DNA of 64,000 nucleotides, from NCBI GenBank assembly GCA_047495785.1, contig JBLDXI010000004.1, positions 2,542,001 to 2,606,000 of the forward strand. Direction: 5' to 3'. The notes under the pieces are model-generated. The model had not been told where the DNA came from and searched no databases. It worked only from the letters and a program-made list of their open reading frames with translations. The position numbers were made by a program, and so were the translations under genes. Source of the DNA: Lepidodermella squamata (Eukaryota > Animalia > Gastrotricha). This document shows, one piece after another, positions 1-64,000 of the stretch. The first letter of the stretch is position 1; every line of letters starts with the position of its first letter.

Positions 1-546
1 TCGATGGGCAAGTCGATGTACGCGAAAAAGGGGAAACCCGATTCCAAAAAAGCGGTTTGTAAAACTGGCCATGGCCGAATTCAAAATGGCCCTTGCAAAA
101 CAAAAAACTGAAACGGCTGAGGGAGAAGATGATGATGACGTAGATGAACCTGATAATTAAGATAATTTTTTAAAGGCGCGGCTCGTTAAGAGGAAAATAT
201 GAGCATTCCTGATGGTCGGAACATCACCTTCTCTATCACCTGAAAGAATTAAGACGAAGAAAGTTTAATCATCAACACTAGCTGATACATACGAATTTTA
301 ACTAGCAGTAGTAAATAAAGCTTTAGATTTCATTGACGTATTATTTTTTGCATCTCATGAAAAAAATGAGACGCCAGATCTGGCACGCGCCACGCTTGCT
401 GTTGCTTTTGGACTATAAATAGCCTCATATTATTTGACGGACACACTGTAGTGAAACATCTGCAAAATTTTCTCGCTTCGCTCGGTTATCCGCCAAAATA
501 ACTAGTAATTTTGGCAAATACAGCAAAAAAATTGTTTCCATCCCTG
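1..546. mobile_element. Probable right end of a hAT-like DNA transposon, with a C-terminal ORF remnant at 2-160
   Basis: Ends in TTGTTTCCATCCCTG (reverse complement CAGGGATGGAAACAA, a hAT-like terminus). An open frame RWASRCTRKRG...EDDDDVDEPDN* runs in from the window edge. The other end is not visible. Confidence 0.3.
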
Positions 547-2121
547 GCAGCTCGAGGATCCAAGATCGCACCCTGCCAGGAGCAGAGGACAGTAACGAGG
601 TCTACAGATTGATACGCACTATTATAATTCCTCTTATTCAATCCGGCTTGAGATTAACACGAATTAACAATCATAATTATTTAGTCGGATTTTTCAGGAA
701 GAAGAAACTAGCTTGCAACGACTTGTTATCTAGCATTCTCTCAGAGGCTCTGGCCGGAGCTGAAACAATTGAAACTCGTACTCTCAAACGTGATATGATA
801 AGCCGAGTCAAACTCCAAGGCCTTGCTAGATCCGACATTTTGGGCAACGGAGCGAAAACAAAGGATGGCGGCTATAGCCAGCTTGTGATTACCTACCTGC
901 CTTGCTAATTATCTTTCTTTTAAATTTTAAATGAAGTAATGAAAGCTTGAACTTCAAACATAAACTTTTGGATAATCTCTCTTGCGCCGAGCTAATGTAA
1001 CGTTGAAGTAAAAACGTTGGAGGATGTTTTGGTTTTGTCGACTAAATAGTTAAGATAGTGAATTCGTTCAATTTATACATTTTATTTAGTCGATGTGTCT
1101 GGTCACCATATGTCTGGTGCATTAACTAGAAGTGGAATTGGGATGGGCTGGGTTGGTTTCAGTGTGCCAAGTGAGATTCTATATAGCTGAGGCATTTTCT
1201 AGAGCCCATCCGATGAAACCAAAAGCTTGAAAAGCTTAACCCACATTTAAATAGTTAATAGCTGAATAATTTAAATAGTACGGTACAAATAGTTAAGAAC
1301 CCTTTTATCAAAGCGTCAAAAAATCCTTACAAAATTAGCGATAGTTCTCCCATATTCAGTTGTTATTCTGAAAATTTATTCTTTTAGGAAGAATTATTCA
1401 CAAATTTTTAAATAATGTTTTCGATTTTTGGCATCGCTGCATGTGGCTTGAGTTGATTCTTTGAATCTTCAAGAATCATTTTCATATCAGTAATACCTTT
1501 TAGAAATTATCACCCCATTGCCCAAGATTGGCAAATTTCGCCGCATAATGGAGAAAAGCTGTGTGTTTTAATAAAACAGATTGTTTTCATTCATCGTTTT
1601 CGCATGAAAAAAGTAGTCTCGATTCAGCCATTTTTTGCTCCCGTTCGATATCGAGGAGTGTCGGGTCCATCTACTATTTTCATCAATCGATAACCGACAT
1701 TGTAGGTGGTGCTTTGCATAGCGAACTCAATGATGGATTACAGCCGCCATTTCAGGGATTTTTGCTACCCCGGCTATATGTGGTGAGGTCGGTTATTTGA
1801 GGAGTTAATGTTTCATAATTTTCACCATACATTAGTCCAAACGTCGAGTGATTTAATAGAAAAAAAAATCTCCATAAATTGTCGGTGCATTCCGCAGAGT
1901 ACGATAGCTGCGAAGGTTCGTAAGATGGGTGTTTTTTTTTTATAGTTTTTGCAGTGTTTCTCTGCTGATTTTTCAAGCACATCCCGTTATTGTCCTGTAC
2001 CGAGCCGTGAATGTCGTGTGCCAAAAACCAGCTGCTTAATCATTCAAGATATGTTTTGGTCGGAGCAATGTTTTCGAGCATGAAGTCATCAACAGTAAAC
2101 AGTTCGAATTGTTTTTTCGTG

Positions 2122-2136
2122 CAGCGTGGGATAATG
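2122..2136 (+). promoter_or_regulatory. Cluster-conserved upstream motif CAGCGTGGGATAATG (gene A)
   Basis: Same motif recurs ~55-90 bp upstream of the ATG in 8 paralogous loci. Confidence 0.6.
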
Positions 2137-2209
2137 TTGGTACATGATCTTTCATGCTTCGGATTATTAGACACACGAAGCTACTAGGAGGAATTTTATT
2201 TTCTGGGCC

Positions 2210-5182
2210 ATGTTTTTTCTGCTCGCTTTTGTGAGCTCTCTCATAACCCCGGCGCAATTTGCCTGCCCGGCGCCTTCCTGCACAATAACACGTAAGATCA
2301 AAATAGCCAAGAGAAAAGGTATTAAAGTTATTTCTCTATTGTTCCTATCAGCGACTTGCCCTCCTGGTTACACTTACAATGCATGCTACGACAGTTGCTA
2401 CCTGTGGAGCACGTAAGTTTTTGTTCAAAGCGAAACACGTTTCAAGCAGCGTCGAAGATGGACCTTTCGCTGAGAGGGGGATAATGATTTTAGTTGAGGA
2501 ATCGTTGCAAATATCCGTATGAAAGAACACTGTCAACATCGAAGTCGATATCTATATCATATCACATAAGGTGGCTCGACTGTATCAAAAACAATTTGAG
2601 GCGTGTGGGAATCCAAAATTTAGTGGATGCGGAGGACCTAACGAAGGACAGAAATCGGTAGATGAATTTGATACTCATTCGCGTGGGATTTTGTATATTT
2701 GTCTCATTTATGGAAAATGATTTGGGTTTGACCAGGATCGATTACCTAGACTGCGGTCAATGTATCTAATTGCTGGAATAGCCTGCATGCTGATATGAAT
2801 GAATATAGTTACACGTTATATTCCTAGTCTGGGCTCAGTCTTTTGAAGGTTTTCGCATTTTGCATAATTTTTCCGACAAGCTTAATTTCCCACAGGAATA
2901 CTCTGTCTTATATGGCGGCTCTGCAGCAATGCATGGCAAACGGGGCTCATTTCTTTGTTCCAAACACTGAAGACGAATTCAAATATGTTGTGGGAATGGC
3001 TGATCGAACTGCCATGTACTGGTTCGGCCTGCAAGACTGGGCGTCACGCGGGGCTGGCAACAACGCCGGGCAATGGGTCTACGGCAACAACTACACAAAA
3101 GACCCAGATGGGAAGTGGTACTTCATGGACGAAACACCCACTTACATCACAACAGCGAATTTAGTAACCCAACCTAACTCGACCAGAATCGAGCCTGGTC
3201 CTTATAGCTGGTTACCTTGGGGTGCAAATGTCGCAACTGGCAATTTTCTCGCCGCATTAGCATACACTTCTTATTGGGGGTCTTACGCTTTTGTCAACTA
3301 TCAACTGACTATTAACTACATTTGCGAGGTCTCGAAAGTCTGCTCAACTTGCGCAGCTGGTTTCACGCGCTACCTATCCAATTGCTACTTGTATCGAAAT
3401 GACTCTTTAGACTACTACAGCGCGAGTGGGATATGCAGTGCGGCTAACTACGGAGCTGGTACGACCCTATGGACGCCCCGCCGCTGGCATTCGATCATTT
3501 TCGCGAGATTTCTAGCCGTGGCTGTTGGTTGGCCTCTAACAATAGGGCTAACTTCATTGGATCCGCCTTATTCCTGGAAATGGGCTGATAACGTAACTGT
3601 CTCGTTGTCTGATAATTTCGATATTCCGCCATTCACAATTCGATATGGCACGTATGTCGATACAGTGATTCGAATAGTGCCTGATACCAATTTAGCGAGT
3701 TTATCGGCTGTGTATGACGGTTTTTCGAATTTGACCTCGGGCTGGCGGGGCATTAATTCGGCAGAATTGCCGAACTGGACGAATCGATATGTTTGCCAAC
3801 AACCTGCTACATCAAGACTAGCGCAAACAACTCTAGCACCAACTACATCAACGGAATCAACAACAGTGACGACCACTACTTCTGCAAGCTCATCAACGGC
3901 ATCATCTACAGAGGGAATCACTACTACTGCAAGCTCATCGACAGCATCAACAACAGCGACGACCACTTCTACTGCGACTACTACGACAGCATCAACAGCA
4001 GCGACTACTTCAACTACGACAGCTGCGTCAGATTCTTCATCCACATGCACAACAACTTCTAAGAACACTGAAAGTTCTTCGACCACGTTATCAACCACTT
4101 CAAGCTCTTTGGCAACCGCAACTTCTTCGGTAACTACGCGGGCTACGTCGGACTCATCGTCCATGCCTACTACAACGGCTACAGCAATGACCAGTTCATA
4201 CAAGACTTTAGTGACTTCGCAGCTATCGACGACGGCTGCGAGTCGGGGCTATTGTGGCGATGCAATTTTGCAAGAGAGCCTCAACGAGGAGTGCGATGAT
4301 GGGAATACAGTATCGAACGATGGATGTGACCCTGATTGTAAATTCGAAGGTGAGGTATTTTAAGAATTCTTTTGAAAATTGGGAAATGAAAAATGGGACT
4401 CTAAAAATATGGGTGAAAAACCATATTCCTTGGGGCATTTGGCCTTGTATTATCAAGAATAAATTATTATCAAATTTAACTAAAGCACTTGAAGCAAAGC
4501 TGGATATCTATTTCACGATCGATTGCTCCCGCTCGCTCCACATGACGCACCTTCCAGCACTCAGTGGTCTTTTGAAGATTCTTACGAAACAAATTGTTCT
4601 CGTTGCCAGGTCAACGCAGGTTTGTATCATTGTCGTGTTAAAAAATTGTAGGCTATGATGCAATGACAGCTTGGAGTTATCGTTTTTGGTGGCCGCGTCT
4701 CGGGCATACGAGCTGTGACTCTTGCGAAAGGCAGCTCATTATTCGCAGACTCCATTTCAATTGATTCATTCTACAGTAAACTCCCCTACTTTGAAGGCCC
4801 TGGAAATGTCTCGAATGCGCTCAACAGACTTATGGATCCAGCAATTTTCAGTCCGGATGGTCGGTTGATTTTACTTCTCCATTTCAAACCAAATTGTAAT
4901 TTTGTTTCAGATGGATCACGATTAGATGCAACATCAGTTGCCGTAATTTTCACCACATCCCCGAGCTCTGACGTTTCAGCCTTAAAGAGTCAATTGAGTT
5001 ACCTAGCGTCGGCAAAGCGGCACGTAATTTTGGTTCAATTGAGAGAGAACTTGGAGCTCGATAAACAGGCAGCGAAATTCACTGCTCACGGGTTCTCCGT
5101 TATCAAAGTTAAAAATTGGAATCACTTGATGGCCTATGCTCCAGCCATACTGCATGAACTTCAAAATATTGCCCAAATGTGA
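2210..5182 (+). CDS. Gene A: secreted SP-CTLD-CTLD-mucin-MyxoCys-vWA protein; exons 2210-2291, 2352-2412, 2896-4349, 4486-4619, 4670-4859, 4911-5182
   Basis: GT-AG joins keep the frame. Hydrophobic signal peptide; CTLD motifs CPPGY..SCY..A.QQC..YWFGL..YICE and C..GF..NCY..IGL..WKWAD..YVCQ; S/T-rich stalk; [19 protein letters not shown]; vWA LDIYFTIDCSRS. Confidence 0.85.
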
Positions 5183-6221
5183 TAAGTGAAAATGAGTCTA
5201 CTAAAATGAGAGTCTCGGGTTCGAGTGAAGAAATTGATGACGAAAATGCTGTCCGAGATTTTTATTGAACATTCTCATTTTTTTAAAATTGCATTTTACA
5301 AGAGTTGAGGTTGGGAGGCAGCATCCTATGAAAAGGTTTTGTCGGCATTTTTTAGCAGGGAATTAGCTCAATAACCCGCCGTCAACAGGGAAATTCGACT
5401 TAGCGCCCGCAGAGGAGGTCTTATCCGCCAACTTATCCACGCGAAACTATGCTATGCCGAGATTTGGATAGCTTCTCTTGCGAAGAGCTAGTCAGCCCGG
5501 GAAACGGTGAAGTAAAAAATTGGAGGATATTTGTCGCCTAAAAAATCAAGATAATTTGTGCATTTGATATAGTACGTTAACCAGAAGTGGAATTGGGTTG
5601 TGTTGGGTTGGTTTCAGTGGACTTATTAGGATTCTGAAGGTAAGGAGCCAAGGCGATAAAACCAAAGGGTCCCACTGTGGCTTTTTCAGTCCTCATGTGG
5701 TTGACATCTCGAAGCTGGAGTATCCCATTGTAAAAAAATCGTAATTATCCGTAATACATTCGTGACCCTGATGATGACAGCTTTACTTGTATGATGACGC
5801 CTATAGGATGACGCATTACCAAGGCTTGCGAAGCCAGTACTCTCAGAAATCGATCGATCGATGCATTAATAGCTCAAAAACTCGTATCTACTGAGGAATG
5901 AGGAATCGAGGTGCTTTGGTTGATCTAGAAAGATTGAGTGATGACATCCGCGCCTAGATACTCGATATCATAAGCTGCTCTTCGAAATTATTTGAATTTA
6001 TAGTCTAAATGTCGCAGCTCCACACAGTCTCAGCGATCGCCGGGTTACGAACCCCGGTTTGAGGAGCCGTGCCAAATGGGCTAATGTCAAGAGCTTACCG
6101 AGGTGCTAATGGCGTCGCTTGACGCCAAACGTTCTAGAACTAGGAAAGCACTCTCCATTGTCACGGATTGTTTATTTATTAATGCTTTGTTTTCATTTTT
6201 GAAAGTATAGCCAATTTCGCC

Positions 6222-6236
6222 CAGCGTGGGATAATG
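6222..6236 (+). promoter_or_regulatory. Cluster-conserved upstream motif CAGCGTGGGATAATG (gene B)
   Basis: Exact copy upstream of ATG 6298. Confidence 0.6.
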
Positions 6237-6297
6237 AACAGCGTCATCCCAACAGAGCCCCGAATCATCAGAGTCACAATTTAGCGACAATTGTTCT

Positions 6298-8456
6298 ATG
6301 ATGGTTATCCTCCTTATTTTTGTGAGCTCATTTTTGACTCTAGCAGAGTCTGCTTGTCGAGCATCTTCTCCCACAATGACGGCGCTAGCAATATCTTTGT
6401 TTACTACTTGGACTATAGTTACTTCGCAGAATACAACGGGACTACTAACATCAACGTTGGCTGGTGGCTATTGTGGAGATGGCATTGTGCAGGCCAATCT
6501 CAACGAGGAGTGTGATGATGGGAATACGGTACCGAATGATGGATGCGATTCGGCTTGTAAGTTTGAAGGTAAGGGCGAAACAATTCGTTCTCATTCACTG
6601 CTACTTTGTTTGCATTGAATAGCCTCATGTGGAAACTGCACTAGTCCAAACCAGCAATGCCTGCCGAACAACACGTGTACTTGCATGGCTCCTTCGCAGC
6701 AATCGTGCCAGCCGCCCAGCAACTGCAGCATTCTGGTGATTCGGCCTGTTTTTCAAATCGCAGGCTGTAACGCTCTTTGCCAGCAAAATGACTACGCATT
6801 TAGCTATCCCGAACCCGATCCGGAACTGAACCAAGACTTCCAGTGGAGGAGGATAAGCGGCCTGACAGGAAATTGTACTTCTTTCGAATCGGTCAGCAGG
6901 CCGAACTATGTCTTACGTCACTCCAACTTCAGGCTCTTTCTCACTTGGAACAATGGAGATCAGTGGCTCGCTCTTGATGCGACGTTCTGCGAAAGGCCTC
7001 GAGTATCTGGGGTTAGCTACGAGGCTGTAAACTTCCCTGGGTTTTTCATCCATGTCGATGCGAACAACGAAATTTACCTTCGTCAGAATGATTTTTCACC
7101 AGATTTCGCGTCTCGTTCAACTTTTTATGAAACAGCTGCTGGTAGGTTGATAGAGCGTTTTCATTTATATCTTGTTTGACCTCCTCAACTACAGAACGGG
7201 CCACAACCACTGCAAGCACCTCAACTTCAGTGACTACTACAAATTCGGTGACTACAACAGTTTCCTCGACTCTCACATCAACTACAACAGCGGAAACAAC
7301 GACTAGTTCTTCGATTACTGCAAGCTCGCCTACAACGGTGACTACGTCAAACACGGTAACTACGGAAGCTACGCCAGTTACTTCGACTACTTCCACTACA
7401 ACAACATCCGCAACAGCAAGCAGTACTTCGGATTTGACTACTTCCAAGAGTACAACGGAACAATCGACGACAACGATTGCCGTGAGCTATTGTGGAGATG
7501 GGATAGTGCAAGCAAATCTTAACGAGGAGTGTGATGATGGGAATACGGTATCGAATGATGGATGCGATTCGGCTTGCAAATTTGAAGGTAAGAGCCAGAT
7601 TCCCAGGAAGTCTAAATTGAATACCTTGTTGAAGAAAAACCCATGTTGTAAACCTGCAGCACATGCGAGCTGCACAGCTTCATAATACCCTGCCCAGTAT
7701 CTATGGAGTTACTAAAACGATTTTTTTCAATATTTTAGCACTGAATGCGAAGCTAGATATCTATTTTGCGATCGACTGTTCCCGTTCAATTCCCATGACG
7801 CACCTTCCAGCACTCAATAGCTTTTTAACAGTTCTTACGAAGCAAATTATTCTTTTTGCCGCATCGACACAGGTATGTGCCATGCCAATAAAAATGGGAC
7901 TTCGACCTTAAATCATGAACATATTTGAGCAGCTTGGAGTATTTCTGTTTGGTGGCCGTGTTGTCGGCGGACACATCCTCACTCTAGCAGATGGCAGCTT
8001 ACAGTTCAAAGACTCAGTTTCGATTGGTTCTTTATACAAAAAACTGACATACTTCGAAGGCCCGGGAAACGTCTCTAATGCGCTAAACAGACTTATGGAT
8101 CCGGCGTTTTTTAGTTCAAAAGGTCGGTTAATTCTGGGGAATTTGACAACTATATTTTCCTAACTTTATTTTCAGATGGATATCGGATTGATGCTGAAGC
8201 AGTTGCTGTGATTTTCACCGCAACCCCGAGCTCTGACCTTTCAGCCTTAGAGAGTCAATTAAGTTACCTGGCGTCGGCAAAGCGGCACGTAATTTTGGTT
8301 CAATTGCCGTCTGCCTACAAACATCAGAATTTAGAGCTCGATAAACAAGCAGCAAGAATTACTGCTCATGGCTTCTCAGTCATCAAAATTGAGAACTGGA
8401 AAAACTTGATGGCGTATGCTCCAGCGATATTACACGAACTTCAAACAATTACGTAA
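6298..8456 (+). CDS. Gene B: secreted SP-MyxoCys-Cys linker-AbfB/CBM42-like-mucin-MyxoCys-vWA; exons 6298-6568, 6623-7141, 7195-7587, 7739-7872, 7933-8122, 8176-8456
   Basis: Frame-preserving GT-AG joins. AbfB-like [26 protein letters not shown]...DATF...[15 protein letters not shown]; vWA DCSRS. Confidence 0.85.
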
Positions 8457-9002
8457 ATTTGATCACCAATTATTTGAAGTTCAACGAATGAATTAGAATG
8501 AAAACATATGGAATAATTAAAAAAATAAGTTCCGAATATATAAAATAATGACAAACGCTCTAAATTCGAAAGGAGCATCAAAATCTCTCGCGTTCTGCTT
8601 CAATAATGTATGAAATGCGACCGTTTCTGATCAACAGCGACGGATTACTGACGACTGACGATAAGTTATTGTACTAGGTCAAGTTGAAGCTGATCCGTGC
8701 TTCAAATAACAGAATTCAAACCATTTGCTATTTTGCAGCGCTATCACAATAGCCATTTAAAACGTCCTAATTGTTTCGAGCTTAAGGTATCGAGGTGCCA
8801 ATCTAGGTCTCCAATCGTTCTAGATTTCGCTAAGCACTTCATCAGCTGATAAGATTCATCATCAGACATGTATTGTTTAGTTATTCATATGACAATCGAT
8901 TTCTAATTGTACTGCTTTATGCCAGCGTGGGATATTGCAGGCAGCAGGCGTTATCCCAAGCGTCGAATCATCTGGGTCAGAAAAAGCGAAACCGAATTTT
9001 CT

Positions 9003-9185
9003 ATGATAGTTTTCCGCTTTATTTTTATGAACTCTCTGGTAGCACCAGCGGAATTTGCTTGCGCCTAGATTCTTCTTGTACAATAACGCGTAAGATTACA
9101 AAAATGAATAACTCAAAAGCTGTTTTACCATTCGTCACAAACAGCGACTTGCCCTCCCGGTTACACTTACAATGCTACAGCATGC
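9003..9185 (+). pseudogene. Relic of CTLD-type gene exons 1-2
   Basis: Homologous signal exon with in-frame TAG, conserved intron and truncated TCPPGYTYNA exon; preceded by CAGCGTGGGATATTG at 8923-8937. Confidence 0.75.
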
Positions 9186-10366
9186 TATCAAGTAGAGCCT
9201 AGATGCAATCATTTGCCTCCGATATTTTGCCGTAACTTCAAACTTAATCAAACTTAATTGGCAAGTTGTCGGCTTTCGTATCCACCGGTACTAGCTATTG
9301 AGCTGCAATTCACATCTGCAGTTGAGCTACTGCTATCTTATGGAGCCTCGGCCAAGTTCCCACTGTGGTCTGATATTACCTGCATTTCCCCTCTCGCCAA
9401 GGCCCATCGAAATTCGCCCAGCCTACTTCTGAGGTTCGCTAAGCAATAACGTGATTATAAAGATGACTCTTGCGAGAAAGCTGATACTATGAAAGCTTTG
9501 ACAAAGCAAAACAAGCGGTTACCTGCTATACCTGAATTTAGACTTCATTCCATTCGTTAGCGAGTGCAACGAGGAGGGGGCTGGGTCTCTAATCGAAGCT
9601 CTTGCTTATTATAGTGTCGAAACGTGGTTCACAGAATGCTGCGCACTATTATTATCGCTCTCATTCAGGTTGAGGTTAACGCACAATCATAATGGGTTGA
9701 TCGAATTATTCAAAGCGAAGAAATTAGCCTGCGACGTATTGCTATTTTGCATTTTCTTCGAGGCAACTCGAGGCAATTCAGAGAACGACAGCTCAGCCTC
9801 TATTCAAATATTGAATTGTCGTCAAAGCTATAGGTCGAATAGCTTTGACAATTCAATATTTTACGGTATGACATTCGTAAATGTATCTGAACTTGCCGTA
9901 CTGGATTTACTCACCGCAACTCGCCGATTCGTAAATCTCGGACGGCTCCGTACAGATATGAGCTCTTTACTCATGTTTTATCATATGAAAATACTTAGCC
10001 CTATTACCATGCGAGTGGAGCGAGCCAGCATGTAAGCCAGACTTTGTAGCCAAAAGGCTGAGTTGTCGCGATATTATTATAATTAATAAAAGGCTGAGAT
10101 GTCGCAAAATGAAATAATATTCGTCAAGTTGTCAGCAGTCGTAAAGGACTCAAATGTCTGTGGACCGGCAAACCAACAACAGTTCGGTCCTGAAATTAAA
10201 TCAGGCGGAATTTTGCAGGTAACAGCGCGCCGCTGGGATATCACCACTTCATAAGCGCGAGTATTTTGGTAGTTTTAACTTTTAACAAATGATGAGACAA
10301 CTTTTTTACTTTTATAATCTGAACAAATGTTGAGTCAATCCGACTAGATTTATGTTCGGCGGCAGG

Positions 10367-13266
10367 TTATTTTGAAATAGCCCGCTCGAGTGTTTCGATA
10401 GTAGTGCGCTTGTCATCGGCAGATACACTTGCATCGCAGTTCGCAGCCCAATGCAACGCTGTTTTATTACTGCGATCTACAGCTTCAATGTTAGCGCCGA
10501 ATTTTGTGAAGAGAATTTCAGCAACATCGTGATGGCCTTTATATGCGGCTGCCATCAACGGCGTAAATCCATATGTGTCGGCCATATTCACGTCGGCCTT
10601 GAAATCGCTAGCAAACATCCTCACCACGTCGACGTGGCCGTTTAAGGCGGCGGTCCAAAGTGGCGTACGGCCATCTTCCTTGGCCTTATTCACATCGGCT
10701 TTGAACTCGCTAGCTAACATCCTCACCACCTCGATGTGGCCGTTCTGGGCGGCGACGTACAGTGGCGTACATCCCTCCTTCTCGGCAATAGTCACGTCGG
10801 CCTTGAACTCGCTAGCTAACATCCTCACCACCTCGATGTGGCCCTCCTGGGCGGCGAGGTACAGCGGCGTAATTCCATCTTTCTCGGCCATATTCACATC
10901 GGCCTTGAACTCGCTAGCTAACATCCTCACCACCTCGATGTGGCCGTTCTGGGCGGCGACGTACAGTGGCGTAAATCCATCTTTCTGGGCCATATTCACG
11001 TCGGCTTTGAACTCGCTAGCTAACATCCTCACCACCTCGACGTGGCCGTTGAAGGCGGCGGCGTACAGTGGCGTACGTCCATCTTTCTCGGCCATATTCA
11101 CGTCGGCTTTGAACTCGCTAGCTAACATCCTCACCACGTCGACGTGGCCGTTTAAGGCGGCGGTCCAAAGTGGCGTACGGCCATCTTCCTTGGCCTTATT
11201 CACATCGGCTTTGAACTCGCTAGCTAACATCCTCACCACCTCGATGTGGCCGTTCTGGGCGGCGACGTACAGTGGCGTACATCCCTCCTTCTCGGCAATA
11301 GTCACGTCGGCCTTGAACTCGCTAGCCAACATCCTCACCACCTCGATGTGGCCCTCCTGGGCGGCGAGGTACAGCGGCGTAATTCCATCTTTCTCGGCCA
11401 TATTCACATCGGCCTTGAACTCGCTAGCTAACATCCTCACCACCTCGATGTGGCCGTTCTGGGCGGCGACGTACAGTGGCGTAAATCCATCTTTCTGGGC
11501 CATATTCACGTCGGCTTTGAACTCGCTAGCTAACATCCTCACCACTTCGACATGTCCGTTGAAGGCGGCGGTCAACAGTGGCGTAAATCCATCTTTCTGG
11601 GCCATATTCACGTCGGCTTTGAACTCGCTAGCTAACATCCTCACCACTTCGACATGTCCGTTGAAGGCGGCGGTCAACAGTGGCGTCGCACTGTTTTTGC
11701 TGCAAACTTCAATGCTTGCCTCAAATTGCTCGGCAAGTATCTTCACAATGTCGATGTAGCCTTTGTTAGCAGCAAGGTTCAATAGAGGAAATCCCTCTCC
11801 GTCTTTGCAGTCTGGGCTAAGACCGAGGTCACTGTTCGACAGTAGCTGCACCAATTTCAACACGTCTTTCCGCAGACATACGCAGTCGAATAGCTCCTGA
11901 AAAAATATGTACATATCCATCGCCTGAATCAAGCGTAATAAATGCGGAGATACCTTAACAGCCTCTTGCTTGGGTTCGACGACTGATAGATCTGGCTGAA
12001 GAATATAAAGAGCAAAGTTTCAAGCAATGATCCATATGCCATGGAAGCTATTCAAACCTTTGTATACCGCATCGGTGCTGATTTTAGCAGATAACTACTG
12101 GCTTGAAGCTGATTCGAGGTCGGTCGATCCTCAGGAATCAATGCGAGCATTGACATTACAAAATCGCGAAACTCATCGGTATAGCCGCGGGATTCGTCAA
12201 ATGGTTTCAGGTTATTGCTAAATTATTATTGAGCTTAGCTTGAAATTTCGAATTTCAGCTCGAAAGTTTACCTCAATATACCAGCCATCGAGTTGATCTG
12301 TAAATTTATTTTGAGCTTAGTAAGTAATTACTCAAGATCATTCTCATACTGGTTCTTTGAAGTTTGCTAATTTGAAGAGCGCAAATCCTAACGACCAAAC
12401 ATCACTTGCAACTGATTTCGGTTTACGCTCTGATACTACAGGATTTATTACCTCAGGAGGGGAAGCGGACCACTTTGCTAGAGCAAACATTTTCGAACCG
12501 CTGTATAGAATAGCAAATTTAATACCGAGTGGATGCTCCTTTTCAATCTTACGTGTCGAATTTCTCGATGATTCCCAGGTCACCTAGTTTTGCCGTTCCG
12601 CGGTCTTCTGTTAGCAGTACATTGCTTGCAGTTATATTACGATGAACGATACTCCGGCCGTGAAGATAAACCAAAGCTGATACGAGTTGGCGCGACCATA
12701 TTTGAAGCATGATTTCCGGGATAGGTCTAGTCTCTGCCGCGATCAGGCTTTCGAAACTTCCACCCTTGCAATACTCCATCACCAGATACCTCATGCGAGA
12801 ACCTTGGTATTCCTCTTTATACAGACAATTATGGCTATGTTTGATCAAGCAATTGAGCTTCATACCTTCGAACACGCCGAGAACCTTGGCTATGTTTGCA
12901 TGGCTGATATCGACCATTAGCAAATCCTGTAATTTGAAAATATGCCTACTACATGAATTCTGGGATTTATTAGGTAATCCCCCAGGGTAATCCCATCTTT
13001 TTCCTGAAGCAACCTTTTTTCACTCACTATTGTTTAGGATCGGGATTCGAAAACTCAGAGCATTTGAAACTCACTCTTTCACGAAGAAGTTCGCCGATTC
13101 CGGTGAAGTCTTTTTCAAGGTCCGTCAAGTTGGTTTCTTTCATTACAACGCGTTCTGCAGGGCTCCCATTACGTTCGCACAACATTGATGTTCGTAAGCG
13201 GGCATGACGCCAGGGTTTACCGATGACAGTGAACTGCGACATTGATTGATACGTTCTTGAATCCAT
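10367..13266 (-). CDS. NEK-like protein pseudokinase fused to 14 ankyrin repeats (about 8 exons)
   Basis: Spliced minus-strand frame: MDSRTY..VVMKETNL..ELLRER|DLLMVDISHANI..YLVMEYCKGG..HRNITASNVLL..KLGDLG..SPPE..SDVWSLG..KEP|INSMAGILS|NNLKPFDESRGYTDEFRDFVMSMLALIPEDRPT..YTK|PDLSVVEPKQEAVK|ELFDC.., running in frame into the ankyrin ORF. Confidence 0.8.
10560..11690 (-). repeat. 102-bp tandem ankyrin-coding repeat with a higher-order duplication at 510-bp offset
   Basis: 34-aa units ADVNMAxKDGxTPLxxAAxxGHxEVVRMLASEFK; a four-unit block recurs almost identically 510 bp away. Confidence 0.9.
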
Positions 13267-13738
13267 ATTCAATCCGTGGCTGAACGTGACAGCTGAGAAT
13301 AAATAAAATCCTTAATACCAAAAAGAAACAGACTAAAAGCTTGAAATAGGCGACATTATGTACACCTTCCGACGATAAAAAGCTCGTCTTATCAGATAAC
13401 ATACCAGCCCAATTCGCTACTATGTGATAGTGATATTTTTTTATCTGTGAGTATGGTGCGCCGGTAGAGCCGACTTGGATTAATCTATTAAGCGACTTGG
13501 TTAAAATGTATTCCTCTTGCACTTCCAAAGAGAAAAATTGTGTTTCAATGGGGTACGCATAGATAAAAAAATACTGAAGATATGACACTTGCGCGTGCGA
13601 CATGGTTAACGTTATTCATCTTGCATTTCCTGAGAAAGAGTGACAAGTTGAGTTTGAATGGAAAATTAATAGAGATGGAATAGAGAATATTGAAAAATGA
13701 ATGAAAATTGTAGTTTTTTCAAAAACTTACCATTCGCC

Positions 13739-14381
13739 CAGTGCTTCTCAACCTTCATTTTTCGTCCGATTTTGTGCGGCCCGGCACTCAACTAGGTAAC
13801 TTGTATTGGTTGTGGCCCGCAAGCGTTGTTATCAATCATTTTTGAATAGCTTTAAGGTCCAATTGATGCCCGGAAGTCCAACTACAGGGTTCCTATGAAT
13901 CCTCCAAATTTAAAGCCATTTAAGCCCATTTTCGGGTTGAAAATGCTCAAAAAAGCGTCAACTAAAGCTCGCGAATTGATAGTTACCGTAGTTACCGAAA
14001 TATAAGCCCCCACTCGTTTAGAAGCCTGTCTCGATTAGAAGCCTAGGTAAATTGAAATTCGTCGATGCGATGTTAAGGTACTTAACATCTCTTGACATTG
14101 TTAGCTCATTAGACTTGATACCTATTTGATTATTCGTAATACTTACTAGTAAATGCCCAGATTTGTTAAATTTGTTGTGTTTCAATTTTCATGGCAATAA
14201 AGTAAGCGACTAAACAGCAACAATATCTGTTGAATTTCGCTCACATTACAAACTTGCGGCCCGCTGTGTTCTTACAATGCAGAGGTAGCGGCCCGCCGGC
14301 GAGGGCCTGAGTCATGCGGCCCGCAGGGATGGAAAATGAGTTAGAAAATGGCTCATTACGGGAAAAGGTTGAGAAGCACTG
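13739..14381. mobile_element. Non-autonomous hAT element (MITE)
   Basis: 17-bp TIR CAGTGCTTCTCAACCTT / AAGGTTGAGAAGCACTG, exact 8-bp TSD CATTCGCC (13731-13738, 14382-14389), subterminal GCGGCCCG repeats. Confidence 0.9.
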
Positions 14382-14754
14382 CATTCGCCAACCGTTTTAG
14401 GTTACCAGGTCTCTAATCTTGACTTTAATCAGTCAGAACCCATTTGAGCGAGCTCGCAAAAGTTCATGAGGCAAGGCAAAGTTGAATCAAGAGGAACTTA
14501 AGCATAAAAGCCCGAAATTGCATAACAGCTTCACTTCTGGACCTAAAAGGGACCTAAAATCTAATACTAACTCAATTTTGTGTCTTAAGATCTCCAAGTC
14601 CAACAATAGAGCAGCCTGCAGAAACATGTCCCAAAAAATAAACTTGTCAGGATTGCAATTGAGTGAATGGCTAAATTTTAAGTTTTTATTCGAATACATA
14701 TATATGTACGAACATACTTAATTTAAATGCTGACTTACTATTTGTCACAAACAG

Positions 14755-15190
14755 CGACTTGCCCTCTCGGTTACACTTACAATGCATGCTACGACAGCTG
14801 CTACATGTTAAGTTCGGCTCACAAATTAAAGCATAAAATGCTATTAGGCAGTCCTCCGATATTATCAGTCCAGGAAATGTTTCGAATGCGCTCAAGAGAC
14901 ACATGGATCCGACGGTATTCAGCTCAACAGGCCGGTTAATTTCTGCTGAATTTTCAAAATTCTTAACTTCATTTTAAGATGGATCACGGATTGATGCAAT
15001 ATCTATCGCCGTAATTATCACAGCTTCCCCGAGTTCTGACGTTTCAGCCTCTAGAAGAACAGTTAAGCTACCTAGCGTTGTCACGCCGTCGTGTAATTCG
15101 GTTTCAATTGCAATCTGGCTTCAAAAATCGACATTCGGAACTCCACAAACAAGCAGCAAGATTTTTACTGCGCATGGCTTCTCTGTCATC
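14755..15190 (+). pseudogene. Collapsed cluster relic (CTLD exon 2 joined to vWA fragments)
   Basis: TCPLGYTYNACYDSCYM followed by degenerate, frameshifted vWA sequence (GNVSNAL..., [24 protein letters not shown]). Confidence 0.75.
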
Positions 15191-15443
15191 CAAATGCTCG
15201 TTTTACCTCAGAGCTGGACCTTGTCGGATCCCCGGAAATTTGTCTAAATTGCCCTAAATAAAGACTAAATTTAGGGCTCAGCTCAGAAGCCCTTCCAAAC
15301 GTTCTAATTTCAAAGAGCTTACAGTGTCGACGAATAAATATCATCAATGGGTCTAGAATCTGCAAAGCACTTAGATTCCTCATTAGACATGCATTTTTCA
15401 GTTATTTATGCGACAAGCGATTTGTAAGTGTACTGGTTTTGCC

Positions 15444-15458
15444 CAGCGTGGGATAATG
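15444..15458 (+). promoter_or_regulatory. Cluster-conserved upstream motif (gene C)
   Basis: CAGCGTGGGATAATG exact. Confidence 0.6.
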
Positions 15459-15530
15459 CAACCGCCAGTCGTCATCACAAGCTAGTAAAGCTTCGAAGTC
15501 ACAAAGCCAAAACATACATTTTATGTGAAG

Positions 15531-18500
15531 ATGATTTTCCTCCTCATTATTTTGTTGAGCTGCCTCATAAAATCAGCCGAATTAGCTTGCCCAGCATCTT
15601 CTTGCACCATAACGCGTAAGATTAATCGATCAATATGAATACTGTTTTACCGAACTTCAAATGCAGCGACTTGCCCTCCTGGTTACACTTACAATGCATG
15701 CTACGACAGTTGCTACATGTGGAGCTCGTAAGTTCGACTCATTAACACTTTAACTGCCAAAAAGTTTCTGCGAGATCCGATATTTAGATCCAAATCCTGG
15801 GTCTGCCCAAAGTCCTTTTTTCGGGTCAAAGATGCGCCGTAAGGCAAAATGGCAGAGTGTAGGCCCTGACCCAGCGGTTCTTTTGACACCAAATTGGGAG
15901 CCAAAGATCAAGGAACGCACAGAAATCAACTTGCAAAAACGGTGAAATGTCGATTGTTGCGCCATAATCTGGGTCTAAAAATTAGGTCCAATTCTTGGGT
16001 CTGCTTTTTGGCTCTAATCCAAAATTTCAACGCTTTTTCACTGTCATTTTCAAAGACCTGCTCAGACCTTCAGTACCCAAATTCGGTGTCAAAAGAACCG
16101 CTGGGTCATGGCCTACACTTTGCCATTTTGCCTTACGGCGCATCTTTGACCCGAAAAAAGGACTTTGGGCAGACCCAGGATTTGGATCTAAATATCGGAT
16201 CTCGCAGAGTATTTTTGGCAGTTAATGTGTTAAAATACTATCAACTGTTAAAATACTTAGTGCCAAACCCTTCCACATGCATTTCTGAACAATTCCTCTA
16301 ACTTATTACCACTATTAAACCACTATTAAACCTATTTATACAGGGACGCAAAGTTTTATATGGCAGCTCTACAGCAATGCATGGCAAACGGGGCTCATTT
16401 CTTCGTTCCAAATACCGAAGACGAATTCGACTATGTTATGGGAATAGCAAATCAAAGTGTCGCGTACTGGTTCGGACTTCAAGACTGGGCGTCACGCGGG
16501 GCTGGCAACAACGCTGGGCCATGGGTCTACGGCAACAACTACACCAAAGACCCAGATGGGAAGTGGTACTTCATGGACGAAACACCTAATTTCATAACAG
16601 CGTCAAATTTGGTACTTCAACCTAACTCGACCCTAATCGAGCCGGGACCTTACAGCTGGTTACCTTGGGGTAACTATGTCGGAACTGACACCTATGTTGC
16701 CGCGCTTGCTTATTCGTCTTTTTGGGGAGCCTACTCTTTCAACACCTATCAACTGCCTCTTAACTACATTTGCGAGGTATCGAAAGTCTGCTCTACTTGC
16801 GGAACTGGCTTCACTCGCTACCTATCAAACTGTTACTTGTACCGAAACGACTCGCTGGACTACTACGGCGCGAGTGGGGTATGTAGAGCGGCTAACTACG
16901 GAGCTGGTACGACCCTTTGGACGCCTCGCCGCTGGCATTCTATCATTTTCGCGAGATTTCTAGCAGCTGCTGTTGGTTGGCCTCTAACAATTGGGCTTAC
17001 ATCGATAGACCCGCCTTATTCTTGGCAATGGGCTGATAACGTAGCTGTTTCGTTATCTGATAATTTCGACATTCCGCCTTATACGATTCGATATGGAATG
17101 TATATAGATTCTGTGATTCGAATTGTTCATCCTGATTCGGATATAGCGAATTTATCGACAATTTATCAAGGTTTTTCGAATTTGACGTCGGGCTGGCGGG
17201 GCATTAATTCGGCGGAGTGGCAGAATTGGACGAATCGATATGTTTGCCAACAACCGGCTACATCGAGACTAGCCCCAACTACATCAACGTCATCTACGAC
17301 AGAGACACCCACGACTACTTCAAGCTCTTCAATAACAGAGACTACTTCACTTACGGTAACTACGGAAGCTTCGTCAACCGGATTATCGACCTCGGCTGTG
17401 AGTGGTGGCTGTGAGTTTGCTTATCTTTCATGTTCAGTTTGATTCAGGACAAATGCTGAAATAGCAGCCCAGCCTCATAAATAAAAATGATCAATCCCGG
17501 GAAAGAAAAATCCCACAAATTTATGGGTAGCCATTATTTTGTAATGTTCAGCCTTTTCATAACCCTAAAATTGGGTGTTACACTGATACACTGATACACT
17601 GATTTATTGTTGCAATTTGTCTCGCGACGTTTAGCAATTAAAAAGGGTCGAGGCGCCTCACCACCGTGTTGGGCTTCTATTGAAAATCTTAATTGAAATT
17701 ATAATTTCTCCAAGCCATGGAAAACAGTGCGCGAATTAAAGGAACCTCGAACTGAGGGGCATTTTCAGGCTGAAACTTTAAGACTCAGGGGTGCCTCTCC
17801 CTGTTGTTTTTCCCACCTTGGGGAATGAACGTCAACTTGTGACAATACTCTCACTCATTGATACTTTGTTTCTATTGAACAGTTTCCTGTGCCAACTGCA
17901 CTAGTCCAAACCAGCAATGCCTGCCGAACAACACTTGTACTTGCGTTGCCCTTTCGCAGTCGTGCCAGCCGCCAAGCAATTGCAGCATTCTGGTGATTCG
18001 GCCTGTTTTTCAAATCGCAGGCTGTAACGCTCTTTGCCAGCAAAATGACTACGCATTTAGCTATCCCGAACCCGATCCGGAACTGAACCAAGACTTCCAG
18101 TGGAGGAGGATAAGCGGCCTGACAGGAAATTGTACTTCTTTCGAATCGGTCAGCAGGCCGAACTATGTCTTACGTCACTCCAACTTCAGGCTCTTTCTCA
18201 CTTGGAACAATGGAGATCAGTGGCTCGCTTTGGATGCGACGTTCTGCGAGAGGCCACTAGTTTCCGGGGTTGGCTACGAAGCTGTCAATTTTCCCGGGTT
18301 TTTCATTCACGTCGATGCAAACAACGAAATTTTTATTCGCCAGAATGATTCTTCGCCAGACTTCGAATCTCGTTCAACCTTCTATGAGTCCTCTTTGGGT
18401 AGGATTCGTGATTTTGTACCATCCCATGCTGATTGATGTCTTTCACTACAGATACGTTTACGGCCACCACAAGTTCCTCAACAGCAGCAACTAGTGCTTC

Positions 18501-20319
18501 AAGTTCAGTAACTGCACAAGCTTCGTCAGAACCCTCGACAATCACTGCTTCAGCTACAACAGAAGCAGCAGGGTTAAGTTCGTCGACTCTAGCGACGTTG
18601 CAAGGTACAACAGAGCTACTGACTACAACTTTTCCGTCCACGCCGGAACCCTCTACTGTATCTAGTGAAAGACCTACATCCGCCTCAAGTTCATCAACAA
18701 CAGTGACCTCAGCGACTATGGGAGCCACGTCAGATTCTACTCTTACTTCAACTTCAACAGCAGCAACTTTGAGTATAGTGGCTTCACAGAATACAACGCC
18801 ATCAACTACGACAATCGCTGTGAACTACTGTGGAGATGGCATAGCTCAGGCAAATCTCAACGAGGAGTGTGATGATGGGAATACGCTGTCAAATGATGGA
18901 TGCGACTCGGCTTGCAAATATGAAGGTAGCAGGATTTATGTTTTACGAAATGTTGAAATCGCTATATTTCCTACCCTCAATGCGTGGCTCAAGTGCCATT
19001 TTTTAGCAGCCAGGCTGCGAAGTATAGAGGTGCTAGGGTGTCGCGACATCTCAGCTTCAAGATGCCAACCAATGGGTCCCCAGACTATCGGCCTGGTCTT
19101 CGGAGTAAGACTAAGACCAGACCAAGGCCGGGTCAAATTTTCGGTCTTCGGTCTTCCCAAGACCAGAGAGGAAATTTCGGCCTGTCTATGGTCTTTGGTC
19201 TTGGTTTAAAGACCTGGCTACAATTTCGGTCTGAGTCTTGGCCTTACTCTAGGGCAAAAAGGTCTGGTCTGGCAAGACCAGGAAAAAATGACAGACCGAT
19301 AGTCTGTGGCTCCCCTTGAAGGTTTTCAAGGCCTAGAACTGAAAAAGCTCTCCAACTTAGAATCCTAATTCTGTAGATAATGGTTACCTATCCATCAAAT
19401 TTTTCTCTGCCTACTTCGCACGCCGTATGCAGCCCTCTTCATGATCCCATGAAGAGGTTCGAAGGCGATTTATCATGTCTAGATATACTTTTTTTTACCT
19501 TTGCTATCCGATTGACAATGGCCGTGGATTCTCGATTCTAAAACAATACTAATTTTTCGATTGCGATGTTGTGAATTTTCTCAGTGCTGACTACCAAGCT
19601 GGATGTCTATTTTGCGATCGATTGTTCTCGTTCGATTTCCATGACGAACCTGCCAGCCCTAAATGGCCTTTTAAAAGTTCTTACAGAACAACTTGTTCTC
19701 GTTTCCACTTCGATACAGGTATACCGCTTAGTAGATCACAGACAAACCATAAAATCACAGACAAACCATACTTGTAAATAATTCAGCTTCGTGGAGTACT
19801 AATTTTTGGTGGTCGAGTAGCTGGAATACGTGTCGCGACTCTAGCAAAGGGCACCTCGCAATTGACAGACTCGAGTTCAATTGATTCTTTGTACAGCAAG
19901 CTCACTTACTTCGCAGGCCCTGGAAATGCCTCGAATGCGCTCAGCAGACTTATGGATCCGGCGATTTTCAGCTCAAAAGGTCAGTTAATTCATTTCAGTT
20001 AATTCCTGTAAGACTAATAAAAAACGTAAATTGTTTAGATGGATCTCGGTTAGATGCAATATCAGTTGCCGTAATTTTTACGGCATCCCCAAGCTTCGAC
20101 GTCTCAGCTATGGAAGAACAATTAAGCTACTTGGCGTCCGCAAACCGGCGTTTAATTTTGGTTCAGTTGCCGGCTAGCTACAAAAATCAGAATTCAGAGT
20201 TAGATAAACAAGGAGGAAGATTCACTGCGCATGGCTTCTCTGTCATCAAAATTGAGAACTGGACAAAAACGATGGCCTATGCTCCAGCTATATTACACGA
20301 ACTTCAAATAATTACGTGA
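15531..20319 (+). CDS. Gene C: chimeric SP-CTLD-CTLD-mucin-AbfB-mucin-MyxoCys-vWA; exons 15531-15615, 15667-15727, 16344-17410, 17883-18398, 18452-18925, 19585-19718, 19787-19979, 20039-20319
   Basis: Frame-preserving GT-AG joins. The CTLD exon ends at GGCT|GTGAGT and joins the AbfB exon in phase 1. No signal exon lies between 17410 and 17883. Confidence 0.75.
15746..16229. mobile_element. piggyBac-like MITE in intron 2 of gene C
   Basis: ~150-bp near-perfect terminal inverted repeats (CAC(T/A)TTAACTGCCAAAAA...) flanked by TTAA on both sides. Confidence 0.85.
19081..19306. mobile_element. hAT-like MITE in an intron of gene C
   Basis: TIR CAGACTATCGG / CCGATAGTCTG; 8-bp TSD TGGGTCCC / TGGCTCCC (1 mismatch); internal AGACC/GGTCT repeats. 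Confidence 0.75.
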
Positions 20320-20451
20320 ATTTGACCACCTCGGTTCCCGAGTTCAACTAATAAATCAAAAGATAATGCATCACGTTTGAAAGGATTCCGAACCTAATGC
20401 AACACAATCATTTGAATTAGAACAGTGCGAACTCGCTCTGCTTTCGATAAA

Positions 20452-21077
20452 GCAGTTTTGAAAAGAGTGAAAATAAATGCGCTACTAAAATGGGTAAAAG
20501 TGCTACTAAATTAGGTAAACTGCTTAAATCGTGTAAATTGCTACTAATTCGCGCAATTTGCTACTAGTTTGAGAAATGCGCTATTATGATGAAAAACGTG
20601 GTGAATGAAAGTTGTAATTATTTCAGTTGGCTTTACGAATTATGCTCCAGCCTGTAGAACAAATATCGATAACAATAATCGATTTTCAAAACGAAAGTTT
20701 TTTTCGAAATGGATCGGCTAAAACTTGCAATGATTGGTCAAAACTAGCCTTCTTAGATTCGAGAACAGAAAAGTCAAGGCATTCGTGTATGCGGCAGTCA
20801 TTTCCATGCCAATCACCACAATTAAGATATCTCGTTTATATAGCAATTTTTCCAATTTACCATCACATTCCCAAAGTACTAGCGGTTTTGTCAAAATAGT
20901 GGCACTTCTCCACATTTAGTGTCATATTACCTGCTTTATCAACACACTTGACGTTTTATGCGCACTTAGACAGATTTAGTAGCACTTCGCGCGAAATAAT
21001 AGCAGATTTTGTGTCTGTTTTAGTAGCAGTTTTACCGTTTATAGAGTGTCATTCGCACGCACCCTTTTGAAAACAAC
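20452..21077. mobile_element. Degenerate foldback/MITE-like element
   Basis: Repeated TGCTACTA at the left and TAGTAGCA at the right, imperfect inverted ends; no clear TSD. Confidence 0.35.
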
Positions 21078-21321
21078 AGCGAGGGATTAAGGACGAATTT
21101 CATACGAATCCCGTTGTCTGTCGTAGTAGAGTACTCTTGGATAAAAAAGAGGGAGCTATGGTTTGGGCACCTCTGGACCCCTGGACCTTTATTTTTCCAA
21201 TTTGCTTTTCAATTCTCTTCCACCTCGGCAAACTCTTAATTATGATCAGTAGCTTCCCTTCGCACTCTGTTATGAGTTATTAAAGCGCCAATCAATTTCT
21301 GAGAGCATCGCCAGTTTAGCT

Positions 21322-21336
21322 CAGCGTGGGATGAAG
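21322..21336 (+). promoter_or_regulatory. Cluster-conserved upstream motif variant (gene D)
   Basis: CAGCGTGGGATGAAG. Confidence 0.5.
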
Positions 21337-21377
21337 CAAGCAAACAGCGAGAAAAGCCGTGGATCATCGGAGTCGCG

Positions 21378-24300
21378 ATGTTTTTTTCGATGATTGTCTC
21401 CGTCCTTTGTTGTTTGGTGGGCTCTCTCATAGCAGTTACAGGCTCTGACTATCAAGCATCTTCTTGCACAATAATGACGATAACCGCAGTAGCAACAATA
21501 GTTCCATGGACTAGAGTGATTTCGCAGACTACTACGATTGGTGGCTATTGTGGAGATGGAATACTTCAAGCAAATCTCAACGAGGACTGTGATGATGGGA
21601 ATACAGTATCGAATGATGGTTGCGATTCAGCTTGCAAGCTTGAAGGTAGGGGCGGGCGGCAAGGTTTCCAGTAGAGGTCATGCTAAATCCCAGTCGAAAA
21701 AAAGTAGACCGTGGCTGGATCTAAATTTGACACTGGGATAGATCGTATGGGTTAGACCCTACGTAGATCGAATGGTAAAATTAGGACCTACACAGGATCG
21801 ATGCCCGTAGATCCAGTCTAATAGATCGACAATAAGTCAGAAAAAGAGCAATGTTGGACGAATATTATTTCTTTTGGATCTACCTGCGATCTACTGAGCT
21901 CTCGGTCTACTGATTTTCGTCTGGGAATTCCGAAATTCAAGGAATTTCCGTTAGAAAGTGAAAAATGTGTATTGGCAAATTGATTAGTTATTGTAGAATC
22001 TTCCATCCATTGAGAGCCCTAGAACTTTTTTATTTGAGGAATTCATTAGAAACTGGCTTTTTTGAATGATGAACGTCGATATCTTATTATATCATACTTT
22101 GTTTGTATTGAACAGCCTCCTGTGCCAGCTGCACTAGTCCCAACCAGCAATGCGTGAACAACACTTGTACGTGCGTGGCTCCTTCGCAGCAATCGTGCCA
22201 ACCGCCTAGCAATTGCGTTTCCGTGATTCGGCCAATTTTTCAGATCGCAGGCTGCAACGCTCTTTGCCGCCAGCAAAACGACTTGGCATACAGCTATCCC
22301 GAGCCAGATCCTGAACTTAATCAAGACTTCCAGTGGATAAAGACAATCGGCCTAACTGGCGATTGCATTTCCTTCGAATCTGTGACGAGACCGAATTATT
22401 TCCTACGTCAATTCGATTATAGGCTCCAGATATCAGAAAACCTAGTAGATGATTATATGTTGCCATACGATGCGACTTTCTGCGAATGGCCTTGGAGTTC
22501 AGGCGTTGGCTATTACTCTGTGACCTATCCCGGGTTTTTCATATACGTGGATGTGAACAACGAAATGTTCATTCGCGAGGATGACGGTTCGCCAGAATTC
22601 CATATTTACGCGTCCTTTTCTGAAACATTAGTTGGTGAGATTTCCCATTAGACTTTGAAATATTCACTTTGTTATCGACCTCTTCGATCACAGAACCGCG
22701 TACAACTACTACAAGGACTACAACAACAGTGACTACCACGGCAACCGCAGGAGCTACGTCCGGTTCCTCTTCGAATCCCACTACAACTTCTGTAGCCACA
22801 AGTACTTCGACTATGGTGATTTCACAGGAAACAACAGAGGTATCGACCACAACAACTGCACTAACAGCGATAAGTAGTTCAACCAGTGCAAGCCCCTCGA
22901 CAACAGTGACTACTTCAACTACGCCAACTCAGCTATCGACGACGGCTGTGAGTGGTGTCTGTGAGTTTGTTTACTTTGTTCCACGGCTGAGCAGAACGCA
23001 TTCAATGTGTGACAAATTATCCAGCATTTTAAAATCAATTCTCTCAGCCATAGAGAGCTTTCAGATATTTTTGTAGCACTCTAACCATTTAATGGGTGAA
23101 TTATTCACCTGTGGGCTAAAACACGTGTGACACAGTTTGAAAGGTAGGTTTTAGGGGGCGTACAAAAATCGGTTTCCACGGTTATATGGAGCCATAGTGC
23201 AAAATAAGCAAAAAGTGGTCAATACGGCTCTTCGCCTAGCTCAGCGTATCCCAAACGGTGTCCTAATAGGACACTCGTGAACTTTACTGAACTCTACCTA
23301 CTATGCTCCGTAGAGAACTTAGTGATAAAAAAAACACTTCCTATTTCGTATTGGTAACGAATTAATTTCAAATACCGAGTAAAAAGTCCATCATAAAGAT
23401 GCTGATAGATTATTATTTTTCAATTTTCACGCACTCCGTTCTCTATGAGCAAATCAGTGAGGTGAAAATCGCAAATTTCACGCGAAAATCTCTGTGCACG
23501 AATAAAGGTGGATTTTTCATTTCACAAAATCTTGGTGTTCAAAGTTGTACTCCGCTGTTCAAAGTTGTACTTTTGGGGTACCCCTTGCCAAATCCTTACG
23601 CATGCGAATTTCCGAGAATAAAAAATATCAGGATGTTACGTAAGGCGGCCCCTATCGAACAACGTTGAGAACCCGACCATAATCGTATCTGTTGAATTAC
23701 ACAGCATATTGAAGTTTGCATGGAAGTAGGTGTTCAAAGTTGTACCAGATTACGGTATACTGAAAAACCTCTGATTAAGAGACGGATTATAGTTGATACA
23801 ATAAATTTTAAAAACTGACTTCATCCATGCCCCTTGCTATTTAAGCGCGCTTCAACAGTAGTTGATCCTACCTGGCAGAATGAAAAAATGGTTTCAAGTT
23901 TCGACGGATATCAAATCCCGAACGAAAATTCATAAATTATTTCCCTGGTCTTTTTTCCATTAATATGAAATACCCAAAAAATCCCTGAACAAATTCGGTA
24001 AAAATCCCTGAAAAATAACCAAAAAAAAACAATGCCCTGAACTTTGACCTCGAAAGCCTCTGAAATTTTTTGAGCTTTTGACTATTTTTTAGGGTTTTTT
24101 ACCGACATTGTTCAGGGATTTTTCGGATATTTCAACTTAATTAATGGCAAAAAGACCCGGAAAATAATGTATGAATTTGGTCCGGGATTTCATATTTAAT
24201 TATTCCAAATTATTCCAAATTCCGAACCTGTCTGCAAAAGAGTTTAAGCCGTTGACCTAAAATGGATGGTCGCGGTACTGACTGAAGTTGAATCGGCCCA

Positions 24301-26230
24301 AGTACTCACACTTTCTGATGTCTTTGTTTGTATTGAACAGCCTCATGTGCCAATTGCTCCAGTCCGAACCAGCAATGTCTGCCCAACAACACTTGTGTGT
24401 GCGTGGCTCCTTCAGAGCAATCGTGCCAGCCGCCTAGCAATTGCAGCTTCGTGGTGTTTCGGCCTGTTTTCCTGATCGCAGGATGCTATGCTATTCGACA
24501 CCAAAATAACTTTGCCTACATCTATCCTGAGCCAGATCCTGAACTGAATCAAGACTTCCAGTGGTTGAAGAGGAGTGGCCTGGCTGGCGATTGCGATTCT
24601 TTTGAATCGGTCAACATGCCCAATTATTTCCTACGTCACTACAGCTTTAGGCTCCAGCTGACGAACCAAGCTGATTCGATCAACCCATACGATGCGACAT
24701 TCTGCGAAAGATCTCAGGGATCGGGGATCGCCTATGAATCTGTCAACTTTCCCGGATATTTCATTTATGTCGATTCAAACGACGAAATCTTTGTTCGCCA
24801 GAATGACAATTCATCGGATTTCGCGTCTCGTTCAACCTTCCATTCAACAGGTTTAAGCAGGCTGTGTGAGATTTTAGTCTGAAATTGATTGTTTTCTTCC
24901 ACCACAGATACGTCTGCAACTACTACAAGCTCCTCTACAACAGTGACTACTTCAAATTCGGTAACTGCGAGAGCCTCGCCAGAACCCTTGACTTCAACTA
25001 CAACTGCAGTGGCAGCGATAAGTACTTCGACCATAGTGACGTCACAGGGTTCATCGGAACTATCGACAGTAACGATTACCACGCCTGAACCTTCGACTGT
25101 ATCCACGTCGACTACAACCGGAAAAGGAACGATAAGTACTTCGACCACTGCAAGCTCCCATACAGCAGTTACTACATCCACGCAGGCATCTCTTTCTACT
25201 TCCACTGCACACATATCATCAACGACGAGCAGTTCGTCGAGTTTAATGCCTACCCCCGAGCTATCTACCATAACGATTGGCACTAGCAAATGTGGAGATG
25301 CCATAGTGCAGGAGTATCTTAACGAGGAGTGTGATGACGGGAATACGTTATCGAATGATGGATGCGATCCGGCTTGCAAGTTTGAAGGTAAGAGCTAGCG
25401 GCTAGTGAAAGTACTATAGGGGACATACCATAGGCTAAGGGCTAAGGTACTAGGCTCTAGCTATGAATGAGTCAGCAATAGATTGACTCTGGTCGATGCT
25501 ACACTTTCAATTTTCAATTTTCCCAGAGCTGAATGCTAAGCTTGATATCTATTTTGCGATCGACTGTTCTCGCTCGATTTCTGTCACGCTCCTCCAAGCA
25601 CTCTATGGCTTTATAAAAGTGCTAACGAAACAAATTATTGTTGCCTCGTCGACACAGGTATGTGCCGACACTAAAATTTCAGACCATGACATAGCTCTAT
25701 TTAAGCAGCTTGGAATCCTCATTTTTGGCGACCGCGTCGCTGGGATACGTGTTCTGACTCTAAGGAAAGGGACCCTGCTGTTCACAGACCCGACTTCAAT
25801 TGATTCCTTCTACAGCAAACTCACTTACTTCGAAGGCCCAGGAAATGTCTCGAATGCGCTCAACAGGCTCATGGACCCGTCGATATTCAGCTCGAAAGGT
25901 CAGTTGAAGCTTATTTCTGCCAAATTAAAGCAAAAATTATATTCTTCAGATGGGTCACGGTTTGATGCACTATCCGTTGCTGTTATTTTCACCGCATCCC
26001 CGAGTTCTGACGTTTCAGCCCTTGAAGAGCAGTTGAGCTACCTAGTGTTGTCAAACCGTCGAATAATTTTGGTTCAATTGCCATCGAGTTACAAACACCA
26101 GAATTTAGAACTCGATAAACAGGCAGCTAGATTTACTGCGTATGGCTTTTCGGTCGTCAAAATCGAAAACTGGAAGAACTTGATCGCTAATGCTCCCGCT
26201 ATAATACACGAACTGCAAACTTTAACGTGA
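21378..26230 (+). CDS. Gene D: SP-MyxoCys-AbfB-mucin-AbfB-mucin-MyxoCys-vWA; exons 21378-21645, 22116-22634, 22694-22960, 24341-24850, 24908-25387, 25527-25657, 25709-25898, 25950-26230
   Basis: Two divergent AbfB-like exons, each bounded by phase-1 introns; all joins GT-AG and in frame. Confidence 0.75.
23909..24194. mobile_element. Foldback MITE in an intron of gene D
   Basis: ~110-bp imperfect inverted arms (AAATCCCGAACGAAAATTCATA..AATCCCTGAACAA vs TTGTTCAGGGATT..TATGAATTTGGTCCGGGATTT). Confidence 0.6.
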
Positions 26231-27202
26231 CCAATAAATTGAATCTGAAGGCTTAAATTCAAAGATCAGAGAGAGATCAATAAAATTGTGATTCGGATTT
26301 GTCGCTTTCCGTTCGAAGGGCAGCTTATTCACAGCAAATTCGAAAAATCATGGTATAACGCTCGAAAGACAGAAATGAGGTTCTTTATCGTTTTGATTAG
26401 TCTTCATTACCGTTTGCCGATGGAAATGCTATGTTTTCAGAGTTGGTGGTATGAAATACCGTATTGCTGCAAATACTAACCCGGGCTTATGCAAAGTTGG
26501 AGGGCCGAAAATCACCCAAAACTAGGCTTCTATTGGGGGTGGGGTTATACAACTAGAGCTTCCGAAATTTCCAATAACTTCGCTCATCAATCCATCAAAT
26601 TATCAAAATTTTCATCAAAAAATGCTCGGCAGCCCCTAGCGCAAGCGCCGGAAAGGCGTGACGTCTCCGTTTGCGGATTAGTGCCCCTCACGTATTTTCA
26701 GCTCTACACCCGCACTTTAGTGGGGCCTCGGAGTCGATACGACACTGTGCGGCGTAATTCTTGTGGCTTGCGGTCATTCATCGCCTACGGGTTATTAACC
26801 CTTAAGCTTTAACCCGGGTTATTAAACGAGGGTGGGGTTAAGTATTTGGCTCGTCAATTTGCCTGGGTTTTTAAATGAGTTGGGTTATTAAACGAGCGTG
26901 GGTCAGTATTTGCAGCAATGCGGTATTAAATTGCAACCAAAACTGCAACCAAATGCAAAGCGGAGCTCTCGATCCTACAGCCGAATTCTTTTGCGAATTG
27001 TTGCAGATTGCAGACAAACTTGATAGAACTAGAACGAATTTGTACGAGCTGTGACCTAGCAACTAGCTTCTGTTTCAGACATTTCACTATTTTTTGAATT
27101 GAAGACATTTTTGAGCTTCTAATGGTGTTTTGATGTAAAATCGGTGGCTAAAATGCGATGTAAAAGCGTTTCTCGATTTCTGAGAGTATTACCAATTTCG
27201 CT

Positions 27203-27217
27203 TAGCGGGGGATAATG
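27203..27217 (+). promoter_or_regulatory. Cluster-conserved upstream motif variant (gene E)
   Basis: TAGCGGGGGATAATG. Confidence 0.5.
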
Positions 27218-27279
27218 CAAGCGCCTGGCGTCACCATAAGCAAAGCCATGATGCATATCCACAGAGTCACGAATTTTCG

Positions 27280-29615
27280 ATGCTGCTGCTTTTTGCTTTT
27301 GTGACATTTCTCATTTCACAAGCAGGCTCTCCTCGCCAATCACATTCTTGCGCAATTACAACAGTGGCAATAGTAACCATAGGTACTTGGACAATAGTGA
27401 CATCGCAGAATACAACGGAGCTATCGACTACAACGATTGTCGTGAGCAATTGTGGGGATGGCGTAGTCCAAGCCAATCTCAACGAGGAGTGTGATGACGG
27501 GAATACGGTATCGAATGATGGATGTGATTCGGCCTGCAAGTTTGAAGGTAAGGACCGGTTTTCGAGTAGTTCACGTTCATTTTTGAGTAAATAAACTGGT
27601 TTTTGTTTGAATTCACTTGGCAAATTTTGCAAATTATCCCTATCCCCTTTCATCCCTTTAAGATCCATGATCGCACACTGTTTGCTGATATTTTGTTTGT
27701 AATGAACAGTTTCCTGTTCCAACTGCAATAGTCCAAACCAGCAATGCCTGGCGAACAACACGTGTACTTGCATGGCTCCTTCGCAGCAATCGTGTCAGTC
27801 GCCCAACAACTGCAGTATTCTGGTGATTCGGCCTGTTTTCCAAATCGCAGGCTGCAACGCTCTATGCCAACAAAATAACTTCGCATACAGCAATCCTGAG
27901 CCAGATCCGGAACTGAACCAAGACTTTCAGTGGATGAAGGTAGATGGCCTGATCGGCGATTGCGTTTCTTTCGTATCCGTCAGCAAGCCTGGATATTTTC
28001 TACGTCACTCCAGCTATAGGCTCCAGCTATCCCTGAACCAAGCCAGTGATTGGATTCTCCCATACGATGCGACGTTCTGTGAAACGCCCCTGGGATCCGG
28101 GGTTGGATACCAGTCTTATAACTATCCGCGGTATTTCATTCATGTGGACGCGAACAACGACATTTTCATTCGCGAGGATGACGGTTCGCCAGATTTCGCG
28201 ATGCGTGCAACCTTTTATGAATACTTTGTGGGTAGGTAGCGTGAGATTCAATATTTCCGTATTAATCCTAAGCTACAGAAGCGACTACAACAACATCGAC
28301 ATTTTCGAACACGGTAACTGATTCCTCGTCTACTGCAACGTCAACCACAACCGCGATGCCAACGACCACTGCAAGCTCCCCTACCACAACAGAGACCACA
28401 TCTGTTTTAACTACTGGAATTTCTTCGGTTACACTATCTACTTCCACTACAACTACGTCACCAACGCCAAGCAGTACTTCGCGCTTTTGGACTTCGCAGG
28501 GTACAACTGAGCTATGGACTGTATCTCCCACTGGAGCTACGTCAGATCTATCAACTACAACAGCAATGATAAGTACATTGGCTACTGCAAGCAACTCTAT
28601 GGTGGCTACATCAATCCTAGTAACTACGAGAGCTACTCAGCTTACATTTTCAACCTCCCCAGCAACGACATCAGCAACGGCAAGTAGTACTTCGAGTATA
28701 TTGACTTCGCAGCCTACAACGGAACTATCGACCACGACAATTGCCGCGAGCTACTGTGGAGATGGCGTAGTCCAAGCAAATCTCAACGAAGAGTGTGATG
28801 ACGGGAATACGGTATCGAATGATGGATGCGATTCAGCTTGCAAATTTGAAGGTAGGGAAGTTATTGGATACGCAATTTGATTCATCTTCTTCAATATTTC
28901 TAGCACTGAACGCTAAGCTAGATATTTACTTTGCGATCGATTGCTCTCGTTCGATCCCGATGACACACCTTCCGGCACTCAGTGGTCTTTTAAAAGTCCT
29001 TACGAAACAAATTATTCTTATTGCCACTTCGACGCAGGTATGAAAAATACTGGTGAGATAACTGAGTATGATTATATAAATGTTCAAGCAGCTTGGGATA
29101 CTCATTTTTGGTGGTCGTGTTGTGGGTATACGGTTTCTGACTCCGACAGAAAGCAGCTTACAGTTTACAGACTCGGTTTTGATAGATTCATTCTATAGCA
29201 AACTCTTTTACTTTGTAGGCCGTGGGAATGTCTCAAATGCGCTCAACAGACTTATGGACCCGTTGATTTTCAGCTCAAAAGGTCGGTTAAAGCTTTCAAA
29301 AATCATGATAATTGATTACAAATTTCCTTCTCAGATGGATCCCGGTTAGATGCAATATCAGTTGCCGTCATTTTTACGGCATCCTCGAGTTCTGACGTTT
29401 CAGCTCTGGAAGAACAATTAAGCTACCTAGCATTGTCAAACCGTCGAATAATTTTGGTTCAATTGCCATCTAGCTACAAACACCAGAGTTTAGAACTCGA
29501 TAAACAAGCAGCAAGATTTGCGGCGTATGGCTTTTCGGTCATCAAAATCGAAAACTGGACTCACTTGATGGCCAGTGCTCCAGCTATAATACACGAACTT
29601 CAAACAATCACGTGA
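27280..29615 (+). CDS. Gene E: SP-MyxoCys-AbfB-mucin-MyxoCys-vWA; exons 27280-27547, 27710-28231, 28279-28851, 28904-29037, 29092-29281, 29335-29615
   Basis: Same intron positions and phases as gene B; AbfB-like GLIGDCVSFVSVSKPGYFLRHSSYRL..DATF. Confidence 0.85.
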
Positions 29616-30610
29616 TCGCTGTATTGTATAATGGAATATCAAGGCATAAATTCGAAGGAAAAAATAAAATGACATCGAATTCGTCGCTTTACTTTCGAAG
29701 GGGGTCTCAATTTTATTTCTAATTCAAACCGAGAGAAATGAAACTTCTCAAGCATTTAGATTGTTTATTTGAGTTGTCACGATTCATTTCCTGCAAGGTT
29801 AGCACTTGGAAGCCTTTGGCATTCCAGGACGGGTGAAATTGTAGCAATTTGTGCGATGCTTCGGGCTACAAATATCGGCCACAAAGGCCGCTCAGTGGTT
29901 TTGCTCGCGTTTTCTTGCCTGGAGCTCTCGATTATTTCCTGTACTTCGTACACTGCATAGTAGTGCCCCAGAACAAAGGTAATCTGGCAGAATAATAGAT
30001 AGGAATAGCTTATGCGCAAACGTGAATTATCTATTCGTATACTTCGTCTGTTATTGTGGCGGTTACTGATGGCGAGCGCGTGCGACGGCGAATGTTGGCG
30101 GCACTTCGCTTTTCTTCTTACTGCTCTAAAATAGGTCAAATGCCATAAATAACTTTACATCATCTATCCACGTCCATACGACACATTCGAAATTTGCACA
30201 AATGTTAATTGGAAAAATTGAAGGTAAGGAATAACTCTTGCTGGCAGATGTCTATTATAGTGGAAAAGTAATCAAACCATGCGCAGCCGTCTGCAAGGTA
30301 CACGAATCGCCCGATAGGCGTAGCAGAGACCTGATCGCCTATTTGTATTTTGTTTGCCGTGTGAAGAGTAGGATCCGGGAGCTGAGTTGCTTTCTACTTG
30401 TTTTCTAGGACCTAGCCGAAGAAACCAAAGGGTTTGTTTACCCTTCCTCTGGTTGGAGTCCCGGATCTGGGGTGTCGCGGCACCCCAGCACCCCTGTACT
30501 TCGCACCCTGTTTGTCAGTTTGTTGGAAGCCGACATTTATAACTTTTCAAGTTAAAAGTATCCATAGAGTTATTATCGAAAAAGGACGGGAAAATTTCTG
30601 AGGAAATAAT

Positions 30611-32183
30611 AGGCTTTTACACACTACGGGAAAGTGAAGTGAATTGAAGCATTTTTTGCATAAAAAAAATATCAACGCAGTGTGAACGCGAGCTTCAGTG
30701 AAGCCATAAATTCCAACGCAGCGTTGAATCTTATTTTTAAGCCGCATAAGGCCATAATAAATCTTCAATTTTTTTCACCGAACATCCACGCGATTCACAA
30801 AAATAGCACGTTCACTTATCGATCAAGTGTGAACACGGCCGGAGTGAATGGAGTGATTTTTTTCTCGATAATAATTTTGGTGAAGCGTGCCTAATAAAAC
30901 AACAGAAAATGTTCACCAAACTTATACGCCAGCACGAGCTGATTAAAGTTCGGTGATCTTTTTCACTTCAACTTCAGTGTGAACGCTTCCGAGTAATTTT
31001 ACAGATTGGAATTACCAGTTGAATTTTGCAAAATATTTACATGAGAAATTATTTGTTTCTGATGCTTATAGATTTATTTAGGCTTATGTTTGAATCTTCA
31101 GGCATTTTTTGAATTTTCTCGTGAGACCTAAGAGTTTTACAAGACTAGTGGCAGATCGCAGCTATGATCCGCAAACAGCTCATACTTCTGATCAGCCGTC
31201 TCGTCATGAAAACACCAGCAGCGTTAGTTCCGAAGAGGAAAGTGCCTTTCAAGGGTGGTTCGCTTTTATTGAGCGCGTTCTGCCACAAGCTAATTCGTGT
31301 TAAAAGCCTATAAATCGGCTATAAATCGGCACCAACACTGGTTCGAAAATAGCGCTCAGTTGAATGGCAAGGCTGGTTGGAGAACACATTTCCCAGGGGC
31401 AGTTGTACAACTTACTATGCTAATGAGAGCCAGATTGGAGAGGCATGATACGAAGTTGAGACAGGCAATGCCAGCGTGTTTTTTAAGGATCGAAATGGTG
31501 TTTAAATAACCGGTTTTAGAGTGTAATTTTAGGGGTGAAGACTGTTTTTCTTGCGATTTCAGCCAAATTTCGCCCTTTTTGGTGTTTAAAATTTAAACTG
31601 TTAAATTGCTTATAAACACACTGGCAATACCGATCCGCAAAAGGCTTGCTATTCCCCTGTGACGACTCGCAACTGGAGATTCTTATCGATCCCTATCCGT
31701 CTCATTAGGCGTCGGCAGTTCGACCGCATGATTTTCACGACTTTTTCGAAGCTATCTTCGAGAGAAGTAACAGATTTCGTTCCCCAACGACTGACGAGGA
31801 GATTCCAATGGAGAATGCGGCATTCATCTATGTGGCTTTCCCAATATCGTAGGAGCTATCGACGGCACTCACGCGGGAATAACCAGGCCAAAAGAGTATC
31901 ATCGCGATTACTACAACCGCTATAGACGATATACTATTGCATCTTAAGCAGTAGTAGGAGCGGATCGTCGATTTTTGCTTCAGTTATCTATTTGATTCAG
32001 TTCTAAAATTGTAAGATTACTGATCTTTAGAGTGATCACGCGTTATTTTATGCTTTAAAGCGCGTTTAAATTCACCGAAAGCGTTCACACTACACTGTTT
32101 CAACTTAACTTCAATTCACTTCAACGAGCACGCGACCAGTTTTTGCTCATTTCACTTCACTTTCCCGTAGTGTGAAAAAGCCT
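30611..32183 (+). mobile_element. PIF/Harbinger deletion derivative with a transposase remnant at ~31831-31976
   Basis: TIR AGGCTTTT(A/T)CACACTACGGGAAAGTGAAGTGAA at both ends, 3-bp flanking duplication AAT. Internal CGFPNIVGAIDGTHAGITRP..DYYNRY..YTIAS*AVVGADRRF is a HARBI1/DDE_Tnp_4-type signature with a stop. Confidence 0.85.
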
Positions 32184-32339
32184 AATAGTAGGATCGCCTA
32201 TTTGTATGAATAGCATAAAAACGAAGCATAAAAATCAATAGGGTTTTGCTTTTATTATCTGTAATTGAATAATTGATTAATATGCATGTGAGAATATTTT
32301 CCATAATAAGACATCCATGTTCTTCACGTTTTGTCCTCC

Positions 32340-32768
32340 TCAGTTGAGTTTTTGGTGAAAATCTAGTTTTTCAGCAGAAATGTCTGTTCTGTCACCGCTT
32401 TGACTTGGCATAGCGCTTTTCGAGGTCCAAACCAACTTGATACCCATCAAAATCATGACACTCGCCGCCAGTACAAACAGGACATGGTATTCAAAGTGGT
32501 AGCTGAAGTACATGAGCTTGCACAGGCCGATGAAGATCATTTTAGCTTTCGTCAACTTGTAACGCTGCCGTTCCTTTTGCTGCTGCAGTTCGAAGTCGCG
32601 TTGACGTTGCCGTTCCTCCAGAACAGCTTTAGCCATGTTCTCCCGGTGCCGCCGTTCCAGCTCCTGGTGAAGCATTTCAGGGCTGAGATTCGAATTTTTG
32701 TGAAGATCCAGCAACTCTTGCCGATTGTCGGCCGGGTAACCGAAAAATGACCAGAATCCTTGTGACAT
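32340..32768 (-). CDS. Small unknown protein (142 aa): charged coiled-coil followed by a hydrophobic segment
   Basis: ORF from MSQGFWSFFG with an E/R/Q-rich helix and putative TM VLFVLAASVMILMGIKLVW, set in AT-rich flanks; no recognisable family. Confidence 0.45.
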   Translation of the reverse strand: MSQGFWSFFGYPADNRQELLDLHKNSNLSPEMLHQELERRHRENMAKAVLEERQRQRDFELQQQKERQRYKLTKAKMIFIGLCKLMYFSYHFEYHVLFVLAASVMILMGIKLVWTSKSAMPSQSGDRTDISAEKLDFHQKLN

Positions 32769-33529
32769 GTTGATAAAAATTCTAAAAAAATCAATGAAAA
32801 AATGAGAAATTAAGAAAATAATTTTATTAGCTTCGAGAGAATGCAACAGCATAACTCGAAAAGTAGAATGACTATGGTAAATTTGGCTGTTGAAAGGTAC
32901 AACCTCAAAATTCATAAAAATTCCCAAAATTATTTATTTTTTAAAAAATCTAAATTTAGCGCTTTTCAACAATTGCTTTGAGAGTTTGAAATGTGAGTAA
33001 GAGACAATTTGCAGGCTTGCGTTGACAATGTTTTACGCCGATGAGCTGAATTGGCGAAAATTAGCCTCCACCTTAAAGGTTGAACTAATGCTATTCACTA
33101 TTCATCTGCTTCAACTCTATATAGTAGATGAAACAACTATAAATTCTCATGCCTAAATACAAATAATGAGAGAATGAATCACGTTTTTATGAATCGACGA
33201 ACATGTTACGCACGCGCTAAAAAAATTACAACTTTTTCATATCTCACCACGTTTACTGCACTGTGATAATCTTCACTTCTGAATTGATAAAGCTATATTA
33301 TCTTTGGCTCCCTTGCTTTTATCAGGTTTTCGTTCCCTGGTATAATCATAAATTTCTCTTACATTTCTCGCATTATACCGAGTTTGACTAGTTTCCAATT
33401 GAACTCAATATCGTCATCAATATCATAATCGTCTTCTGTGTAAGGTCACACAAGTAAATTAATGACAAAATGATAATGTAAAAAAATCTGTTATTCATTT
33501 ATATCCCATTTTTCATAGATTTTAACAAA

Positions 33530-34000
33530 ATGTCAGGACCAGAACTCAGTTGGCGCTTGAAGCAGGAAAATGTTACACACGGCCGGACTAGCGAGAAATT
33601 TTCAAACGAAACAAGTGATTTTTTAAAGTATTTTATTTACGCTGGCGACGAATCTTGCACCGAACCAATTTGTCTATGCGTGTTCCACTTTGGTTTCTCG
33701 ACCTGGCGAGGCCGGGTCGTTAAAGTTGTTACTGTTGAAAAATTCAAATATGCTGAGGATGAGAACAAGATGTGGTCTGGTTTATTGCGAGCCTTGGTCG
33801 ATTATGCGAAACAACGGCACTGTGAGCGGATCGATTTTTGGGACAAGAACTTGGAAAATACATCTGATAGTGATGATATGAATGACTTGCGAGATTTTGT
33901 GAAATTCGTCTCTGCGGCCATTGGCGGCGAAGCTCCCGAGCTGAAATTCGAGGATTTAACTAGAAGTGAAGGATGGCTATTGCATAGCATGAACTCTTGA
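33530..34000 (+). CDS. Divergent spermidine/spermine (diamine) N-acetyltransferase-like GNAT protein
   Basis: FGFSTWRGR, LLRALVDYAKQRHCERIDF and EDLTRSEGW resemble SAT1/SAT2 motifs (YSTWKGR, GCSQFRL, DLTEAEGW); AATAAA follows the stop. Confidence 0.65.
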   Translation: MSGPELSWRLKQENVTHGRTSEKFSNETSDFLKYFIYAGDESCTEPICLCVFHFGFSTWRGRVVKVVTVEKFKYAEDENKMWSGLLRALVDYAKQRHCERIDFWDKNLENTSDSDDMNDLRDFVKFVSAAIGGEAPELKFEDLTRSEGWLLHSMNS

Positions 34001-34736
34001 TGCCTATCGATGGAATAAATCGGTAAATAAAATTAACGGGTGTTTCAGCAATGGTTCAAAACTTGGTCAAGGATCTCGATAAATCGATGAATAAATCATT
34101 ATTCAATTTCCTAGATCCTAGGGTTTCAGCCGCTCGGAAAATCGTGAAACTGTAGTCCGTCTGCATGAGTGGGGTTATTTTTTGCTTCACGAATAAAACC
34201 GTTAAAATGGTTATTGTCAGTTTCTCAGAGGCTAAAATCCCAAGATATGATCGGACGAGTCGGAGGCAAGCTCCTTTCGAGTTATTCCGTGGTGAGAGGC
34301 GATAAATTATGGAAATATTTTTTGAAGCTTGCCCATGATGTCCCTTATTCTTTAAGCACGTTAAAGATTCTATCTGTCGACACGATTAATTGAAATATCA
34401 TAATTGAGGACGAAAACTCCAGAATTAATTTCTGGTAAACCCCATGGCATTGCCCCATTTTTAAGATGTCGTTACTCAGCTGTTTCTAAAAGTGTCCTCT
34501 CTTCGCTCGCTTCTTCTTTACATTTCACCTGGGATTTTATCAATTTCGAGCCCGGTTGCCATCAAAATCCAATTTGGACAATTAATCCATTCTTATATCA
34601 AGAAATTTTACCAATTCTTATCCAAACTTTACCAAGGTGTTCTACGAGCCATTCTCATAGGACACTGCGGTGTCCTATGAGTTTGAGAACCGCTGTTTTA
34701 TGCAACAATTGTGTGGAGGATTTTACTTGAGAATCG

Positions 34737-34944
34737 ATATTGTTAGCGACGCGCCGAAACAACCACTTTGATGACTCATTCGATCGTACTTTGACGAGCC
34801 GAACGTAAGAATAGAGTACGTTCGGCTTTTGAGCACTGATCGCACTCATCGTAATTTGAATTTTTACGTTCAAAAGTCGAACGTACTTTCCATAAAAAAG
34901 CTATTAATAGTAAAGTGGTTGTTTTGGCGCGTCGCTAACGATAT
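34737..34944. mobile_element. Small MITE
   Basis: 33-bp inverted repeats ATATTGTTAGCGACGCGCCGAAACAACCACTTT / AAAGTGGTTGTTTTGGCGCGTCGCTAACGATAT. Confidence 0.6.
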
Positions 34945-35150
34945 TCACCTCATTGAATACAGGAATGCCCAAATCTACTTTAAGCCCCTGAACAACAGCG
35001 AATCCTTCAACGGCTGCGTCTGGATCCTCATTGAATGCCGCATCAACTATGACTGATGTAGCCCCTGGTACTTCGGATAAAGCAGAGCTATCGATCACAA
35101 TGAATTTAATTATAAATTTTAAATATCCTACCTCTCGAACACATTTTCAG

Positions 35151-35208
35151 GTGGACCAAGGTTTGATGCAATATCAGTTGCCGTAATTCTCACAGCATCC
35201 CCGAGCTC
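35151..35208 (+). pseudogene. vWA last-exon fragment
   Basis: Acceptor plus RFDAISVAVILTASPSS, homologous to the cluster vWA exon. Confidence 0.6.
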
Positions 35209-35263
35209 GAACAGCCCCTTTCACAAAATAATATGAATTATTGACGAGACTGGTTTTCATCAA

Positions 35264-35335
35264 GCGTCAGTGGTGTAACGGTCAGCATGGTTGCCTTCCA
35301 AGCAGCCGATCCGGGTTCGACTCCCGGCTGACGCA
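35264..35335 (+). tRNA. tRNA-Gly (TCC)
   Basis: Acceptor stem GCGTCAG/CTGACGC, A-box TGGTGTAACGG, anticodon loop CTTCCAA, B-box GGTTCGACTCC, T-run terminator downstream. Confidence 0.95.
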
Positions 35336-35448
35336 CATTTTTTGCGTTTTCATAGCGCTTTTTTATGCATATGCAGACAAATTGTCAAGTTGATGATTAG
35401 ATCATGAAACGATACCGTCCGCAATTTTCCGGCCTAACCCCTTTCTTT

Positions 35449-35640
35449 ATCGCTTCTCGGCCTTTTTGGCTATGATCAAAGTGTAGTATCTGTTCTTTGT
35501 AGTTTAATATCTACAACGGCCTCCATGTGGGGCCTACGATATTAGCCCGATTTTTGGCTAGCCGGGCAGGAGCCGCCAGCTTGCTGGACCCTGCCCATGA
35601 GTCGGCCCGGTATTGCAGTGCCTCCGGGATTCGGCTCACC
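35449..35640 (+). ncRNA. U2: U2 spliceosomal snRNA
   Basis: 5' ATCGCTTCTCGGCCTTTTTGGCT, branch-point recognition GTGTAGTATCTGTTCT, Sm site ATTTTTG, stem-loop IV loop TATTGCAGT; 3' end approximate. Confidence 0.92.
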
Positions 35641-36025
35641 CCCACTACTGGGGGGATGAAATTAAAAACAAGAAACGCACCGTTGTCTATTTTCTAGTTT
35701 TAAGACCCTGGCTATCTTGTTGGTAGTTTCTTTTTTAGCAGTGTTTCTCTTTTTTCAAGGGAGGAAGTGCTATCATCCCCTTCACTTGGTCACAGGGGAA
35801 TTACTCCCTGTTCTCGTCGTGTACCTAGGCGTGAATGTCGTTCACCGCACGAACCAGCCGTGCTTCGATTGTCGATTGTTCAAGACTAATATTGCACTTG
35901 GACTCCTCATTAGACAATAATTTTGGGTCGGCGCGATGTTTTCAAGCGTGCACTCAAGCGCAGTGTACAGTTCAAACTCTTGCATTATTGATGTTTAGAT
36001 CGATTTTTTGGAGAACCGTTTCGTG

Positions 36026-36040
36026 CAGCGTGGGATAATG
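36026..36040 (+). promoter_or_regulatory. Cluster-conserved upstream motif (gene F)
   Basis: CAGCGTGGGATAATG exact. Confidence 0.6.
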
Positions 36041-36124
36041 CTGGTAGCAAATATGATCTTTTAGCGTAAACAAGCCGGGGATCATCAGATACTCGAAGGT
36101 CCTAAGGGTTATACTTTCTATGCC

Positions 36125-39045
36125 ATGTTGTTTTTTCTGCTCGCTTTCGTGAGCTCTCTCATAACCCCAGCGAAATTTGCTTGCCCGGCGTCTTCCTGCA
36201 CGATAACACGTAAGGTCGAATGAGTTAAAAGATGAAAACAATTTTTTTATTGTCTCGAACAGCGACTTGCCCACTCGGTTACACTTACAATGCATGCTAC
36301 GACAATTGCTACATGTGGAGCTCGTAAGTTTCTGCTCGAATGATTTCTGTCCACCAAATTAAGTGTTATGACTTATGACCTGAAAATATGGACAAAATAT
36401 GAAAATTTGGACTTGACGTTATAATTCTACTATCTAACCCGGTCTGGTTGTATCAACCAAACATCGCAAAGAAATGCAGACACCTGCCTTGAATGAGAAA
36501 CCTCGACAAAGTTGCAATCATCTGATTTTCAAACTCACTCAGGGTTCAAGATCGGGGCAAATTTCATTTCTCTATGGCTAGCTATAGAATAATCCTTTAT
36601 TCCCAAATCCGGACTCAGTACGGTATATAATGAAACCCGGAATCCGTGTACACCGGACTACTCTGACTGACGCGACTCAAGTCCGGTTAAGAAATCTTTC
36701 ACTCCATCTTTCTCTGACGTGATCGCTTGAACTCGGAACATTATCTCCCACAGGAATACTCTGTCTTATATGGCGGCTCTGCAGCAATGCATGGCAAACG
36801 GGGCTCATTTTTTCGTTCCCAATACAGAAGACGAATTTAACTATGTTATGGGAATGGCAAATCAAAGTGCCTTCTACTGGTTCGGCCTGCAAGACTGGGC
36901 GTCTCGAGGAGCTGGTAACAACGCTGGGCAGTGGGTCTACGGCAACAACTACACAAAAGACCCGGATGGGAAGTGGTATTTCATGGACGAAACACCCACT
37001 TACATCACAGCTGCGAATCTGGTACTTCAATCTAACTCAACCTTAATCGAGCCTGGGCCTTTCAGCTGGTTACCTTGGCTCAATAATCCTGGAAATGACA
37101 CCTATGTCGCCGTGCTTGCTTACTCGTCTTTCTGGGGAGCTTATGCCATCAACACCTATCAACTGAAGCCTAACTACATCTGCGAGGTGTCCAAGGTCTG
37201 CTCAACCTGCAGAGCTGGTTTTACCCGCTACCTATCAAATTGTTACTTATATCGAAACGACTCGTTGGACTACTACGGCGCGACTGGGATATGTGGCGCG
37301 ACTAACTACGGCGCTGGCACGACCCTTTGGATGCCACGTCGCTGGCATTCGATCATTTTCGCGAGATTTCTAGCCGCGGCTGTTGGTTGGGCTCTTACAA
37401 TTGGGCTGACTTCGATTGACCCGCCGTATTCGTGGAAATGGGCTGATAACGTAACTGTTTCGTTGTCTGATAACTTCGACATTCCGCCTTTGACGATTCG
37501 TTATGGGATGTATGTCGATACGGTGATTCGAATTGTGCCTGATACGGATATAGCGAATTTATCGACTATTTACCAGGGCTTTTCAAATTTGACCTCTGGT
37601 TGGCGGGGCATTAATTCAGCTCAGTGGCAAAATTGGACGAACCGGTACGTTTGCCAACAAGCGGCTACGTCTAGATTGGCGACAACTAATCTTGCGCCGA
37701 CTACATCAACGTCATCAACCACAGAGACACCCACTACTACTGTGAGCTCATCATCAACGACAGTGACTACGTCAGTTTCCTCGTCCACGTCAACTTCAAC
37801 ATCTACAACTACAACTTCGACTACGTTAACAACCACTGCAAGCTCCTCAACTGTGACTACATCGATAACTACGGGGGCGACGCCCGATTCATCGTACATG
37901 CCCACAACAGCAATAGCAATGACGAGTACGACTTCGACTATAGTGATTTCGCCAGAAACTACGCAGCTATCAACGATTGCTGTGAGTGGGGGATATTGTG
38001 GCGATGCTATAGTGCAGACAAATCTCAACGAGGAGTGTGATGATGGAAATACGTTATCGAGCGATGGATGCGATACTAATTGCAAGTTCGAAGGTGAGTC
38101 CGATTCATCTAATTTTCGAAAACATGGACCTTCCTCCTCAACTTCTCAAAAATAAGAGAGTCCTTAGTTGTATCGCTGGAAATCGTAGAAAATTCAATAT
38201 TTTGCTGGTTTAAAAATTCAAATTCTTTGGAGAAACACAGTTCAAACCTTATTCTACGTCCATTTTGGTAGCACAAGGATTCCGTATTAATCCCGACAAA
38301 AAGGAATACTAACATTTTTGATCCATATTATAAGCACTTAACGCAAAGCTGGATATTTACTTTGCGATCGACTGTTCCCGCTCAATCCGCATGACGCACC
38401 TTTCAGCACTCAATGGCCTTCTGAAATTGCTCACTGAACAAATTATTCTCGTTGCCAGGTCGACACAGGTATGTATCATTATCTCATTATTAAAAATACG
38501 CAGAACAAGATCAATAAAACAGCTTGGAGTACTCATGTTTGGTGGGCGTGTTGTAGGCGGACATTTTGTGACTCTGGCAAAAGGCAGCTTACAATTCACA
38601 GACTCGATTTCGATTGATTCTTTCTACAGTAAACTTCCGTACTTCGAAGGCCCTGGAAATGTCTCAAATGCGCTCAACAGACTTATGGATCCGGCGATTT
38701 TCAGCCCGAAAGGTCAGCAGATTTGTCTTACTTAATTTCAAACAAAATCGTGATCTTGTCTCAGATGGATTCCGGTTTGATGCAGTATCGATCGCCGTAA
38801 TTTTCACAGCATCCCCTAGCTCTGACGCTTCAGCTCTAGAAAGAAAATTGAGCTACCTGGTGTCATCAAAACGGCGAATAATTTTGGTTCAATTGCCATC
38901 TAGCTATAAACATCAGAATTCGGAGCTCGATAAACAAGCAGCAAGATTCGCTGCAAATGGTTTTTCGGTCATTAAAATCGAAAACTGGAAAAACCTGATG
39001 GCCTATGCTCCAGCTATATTACATGAGCTTCAAAAGATTACCTAA
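36125..39045 (+). CDS. Gene F: SP-CTLD-CTLD-mucin-MyxoCys-vWA; exons 36125-36209, 36263-36323, 36754-38093, 38335-38468, 38523-38712, 38765-39045
   Basis: Same exon structure as gene A, frame intact. Confidence 0.85.
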
Positions 39046-39879
39046 ATGTGATCATTAGAGCTGAATAAAATCGCAAAGCTTCCGAGACCCGCAACATATC
39101 CTTATGAAATCATATTTAGGGAATCATTTTTCAATTTTTCGGATAGGCTGATTCCAGGTTAAGATGTGAGGAATGCGATGGTCGGATATTTTCAACTTTT
39201 GTTTAACAACGATTATCCTTCTATACTTTTGGCAGCGATCAGCTTGGATTAATTTGAAAGACAGCGACATTATTTGGTATCAGACGTTTCATTTTATTGC
39301 GGATATTTATCGTAAAAATAACAGAATGAATGACCCTTCTTCAATGCATTTGTCTAGGCACACGTTGATAAAAAACAGAGATTTGTTTACAACCATCTTC
39401 CGTTCCCGTCAGAATAATGTTTGGTCGAGTGTGTGTTTATTAAATGGTTCCCCTGGCGAAGCTCCTATATAACTTTTAGAAAATCAGCGCATGACGTAAC
39501 TCCCCTTTACTCGTGCCCTTTTCACGCGAGTCAGTCTACATTGTTAAATTTCCAGGGAACGCCGCTCCACATTTTTGCAGCCGTGGTCTACACTACGTCT
39601 ACGATATTATGTCTACGACTTATTTCCCGTTCTGATTTCTATGACTCACCTAACGCGCCCATTCCTAGGGTTTGCGAGGTTTCAAACGTTTTCCGCCGAT
39701 AATCAGCTGCTTAAAAGCGACATGCTATAAATTGCTATTAATTTTTCGAACTCTCACAGCTATTGACATGTTTATCAATTGTTTAGAGTACCAACGCAGA
39801 CGGGCGATCTTACTATATAAACAGGTAAAGTCGTAGATCCTAAGGTCACAAAGACAGTAAGATTTTATATTGAAAACAA

Positions 39880-42613
39880 ATGATTTTCCTCTTTACATTT
39901 GTTAGCTCTCTCATAACACAGGCAGATTCTGCTTGCCCAGCATCTTCTTGCACAATAACACGTAAGATTTGATAAATTTAAAATGAATTCTGCCAGTGAT
40001 CAATCGTTCCAAACAGCGACTTGCCCTCTAGGTTACACTTACAATGCATGCTACGACAGTTGCTACCTGTGGAGCTCGTAAGTTCAGTTCAGGAAGGCCA
40101 ATAACAGGTTGTTAGCGAATCGAAATACAAGCTAGCAATCAGTGGCTGAATTCCTAGCCCACTTGAGGAGCCAGTATAGATTATAGATTCCCCGATACCA
40201 TCATTATCTGAGAAGATCATTTCAACTTTAAACACCACAGGAATACAATGTTTTATATGGCGGCTCTACAGCAATGCATGGCAGACGGGGCTCATTTCTT
40301 CGTTCCTAATACCGAAGACGAATTCAAGGACGTAATGAGCATGGCCACGCAAGGCTCCGTTTACTGGTTCGGCCTTCAAGACTGGGCGTCTCGCGGGGCT
40401 GGCAACAACGCTGGCCAGTGGGTCTACGGCAACAACTATACAAAAGACCCAGATGGGAAGTGGTACTTCATGGATGAAACACCTGATTTCATAACAGCTG
40501 CGAATGTTGTACTTCAACCTGATTCAACCTTAATCGAGCCTGGGCCGTACAGCTGGTTACCTTGGAGTGGTTACGGCGGTAATGACACTTATGTCGCCGC
40601 TCTTGCTTACTCGTCCGTTTGGGAAGCCTACTCGTTCAACACCTATCAAGTGAAAATAAACTACATCTGTGAGGTATCAAAGGTATGCTCAACGTGCAGA
40701 GCTGGTTTCACTCGCTACCTCTCAAATTGTTACCTGTATCGAAACGACTCGGTAGACTACAACAGTGCGGCTGAAGTATGTAGTGCGACTAACTACGGAG
40801 CTGGTACAACCCTTTGGATGCCACGCCGCTGGCATTCGATCATTTTCGCGAGATTTCTAACCGCGGCTGTTGGTTGGCCTCTTACAATTGGGCTGACCTC
40901 GATTGACCCGCCGTATTCGTGGAAATGGGCTGATAACACGACTGCCTCTCTGTCCGATAATTTCGACATGCCGCCGTTCACGATTCGATATGCCCCGTAT
41001 TACGATTCTGTTATTCGAATCGTGCCTGATACGAATATAGCGAATTTATCGACGGTGTATGAGGGATTTTCTAATTTGACCTCTGGTTGGCAAGGAATAT
41101 ATATGGCGCAGTGACAGAAATGGTCAAATCGATATGTTTGCCAACAACCTGCTACGTCTATGTTGGCTCCAACTACTACTGAACCAACTACAAATAAACC
41201 CACTACTACTGCTACAAGCTCCTCATCTACAGTGACTACGTCAATTCTGGTAACTTCGTCCAGATTAGCATCAACAACTCTTGAACCTACTTCATCATCT
41301 TCTACGACTTCTTCAAGCTCTTCAACAACAGAGATTACGTCTACGAGAGATTCTTCTACTCTTGAGATGACTTTGCCAAACTTCCCAACTACGGAAATCC
41401 TCGAAGCTCCTGCTAGCACCTCAACAACAGTGAATACTTCAGTTACAGTATCAACTGGGGCTCCGAGAGATTCCGCGTTTAGCCAGGCGCCGACTTCTCT
41501 TGATATGACTTCGCCAACCTTTTCAACTACGGAAACACCGGCAACTACAGTGATCTCCTCAATAACAGCGACAGGAACTACGACAGATTCTTTGTCCACA
41601 TTCACTGCAACTCCGACTACAAGTAGTAAGACTGGAGTGACAAATTCAGTCACATCACTCCTTACAACGCAGCTATCCAGCAAGAAAATGCCAATAACTG
41701 GAGGTTATTGTGGCGATGCCATAGTGCAAAAAAATCTAAACGAGGAGTGTGATGATGGAAATACCAGACCGACCGACGGCTGTGGCCCTAATTGCAAGTT
41801 CGAAGGTGAGTACGATTTTTTATAATTTTATAAATTGCGCTATCCCTCCTGGGACTTTGTGACTTCTGTAGGAGACAAAATAACGTGTTTCCTCAATATT
41901 TTAAGCGCTCAATGCAAAGCTAGATATCTACTTTGCGATCGATTGCTCCCGCTCGATCACCATGACACACCTTCCAGCACTGAAAGGCCTTTTAACAGTG
42001 CTAACGGATCAAATTATTCTCGCTTCCAATTCGACGCAGGTAAGCGCCGTAGTAGTATGAAGTCACTGATCGGAACGTAGCTATCGTTGCAGCTTGGAGT
42101 ACTTCTTGCCGGTGGTCGTGTTGCTGGGCAACGCGTTTTAAATCTTGCAGGCGGCAGATTGCAATTGGCAAACTTGATTGCAATTGGGAGTTTCTATAGT
42201 AAACTTCCTTACTTCGAAGGTCCTGGAAACGTCTCGAATGCCCTCAACAGACTTATGGATCCGAATATTATCAGCCCGAAAGGTCGGTTGATTTTGATTC
42301 TCTATTTCAAAATCTTTTTAATTTTGTTTTAGATGGATCCCGGATAGATGCAATATCAGTTGCCGTAATATTCACAGCGTCTCCGAGCTATGACGTTTCA
42401 CTTCTTGAAAAGCAATTGAATTTCCTAGCGTCCTCAAACCGGCGCCTAATTCTGGTTAAATTATTGTCTAGCTTCAGGAATCAAAATTTGGAGCTCGAGA
42501 AGCAAGCTGCAAGATTTAGAAAACATGGTTTCTCAGTAATTGAAGCTAAAAACTGGGACAACTTGAGTGTCTATTCCGCAGCAGTACTACACCAGCTGAA
42601 ACAGATTTCGTAA
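39880..42613 (+). pseudogene. Gene G: CTLD-type paralogue with one in-frame TGA (41112-41114); exons 39880-39961, 40017-40077, 40241-41805, 41906-42039, 42093-42282, 42333-42613
   Basis: AQ*QKWSNRYVC aligns to AQWQNWTNRYVC in gene F (TGG to TGA); the downstream frame and splice sites appear intact. Confidence 0.75.
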
Positions 42614-44267
42614 AATATGAAAATTCGAGTTGAACAACTTGAAAATCTCAAGGTCTCAATATTTTCAACGGAACTTTCAACGTAACATCCTACATTTGTT
42701 AAGCTTCTCAACTTTCCAATTACCAACAATGTTATTCATTTGGTTTCTAAGGACTAGTGCTCCGAACCAAAATTGTATAGCCAAAGGGTATATCCCTCTC
42801 CTTTTTCAAGGTCAAAATTCCGAAATCGTTCATATAGCCGTGAAAGAGTTAGAGGCAAATTAGCTGCGAAAATATCTGTAACACTATAACGAAAATATCT
42901 GATAGGGCGCTGTGCCGTGACAGGCAGAAATGCTAAATGTAACGGGGGTTTTATGATGATTCCCCTCTACTGGTAACGATCTTCGGGAGGGTTCAAAACT
43001 CCTAGCGGGTTAGGATACCACTACTTCTTTTATTCTGATATTAAATTAAGATGGAAAGTAACTCTCTCTCTCTCTCTTTCTTACAATGGTAGGTTGGTAT
43101 TTATAGTCTATTGTCTATTGATATCATTATAATTAATGTGACAGTTGTGAAACGTCATAACAAGCATTGAGAGATTGTTGTTGTTTATACCTCTATTAAT
43201 ATAGTATAATTAATTACTCTTACATAACCGAAAATTCTAATAAACTTTTTTCGATTGTTTTTTCACGAAATTCACATGCTTATGATCCTCTTGATGCGAT
43301 GAGGTAGCTGGTTTCAAAATAAATAAGAAATTTTATCATTCGCGTTTTTTTAATGCTGACGACGCGCTTTTGTTTTCAGCCGCGCACTTCGGACAACTTC
43401 GGAGAGAGAACAATAGAAACATCGGACGAAATTCGCCGCAATTCGGAGCTGATAAGACGTCCGAAGTAACGCACATGGGCTCCGAAGTCCGAAGTTCGGA
43501 TACACCCGTCCGAACCGAAGCGCCGTCCGAAGTGTTTATGAATCCTGCATTAACTTATTTCTTAAAAATCAAGGTGAGCTCCGAAATTTCTTGAAATTTA
43601 CCTGACGATACAGAATCTTTAACCCGAGGTTTCGCATTTCCCCCCAATTTTCAGACAAAAGATTGCTTATTCGAAAATAAATTAGGTGTCCAAAGTTAGG
43701 GACCGTTAGGCTATAGAATCGCTATTACATTCGAAAGTAGCCCTCTGACATCAGCGCACGACCAAAAAGTGCACGTTTATCCTCCAATTGCGCAACAGAC
43801 GCTTGAAGGCCGGACGGAACTAATATGGGCCCGGAATTGAGCACTTCAATTATAACGTAAATTGTTGTTCCCTTCCTATTTCCTACCTAAACAACAATGG
43901 AGTATGGAGTAGAAAATCAGAGATTAATAATGCATGCGAGAAAAGCGTGCTTTAACTAATTTTTTTTATTTTACAGGAAGTTTGGCAGAAACTAGTCAAA
44001 AATAGGGTGATACCGCGTCATGATCGAACGCAAAAGGCCGCATCCCTGCCGCCGCCGGAAAATCCGTGTTTGCAGATCACTGTTTTGGACAACACAAATC
44101 AGACGTGCGTCCGTCCACAAATATGGGGATAGCAGGTTTCCTACGTCATAATACGTCACATGGCTTTATCGGAGCAATGGTTTACTGGGAAGCATGAGGC
44201 TAAAACTGACGCGTATGGCTAATCTGAATTTTTTCGAATTTATTTGATGGTCATTAAGAAAGATTTA

Positions 44268-45458
44268 ATGGAAACTAAACGGCTCATTCTTTTCTCTCTC
44301 GTTTTGAGATTTTCCTCAGCGATATTCGTTCCACCCGCGGAAGCATTGAGGCAGCACTTTGAAAAGGAATGTAGCCTCACTTCCAAATTTCGTCCGCTGG
44401 AGAGATTCAACGAAACCATCGCCGTTGACGTGCAGTTCATCCCTATTCGCTTGGTTGAGCTTAACATACCCGAGGAGAAATTTTCGGTTATGATGACAGT
44501 CAACTTTTTCTGGAAACATCCTTGCGTTCAGTGGAATGCAACAGACTGGGACGGAGTGGACTTCTTCTACGTTGAATCGTTTTCTACTTGGTACCCTGAT
44601 GTATATATCGCCAATGGCTACAACGAAGTCACGTTCAAAAACATTTTCAAAGATGAAGAAAAGGTTTTCTTCAACAGTAACGGCCAAGTAATACTAGGAC
44701 CTCTCGGTCTATTTTCAGTTTACTGCAATTTTGAGTGAGTTCAAGTTTTAATCACACCTTCAAGGCTTATTCATCTTGTTCTGAACAGCGTAGTAAAATT
44801 TCCGTTCGACAAGCAAGTTTGCGCTGTTGATATTGAATCGTGGCATAGCAATAAGACAATGGCGTTGACGGCTTACGTAGAAACGGTGATACAACAGGCC
44901 GATAACTGGCCTTTCGTCGCATCGAAATCAGTCTGGCAATTAACTGGCTTACAGACGAAAAATACGACTTTAAAGTATGATGATATCATCTCTACCAACC
45001 ATTTCCACCGTACCAGCGTCGAATTTAGTTTCTCACGCAAAGCAACCAGCTACATAGTGAATATATTCCTGCCGTGTTTCAGCTTGACAACCGTTCTCTT
45101 AGGATTCATTTTCATGGAACCAGGAGCGCCCGATAGGCCAATGTATTGCGTGACAATCCTGTTAGCATTTTCCGTACTCCAATCATCTATCATCGATTTG
45201 ATACCGAGTTCCAGTGTCCTGCCTTACGCCGTGTGGATAGTGACCGTCAATTATATAACTGCAATTTCATGCACTTTGTACTCATTGATAGTTTGCTACC
45301 TGGCTTCTCCAACGGGATCGCTGTATTCAAGGCGGCCGAAGTGGATCTCAATTTCGATTGACAGCTTCATTCGAAGGATTGATGCTATCTTTATAACCGC
45401 GGCAACGAGTAATCTAGTGATTGCCGATGTTTATTTCTTAGCCAGAATGCTGGAATAA
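44268..45458 (+). CDS. Cys-loop pentameric ligand-gated ion channel subunit; exons 44268-44734, 44789-45458 (alternative ATG 44247)
   Basis: Signal peptide, RP motif, WYPDVYIAN, spliced Cys-loop CNFDVVKFPFDKQVC (C-x13-C), YIVNIFLPC M1 and four hydrophobic segments. Confidence 0.88.
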
Positions 45459-45892
45459 TAGAAACAGTGCTTCGGATTTGATTTGATTTAGACCTTATTC
45501 TAGCTTATGTATATTAATGACGATTGATTTGCGAGAGGCTGCCTTTTAATTTTATTAATTTAATTTATGTTGATTCACCGTGAGGGATGCAATCAAAAAA
45601 CTTGAGATCTTTCCGCCTGTTTTCCATAAGAATTCGCTTTGAAGAGGGGCCTCTAGTTTCAAATTCGCGTCATGATTCAAATGTTAATAAATTATCAAAA
45701 ATGAAAAATCAAATGATCCACTGTGTGACAACTTGAAATTCCAATCCAATGGACTCCCGGATGGAACGTTCAGTCGTGAACTTACGATGAAACTTACGGA
45801 ACAAATTATACTTGCTTCCACGTCGGCTCAGAACACATTGTAGTTTTGTCGCTGAAATTGCTGAAATTGCTTGATAATTTCGCATTTCGCAG

Positions 45893-46410
45893 CTTGGAAT
45901 GAATTTTGGCGGCCGAACTGCTGGAATACGCGTTTTATCTCTTGAAGGCGGAAGATTACAATTCACGGACCCGGCTTCCATCAATGAGTTCTACAGTAAA
46001 CTAGGATACTTCGAAGGCCCAGGAAATTTCTCGAATGCGCTCAACAAACTTATGGACCCGTCGATATTCAGTTCAAAAGGTCTGTTGATGTTTTCTGAGA
46101 ATCAAAGGAACTAGGAAATTTCTATACTCAGATGGATCACGAATTGATGCAGTCACAGTCGCGGTAATGTTCACAGCATCCCCGAGCTCTGACGTTTCAG
46201 CACTAGAAAAGCAATTGAGCTATCTTATATCCTCGAAACGGCGTATAATTTTGGTTCAATTAAAATCCAGTTACGGGCATCATAATTCAGAGCTCGAGAA
46301 TCAAGCAGCTGGATTCACTGCGCATGGCTTTTCGGTCATCAAAATTGAGAGCTGGAATCGCGTGATGGCCTATGCTCCAGCTATATCACGAACTTCAAAC
46401 AATTACGTAA
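45893..46410 (+). pseudogene. vWA-only relic of a cluster gene
   Basis: Last two vWA exons with the conserved intron and a frameshift near the 3' end; upstream exons missing or degenerate. Confidence 0.75.
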
Positions 46411-46552
46411 TTATATCTTATATTATATTATCTTATATTATTATATAAATATCTCCAGTTAAATAAACTTTAACTAACCTTCCAGGACGCACGCTAACGT
46501 TCAGCAAAAATAAAAAGAATAACAGCACGAAATGAGTCAAAGTTTTCGCAAG

Positions 46553-46624
46553 GCGTCAGTGGTGTAACGGTCAGCATGGTTGCCTTCCAAGCAGCCGATC
46601 CGGGTTCGACTCCCGGCTGACGCA
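46553..46624 (+). tRNA. tRNA-Gly (TCC), copy 2
   Basis: Identical to 35264-35335; followed by TTTTT. Confidence 0.95.
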
Positions 46625-46739
46625 CATGTTTTTGGATTCCCATAGCAATTTTATTATGCATATGCAGAAAAACTGCTTATTCTATGATCAAATCATAGGG
46701 AGATACCGGCGAAACTTTTCCGGCCTAACCCCTTTCTTT

Positions 46740-46931
46740 ATCGCTTCTCGGCCTTTTTGGCTATGATCAAAGTGTAGTATCTGTTCTTTGTAGTTTAATA
46801 TCTACAACGGCCTCCATGTGGGGCCTACGATATTAGCCCGATTTTTGGCTAGCCGGGCAGGTGGCGCCAGCTTGCTGGACCCTGACCACGAGTCGGCCCG
46901 GTATTGCAGTGTCTCCGGGTTTCGGCTCACC
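46740..46931 (+). ncRNA. U2: U2 spliceosomal snRNA, copy 2
   Basis: 5' half identical to copy 1; several substitutions in stem-loops III and IV. Confidence 0.92.
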
Positions 46932-47369
46932 CCCACTACTGGGGGAATGAAATAAAAAACAAAAACCTAATATTCTCTTCTTTCAAACAATTGATGAAGA
47001 GCAATGACAAATTTATTTATTGCATTGCTAATTCGACAAAAAGGTTGACCTGTCTATATTCAAGAAAATCAGTTTAAAAAAATTTCGGAGAGAATCAAAA
47101 CAAAAAACAAATGTGTTTGTGCATGCTTTATAATTCATGAAACACTGGTTTTGGTGGTCCAAATCGATAATATACTTCGAACCACGTTATTTTTTCAACG
47201 GACGACTGCAGCAGTTGTACCTGAGCCGTCGGGTGCTTTCGTCTGGGAGTTATCAATGAAGTTTTGACCCACAAAGGATGTCTAGACGGACGGTTGTGAT
47301 TATTTTATGAAAATATACAACAATCGACAACTAATAAAAAAGCATTCGATATGGCTCACATAAACCGGA

Positions 47370-48900
47370 ACAATATGTACCAACCTGAGGTTAACGAAAC
47401 TTATTTCATCGAAAACAGAACTTAAAACTGGCTGCGGTGGAGCAACAAACCGTTAACCTCTGACTTCTCAACAACCCAGAATTACAACGCTAATCGATGG
47501 ATGGATGGTGTATTTGAGTAGTTACTACAACAGCTACTACGGCCTACGGCTACATCTGTGAAATTTCGCATGTTTGCTCGACTTGTCCTGTTGGTTAGAA
47601 GAAACAGTTGTCGAAATGTTAATTGTTTCAAAATACGAGCTTAGACTACCCATCTGCAACAAATTTCTGCAGAAATTTTGGGAACAGCACGACATTATGT
47701 GTACCAAAACCCAAAACATTGGCATTCGTTGATTTTCGCTAGAATATATTCGGAAATAATTGGCCAACCTCTATGGATAGGTCTGAGCAAGCTTGATTGG
47801 ACGAATCAATGAAAATGGGCTGATGGGACATTGATCTCAGTGAATGACAGTGCCGGCGAATGCGTTACGTTCGACCGATACCGCGGTTTTTGTAATGCCA
47901 GAAAGCTCTGTAGCAAACATCACGGCGTTGTATCAAGGTTTTTCGAATGTTGGCTCGGGATGGCGAGGGACTAGCTCGTTGGATAATGCTACATGGTACA
48001 ATGCTTTCGTCTGCCAGCAGTCTGTTATTCTGAGGCTGGAAATCACGACTACAACTGAGGCTATAACATCAACAACAACAACAAACAACAGATTAAATTC
48101 CCATTGTAGAAGCCTCAACTTTCCCTGGTAAGATTAGGATTGATTCCGAAGCCGAATCATTAATGATGCCTCGCGCAGGTATCAATAAGCCTCTTGATAT
48201 TTTGTTTGCCATCGACTGCTCCAATTCTGTGCCAATGACCAGGCTCAATGAGATGGACAACTTAATGAATGAGCTCATTAGTCGGGTTTCAGCTTGTTCG
48301 ACTGATTGAAAGGTATGATTAGCTCAAAAGCTATTTGGGACGCTGTAAAGGTATTGCCGTACTCATTTGTTGAAGAGCTATACTGGACAGTCATTAGGTC
48401 ATGGGAACTAACATTAGTGTTATAACGGTAGCAGACCTTTGAAATCTATTTGGGCTTTGGGCGTCACGATTTTAGACCTTAGGAGGTTCAAATATCTCTT
48501 TGAGTTTCTTAAAGTTGGAATTTTCAATCAGATTGCCATCATTGCTTTCGGTGGCCGTTACGCAGGGGTGAAAATATCACCCCTTCAGCCAATTGTTGAT
48601 TATGCAGTGACAAGAATCAATGATTCATTATTATATTTCGGAAACGTGGGTGTTATTTCAAGTGCACTTGGACGGCTAAGCCATTATTCTACTTGCAAAG
48701 GTTTCCCGAGCAATATTTTTCGAGCACTTCATATTAATTTTTCCTCATTTTATACAAGATGATTTTCAACGAAATGCAACTCCTGTCGCAGTCATTTTCA
48801 CGGCATCATCGTCGTCGGAAATTGCTACGTTGGAGCAACAGCTCAGCTACATGGCAGCTACGAAGCGGCGCGTGATTCTAGTGCGCCTGCCTTCGAACAA
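47370..48900 (+). pseudogene. Divergent CTLD-CTLD-short Thr tract-vWA pseudogene
   Basis: YICEISHVCSTCPVG, ITALYQGFSNVGSGWRG..AFVCQQ and PLDILFAIDCSNS are homologous to cluster genes but carry stops and frameshifts; boundaries approximate. Confidence 0.65.
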
Positions 48901-49341
48901 TAGAATACGGAAAATGTCGCGTCGATTTTCTACCAGACTATTCAAATATTCAACAGTGGAAAAACACGTCAGACGCTGTGGCTGCTGTAGTTCGGGAAAT
49001 GTTACATGTGGCTTGAATACGTTTAGCGGAATTAAAATATGAATTGAATCTTGAAGATTCGATAATCCCGTGTTCCCACATTTTCGTTACCCATCTTGAC
49101 TTGACTTCAGTTTGTGATGATGAAAATTGGAGACGGATGGAGAGAAAGAATGACAGAAGACTTTCCGAGACTGAAGGTTTGACCAGAAATAATTGAGTCG
49201 TTTACGAAGATTGAATTGCTCCTACATATCAAGATAATCCCGTTTCCTATATTATGTATCTTGCCGCTTATCGCGTGTTCCTTATCAGCTATAAGTCCCT
49301 GTTTATTACTTGATAGCATTAAGGCATTACGCACTTTCAAA

Positions 49342-50457
49342 ATGAGCAGCAATTTTAACTATGCGAAATTTGCCCAAGCCTGCGAAGATGACGACCTTGC
49401 CGTATTCTCGTCAGACCTCGACGACGCTGTTTCAGCACTTGGTGCCGATAAAATCGCTCGGGTAGTCAGTGCAACAGCAAGCCACAAATGCCTCAGTTAC
49501 CTGTTATCAACGCGAGACGTTAATTTGGAAACAAAGGGTTCTTACCCAAAGTTACGGCTTCTCACATCCGATCATACCTGCTTAACAGCAGCTTGCGATC
49601 CAGCTATAGGAAAGCTTGAAGTCAACACTGTTTCACCGTTTACTACTGAACAACATCGAGACAGCGACCGTGTTGAAGATCGTTTAAAAACAGTTGGCAT
49701 ATTGCTAGACCACGGTGCTAACATTGATTACGTCGATCCTTATCGATACACAGCTTTGAAATTGAGTTTGGAATATCGACTGAGGCCTTTGGTTGAATTG
49801 TTGGCAACCCGCGGGGCAAATTTGAACATCCCAAGTGGCGAATCACCCCCCTTGAATACTGCCTACTTCAATAATTGCTGGGACATTGCGAAATTTCTCA
49901 TAGAATCTGGGGCTAATCTAGAGAGCACCCATCATCCTGAGGATAAAGTTCGTGTATGGAGGTCGTGCATGGTTGATTTGTTTCTTCGCGCGGCAGATTT
50001 CGCTGTTCCAAACGGCGTCAAATTGTTTGTTTTCCCTGGAGGGGTAAAGGCTGATTTTTTCAAAACCCTGGCTAAGGCTGGTATGATGTGCAAATGCTGC
50101 GCTAAGGGCGATTATTTCACCAGCATCATATTGTCAAGATTTGCCTATGAAAGGATCAATAATCTGAGCCAACTGGACGATCACTTGTTTGAAATTCTTC
50201 TCTTCGCAAGAATGACATCGACATTCAACCCGGAGAATTACAAGCCGCGAACCGGCGATGGCGTTGATAGCCCTAAAATACGAAAAATTGTGATGCCTCA
50301 TTTAGCGCAACTTTTCCCCATGAAGCTACAGGCCATGTGCAGGATGGTGATCCTCAACCGACTGCCAACTGGTTTCAAGAAAAGAATAGATGCTATAGAT
50401 AACGGACTGGACAACGTTTTACCGCCAGTATTGCTTCGCTTTTTGAAATTTGAGTGA
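49342..50457 (+). CDS. Ankyrin repeat and SOCS box (ASB-like) protein, intronless
   Basis: Ankyrin motifs LLDHGANIDYVD, LATRGANLN, FLIESGANLE; C-terminal SOCS box PMKLQAMCRMVI...LPPVLLRFL. Confidence 0.8.
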   Translation: MSSNFNYAKFAQACEDDDLAVFSSDLDDAVSALGADKIARVVSATASHKCLSYLLSTRDVNLETKGSYPKLRLLTSDHTCLTAACDPAIGKLEVNTVSPFTTEQHRDSDRVEDRLKTVGILLDHGANIDYVDPYRYTALKLSLEYRLRPLVELLATRGANLNIPSGESPPLNTAYFNNCWDIAKFLIESGANLESTHHPEDKVRVWRSCMVDLFLRAADFAVPNGVKLFVFPGGVKADFFKTLAKAGMMCKCCAKGDYFTSIILSRFAYERINNLSQLDDHLFEILLFARMTSTFNPENYKPRTGDGVDSPKIRKIVMPHLAQLFPMKLQAMCRMVILNRLPTGFKKRIDAIDNGLDNVLPPVLLRFLKFE

Positions 50458-50688
50458 TTCTGAATACTGAATTTTTCTTTGAGAAGGTTAACAGCAAAAA
50501 TATCTGGATCAATAAAGTACCTCTCTAATAGATTGTGAGTGTGTGTAATCCGATAACACAAACGCGATAACGGCGATAACAACGTGATACTGATAAGACA
50601 CTGTGAATAAGACGTTGCGGTATAAAAGCAGGCGAAATAACACCTCAAAACACATCCAAGCATCCTTCACACATAAAAAGCTAAATCC

Positions 50689-51933
50689 ATGAAGATTCTA
50701 GCACTTCAACTCGGTATAAAATCGATCAAACTTGTTCCGGACGACGCCTCAGTCAAGCCCAGCTACCAAGCCAATGATGTAATCACTGGCTCGTGTCACT
50801 ACGTCATCAGTAGCGATCGCGACCTTCTCAACACGCAGAACGAGGAGGAACCTATTGTACTCGAAATCACGCTTCGAGGGCTGTCCAAGGTTCACTGGAT
50901 TGATACTAAAACTTCGAGTGCTATCGGTGGAAAATCATCGGCAGTCACTTACTCGTCGACTCGGAGTCTCCTTTACATGGTCCAGAGGACCACTCTCAAG
51001 GACGAACAACTCACCCCGGGAAAGCACCGCGTACCTTTCCGCTTCGAACTTCCAGAAGAACCGTAAGTTGAGCAAAAAATTAACCTCATCCTTTAGTGTT
51101 TGTATGTAATTCATAGGTTAAGCACCTCATTCGAAGGTACCCACGGCTTCGTTCGATACTCAATCACGGCCCAGCCTAAAGTTTCATGGCTTGGTGGTTT
51201 CTTTGCTGTAAAATCGACTTTACCGTTGAAGGTCGTTCAGCCCCCACTAAGCGATTACTCGGTCAAAGTCGGAGGTTCCAACTCGAAGTCTGTCGGCCCT
51301 CTGTTTGCTAAATCCGGTCCATTCGCTATTGGGGCTGAGTGCGATAGAGCCGCGTATGACCCCCAGGGGGATGTTGCTATTCTCAAGGTTGAATTAAGGA
51401 ATATGCCCTCTCGAATGGCCGCCGAACCCAGCTTAAAACTCGTTCAAACCTGTGTTTTTACGGCCGATTGCGGAAAAACTCGGACGACTTCGGAATACTT
51501 CGATTTACAGCCAATGAATGAGCACGACAAGAAAGGCAATACTGCACCGCCGGATTTGTCCCAAGGAGGTTCATCAAACTGGAATCGGATGGCCTTCAAA
51601 TTACCGGAAGTTACTCCCTCGATTTCGAGTGGGAATATTTCAGCGACCTATCACCTCGAGGTAGCTGTGTCGATTCTGTTGGCTCTTAACCTCCGCGTCA
51701 ATTTGCCGATTTCGATGGAAACAATGCCGTGCAAGCGGGAACCTGAAAAGATGGCTGATAAGGCTGGCAAGGTGGATTCCATTGTTGAGAACAATACGTA
51801 TTACGATGACGAAGCGCCACCTAGCTATTTTGCGACATTTTACGATGGGCAAGTTGCAATCGTTCCGCACAATTTCGATCGGCAGCAGGGGACAAATGGC
51901 GAGAAATATGAAAAAGACACTGGAAAAAGCTAA
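50689..51933 (+). CDS. Alpha-arrestin (arrestin-domain protein); exons 50689-51062, 51117-51933
   Basis: Y..NDVITG, GLSKVHW, LTPGKHRVPFRFELP, STSFEGTHGFVRY, C-terminal PPSY (PPxY). Confidence 0.88.
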
Positions 51934-52809
51934 AAAATACGTCAAACTCCCAAACTCACTATTCTTGATATTCTTAATTTTCTGCTTTGAAAGATTCCAA
52001 TAAAATTTATGATATTACGTATTACCTACGGCAACTGGCTTCTAATGATTCATCAAATACGCGGAAAAGTCTCTCTGAAAACGATGAATGGTTCTAGCTT
52101 AGAAAAATCTGAATGAAATATCGTTTAATCACCGTTAAATATGCAGGAAGCAGCTGTCTCTTAATTGTGCATGGATCACAATTTCAAGCGTCTGAAATAG
52201 CTCTTTTTATGACCAAATGGCGAACCAGTCTTGCGAGCAGTCCGCGAAGTACAGGGGCCTCAGTTCGCAAGGCCATAGTGGAAACCTCTGAAAAACCAAA
52301 GGGGGGACCCTTTGGTCATCTGAGCCCGAAAATACCCCCTAGTTCGAGGATCCTACTTCACGTACTGCTTGCGAGTACGAGACTGAGAGCCGGGTCAAGT
52401 CGAACCACTGCGCCGATCCAATAGGCTGGCAAGCGAGCCAGCCTTTAGTCGAAAAAAGGAGAAATCAAATCTCGAATGCGCCTGGTGTAATATGCGGTCC
52501 GGGTCGGTCATGCCCAGATTTGGTGTTGTTAAGTCTGGGTCGCCAGGTCCAAGGACGGCTTTGAATGATCCAAAAGAAGAACCATCTAGCTTGAATTTGA
52601 ACATTGCCTAGTTAAATGATTGTGGGACACGGAGACAAGCGAGAATATGTTTCGAAGTTAAAAAGAATAATTAATAAGGTATTATTTTATTAACCAAAAT
52701 TCAAAAAATAAACAATGATTATGGTCTGTAAAATCTCTAGTATAACACAAGCTAGAAGGCTTCATAAAAGGCCTAATTTTACGAATGAAAAGCTAAAATG
52801 TTAGAAGAA

Positions 52810-54068
52810 TTATTTAGCTTTGGCTTTGACTCCATTCTTCTTGCCATTTTTACCCTGCGACTCTTCGAAGTTTTCTGGAAGAACTGCAACTTGTTGATTC
52901 AAGAATGTCGCAAAATAGCTCGGTGGCGCTTCGTCATCGTAGGCGCTTTTCTCAATGAGCGAATCCTTCTCGCCTGCCTTATCAGCAATTTTTCGAGGCT
53001 TCGCCTCAGCCTTCTTTTTACACGGCACTGTTCCCATCAAAATTGGCAAATTGACGCGTAGGTTCAGGGCCCAAGGGATTGACATTGCTACCTCAAAGTG
53101 ATAAGCCACCGAAATGTTTCCACTAGCAATCGAGGGAGATACCGTCGGTAGTTTGAATGCCATCTGATTCCAGTTAGACGAAGCCCCCTTCACCAACTGC
53201 GATGCAGTGATACTCTCCATGTCATGCTGGTTCAGCGGCTGCAAATCTAAGCTCTTCGTTGTTGTTTGAGTTTTCCCACAATCGGCAGTAAAAATGCAGG
53301 TTTGCACGAGTTTCACGTAAGGTTTGACCGTTCGAGAGGACATGTTGCTGAATTCAGCCGTGAGATGGGCGACATCTCCCAGGCAATAATACGCAGCCCG
53401 ATCGCACTCGGCCTCGACAGTTAGCGGGCCAGATTTGAGAAACAGGCAGCAGACAGACTTGGAATTCGTACCAGCGACTGGTTTCAACTGGGACGGGTTG
53501 CTGATAAACAAGCGTTGAACGACCTTCAAAGGCAGGGTCGATTTAGGAACGAAGAACGATCCAAACCATGAGGCCTTAGGTTGGGCTGTGATCGAATATC
53601 GAACATAGCCATGGGCTCCTTCAAATGACGTGCTTAGCCTGCGAATTGAGAGTCGTAATCAAAATCTGTGGCTTTGTTTTTTCGATTAACCTACCCTTTA
53701 TCCGGAAGTTTGAACTGGAAGGTTATGCTGTGTCGCCCCGGGGTGAGTTGTTCGTCCTTGAGAGTGGTCCTGCTAACCAGATTAACCAAAGTTCGAGACG
53801 ATGAGTAAGATACTGTGTAAGTCGTTGTTGTGGTCGATTTTCCAGTGCTAATAGTCATAGTACGAGTTTCGGTCCAATGAACGTTAGACAGGCCTTGCAG
53901 CTTGATTTCAAGTACGATCGGCTCCTGTTCGTTTTGCGTGTTGCAGTTGAATATGCCCCGCTCGGCATTGATGACGTAGTTGCACGAGCCAGTGATCACA
54001 TCATTGGATTGGTAGATCGGCTTGACCGAGGCTTTGTCAAGAACAAGTTGAATCGATTTTAGGCCCAT
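52810..54068 (-). CDS. Alpha-arrestin paralogue; exons 54068-53695, 53638-52810
   Basis: Same motifs and intron position as the + strand copy; PPSY retained. Confidence 0.88.
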
Positions 54069-55819
54069 ACGTATATTATAGTGATTTTCGACTTTAGGAA
54101 AGGATTTTGTTTGTTTGTTCGGGTAGATGATGCATCGCGGTGTGGTGGCGGCTGCTTTTATACGGCAGCCCCTTATTCACAACTTTTTATCAGCCGGCAA
54201 CGAGCGGCGTTGTGAATCATGCCCTTTTTCAACCGAGATAGCGATGAATTATCGCCATTATCGGTCTTGTGTTATCACTTACCTCACCTTCCTCAGCAAT
54301 CACGAGATTGATAACGATTTATGAGAAGCTTTCGTTATTTATAGGTTAAAGAAGCTATTTTTACCGCTTGAGCATCTCGCAGAAGCTGTTAAAATCGCCA
54401 ATTTGTGAGTGAACAACTCGGCATAAGGGCTTGGAAAAAGTGTGTGAAGTACGGGAGTACTGGTCCGGTTTAAAACCGAAGATTACGAAAATATTGGGTT
54501 TATCTGGGACCAGAATTATTTATTCATACCTGTTCATAATAAATTTCGGGACAAAATGGTTTCGCAAATCTTTGCCTTGTTTGTTTGAGTTCAGAATTCA
54601 ATTCGAAATTTAAGAATCGAGGATGTCATGTCGCTGAAGCTTTGAATATTCTAGTCAATAGGCCGCGTGAAATGAAGCGAATGAACAGGCTTGTTCAAAA
54701 AATGAACAAGGCCGCCTGAGTCTACATGCGTCAATTACTTCAATCATTATTCACTGATGACGATTGTTTTTGGCTGAGTTTCCTATCTTCCTGTCATGTG
54801 AATTACATCTTATTGACGTCATACTCTTCGATTTCTTTGTTTCAGCTGTCTCTTCACCCTGTTTTCCCGCAGACATATTTTTTACGCCGTTTCACACGTA
54901 TTTAATAGGGCATTTCTTGCCTGGAATCTTCATTCCTTTCAATCGCTCAGTTATCTCACTTGATAATATTTGATAATTTTTCTCTGTTCCTTATTAATCT
55001 CAATTCCTCATTTTTGGTTAACCAAAGACAACTATGAAGACTCGGTCGGTGATGTAGCCCTTGTATTAAAAGGGGTTGCGACTAAGCATCATATTATCTC
55101 AATATTTCTCTTTTTAGTATCTTTCTTCTCCGTCTTTCTGCGGCGCTAGTGCCGTTGATCAATAGTTAATAATCATGTGATAAAGCGGAGCGAAGGATTC
55201 AAGCCTCGAGGAAGTGAGCTGCTGTCCAAGCAGATTCCCTGAGCACGCGGTTCTCTCTTCCCCATTCACCGGCAAACAAAGAGATGGATACTAGATACAA
55301 AAGCCTGGGGACCTTGGATCGACCTTTTAGGCCTCACTTGGGTAGATGTAGTACTTTATGTGTAAATGCGCCCATATAGGACTGCGATGACCTCTGGGCT
55401 TTACTCGGTCAAATGAAACACCTCCATTCTAGCCAGCAACACTGGGTCGCTGGGTTCCTTGAGCTGAGAAAACTGAGAAAAGACCAGGGGCAGAGTCAGG
55501 TATTTCATCATATCATTATATCTTCAAATTATCATACATCTTTATGATTAATTTGTTTATCATTATATATTTTATTATTATTATTATTATTTGTTATATT
55601 GACTCGTTTTGATTATGGGTGACTGGTTTGCAGCTGGTTTGTTTGGGTGGTTCGCTTGGCTTGACGCTTTGTTCTGTTCGTAGGATTGCTCCGTTGTTCC
55701 GAGTCGAGTTCGGGTTTCGGGATTGGTCCTCATCACAAAATAAATTAAGCACGAGGGGAGGCTCAAGTTTACTCAATAAGATTTTTCCGAGACTGCAGGT
55801 GATGGGTGAGTTTCTCAGA

Positions 55820-56050
55820 TGAAGGGCTCAGATGAAGGCTCAAGGCACGTAGGCACGTATGACGTGGGCTCAGGGCGAAGGCTCAGTCAAGGCTCTGTAA
55901 AAGGCAAAGCACAATTGTTTACTATTTCCAGGGCTCGCCAGTTCGCTCGGTCAGGGCTCAAACCAGGCTCAGGCTCGCGGGCTCAGGGTGGAGGCTCAGT
56001 CAAGGCTCTGGGCTCAAAGGCTTAAAGGCTCAAAGGTTCAAGGCTCGCCA
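55820..56050. repeat. Degenerate GGCTCA short-unit repeat
   Basis: Many AGGCTCA/GGGCTCA units in ~230 bp. Confidence 0.6.
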
Positions 56051-56819
56051 AAATGTCTGTCATGTATAAACACAATAATTAGCCATAATAAGCAAACGTT
56101 ACTTGAATTTGAGGCCTCAGGGTTCTGGGCACGGACAGGCATTGGCTGACGCTGAATTAGACGAGGGCAGGATATTCTCGGTAGGCTCGAGGGCTAAGGA
56201 TCTAAAGACAAGGATGAGGTGCACAGCTGTAGAGTAGAAGTTTCTGGCAATGATGGCCGAACTTCAAATATCAACCAGTTAAAAATTTTGCGCCGAGGCA
56301 TAACTGGGATTAAATCGACCAAGTGCCGTATGCGCCATGCGGGAGAATGATCGTTCATGGTCTTATGGCCGAAGCTATCGAAAGATAGTGAAGCTATGTA
56401 TTTAATGTAGTCGGCCAAAACATTGCCAGCTGCCAGGCAACGTTTGCCGTAGCGTTCCAGACGTTCGGTGAAGATGTCTTCAATTGAGGGCACATCAGGA
56501 ATTTGTTAAGTTTCAGAGGTTTAGGAGCGTGTTTCAGTTGGAAATCTTCACAATTTTCTTGTTCCTCTTGCGTCGAAAGGCGGAGGGCCTATAATAATAT
56601 AGGCTATATTATAGGCTATAAAAATAAAATTACAGCATGCTAAAGTTTTTGCTGAACCAAGTATCATCGATAAGCCACAATTTTGAATATTAGGTATGAA
56701 CATTGAACAAGACAGTGTAAAAGATGAGCAAGAGCACCTGGATCTACAATGCTGCTTGCGTGCATTTCTCATTTCTCCTTTCCATCATTATTCTCAGTTG
56801 ACTCCTCGCCATGCCAATG

Positions 56820-56875
56820 CCATGCCAATAAATCTTGTGGTTGCTGCTTTGGTAAGCTATCCTGTGAGATTACTT
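56820..56875 (+). pseudogene. Relic of Cys-rich peptide exon 1
   Basis: LVVAAL|GTAAGCTATCCTGTGAGATTA matches exon 1 and intron of the 58792 gene; upstream 56668-56790 matches 58407-58520. Confidence 0.5.
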
Positions 56876-57228
56876 ACATATTTTCGTTTTTCATTTCACA
56901 CGCCTTTCAAATTTCCGCAGTGTTTTCTGAACATTTTCAGGAGAAGTTAGTTTCCACAAGAAATGGTTTCATCTAAAAACTTGCCGTAGGTGCTTGACTA
57001 GAAAATTTGAAATTCAAAAAATGTGGATGTTTCTAACCTTCTGAAAGGTTGGTTTCGTTGTTCGTCGATAAGCTGCGAAATGAAGCGAATGAACAAGATA
57101 CTTCAAAACAAGGGCACCTGAATCTACAAAGCTACATTCGCCATTATCCTCTATCATTATTTTACTTAAGAGGCTAAACGTAAAAATTAGCTGAGTTTTT
57201 CTTCTTGAGAAGTGCATTTGTAGATAGT

Positions 57229-57236
57229 TGACGTCA
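57229..57236. promoter_or_regulatory. CRE palindrome TGACGTCA upstream of peptide gene 1 (also at 54814-54821 in a duplicated promoter block)
   Basis: Exact CRE ~180 bp upstream of ATG 57414, followed by TATTTAA; conserved in the duplicated block. Confidence 0.4.
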
Positions 57237-57413
57237 TATTCGTCAATTTCTTTGTTTCAGCTGCTTTCTCTCTTCACTCTGTTTCCCACTGCTTGCGTCA
57301 TTGTTTTCGTATTTAATATGCCCATCTTGGCAGGAATCTTCATTCATTCTGATCGCTTAATTTTCTCACTTGATAATATTTGAATTTTTCTCTCCTTCAA
57401 AGAAGCAAAAATC

Positions 57414-57730
57414 ATGGTGAATAAGGTCATTCTTGTTACTGCTCTCATTGTAAGTTTTCAGCGAGAGTATTTGACGTTTTTCACAATCATGTTCGTTATT
57501 TACAGGCCGTTGTTGCCGCTGTGTCTCTCGCTGCCGAAGCCCCTGTTGAATCAGCGCGCGAGAAATGCCCTGGTGGTTACAAATGTCGGGAGAAGAACAC
57601 TAGGCTAGCCAACTGCATGCCTCACGGAGGGAGAGCTGTTTCGTGCCCCGAGAAGAACCACTATGTTGGATGCAATAATGGCGAGCCTATCTGTTACCGA
57701 AAGTACGTGCCAGTGAAACATTCTCGTTGA
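57414..57730 (+). CDS. Secreted 6-Cys peptide precursor 1; exons 57414-57449, 57506-57730
   Basis: MVNKVILVTALI|AVVAAVSLAA-EAPVESAR-EKCPGGYKCREKNTRLANCMPHGGRAVSCPEKNHYVGCNNGEPICYRKYVPVKHSR; AATAAA downstream. Confidence 0.8.
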
Positions 57731-58791
57731 TTCTCAAGGCTGAAGGCTAAATGTTCGTCAAGCTGAGGAGTGCAGCGCAAATATTGCAAATAAAAGTGGT
57801 AGAGATATAATGTGCAATAAATATTACTTGTCATAATGGCTCCGTTATTTATTTTCAAATGTTTTGCTTTTTTGGTACCACATCTCGTGAATTTGAATTT
57901 GAAAGTCGATTACAAAAGAATCGAATATAGTAAATTTCGAGTAAAGTTAGCTCATTGTTGCAGGATTGTGGCGGATCTATCTTCTACAGAGTGCTTTCTT
58001 CGAACTTGGACACTGGTCGCGGCGTGTATGAAGATCACAGCAGACCCGGTTCAGACATCACGCAGTCTTGTATAGATGGAACTACCGTTATCGTTGTTAT
58101 CAGTCTCAGAGGTTCCCCCTGTGCTACTATGGCAGCTTTGCAGACTCATCAATCGTCGTCGAGTACAGCGTCTCACTGCAATCCCTAGAGCCCCACAGCG
58201 CCAATGATTCAATCCATGAGTGCGTAGTGCGTTAGCTATTGGTACCTCACGCCAACCAGATCACCGCGGCTGCCTCCCCGCCGGTCCACACCGGCGATCA
58301 AATGATGGCTACTCGGCGCGGAAGCCTGGAGACTGCAGGTCGCTGAGTTTCTTGTGCTGAGAAAACTCGAAATTCAGTTTTTCAGATTTTACTGAAGCCA
58401 GGATTATTGATAAGCCACAATTGTTGAGTATGAACATTGAACAAGACAGGAAGACAGTGTAAAAGATGAGCAAGAGCACCTGAATCTACAATGCTGCTCG
58501 CGTGAATTTCTCCTTTTCATTATTCACTGATGACGCTATCAACTTTTAGATGAATTCCTATTCACAATGCCTTGCCAAATACCAAATACTTATCGCGTTA
58601 TACATCGATTTTTTCTAGTGCCAATGGGTTCAGCTGCCAGCTGCCTCTGAACCCTGTTTGATCAGTTCTGCTGACGTAATTTCATACTATTTAACAGGGC
58701 CCCTTTCGTTAAGAATCCTCATTCCTTCTGCTCGTTCAGTTCTCTCACGTCAAGAGTTTTGAATTTTTCTATCTTTTGCAAAAGCGAAACT

Positions 58792-59095
58792 ATGAACAAG
58801 GCGGTTCTTGTTGTTGCTGTTTTGGTTAGCTATTATCCTGCGAGATTATATATGGTTGGTTTCAATATTTCCCTTTTGATTTTGACAGGTCTTCCTAGCT
58901 GTCGTGTCTATGGCTGCCGAAGCCCCTGTTGAATCAGCTCGCGAGGAATGCGCTGATTACAAATGTACAAAAAGCAGTAATGTAGCTACTTGCGTGCCTC
59001 GCAAGAAAGGAGAGCAGATTTGGAAGCCATGCGGGAGTAACTTTCACATCGGCTGCAAGAATGGATCCCTTTTCTGTTACCGTAACGGCAAGTGA
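58792..59095 (+). CDS. Secreted 6-Cys peptide precursor 2; exons 58792-58824, 58889-59095
   Basis: MNKAVLVVAVL|VFLAVVSMAA-EAPVESAR-EECADYKCTKSSNVATCVPRKKGEQIWKPCGSNFHIGCKNGSLFCYRNGK. Confidence 0.8.
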
Positions 59096-60132
59096 AGTGA
59101 AGTGACCTTCAAGCTAGAGAGGATTGGCGAAATGATTTTGTGGAAAAAGGATTATATTGCACCCATGAGCGATGGAGTAGTAGAGAGATAATGTGAAATA
59201 AATATTACTCTCCAGTATATATGCTTTCCAAATTATTCTTCGGTGTTTGGCTATCCTCAGCGCACAATTCTCTGTTGGTCCGAGATTCGGGATTGCCGTA
59301 TCTACCAGCTCGATAAGTTCAGGAAAGAAAAATAAAAAAAACCTACAGGACTAGGTCTGATAATTGTGGGGCCGACATATACCCGTGCCTCCAGCTCGAA
59401 GTCCTCCTTTCCTCTTACGTAGCATGTTGTATAACTTGAGCTCAACATTTGCCAGTGACCAGTGTTCAGGGCATTGGAAATGAATAAATCATTCTCCTTA
59501 ATTCTAAAGGCTGCAGGCTAAATGTTCGCCGAGATGAGAAGTGTCGCAAAATGACCTTGCAGCGCGGAAATTGCACCCGCGATGAAGCGGTAGAGATATA
59601 TAATGCGCAATAAATATTGCTTATGATATTGGCTCCGTTGCTTGTTATGTTGGTTTTTTTCTAAAATGCGTATGATTACGTATCATCCCAGGCAGGGAAA
59701 AACCGGTACATATTCTCAAAAAACGATCGACGCATTAACAAAATCAATAAATTGGGACTAATAGGGAAATTAAAGTGCTTGCATTTTTCTAGTTCTACAG
59801 TTGCTTTTAAGCATAGACAAATAATAGTAATAAATTTTGTCTGTGCTTTTAAGCTAGAGCCAGGGGCATGACGCGGAGTTACTTGAGACGGCACGCTCTT
59901 GGAAATTATTTGAAATCTGATAGCTAGCTTTGCCCAAGTCATCATGAAAATCTAGGATAGGACCCGCGGCTACTTTCGGGTAGCGACCCGAAGATGAAGA
60001 AAACCTTCCCGAACTTGGGAATCTCCAGGAGCGCGGAGCTAATCATTCTAGCACTTTGATTCCTCATCAGACATGGATTTATGAGTTATTAATGCGTCGA
60101 TCAATTTCCGAGAGAGTATTGCCAATTTTGCC

Positions 60133-60147
60133 CCGCGTGGGATAATG
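60133..60147 (+). promoter_or_regulatory. Cluster-conserved upstream motif variant (gene H)
   Basis: CCGCGTGGGATAATG. Confidence 0.55.
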
Positions 60148-60218
60148 CTATAGAACCAGGCGTCAACATAAGCAAGTGAAACCGTGGATCCTCCGAGCGA
60201 GAAAAGACTACATTTTTG

Positions 60219-63200
60219 ATGATGATTTTTCTTCTAATATGCGTGAACTATCTTATAACACAAGCATACGCTGCTTGCCGGGGATCTTCATGCACAACAG
60301 CGGCGATGGCAATAGTAGCGATAACCACTTGGACTATAGCGACTTCGCAGAACACAACAGTGCTATCGACCACAACGATTGCTGTAACTAGTGGCTACTG
60401 CGGAGATGGCATAGTACAGGCCAATCTCAACGAGGAATGTGATGATGGAAACATGGTATCGAACGATGGATGCAATTCGGCTTGCAAGTTGGAAGGTGAG
60501 GGCTAGTTTTCAAGTAGGTAACGCTACTTTCAAAATTGAAGAAAAACCGTTAACAATTGAAAAATGGCGTTGGGCAAAGTTTTACGCATGGTGAGATTTT
60601 AGAAGTGAACGAGACATCGATAGAAGCAAACGAAAAGGTCATCGAAAAGACGCGGTAAAAATTTTATAAAATCAAGGAGGAGGAGGATGGGAGCTTCTTA
60701 GGTGTATTCTGCTCTATATCAGCTAAAAAGGTCCTGTTTGTCGGCCCATTCCTAGTCACAGCGCTGCAGAAATAGGGATCTGCAGAGGGATTTCTTGTAC
60801 AGGTAATCGCTAGCCATGGAGAAATACAATTTTCCCCGATCTAGAACTCTGAGAGAGTTTGGCGTAAAAAATCCTACTATTCTTTATACTGTGTTTGTAT
60901 TTCAAAGTCTCCTGTGCCAACTGCACTAGTCCGAACCAGAAATGCCTGCCGAACAACACATGTACGTGCGTTGCTCCGTCGCAGCAAACATGCCAGCCGC
61001 CAAGCAATTGCAGCATTCTGGTGATTCGGCCTGTTTTTCAAATCCCAGGCTGCAACGCTCTTTGCCAGCAAAATGACTACGCATTTAGCTATCCCGAGCC
61101 AAATCCTGAACTGAACCAAGACTTCCAGTGGAGGAAGATAAGCGGCCTGACTGGCAATTGTACTTCATTTGAATCCATCAGCAGGCCGAACTATGTCCTA
61201 CGTCACTCCTACTTCAGGCTCTTTCTGACCTGGAACAATGGCGACCCGTGGCTCGCTTTGGATGCGACGTTTTGCAGAAGGTCACTAGTATCCGGGGTTA
61301 GATACGAGGCTGTAAACTTCCCTGGGTTTTTCATCCATGTCGATTCGAACAACGACATTTTCCTTCGTCAGGATGACTCTTCAGCGGATTTCGCGACGCG
61401 TTCAACTTTTTATGAAACATCGTTGGGTAGGTTGCGATTTTACAGCATTTCACGGTTTGATTGTTTTCTTCCACGACAGCAACGCCTATAACTACCACTA
61501 GCTCCTCGACAACAGTGAGTACTTCAACGACTGTTACCACGACACATTCACCGTCTATCCCACCATCAACTACGACTGTTACCACGACAGGTACGAGAAG
61601 TACTGTCTTTCGATAAAACAGTGGCTGACTTGTGCGCTAAACGCCAAGATGAAATGTTCACCAATATTTGGGCCGCGCGCTGATGTCAAAGAGCTGTTTT
61701 AAACTGTGCAAGGGTTTTTTTATACCAAATTCGTAAGATCAGCTTTCCCATTTCCCCTTCCGCTATGATAATTTCCGTCTTATGTCTTTTCCACTGGAAG
61801 CAAACTTGCCTAAGAACCCGCCACTTCACGCAACCATTCATTTTAGCTCCAAGATTTTGCGTACAAAACGTCACTGTGGATGGCGCGTTGTTAACCTAAT
61901 TCCCAGGTAATAAATATCTCCGATAAAGCTTTTTCACAGGATGATGCCATCCAACTTAAAATCCTGTGAAATGCCGTTTTTTTCAAAAATGACAATTTTT
62001 TATCAGAAGTCGCGGATTTGGTTCATCATCAATTTTTTCTCTCGAATCCCATTCAGGTGAATATTTGAGGAGAGTTTATCCCAGACTAGATCTATTGACT
62101 GATTGCATTGAATAATTCCTCATGGTTATGAAGTTGTTTGAAAAAGCGAGGCGAAAAAGCTTGCGCAAAATTTTTGAAACCCTATGTTACAAAAAATGTA
62201 ATGGATCGCAAGGAATAATGTTTCTCATAGCATAGTAACGATCGATTGACCAATCGGCTTGCGCAACAGAAGTGGACAGAGGGTTTCTATGCTGATGAGC
62301 TAAATTGTCGTCATTAACGATTAACGCTTTTTCGCATCAACCCTCAACGTTGTTTACTATATTACTCATACTCATTGCTAGTAATTTTCAGTGAAAGAAT
62401 ATCTTGACTTGAGCGCGTGTTCCACATTCTTCCAAAACAGAAACGCCTACAACTAATGCAAGTTCATCGACAACAGTGAGTACTTCAACGACTATAACTA
62501 CGACACATTCACCGTCTATGCCGACATCAACTACGACTGCAATAGCAACAATAAGTGCTTCGACTATTGTGGCCTCGCAGGAGTCGTCAACAACAACGAT
62601 TGGTTCTACAGAGGCTACGCCAGATTTTTCAAACACTCTCATATCAAATTCAACAACAGTGGCAGCAATAAGTAGTTCGACTTCGACTATAGTGAGTTCG
62701 CTGAGTACAGCATCGCTATCGACCACGACAATTGCTGTGAACTACTGTGGAGATGGCATAGTGCAGGCCGATCTCAACGAGGAGTGTGACGATGCGAATA
62801 CGCTATCGAATGATGGGTGCGATTCGGCTTGCAGGTTTGAAGGTAGAGATTTTGAGCATCTCCTTGAACTGAAGAAAAACGCACGGAACTGCGCTTGATA
62901 AAAGGTTTACTTTATTATTGTTCGATAACATTACCCATTCCAAATTTCCAAAAAGAGGGTTCAGAATCGTACAATGTCCTATCTCCAATAAGGTGGTTCA
63001 ATTTTCGCAGCCATCCCTATGACGTCAATATTAAGAAATAAGAAGGTTTTAAGGATATTAATCTGTTTGAATTTGTTCAGCACTGAACGCCAAGATGGAT
63101 ATCTATTTTGCGATCGACAGTTCTCGTTCGATTCCTATGACGCACATCCCAACACTGAATGGCCTTTTAAAAGTTCTTACGAAACAAATTATTCAAATTG

Positions 63201-64000
63201 CGCCATCAACACAGGTATGTGCCGTGCCTGTAAAAAATACTCACTGTGAACATGAAATTTGAGCAGCTTGGAGTACTCATGTTTGGCGGTCGTGTTGCTG
63301 GCAGACGCATCCTATCCTTAGCAGAAAGCAACATACAATTCACAGAGTCGATTTCGATTAGTTCTTTCTACGACAAACTAGCATACTTCAAAGGCCCAGG
63401 AAATGTCTCTAATGCGCTCAATAGGCTCAGAGACCCGGCGATTTTCAGCCCGGAAGGTCGGTTAATACCTTCCAAATTTCAAAAACAAAAACCATCAACT
63501 ATTTTTTCAGATGGATCACGGGTTGATGCAATAAAAGTTGTTGTCATTATAACCGCATCCCCAAGCTCTGACCTTTCAGCAGTGGAAGAACAATCATTGT
63601 GGAACCGCTGGTAAGTTGAACTTCGGCGCGCACGCTGATTGGTCAATTTATCGTTGCTAGTGACTCCGGAATGAAACAATTTAGTCGTGCGATCCACTAA
63701 TAAATTATTTTCTATTTATGCAAAAAATGACCTTGCCACACCCTCTGCACGGTTTCCATTGACCACGAGCGTAAACTCCATATTAATGGTGGTAAATTGC
63801 TGCGGCAAAAAACACTTGTTGAAAAAGATCTTATGGATCGCACGACCAACATGTTTCATCCGGGAGTCATAGCAACGATCGATTGACCAATCAGCGTGCG
63901 CATTGGATTGGACTTTTAAGTGGTCACACAATGATTGAGTTACGTAGCGTTGTCGAACCGGCGCATAATTTTGGTTCAATTACAGTCTAGCGACAAACAT
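60219..64000 (+). CDS. Gene H: SP-MyxoCys-AbfB-mucin-mucin-MyxoCys-vWA, last exon disrupted by a transposon and running off the window; exons 60219-60495, 60908-61426, 61480-61590, 62441-62842, 63081-63214, 63267-63456, 63511-
   Basis: Same architecture as genes B and E. EEQ|[10 protein letters not shown] is split by a 339-bp insertion, giving a TAA at 63612-63614. Confidence 0.7.
61872..62393. mobile_element. Probable CACTA/CMC-like element remnant in an intron of gene H
   Basis: CACTG...CAGTG ends; shares ATGGATCGCA and AACGATCGATTGACCAATC with the 63595 insertion. No TSD seen. Confidence 0.4.
63595..63933. mobile_element. CACTA/CMC-like MITE inserted in a vWA exon
   Basis: Ends CATTGTGGAACCGCT / AGTGGTCACACAATG; 2-bp TSD AT. 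Removing it restores CAA TTG AGT TAC (QLSY), as in the paralogues. Confidence 0.8.

Follow-up and report, generated by a model that had tools for sequence, protein, structure and literature searches.

The question raised by this locus of the gastrotrich Lepidodermella squamata is what a series of genes that place different heads on one shared protein chassis might do for the animal, and whether their design is new. The window, that is, the whole stretch of 64,000 nucleotides analyzed here, had been described in an earlier note as one cluster (2210-64000) of eight co-oriented genes, and a tblastn search of the window with one copy of each module, together with Pfam and spliced models with GT..AG junctions, recovered all eight (A–H) on the (+) strand with the heads listed there: two C-type-lectin-like domains (CTLDx2) in A, F, and G, an AbfB domain in B, E, and H, CTLDx2+AbfB in C, and AbfBx2 in D. 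The single cluster holds for these genes, but five unrelated genes (ankyrin-kinase, Cys-loop channel, ANK-SOCS, and arrestin types) are interspersed within the same span, and a ninth, gene Z (CTLDx2+AbfB), lies 3 kb 5' of the window, giving nine paralogous genes in tandem (Z, then A–H) in this compact animal genome. Seven of the nine are intact, the broken ones being G and H; the spliced models of A–F have intact ORFs with GT..AG at all junctions, and polyA-like hexamers occur no more than 60 nt from the stop in seven of the nine. The exon joins are predicted from genomic sequence, on the basis of splice-site conservation, open reading frames, and selection, the only runs that contain this DNA being DNA contigs. 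The genes of the window are as follows.

Gene A, 2210-5182, (+): 730 aa; signal, CTLDx2, stalk, DUF4215, VWA; exons 2210-2291, 2352-2412, 2896-4349, 4486-4619, 4670-4859, 4911-5182 (tblastn, splice sites, intact spliced ORF)
Gene B, 6298-8456, (+): 595 aa; signal, short linker, DUF4215, AbfB, stalk, DUF4215, VWA; exons 6298-6568, 6623-7141, 7195-7587, 7739-7872, 7933-8122, 8176-8456 (tblastn, spliced model, Pfam)
Gene C, 15531-20319, (+): 936 aa; signal, CTLDx2, short stalk, AbfB, stalk, DUF4215, VWA; exons 15531-15615, 15667-15727, 16344-17410, 17883-18398, 18452-18925, 19585-19718, 19787-19979, 20039-20319 (tblastn, spliced model)
Gene D, 21390-26230, (+): 870 aa; signal, DUF4215, AbfB, stalk, AbfB, stalk, DUF4215, VWA; exons 21390-21645, 22116-22634, 22694-22960, 24341-24865, 24944-25387, 25527-25657, 25709-25898, 25950-26230 (tblastn, spliced model, Pfam); an additional in-frame ATG lies at 21378, 5' of the modelled start
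Gene E, 27280-29615, (+): 655 aa; signal, DUF4215, AbfB, stalk, DUF4215, VWA; exons 27280-27547, 27710-28231, 28279-28851, 28904-29037, 29092-29281, 29335-29615 (tblastn, spliced model, Pfam)
Gene F, 36125-39045, (+): 696 aa; signal, CTLDx2, stalk, DUF4215, VWA; exons 36125-36209, 36263-36323, 36754-38093, 38335-38468, 38523-38712, 38765-39045 (Pfam, tblastn, spliced model)
Gene G, 39880-42613, (+): architecture as in A and F, with an in-frame TGA; exons 39880-39961, 40017-40077, 40241-41805, 41906-42039, 42093-42282, 42333-42613 (spliced model)
Gene H, 60219-64132, running past the window end (64000), (+): signal, DUF4215, AbfB, stalk, DUF4215, VWA; exons 60219-60495, 60908-61426, 62441-62842, 63081-63214, 63267-63456, 63511-63593, then a MITE, and 63935-64132 (tblastn, spliced model)

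The order in each protein is a cleavable signal peptide, the head set, a stalk, a single DUF4215 module, and a C-terminal VWA domain. This agrees with the shared chassis proposed earlier, but the AbfB-type genes hold a second, N-terminal DUF4215 in exon 1 (Pfam). The stalk is variable in length (80-185 aa), with 52-68% Ser+Thr and just 1-7% Pro; long, of low complexity, and Ser/Thr-rich, it is mucin-like as judged from its composition, and the proteins are probably O-glycosylated. In a hydrophobicity scan of the spliced proteins, the N-terminal signal was the only hydrophobic segment and the C-terminus was not hydrophobic, as expected from the claim that neither a TM segment nor a GPI tail is present, and the proteins would be secreted. 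DUF4215 (PF13948) exceeds the Pfam cut-off (27 bits) in every gene, scoring 27.6-41 bits in the C-terminal modules and 34.6-41 bits in those at the N-terminus of B, D, E, and H, and is nearly private to the cluster (12 of 14 genome matches). The repeats of bacterial DUF4215/TIGR02232 'Myxococcus cysteine-rich repeat' proteins are 56-67% identical to the Cys module here; in those proteins, however, 4-7 tandem repeats accompany PA14 or LTD domains, whereas here one module (two in AbfB genes) forms the joint between stalk and VWA.

How the heads could become interchangeable is indicated by the donor phases of the spliced models, which are 1,2,1,0,1 in CTLD genes and 1,1,1,0,1 in AbfB genes, so that the introns flanking the AbfB exon, flanking the stalk+Cys exon, and preceding the VWA are all phase 1. 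Phase-compatible modules bounded by phase-1 introns, as the earlier note had it, are therefore confirmed, and the CTLD pair, the AbfB exon, and the stalk+Cys exon are each phase 1-1 cassettes; stalk and Cys are not separate intron-bounded modules, however, as both are encoded by one exon. Trees of the modules disagree (AU tests, p 0.008-0.04, for groups picked after inspecting the trees), and this conflict indicates that cassettes were exchanged between paralogues. The family grew by tandem duplication and shuffling of symmetrical phase 1-1 cassettes, with later cassette swaps among paralogues. All modules are under purifying selection, with a median dN/dS of 0.17 for CTLD, 0.25 for AbfB, 0.22 for VWA, and 0.17 for Cys (dS 0.34-1.27).

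These symmetrical cassettes also bear on whether the composite heads modelled for C and Z (CTLDx2+AbfB) and for D (AbfBx2) are real. It is highly improbable, in our judgment, that they are modelling artefacts, the upstream units being truncated genes in their own right or dead exons and every protein made having a single head. The composite joins are read from the genomic sequence, exon skipping would be frame-neutral because all cassettes are 1-1, and if the donor that follows the CTLD exon in C and Z is read through, a stop is met after 8-11 codons, so that a CTLD-only product is conceivable. However, in neither C nor Z does the AbfB half come with a separate signal exon, and that of C therefore relies on the CTLD exons for secretion; C, Z, and D all retain the phase-1 donor that follows the short stalk; and purifying selection acts on each of the two heads in C and Z (dN/dS 0.1-0.2) despite a C–Z divergence of dS 0.44-0.68.

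Copies have been lost as well as gained. In gene G, an in-frame TGA at 41112-41114 (codon 339) falls within CTLD2, where C and F have Trp, and G is a probable pseudogene or null allele. The last VWA exon of gene H is split by a 341-bp insertion (63594-63934) of a MITE with at least 40 full-length copies elsewhere in the genome at 93-100% identity; the insertion is recent, and the ORF of 600 aa without the insert ends at aa 541 with it. With two of nine genes broken, maintenance of the family is not uniform. The tblastn search of the window found at least five relic loci, as many as had been claimed, and birth-and-death turnover is supported. These features are as follows.

9006-9191, (+): weak relic resembling the signal exon/CTLD start, 34% identity
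14751-15241, (+): relic, a CTLD exon-2 remnant (86% identity) adjoining frameshifted VWA exon 2/3 remnants; a family member with an internal deletion
35153-35215, (+): relic, a 20-aa piece of the last VWA exon
45700-46385, (+): relic, the 3' half of a member (VWA exons 1-3, 37-63% identity), directly 3' of the Cys-loop channel gene
47551-48973, (+): relic, a divergent frameshifted member with a CTLD2-like segment in three frames and a VWA tail (33-46% identity), in which CTLD1, stalk, and Cys module are absent
61480-61589, (+): pseudo-exon, a duplicate of the start of the H stalk exon; its inclusion would be out of phase
63594-63934, no strand assigned: MITE, a 339-bp element with terminal inverted repeats and an AT duplication at its flanks

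The heads include AbfB, the cassettes of which are given here.

6623-7141, (+): AbfB cassette of gene B, as an example; phase 1-1 exon with a ~60-aa Cys-rich lead followed by a CBM42-like beta-trefoil
17883-18398, 22116-22634, 24341-24865, 27710-28231, and 60908-61426, (+): further AbfB cassettes (tblastn, Pfam)

The Pfam match to AbfB (PF05270) is strong (E 1e-18, 64-68 bits against a cut-off of 22.8 bits), all eight copies of the cluster passing the cut-off in a genome scan (seven from genes of the window and one from Z), and the AbfB profile matches the PDB entries 3KMV (E 2.5e-12) and 1WD3 (E 7e-12). The domain is homologous to the beta-trefoil CBM42 of GH54 and GH43 arabinofuranosidases (PDB 1WD3, 3KMV, 9NXH) and keeps one of three CBM42 sugar pockets, the beta pocket, in which, across an alignment of seven copies, a His/aromatic/Asp triad aligns with H70/Y73/D89 of AtAbf43C, for which residue roles have been described (PMC12493170). 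The His is present in six of the seven (D1 has Gln), Phe takes the aromatic position in five and Tyr in two, and the Asp of DATF is invariant. Unlike those CBM42 domains, it has degenerate alpha (His to Pro) and gamma (Tyr and Asp lost) pockets, is attached to no glycoside hydrolase, and with its Cys-rich lead of ~60 aa serves as a stand-alone head of an animal secreted protein. The closest AbfB sequences found, at 37-41% identity, are in uncharacterized multi-AbfB proteins of Clytia hemisphaerica and Clavelina lepadiformis, which differ in having arrays of 3-7 AbfB, sometimes with CAP; none of the 162 proteins retrieved has DUF4215, VWA, or CTLD parts. The beta-pocket loop is the most variable AbfB stretch, with the highest dN/dS (about 1), and differs strongly between paralogue groups. 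Diversification of the heads, as proposed in the earlier note, thus holds for head type and for one AbfB pocket loop, but heads overall are conserved to the same degree as the tail.

The CTLD heads are divergent. Lectin_C (PF00059) stays below the Pfam cut-off of 22.6 bits in C (21.8), F (18.1), and G (21.0), and gene A gives no Pfam hit to it. A profile of five paralogues matches CLEC6A and Mincle (E 7e-5 to 3e-4), and the match to solved CTLDs covers only the first half of CTLD1 (the alpha1-alpha2-WIGL-beta2 core), no solved CTLD in the PDB being matched by the second half of the CTLDs. The paralogue alignment contains a WFGL motif and the C1/C4 cysteines, the atlas score to Lectin_C clusters is 0.94, and AF2 on five CTLD sequences was unusable (pLDDT 27.7). 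EPN/QPD, WND, and the C2-C3 cysteines are absent from both CTLDs of all paralogues. The pair consists of two divergent C-type-lectin-like domains with putative lectin activity.

Many CTLDs devoid of these motifs bind proteins or other non-sugar ligands. It might be argued that the CTLD pair, and perhaps AbfB, do the same and that the family is an extracellular protein-binding or scaffold family, which we consider improbable. The missing Ca2+/carbohydrate motif and C2-C3 disulfide, the sub-threshold Lectin_C scores, and the degenerate alpha and gamma pockets of AbfB would be in keeping with this. However, the invariant DATF Asp and the conserved beta-pocket His are hard to account for without a sugar ligand, AbfB domains also occur elsewhere in the same genome, in several further families of lectin-like secreted or receptor proteins, and distant relatives of the VWA tail bear legume-lectin-like heads. 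The claim that the heads are sugar-binding is partly supported, by the beta-pocket triad but not by the other two AbfB pockets or by the CTLDs.

The tail, with that of gene D (25527-26230, (+), three exons) as the example, is recognized more readily by structure. VWA (PF00092) reaches only 19.9 bits (E 1e-3, first exon only; cut-off 23.8 bits), exons 2+3 giving no Pfam hit, so that of the Pfam domains expected, AbfB and DUF4215 score above cut-off but Lectin_C and VWA only below. Because the introns of this tail are in frame and stop-free, its read-through could be folded: AF2 gave, with two intron-encoded inserts, a model of moderate confidence (pTM 0.64, pLDDT 58) with the order beta1-alpha1-beta2-beta3...beta6-alpha6, for which the best Foldseek hits are vWF A3/A1 and collagen VI (E 3.7e-6, probability 1.0); nearly all of the best 50 hits are VWA domains, the remainder being TFIIH complex chains. 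The tail has an atlas score of 0.94 to VWA clusters, its weak PDB profile matches are all integrin I domains, and it is predicted to fold as a VWA. Its MIDAS is incomplete: DxSxS is kept (DCSRS; DSSRS in H), while the alignment to integrin alpha2 places TASP at the TDG Asp position, and GPGN is found, by eye, at the GxT Thr position. The non-MIDAS VWA domains of vWF (A1/A3), collagen VI, and matrilins are the best structural matches (TM 0.5-0.66, E 3.7e-6 to 1e-4), and the metal site of vWF A1/A3 is likewise incomplete; unlike these, the tail falls below the Pfam cut-off in sequence similarity, and it stands by itself at the end of the protein, spread over three short exons, instead of belonging to a matrix protein with multiple VWA domains.

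How these parts might work together is the remaining question. The explanation that we favor, with slightly better than even confidence, is a tandem family of secreted head-stalk-DUF4215-VWA proteins with a net function in anchored glycan recognition or agglutination. The head would bind the ligand; for AbfB, a glycan of furanoside type or another non-self glycan is the most likely candidate and would sit in the beta pocket, the loop of which has diverged among gene subgroups. The VWA tail would probably make metal-independent protein contacts, tethering or multimerizing the molecule in mucus, cuticle, or matrix, and the net role would be matrix- or mucus-anchored recognition/agglutination of glycan-bearing particles (microbes, food, or substrate). 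Pattern-recognition and mucus-adhesion roles may both be envisaged.

The same parts could also serve as structural glue or mucus components, in which heads and VWA would cross-link glycoproteins of the animal itself to form a cohesive gel or a temporary adhesive; a role of this kind has been proposed for adhesives rich in lectins and VWA in echinoderms, flatworms, slugs, and Hydra. For the present family, we hold such a role to be rather unlikely. Adhesive-gland products include a C-type lectin, VWA, and an AbfB-domain protein, the same domain types as here (PMC9589958, PMC7037938), and a stalk rich in Ser/Thr, a VWA that most resembles collagen-binding and matrix VWAs, multivalent heads, and heads that are conserved overall rather than hypervariable would all fit. 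In known adhesives, however, these domains are mostly on separate proteins or otherwise combined, and divergence of the AbfB pocket loop between paralogue groups suits varied ligands better than one self-glycan.

Anchored glycan recognition or agglutination has a possible functional analogue in the C. elegans proteins CLEC-60/61/62, which are secreted, clustered, and infection-induced and also unite a signal peptide, CTLD(s), and VWA in a single protein (PMC2895663, PMC8051790). Like the family here, they form tandem, lineage-expanded clusters that are presumed to act where host and microbe meet but, per the cited texts, have no AbfB, DUF4215, or Ser/Thr stalk (PMC2895663, PMC8051790). Common descent is not supported, as the CTLD region matched no protein at E<=1e-3 among 1348 candidates, and the likeness is one of design only; nor did a search of the genome here find the nematode markers looked for. 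The domain combination had not been recognized from any described family; the chassis architecture indeed has no homologue in the protein databases searched, but CTLD+VWA is already known from clec-60/61/62. In the genome, the family is restricted to this locus, apart from the two distant VWA-tail relatives with legume-lectin-like heads, which lie on another contig (C7).

Overall, a lineage-specific tandem family with interchangeable heads on a common chassis is supported, composed of familiar parts assembled by exon shuffling, and the cluster is a variation on the modular secreted-lectin design. A more speculative reading, which we consider rather unlikely, is that the cluster forms one arm of a system of lectin head, stalk, and VWA tail that extends across the genome. 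At least three unrelated lectin folds (CTLD, CBM42 beta-trefoil, and the legume-lectin-like fold on contig C7) would then have been placed on a homologous three-exon tail through phase 1-1 cassette exchange, and paralogues would, in addition, diversify the sugar-pocket loop. Such a system would represent a combinatorial repertoire for glycan recognition, encoded in the germline and anchored in mucus or matrix, in an animal lineage that has been little sampled.

Mapping of the window by tblastn, with one copy of each module as query, gives eight co-oriented genes on the + strand (A–H), with heads exactly as the earlier note listed them: two CTLDs in A, F, and G, one AbfB domain in B, E, and H, two CTLDs plus AbfB in C, and two AbfB domains (D1 and D2) in D. 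All share a chassis of stalk, Cys module (DUF4215), and three-exon VWA tail. The gene cluster is thus confirmed, with corrections. The assembly (121 Mb, 151 contigs) is that of an animal genome with introns (modal length about 50 bp) and about one gene per 4 kb. Searches with the CTLD exon, the AbfB exon, and an exon of a neighboring arrestin gene (one hit, 36% identical) returned none of the animal's own proteins; the genome is therefore unannotated in the databases searched, and its lineage is poorly sampled. The nematode TTR-52 family, nematode SL1 RNA, and tunicate-type GH6 gave no match in the genome, but these negatives are weak, as the control genomes gave none either. Spliced models drawn from splice sites conserved across paralogues have GT..AG at all junctions and yield uninterrupted ATG-to-stop reading frames of 730 (A), 595 (B), 936 (C), 870 (D), 655 (E), and 696 (F) amino acids. 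Upstream lies a ninth member, Z, with the architecture of C, and the cluster therefore begins before the window:

L001 3069-7143 (G000:C4:2535069-2539143), about 3 kb upstream of the window: gene Z, CTLDx2+AbfB+stalk+DUF4215+VWA, intact 930-aa spliced ORF

Shuffling of extracellular modules bounded by phase 1 introns (1-1) is well known. In this family, donor phases run 1,2,1,0,1 in the CTLD-only genes and 1,1,1,0,1 in the single-AbfB genes; C, like Z, has added 1-1 exons (1,2,1,1,1,0,1), and D reads 1,1,1,1,1,0,1. From these series it follows that the whole CTLD unit, the AbfB exon, and the single exon encoding stalk and Cys module together are all phase 1-1; with a phase 1 intron preceding the VWA tail, the modules are phase-compatible, as had been proposed. 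The N-termini are hydrophobic, signal-like, and homologous between both gene types (consensus M-IFLL-FVSSLIT-A--AC-ASSCTIT). The claim that no transmembrane segment or GPI tail is visible also stands, the C-termini being polar and transmembrane-level hydrophobicity otherwise occurring only in a buried stretch of CTLD2. Stalks are 80-185 residues long and 52-68% Ser+Thr. Exon 1 of B, D, E, and H encodes not only the signal but also a short linker rich in Thr and an additional, N-terminal DUF4215 module (34.6-41 bits, Pfam), so that the AbfB head is flanked by two Cys modules.

The paralogues are old (pairwise dS 0.34-1.27), and in paralogue pairs all modules are constrained, with median dN/dS values of 0.17 for the CTLDs, 0.25 for AbfB, 0.22 for VWA, and 0.17 for the Cys module. 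Splice sites are conserved among paralogues, and a polyA-like hexamer lies within 60 nt of the stop in seven of the nine genes. The two sequencing runs that contain this DNA consist of DNA contigs, which extend across introns and include no spliced joints. Indirect support for the predicted genes as real genes is strong. In C and Z, no separate signal exon precedes the AbfB half, and both heads are under purifying selection; together, these points favor the fused models. That the composite models are simply wrong is very improbable.

Two members are broken. In G, an in-frame TGA (41112-41114) stands in place of the Trp codon of C and F. In H, a 341-bp insert (63594-63934) that has terminal inverted repeats and is accompanied by an AT duplication interrupts the last exon; with it the product ends at residue 541, and without it the frame is intact. 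The inserted MITE is a 339-bp element; the genome contains 40 or more full-length copies, spread over many contigs and 93-100% identical, including one that matches the copy in H exactly. This insertion is very recent, and the MITE family appears to be moving still or to have moved until very recently. The start of the stalk exon of H is also duplicated, the copy being out of phase (61480-61589). The earlier count of at least five relics agrees with the five loci found in the window:

9006-9191: relic, weak
14751-15241: relic
35153-35215: relic
45700-46385, + strand: relic, decayed VWA tail
47551-48973: relic

Unrelated genes also lie within the span that the earlier note had assigned to the cluster:

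10370-13019, - strand: ankyrin-kinase gene embedded in the cluster, encoding an array of 12 highly regular Ank repeats (Pfam Ank E 4e-111) and, after it, a protein-kinase domain
44223-45455, + strand: Cys-loop channel, ligand-binding domain and TM1-3, directly upstream of the relic at 45700-46385
49183-50454, + strand: ANK-SOCS gene, ankyrin and SOCS-box
50677-51930, + strand, and 52813-54176, - strand: convergent paralogous arrestin-domain genes (Arrestin_N/C)

An in-frame stop (44736-44738) separates two open frames of the Cys-loop gene, where an intron may lie. A Cys-loop channel likewise lies upstream of a stalk-VWA gene on contig C7; a recent segmental duplication linking the two channel-VWA pairs was considered and dropped, the channels being just 28% identical. 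Two stretches in gene C, 15800-16300 and 17588-17666, have contig depth 30-300x that of their flanks in DNA runs, and are dispersed repeats within both long introns of this gene.

The AbfB heads are readily recognized. Single exons match Pfam AbfB (PF05270) at E ~1e-18, and a seven-copy profile searched against the PDB finds the CBM42 structures 3KMV (2.5e-12) and 1WD3 (7e-12). In AtAbf43C, the arabinose-binding residues are H70/Y73/D89 for the beta pocket and H118/N120/Y121/D136 for the gamma pocket (PMC12493170). In the HMMER alignment, the LRH-xx-[FY] motif of the family and its invariant DATF fall onto the beta-pocket positions, with His in six of seven copies, the aromatic residue Phe in five and Tyr in two, and Asp in all seven. 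Pro replaces His in the alpha motif, and the gamma motif, as read from the AbfB alignment, has neither Tyr nor Asp. Because the beta motif is kept while the alpha and gamma motifs are degraded, one sugar pocket looks usable. Within the domain, dN peaks (0.43, with dN/dS of ~1) in a 20-codon window that separates the His from the Asp of the beta pocket, the divergence of this loop being mainly that of the B/C/H/Z group versus D1/D2/E; other windows mostly have dN/dS of 0.1-0.2, with values of 0.3-0.6 confined to the flanks of the pocket loop and the vicinity of the C-terminus.

In a protein search among 1.84 billion sequences, the best representative is 41% identical to the AbfB exon, and the nearest sequences come from animals and bacteria alike, all at ~40% identity (among them Clytia, Clavelina, and metagenome contigs); a recent bacterial origin of this head was accordingly set aside. 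AbfB is common in this genome, with at least 49 matches, including a large array:

G000:C66:139142-240778: tandem AbfB array, more than 30 AbfB matches, about 20 of them spaced regularly at ~1010 bp

The earlier note expected Lectin_C, AbfB, DUF4215, and VWA in Pfam; AbfB and DUF4215 are above their cut-offs, whereas Lectin_C and VWA are sub-threshold. For the CTLD heads, Lectin_C scores 18-22 bits, just below the cut-off of 22.6. A five-paralogue profile matches CLEC6A and Mincle (E 7e-5 to 3e-4) over only alpha1-beta2 of the first domain, and the language-model atlas gives a Lectin_C similarity of 0.94. The WFGL motif and the C1/C4 cysteines are present; the paralogue alignment contains no EPN/QPD, WND, or C2-C3 pair in either CTLD. 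A protein database search found no homologue of this head at E<=1e-3 among 1348 candidates, and the AF2 model of the CTLD pair is unusable (pLDDT 27.7). These heads are CTLDs of divergent sequence, and sugar binding should not be taken for granted in them. The earlier interpretation is partly supported: it holds for a modular, secreted-type family with swapped heads under constraint, and only in part for sugar-binding heads. A role of the family as a non-lectin protein binder, for which the missing CTLD motifs speak and against which the retained AbfB pocket speaks, is unlikely.

For the VWA tail, the first exon scores 19.9 bits against a Pfam cut-off of 23.8. The tail of gene D is open across both introns, and its read-through was therefore folded, with an alignment of overlapping read-throughs as input. 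The AF2 model (pTM 0.64, pLDDT 58, best in the last exon) has the strand-helix order of a VWA domain, and Foldseek matches it to vWF A3/A1, collagen VI, TRAP, PTMP1, and integrin I domains (best E 3.7e-6). A phmmer search of the PDB with the read-through found no match at E<=10; the alignment profile reached integrin I domains at E ~0.7-1 and was used just for local alignment of beta4. The DxSxS motif is retained, TASP aligns with TDGES of integrin alpha2, and the MIDAS Thr position, read by eye, is Asn. With Asp and Thr positions lost, the metal site is incomplete, as it is in vWF A1/A3. The Cys module matches Pfam DUF4215 (PF13948) above cut-off in every gene. A genome scan places 12 of 14 DUF4215 matches at E<=1e-5 in the cluster, the other two being on contigs C66 and C11, so that the module is effectively a family hallmark in this animal.

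A genome search with the last VWA exon found, besides this cluster, only two remote copies, both on contig C7 (45% and 38% identical), which seem to retain the three-exon split, judging from separate exon-sized matches at similar spacing:

L004:5869-7812, L004:8861-9481, and L003:5654-8073: distant VWA-tail relatives on contig C7, Thr-rich stalks, no DUF4215

Their heads have no match in Pfam. In a neighboring gene on L004, a repeated head domain of the same type has an atlas similarity of 0.92 to legume-type (L-type) lectins, which is a lead only.

The domain combination was said to be unrecognized, and the searches bear this out. DUF4215, VWA, and CTLD parts are absent from all 162 proteins retrieved through the AbfB search, and every protein returned by the search seeded with the Cys module was a DUF4215 repeat protein of bacterial type that has PA14 or LTD domains; thus, these searches found no described or predicted protein with the chassis. 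The design is nevertheless precedented, as modular secreted lectins with VWA domains are already known. The bioadhesion literature names lectin domains and VWA domains as components of adhesive secretions, along with a product of Hydra basal-disc cells that has an AbfB domain (PMC7037938, PMC9589958). With such precedents in view, a structural glue or mucus cross-linker is an alternative of some, though rather low, probability.

The module trees record different histories. The VWA tree groups Z with C (96/97) and D with E (92/96), and one branch (82/91) separates all AbfB-bearing genes from A, F, and G; the AbfB tree places C with B (92/95), and the CTLD tree places Z with G (87/91). AU tests, on groups picked after tree inspection, reject Z+C on the AbfB (p 0.012) and CTLD (p 0.032) data, and reject B+C (p 0.008) and Z+G (p 0.044) on the VWA data. 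The simplest reading is that a CTLD unit joined an AbfB-type gene once, in the C/Z ancestor, that AbfB plus stalk duplicated internally in D, that tandem duplications occurred, and that later conversion or crossover may have moved cassettes between paralogues. On this history, the term "combinatorial" applied to the cluster earlier would be apt for a few shuffling events and homologous exchange, but not for free reassortment.

Overall, the locus holds a secreted-type modular gene family that is constrained and whose heads have been swapped. We consider it moderately probable that these proteins mediate anchored recognition or agglutination: the head would bind a ligand (for AbfB, a glycan in the beta pocket), the glycosylated stalk would hold it outward, and the VWA tail, with no metal ion, would act as a tether or multimerize in mucus or matrix, so that glycan-bearing particles would be recognized or agglutinated at the anchored protein.

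If expressed as drawn, the family would be a clean natural case of exon shuffling, with 1-1 cassettes, tandem duplication, and exchange between paralogues in one 70-kb locus. It would also represent animal use of microbial-type CBM42 as a lectin head beside C-type-lectin-like heads on a common secreted scaffold. AbfB is annotated in a few animals, and we know of no animal function for it; in addition, with one chassis and varied heads, the family provides matched constructs for testing AbfB-type binding. The advance is incremental rather than conceptual and brings no new principle, and the cluster is best regarded as a tidy case, open to testing, of cassette exchange and putative CBM42 use by an animal.

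Follow-up and report, generated by a model that had tools for sequence, protein, structure and literature searches.

AbfB (CBM42-type) exons as probable lectin cassettes in a tandem family of predicted secreted mucin-VWA genes of the gastrotrich Lepidodermella squamata

A stretch of 64,000 nucleotides from Lepidodermella squamata (GenBank assembly GCA_047495785.1, contig JBLDXI010000004.1, positions 2,542,001 to 2,606,000 of the forward strand), referred to here as the window, contains six exons that encode AbfB domains of the CBM42 type. These exons probably serve as functional cassettes in five tandem genes for secreted, glycan-recognising mucin-VWA proteins. The exons are under purifying selection. 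As judged from the gene models, the AbfB domain is a lectin-type domain and not the carbohydrate-binding module of an enzyme, because a glycoside-hydrolase domain was found in none of the models by Pfam scans and in the motif map. The absence of a catalytic partner had already been pointed out in an earlier note on this DNA, which was made from the letters alone.

Identification of the AbfB exons

When the window was searched with an AbfB exon using tblastn, six matches and no further ones were obtained, all on the plus strand (Table 1). The earlier note had placed AbfB/CBM42 exons at the same six starts, and the Pfam profile PF05270 (AbfB) agreed with it, matching all six exons with 46.9 to 69.6 bits (E 3.8e-12 to 3.8e-19) at a gathering cut-off of 22.8 bits. 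The alignments covered profile positions 32 or 33 to 135 in five copies and 13 to 136 in copy 24341 (copies are named by their first position), the match to the alpha subdomain being weak. The motifs SFES, LRH, DATF and NFPG were located in the exon translations. Just as the earlier note had read them, LRH...DATF is kept in the middle subdomain, with LRQ in copy 22116, and only copy 24341 has RH in the first subdomain.

All six exons are preceded by a pyrimidine-rich tract and an AG acceptor and end at a GT donor. Their lengths of 516 to 525 nt are each divisible by 3, the open reading frames are intact, and the AbfB domain is unbroken in every exon, so that the lack of an internal intron was also read correctly before. 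Because the reading frame begins one base ahead of the exon, all six exons are of phase 1-1. The first 35 residues or so of the exon form a distinct Cys-rich lead with 7 Cys and an EGF-like C-x-C spacing, for which no Pfam match was obtained. This lead is absent from the earlier account of the exons.

No close relative was present among 1.84 billion representative proteins. A word-index protein search with the exon gave no match; as the eligible proteins were 96 to 305 amino acids long, this result is little informative. The Atlas feature search with the exon returned AbfB clusters alone, at a sub-threshold score of 0.85. Contamination or an assembly artefact was rejected on the grounds of the introns, the six paralogues and the sequencing depth of the locus, which in a DNA run equalled that of the flanks; DNA contigs across positions 5900-9000 showed presence and even depth.

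Table 1. Positions of the AbfB exons, the genes carrying them and the C-type lectin-like sister genes in the window
Feature	Position	Strand	Evidence
G1: C-type lectin-like heads replacing AbfB, mucin-DUF4215-VWA chassis shared	2357..5182	+	motif map, DUF4215 E 5.8e-07
G2 exon 1: ATG, signal peptide, short Thr-rich stretch, DUF4215; end KFEG/gt, phase 1	6298..6568	+	Pfam DUF4215 E 6.3e-09, donor
AbfB exon of G2 (Cys-rich lead + CBM42 beta-trefoil)	6623..7141	+	Pfam E 1.2e-18, splice sites, AF2/Foldseek CBM42 fold
G2 exon 3: Ser/Thr-rich mucin stalk and second DUF4215, same phase-1 donor	7195..7587	+	Pfam DUF4215 E 2.6e-10
G2 C-terminal VWA-like domain (DCSRS), short introns inside, then stop	7741..8456	+	tblastn with G5 VWA unit
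G4, inferred model: CTLD-like head, mucin, AbfB, mucin, DUF4215, VWA	15672..20319	+	motif map, junction, VWA units
AbfB exon of G4	17883..18398	+	Pfam E 1.8e-17, splice sites
G5, inferred model: signal peptide, DUF4215, AbfB, mucin, AbfB, mucin, DUF4215, VWA	21378..26230	+	motif map, VWA units
First AbfB exon of G5, beta-pocket His to Gln	22116..22634	+	Pfam E 3.8e-12
Second AbfB exon of G5, sole copy with alpha-subdomain Arg-His	24341..24865	+	Pfam E 3.8e-19
G6: signal peptide, DUF4215, AbfB, mucin, DUF4215, VWA	27280..29615	+	motif map, VWA units
AbfB exon of G6	27710..28231	+	Pfam E 1.4e-18; alternative in-frame donor puts end at 28240
Paralogues similar to G1	36268-39045 and 40022-42613		motif map
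G11, extends past window end: signal peptide, DUF4215, AbfB, mucin, DUF4215, VWA	60219..64000	+	motif map, VWA units
AbfB exon of G11	60908..61426	+	Pfam E 1.5e-15

Gene architecture and tandem array

The array consists of about 11 paralogues in tandem. AbfB exons occur in five of them (G2, G4, G5, G6 and G11), and C-type lectin-like heads in at least four. The predicted order of the parts is signal peptide, DUF4215, Cys-rich lead with AbfB, Ser/Thr-rich mucin stalk, DUF4215 and C-terminal VWA. The description of the domains as stand-alone therefore had to be given up: AbfB is one cassette of a predicted secreted DUF4215/mucin/VWA protein. One giant gene was considered and rejected, as every unit has an ATG and signal peptide of its own, and its VWA is followed by a stop codon.

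DUF4215 (PF13948) was detected with 30.1 to 40.8 bits at a gathering cut-off of 27, and 13 instances of its motif CGDG...EECDDGN were counted in the window. The DUF4215 exons all terminate in EG followed by the gt of a phase-1 donor. In the mucin stalks of the paralogues Ser and Thr together account for 54 to 62% of the residues. The Pfam VWA profile matched the unit of G5 with 19.9 bits (E 9.5e-4), which is under its cut-off of 23.8, and no match was found for the VWA domain among the PDB sequences. The Atlas feature search gave exclusively VWA clusters at the top, with a score of 0.94, and a DCSRS motif (DxSxS, MIDAS type) is present in those copies whose VWA N-terminus is complete.

In the sister genes the AbfB domain is replaced by C-type lectin-like (CTLD) heads on the same chassis. 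The CTLD head gave a phmmer match to the Mincle CRD (E 3.8e-06); the Pfam Lectin_C profile reached 16.7 bits (E 0.013), under the cut-off of 22.6, and a word-index protein search with the head region gave no match. G4 probably carries C-type lectin-like domains upstream of AbfB, as the CTLD-mucin open reading frame located there offers a phase-1 donor at its end. Since AbfB and CTLD heads stand on a shared stalk and tail, the family appears to exchange its glycan-recognition heads. All junctions are of phase 1, so that insertion or duplication of the AbfB cassette would keep the reading frame; the cassette could be added to a gene or multiplied within it.

Selection on the copies

The pairwise dN/dS between the six copies ranged from 0.09 to 0.37 in all 15 pairs, at a dS of 0.3 to 1.1 and a protein divergence of 30 to 35%. 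The array also holds degenerate fragments, for example at 14727-15244, and a divergent unit at 48181, as would be expected if the tandem array were decaying and the AbfB copies were its unexpressed relics. Against this, all six exons are open, their splice sites are intact and the low dN/dS extends to every pair, which makes relics very unlikely.

Fold and sugar pockets

The AF2 model of the AbfB exon had a pLDDT of 85.6 overall and of more than 90 across the trefoil. It was calculated from a 137-row alignment of AbfB homologues; the six paralogues alone gave a poor model with a pLDDT of 45.6. The CBM42 fold proposed in the earlier note was borne out by Foldseek, for which the top 19 matches in the PDB were all CBM42, including 1WD3, 3AKH, 3KMV and 9NXH. 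TM-scores on the target were 0.82 to 0.88 for free-standing CBM42 modules, and the rmsd was mostly about 2 A.

Characterised CBM42s bind via their beta and gamma pockets. In the gastrotrich copies the beta-pocket triad consists of His100, Phe/Tyr103 and Asp119 (numbering of the exon at 6623); the aromatic residue and Asp are present in 6/6 copies and His in 5/6, copy 22116 having Gln in its place. The gamma-pocket Asp is replaced in all six copies, by Arg in five and by Tyr in one, and the gamma aromatic residue is gone from all of them. The alpha-pocket His is found only in copy 24341. The +3/+19 spacing of the beta triad is identical to that of residues H70, Y73 and D89, which form the pocket of the arabinose-bound CBM42 of AtAbf43C (PMC12493170). 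Sugar binding would thus depend on one pocket and would be weaker than in the characterised CBM42s. From the residues present, the AbfB head most likely holds one terminal furanoside-type sugar in the beta pocket, with arabinofuranose or galactofuranose, which is similar to it, as possible ligands on microbial, algal or matrix glycans.

Comparison with known AbfB proteins

The CBM42 modules of the GH54 and GH43 arabinofuranosidases (AkAbfB of A. kawachii, 1WD3; SaAraf43A of S. avermitilis, 3AKH; CBM42A of A. thermocellus, 3KMV/9NXH) share with the window copies the Pfam family, the beta-trefoil fold and the residues and spacing of the beta-pocket triad. The Cys pair around the beta subdomain of AkAbfB equals that of the window copies. 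In contrast to these modules, which show 22 to 27% identity, the window copies are without a catalytic domain, share a spliced animal exon with a Cys-rich lead to which they are fused, and have a destroyed gamma pocket throughout and a plausible alpha pocket in one copy only.

The best sequence matches were small bacterial proteins with a stand-alone AbfB domain, taken from metagenomes (P0045, P0072, P0077 and P0105), which are also neighbours of the window clade in the maximum-likelihood (ML) tree, in a grouping of weak support. The Cys pair and the alpha motif RHQN...D are common to both. Unlike the window genes, the bacterial genes have no introns, mucin stalk, DUF4215 or VWA. A search of bacterial genomes with P0077 alone matched its N-terminal part only, in a Gemmatimonadaceae MAG, and pointed to no donor.

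In animals, AbfB had been described by the earlier note as known mainly from otogelin-type proteins. This is incomplete, as secreted AbfB-repeat proteins exist in cnidarians (Hydra, LOC100199315 and others; Hydractinia; Clytia) and in a tunicate (Clavelina). Like the products predicted for the window genes, they are secreted animal proteins free of hydrolase domains, with a likely extracellular adhesive or matrix role. In Hydra the AbfB-only proteins are specific for the basal disc, whose cells secrete adhesive (PMC5080974). The cnidarian and tunicate proteins differ from the window copies in having 2 to 4 AbfB domains in tandem with intact beta and gamma pockets, and in lacking the alpha Arg-His, the Cys pair and the mucin, DUF4215 and VWA parts; they form a clade of their own in the ML tree, outside of which the window copies fall.

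An AbfB domain also characterises otogelin, a matrix protein of the mucin type (PMC4948705). Otogelin and otogelin-like, vertebrate relatives of the gel-forming mucins, have AbfB inside a secreted mucin-type protein of the extracellular matrix, a likeness drawn from their description and not from their AbfB sequence. The otogelin type is defined by VWD-C8-TIL units together with AbfB (PMC4948705), and otogelin has a cystine knot besides. The window genes have none of these: Pfam scans detected no VWD, C8 or TIL, and the exons of the gene models all belong to signal peptide, DUF4215, AbfB, mucin or VWA. The PPOD lectins of Hydra, which are tandem-expanded and secreted into the extracellular coat (PMC3531485), resemble the window proteins as an expanded, secreted family of beta-trefoil lectins; they belong to another beta-trefoil family (fascin/PPOD-like, not AbfB), and their ligands are sulfated glycans.

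Evolutionary origin

The earlier note had suggested that the module may derive from horizontal gene transfer (HGT). A quick tree of 211 rows, which gave the window clade no sister with support, was superseded by a careful ML tree of 97 rows and 141 alignment columns, calculated without the AbfB domains of otogelin and fungal GH54. In the latter tree the six copies lie outside the cnidarian and tunicate clade (clade support 99/95) and within a 15-row group which includes short bacterial AbfB proteins (support 84/87). An ancient transfer, with capture of a small bacterial (or fungal) AbfB gene that gained introns and was shuffled into secreted families, would agree with this topology and with the best single-domain BLAST/HMM matches, which are short AbfB proteins with 35 to 42% identity at about 80 bits, whose genes lie among bacterial ones (TrmO/NUDIX, a two-component system, Lon/HSP20, an ECF sigma factor). 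Several characters point the same way. Of the window copies 6/6 have the Cys pair C85-C123, of the animal-clade rows 0/27 and of the other rows 29/64, and fungal GH54 has it too; the alpha motif of copy 24341 equals the bacterial consensus; and a one-residue gamma insertion with loss of the Asp is common to the window copies and P0077. The lack of a close relative among the representative proteins also fits a transfer, for which the PPOD lectins provide a precedent, a bacterial transfer having been proposed for them as well (PMC3531485). However, placing the window copies with the animal clade was not rejected by the AU test (p 0.38). The stem branch, at 1.23, is long and the alignment short, the 84/87 support is not strong, and the otogelin and fungal domains are missing from the tree. 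The shared characters are possibly ancestral and not derived. Furthermore, the GC3 of 0.52 to 0.58 is that of adjacent animal genes, and the exons are flanked by spliceosomal introns and include an animal-type Cys-rich lead. A transfer is thus quite possible, at somewhat less than an even chance.

A vertical origin would derive the copies from an old animal AbfB stock (cnidarian, tunicate, otogelin) by fast divergence in a lineage-specific expansion. It is in line with the AbfB-only and AbfB-mosaic proteins of Hydra, Hydractinia, Clytia and Clavelina, with the occurrence of AbfB in a TSP1-rich protein of the 'coadhesin' type and in a protein combining AbfB with a C-type lectin, with the animal monophyly that the AU test allows, and with the host-like exon structure and composition. 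The ML topology, the best matches, the Cys pair and the alpha and gamma characters speak against it, favouring a place outside the cnidarian and tunicate clade, from which, moreover, the alpha Arg-His and Asp partly retained in the window copies are missing. This origin, too, must be taken seriously while falling a little short of an even probability. What stood of the earlier suggestion is that topology and several characters favour bacterial-type AbfB, and the source of the module may be said to lean that way; a common animal origin is allowed by the AU test. The complete sequence of events, from capture of a bacterial AbfB through a phase 1-1 cassette of Cys-rich lead and AbfB, exon-shuffled into secreted families, to a furanoside-recognising lectin arm, is rather doubtful. 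The transfer bears on origin alone and can be combined with the functional interpretation given below.

Discussion

The five tandem genes would give rise to secreted, heavily O-glycosylated proteins with one or two AbfB heads. The head would bind a furanoside-type sugar via the beta pocket, and the mucin stalk and VWA tail may tether or multimerise the protein. Its task would be extracellular, in mucus, in the cross-linking of adhesive or matrix, or in the agglutination of microbes, and not in signalling. Alternatively, the fold could have become a structural or protein-binding module that has lost its sugar. Degeneration has reached two of the three pockets in nearly every copy, copy 22116 is without the beta His as well, and the AbfB domain of otogelin likewise has no assigned function. 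Yet the beta Asp and aromatic residue have remained invariant, and His almost so, despite the protein divergence and a dS of up to about 1, and the paralogues replace AbfB by another lectin fold, which suggests that the position is one of glycan recognition. A structural or protein-binding module without sugar binding is accordingly considered unlikely. The arabinose sensor envisaged in the earlier note has in its favour that the beta pocket resembles the arabinofuranose-binding pockets of CBM42. However, none of the gene models contains a transmembrane segment, a kinase, a channel or another part for signalling, the C-terminus consists of the VWA followed by a stop codon, and AbfB does not stand alone. 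It is because of this lack of a signalling part that a lectin or adhesion role is preferred, and a sensor appears extremely unlikely.

AbfB/CBM42 domains have been studied almost solely as appendages of microbial arabinofuranosidases. The animal AbfB domains, those of otogelin and of the Hydra adhesive proteins, have been annotated but functionally little explored, and in the literature searched no animal AbfB domain with binding data was found. The locus described here presents AbfB as an apparently exchangeable lectin head that alternates with C-type lectin heads on one predicted secreted mucin-VWA scaffold, and it combines purifying selection with one conserved putative sugar pocket. In its degree of surprise the finding falls short of a new mechanism. 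It offers a compact, testable system for the ligands of animal AbfB domains, for how exon shuffling makes lectin repertoires, and for whether a microbial carbohydrate-binding module can be domesticated following transfer. To our knowledge, Araf and Galf are sugars not made by animals. If a bacterial AbfB was indeed captured, the gastrotrich would have gained a lectin arm for non-self sugars (furanosides), which may serve in adhesion or immunity.

AbfB exons and gene models

The AbfB pattern quoted in the earlier note was encoded by exactly six plus-strand stretches in a translation of the whole window (42.9% GC, 0 N), and tblastn of the window with the exon as query found no degenerate AbfB copies beyond these six. 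The exons are named here by their starts (6623, 17883, 22116, 24341, 27710 and 60908). All of them matched Pfam PF05270 (AbfB) with 46.9-69.6 bits (E 3.8e-12 to 3.8e-19; gathering score 22.8). On the 5' side of every exon a pyrimidine-rich tract was followed by AG, on the 3' side there was a GT donor, and the exon length of 516-525 nt was divisible by 3. As the reading frame starts one base upstream, the AbfB exons are symmetric phase 1-1 in six of six cases. In each exon a distinct Cys-rich lead occupies the first ~35 residues; it has seven Cys in EGF-like C-x-C spacing, and no Pfam match was found for it. Translation, tblastn, Pfam and splice sites thus confirmed the six exons, and the LRQ of copy 22116 and the restriction of the first-subdomain RH to copy 24341 were found as had been claimed.

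The domain had been described as stand-alone and lacking a catalytic partner. The catalytic partner is indeed absent, but the domain is not stand-alone, because the exon sits in a multi-exon DUF4215/mucin/VWA gene. From the predicted splice models we infer that the AbfB exons are parts of larger genes, as laid out in the table for gene G2, which contains exon 6623. The C-terminal domain was called VWA because of a weak Pfam VWA match (19.9 bits), the DCSRS sequence as its DxSxS-type motif, and an Atlas feature search with the VWA unit, in which every top cluster was VWA (score 0.94); no sequence match to this domain was found in the PDB. The uninterrupted VWA frame of gene G5, which contains exons 22116 and 24341, may reflect the loss of introns or their retention in frame.

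Features in the window and their positions
Feature	Position	Strand	Remarks
G2 exon 1	6298-6568	+	ATG, signal peptide, short Thr-rich stretch, DUF4215 Cys repeat (Pfam E 6.3e-09); ends ...KFEG|gt, phase 1
G2 exon 2	6623-7141	+	AbfB exon
G2 exon 3	7195-7587	+	Ser/Thr-rich stalk and second DUF4215 repeat (E 2.6e-10); same phase-1 donor as exon 1
G2 C-terminal part	7741-8453	+	VWA-like domain interrupted by short introns, then stop codon
G5 VWA unit	25487-26227		Single open frame, 247 codons; paralogues have one or two short introns in the same region
Paralogues with C-type lectin-like heads	2357-5182, 36268-39045, 40022-42613		Mucin-DUF4215-VWA chassis
Fragments of lectin-family units	9150, 14727-15244, 45878-46445, 47844-49039		Some units truncated or degenerate
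Altered mucin-exon ends	17390-17420, 22960-22990		Before AbfB exons 17883 and 24341; ...AVSG[GV]CEF, two GTGAGT donors
Kinase-domain gene	10370-13266	-	12-repeat ankyrin array; between lectin-family units
Cys-loop ligand-gated channel gene	44223-45455		Neur_chan_LBD E 1.3e-13; within the array, VWA-only unit next
Ankyrin and SOCS-box gene	49336-50454		Just upstream of arrestin-domain pair
Arrestin-domain gene	50677-51930	+	Convergent with the following gene, tail-to-tail
Arrestin-domain gene	52813-54176	-	Convergent with the preceding gene, tail-to-tail

Tandem family and exchange of heads

A motif map and tblastn with the VWA unit revealed about eleven paralogous units on the plus strand, degenerate fragments among them. 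A single tandem "head-swap" lectin family makes up most of the 64-kb window. Five units carried AbfB, one of them (G5) with two AbfB exons, and at least four carried C-type lectin-like heads on the same chassis of mucin stalk (54-62% Ser+Thr), DUF4215 and VWA. The C-type lectin-like heads matched the Mincle CRD (phmmer E 3.8e-06), with a Pfam match below the cut-off. AbfB exon 17883 was located downstream of a C-type lectin-like ORF ending in a usable phase-1 donor. A common ...EG|gt phase-1 donor was present at all 12 DUF4215 exon ends checked, so the AbfB cassette could be inserted, duplicated or omitted without a change of frame. Judged by these predicted exon boundaries, the modular gain and loss of the cassette is classic exon shuffling.

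At the altered end shared by the mucin exons before 17883 and 24341, other copies continue into DUF4215; the junction resembles a scar left by unequal crossover, through which the AbfB cassette came to lie behind the mucin stalk. P0219, a eukaryotic protein of 350 aa from a 1262-base JGI contig, has both AbfB and a canonical C-type lectin domain (Pfam E 2.4e-20), the same pairing as inferred for G4, the gene with exon 17883. The arrestin-domain genes listed in the table look like an inverted duplication.

Fold and sugar pockets

AF2 gave a pLDDT of 45.6 with the six paralogues alone and of 85.6 with a 137-row AbfB-domain alignment, exceeding 90 across the trefoil. The best 19 Foldseek matches in the PDB were all CBM42 (GH54 AkAbfB, SaAraf43A and A. 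thermocellus CBM42), with TM-scores on target of 0.82-0.88 against free-standing CBM42 modules. Together with the Pfam scores above the gathering score, these matches support the AbfB domain call.

In the arabinose-bound CBM42 of AtAbf43C, H70, Y73 and D89 contact the sugar in the beta pocket, the gamma pocket relies on the corresponding residues, and the alpha pocket does not function (PMC12493170). The window copies have the beta-pocket triad His100, Phe/Tyr103 and Asp119 in the same spacing, with Asp and the aromatic residue in all six copies and His in five. The gamma-pocket Asp is replaced by Arg in five copies and by Tyr in one, the aromatic residue is gone, and one residue is inserted. 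Arg-His of the alpha pocket occurs in copy 24341 only, while the alpha Asp (D72) is invariant. From this residue pattern at most one pocket per AbfB head looks competent, possibly two in copy 24341.

Origin and maintenance of the AbfB domain

In a set of 1.84 billion representative proteins, a profile of the six copies had 1407 matches at E <= 1e-3, none of them a close relative of the window copies. The best single-domain scores were ~80 bits at 35-42% identity, and the best matches were short AbfB proteins from metagenomic contigs with plainly bacterial neighbours (TrmO, NUDIX, two-component system, Lon, HSP20, ECF sigma factor). AbfB-repeat proteins without hydrolase were present in Clavelina, Clytia, Hydra and Hydractinia, and a TSP1-rich "coadhesin"-type protein with AbfB was apparently animal. 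P0077 is an AbfB protein on a bacterial contig (L004:5001-6065); a Gemmatimonadaceae MAG matched its first 80 residues.

The earlier note had proposed horizontal transfer as a possible origin. In an ML tree of 97 rows and 141 columns, otogelin and GH54 domains not being among the rows, the window copies were monophyletic (100/100), with a long stem branch of 1.23. Another clade united the named domains of cnidarians and tunicates and also took in some metagenomic sequences without names (99/95, or 94/90 including Clytia); the window clade fell outside it and grouped with bacterial-context proteins (84/87). Three characters agree with this placement: the Cys pair C85-C123 (6/6 window copies, 0/27 animal-clade rows, 29/64 other rows; also in fungal AkAbfB), the RHQN...D motif in the alpha subdomain of copy 24341, which matches the bacterial consensus, and the gamma insertion with Asp loss common to the window copies and P0077. 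These shared characters could, however, be ancestral, and vertical descent is consistent with the AU test (delta lnL 3.9, p 0.38), which did not reject a tree with the window copies in the animal clade. Transfer and vertical descent are therefore about equally likely. A transfer, if there was one, would be old and fully domesticated.

Pairwise dN/dS was 0.09-0.37 for all 15 pairs of AbfB copies at dS 0.3-1.1, indicating old duplicates that are kept by purifying selection. In the AbfB exons GC3 was 0.52-0.58, inside the range of the neighbouring animal genes (0.38-0.65). A public DNA run, probably of the source sample, contained 95% of the sampled locus words, and its contigs tiled 5900-9000 without any difference and as deeply as the flanks; jointly with the introns and the paralogy, and only in this combination, this coverage rules out a foreign contaminant. 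Among RNA runs, none was found to contain the locus.

Possible function

The proposed role as an arabinose "sensor" was not supported, since the gene models contain no membrane span or signalling domain. The lectin heads, the presumably O-glycosylated stalk, the VWA tail and the exchange of heads with C-type lectins point instead to a protein predicted to be secreted and to act in glycan recognition or adhesion. Judged by the conserved beta pocket, its putative ligand is a terminal furanoside. Arabinofuranose is the known CBM42 ligand, and galactofuranose would be a candidate because of its similar shape and microbial distribution. Multivalency would have to arise from two heads, as in G5, or from VWA-mediated assembly.

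Precedents fitting a secreted adhesion or matrix protein are otogelin, a matrix protein of the mucin type with AbfB as its defining domain (PMC4948705), and two AbfB-only Hydra proteins found specifically in the basal disc, the site of the adhesive-secreting cells; the latter were taken for glycosyl hydrolases, possibly for detachment (PMC5080974). The Hydra AbfB proteins compared here, which are not the two accessions of that study, consist of AbfB lectin-type domains only, without a catalytic domain. The PPOD beta-trefoil lectins of the Hydra cuticle, for which a bacterial origin has been proposed, are a precedent for the use of such a lectin fold in an extracellular coat (PMC3531485). AbfB itself is a known domain family; what is new is the architecture, with AbfB heads on a mucin-DUF4215-VWA chassis.
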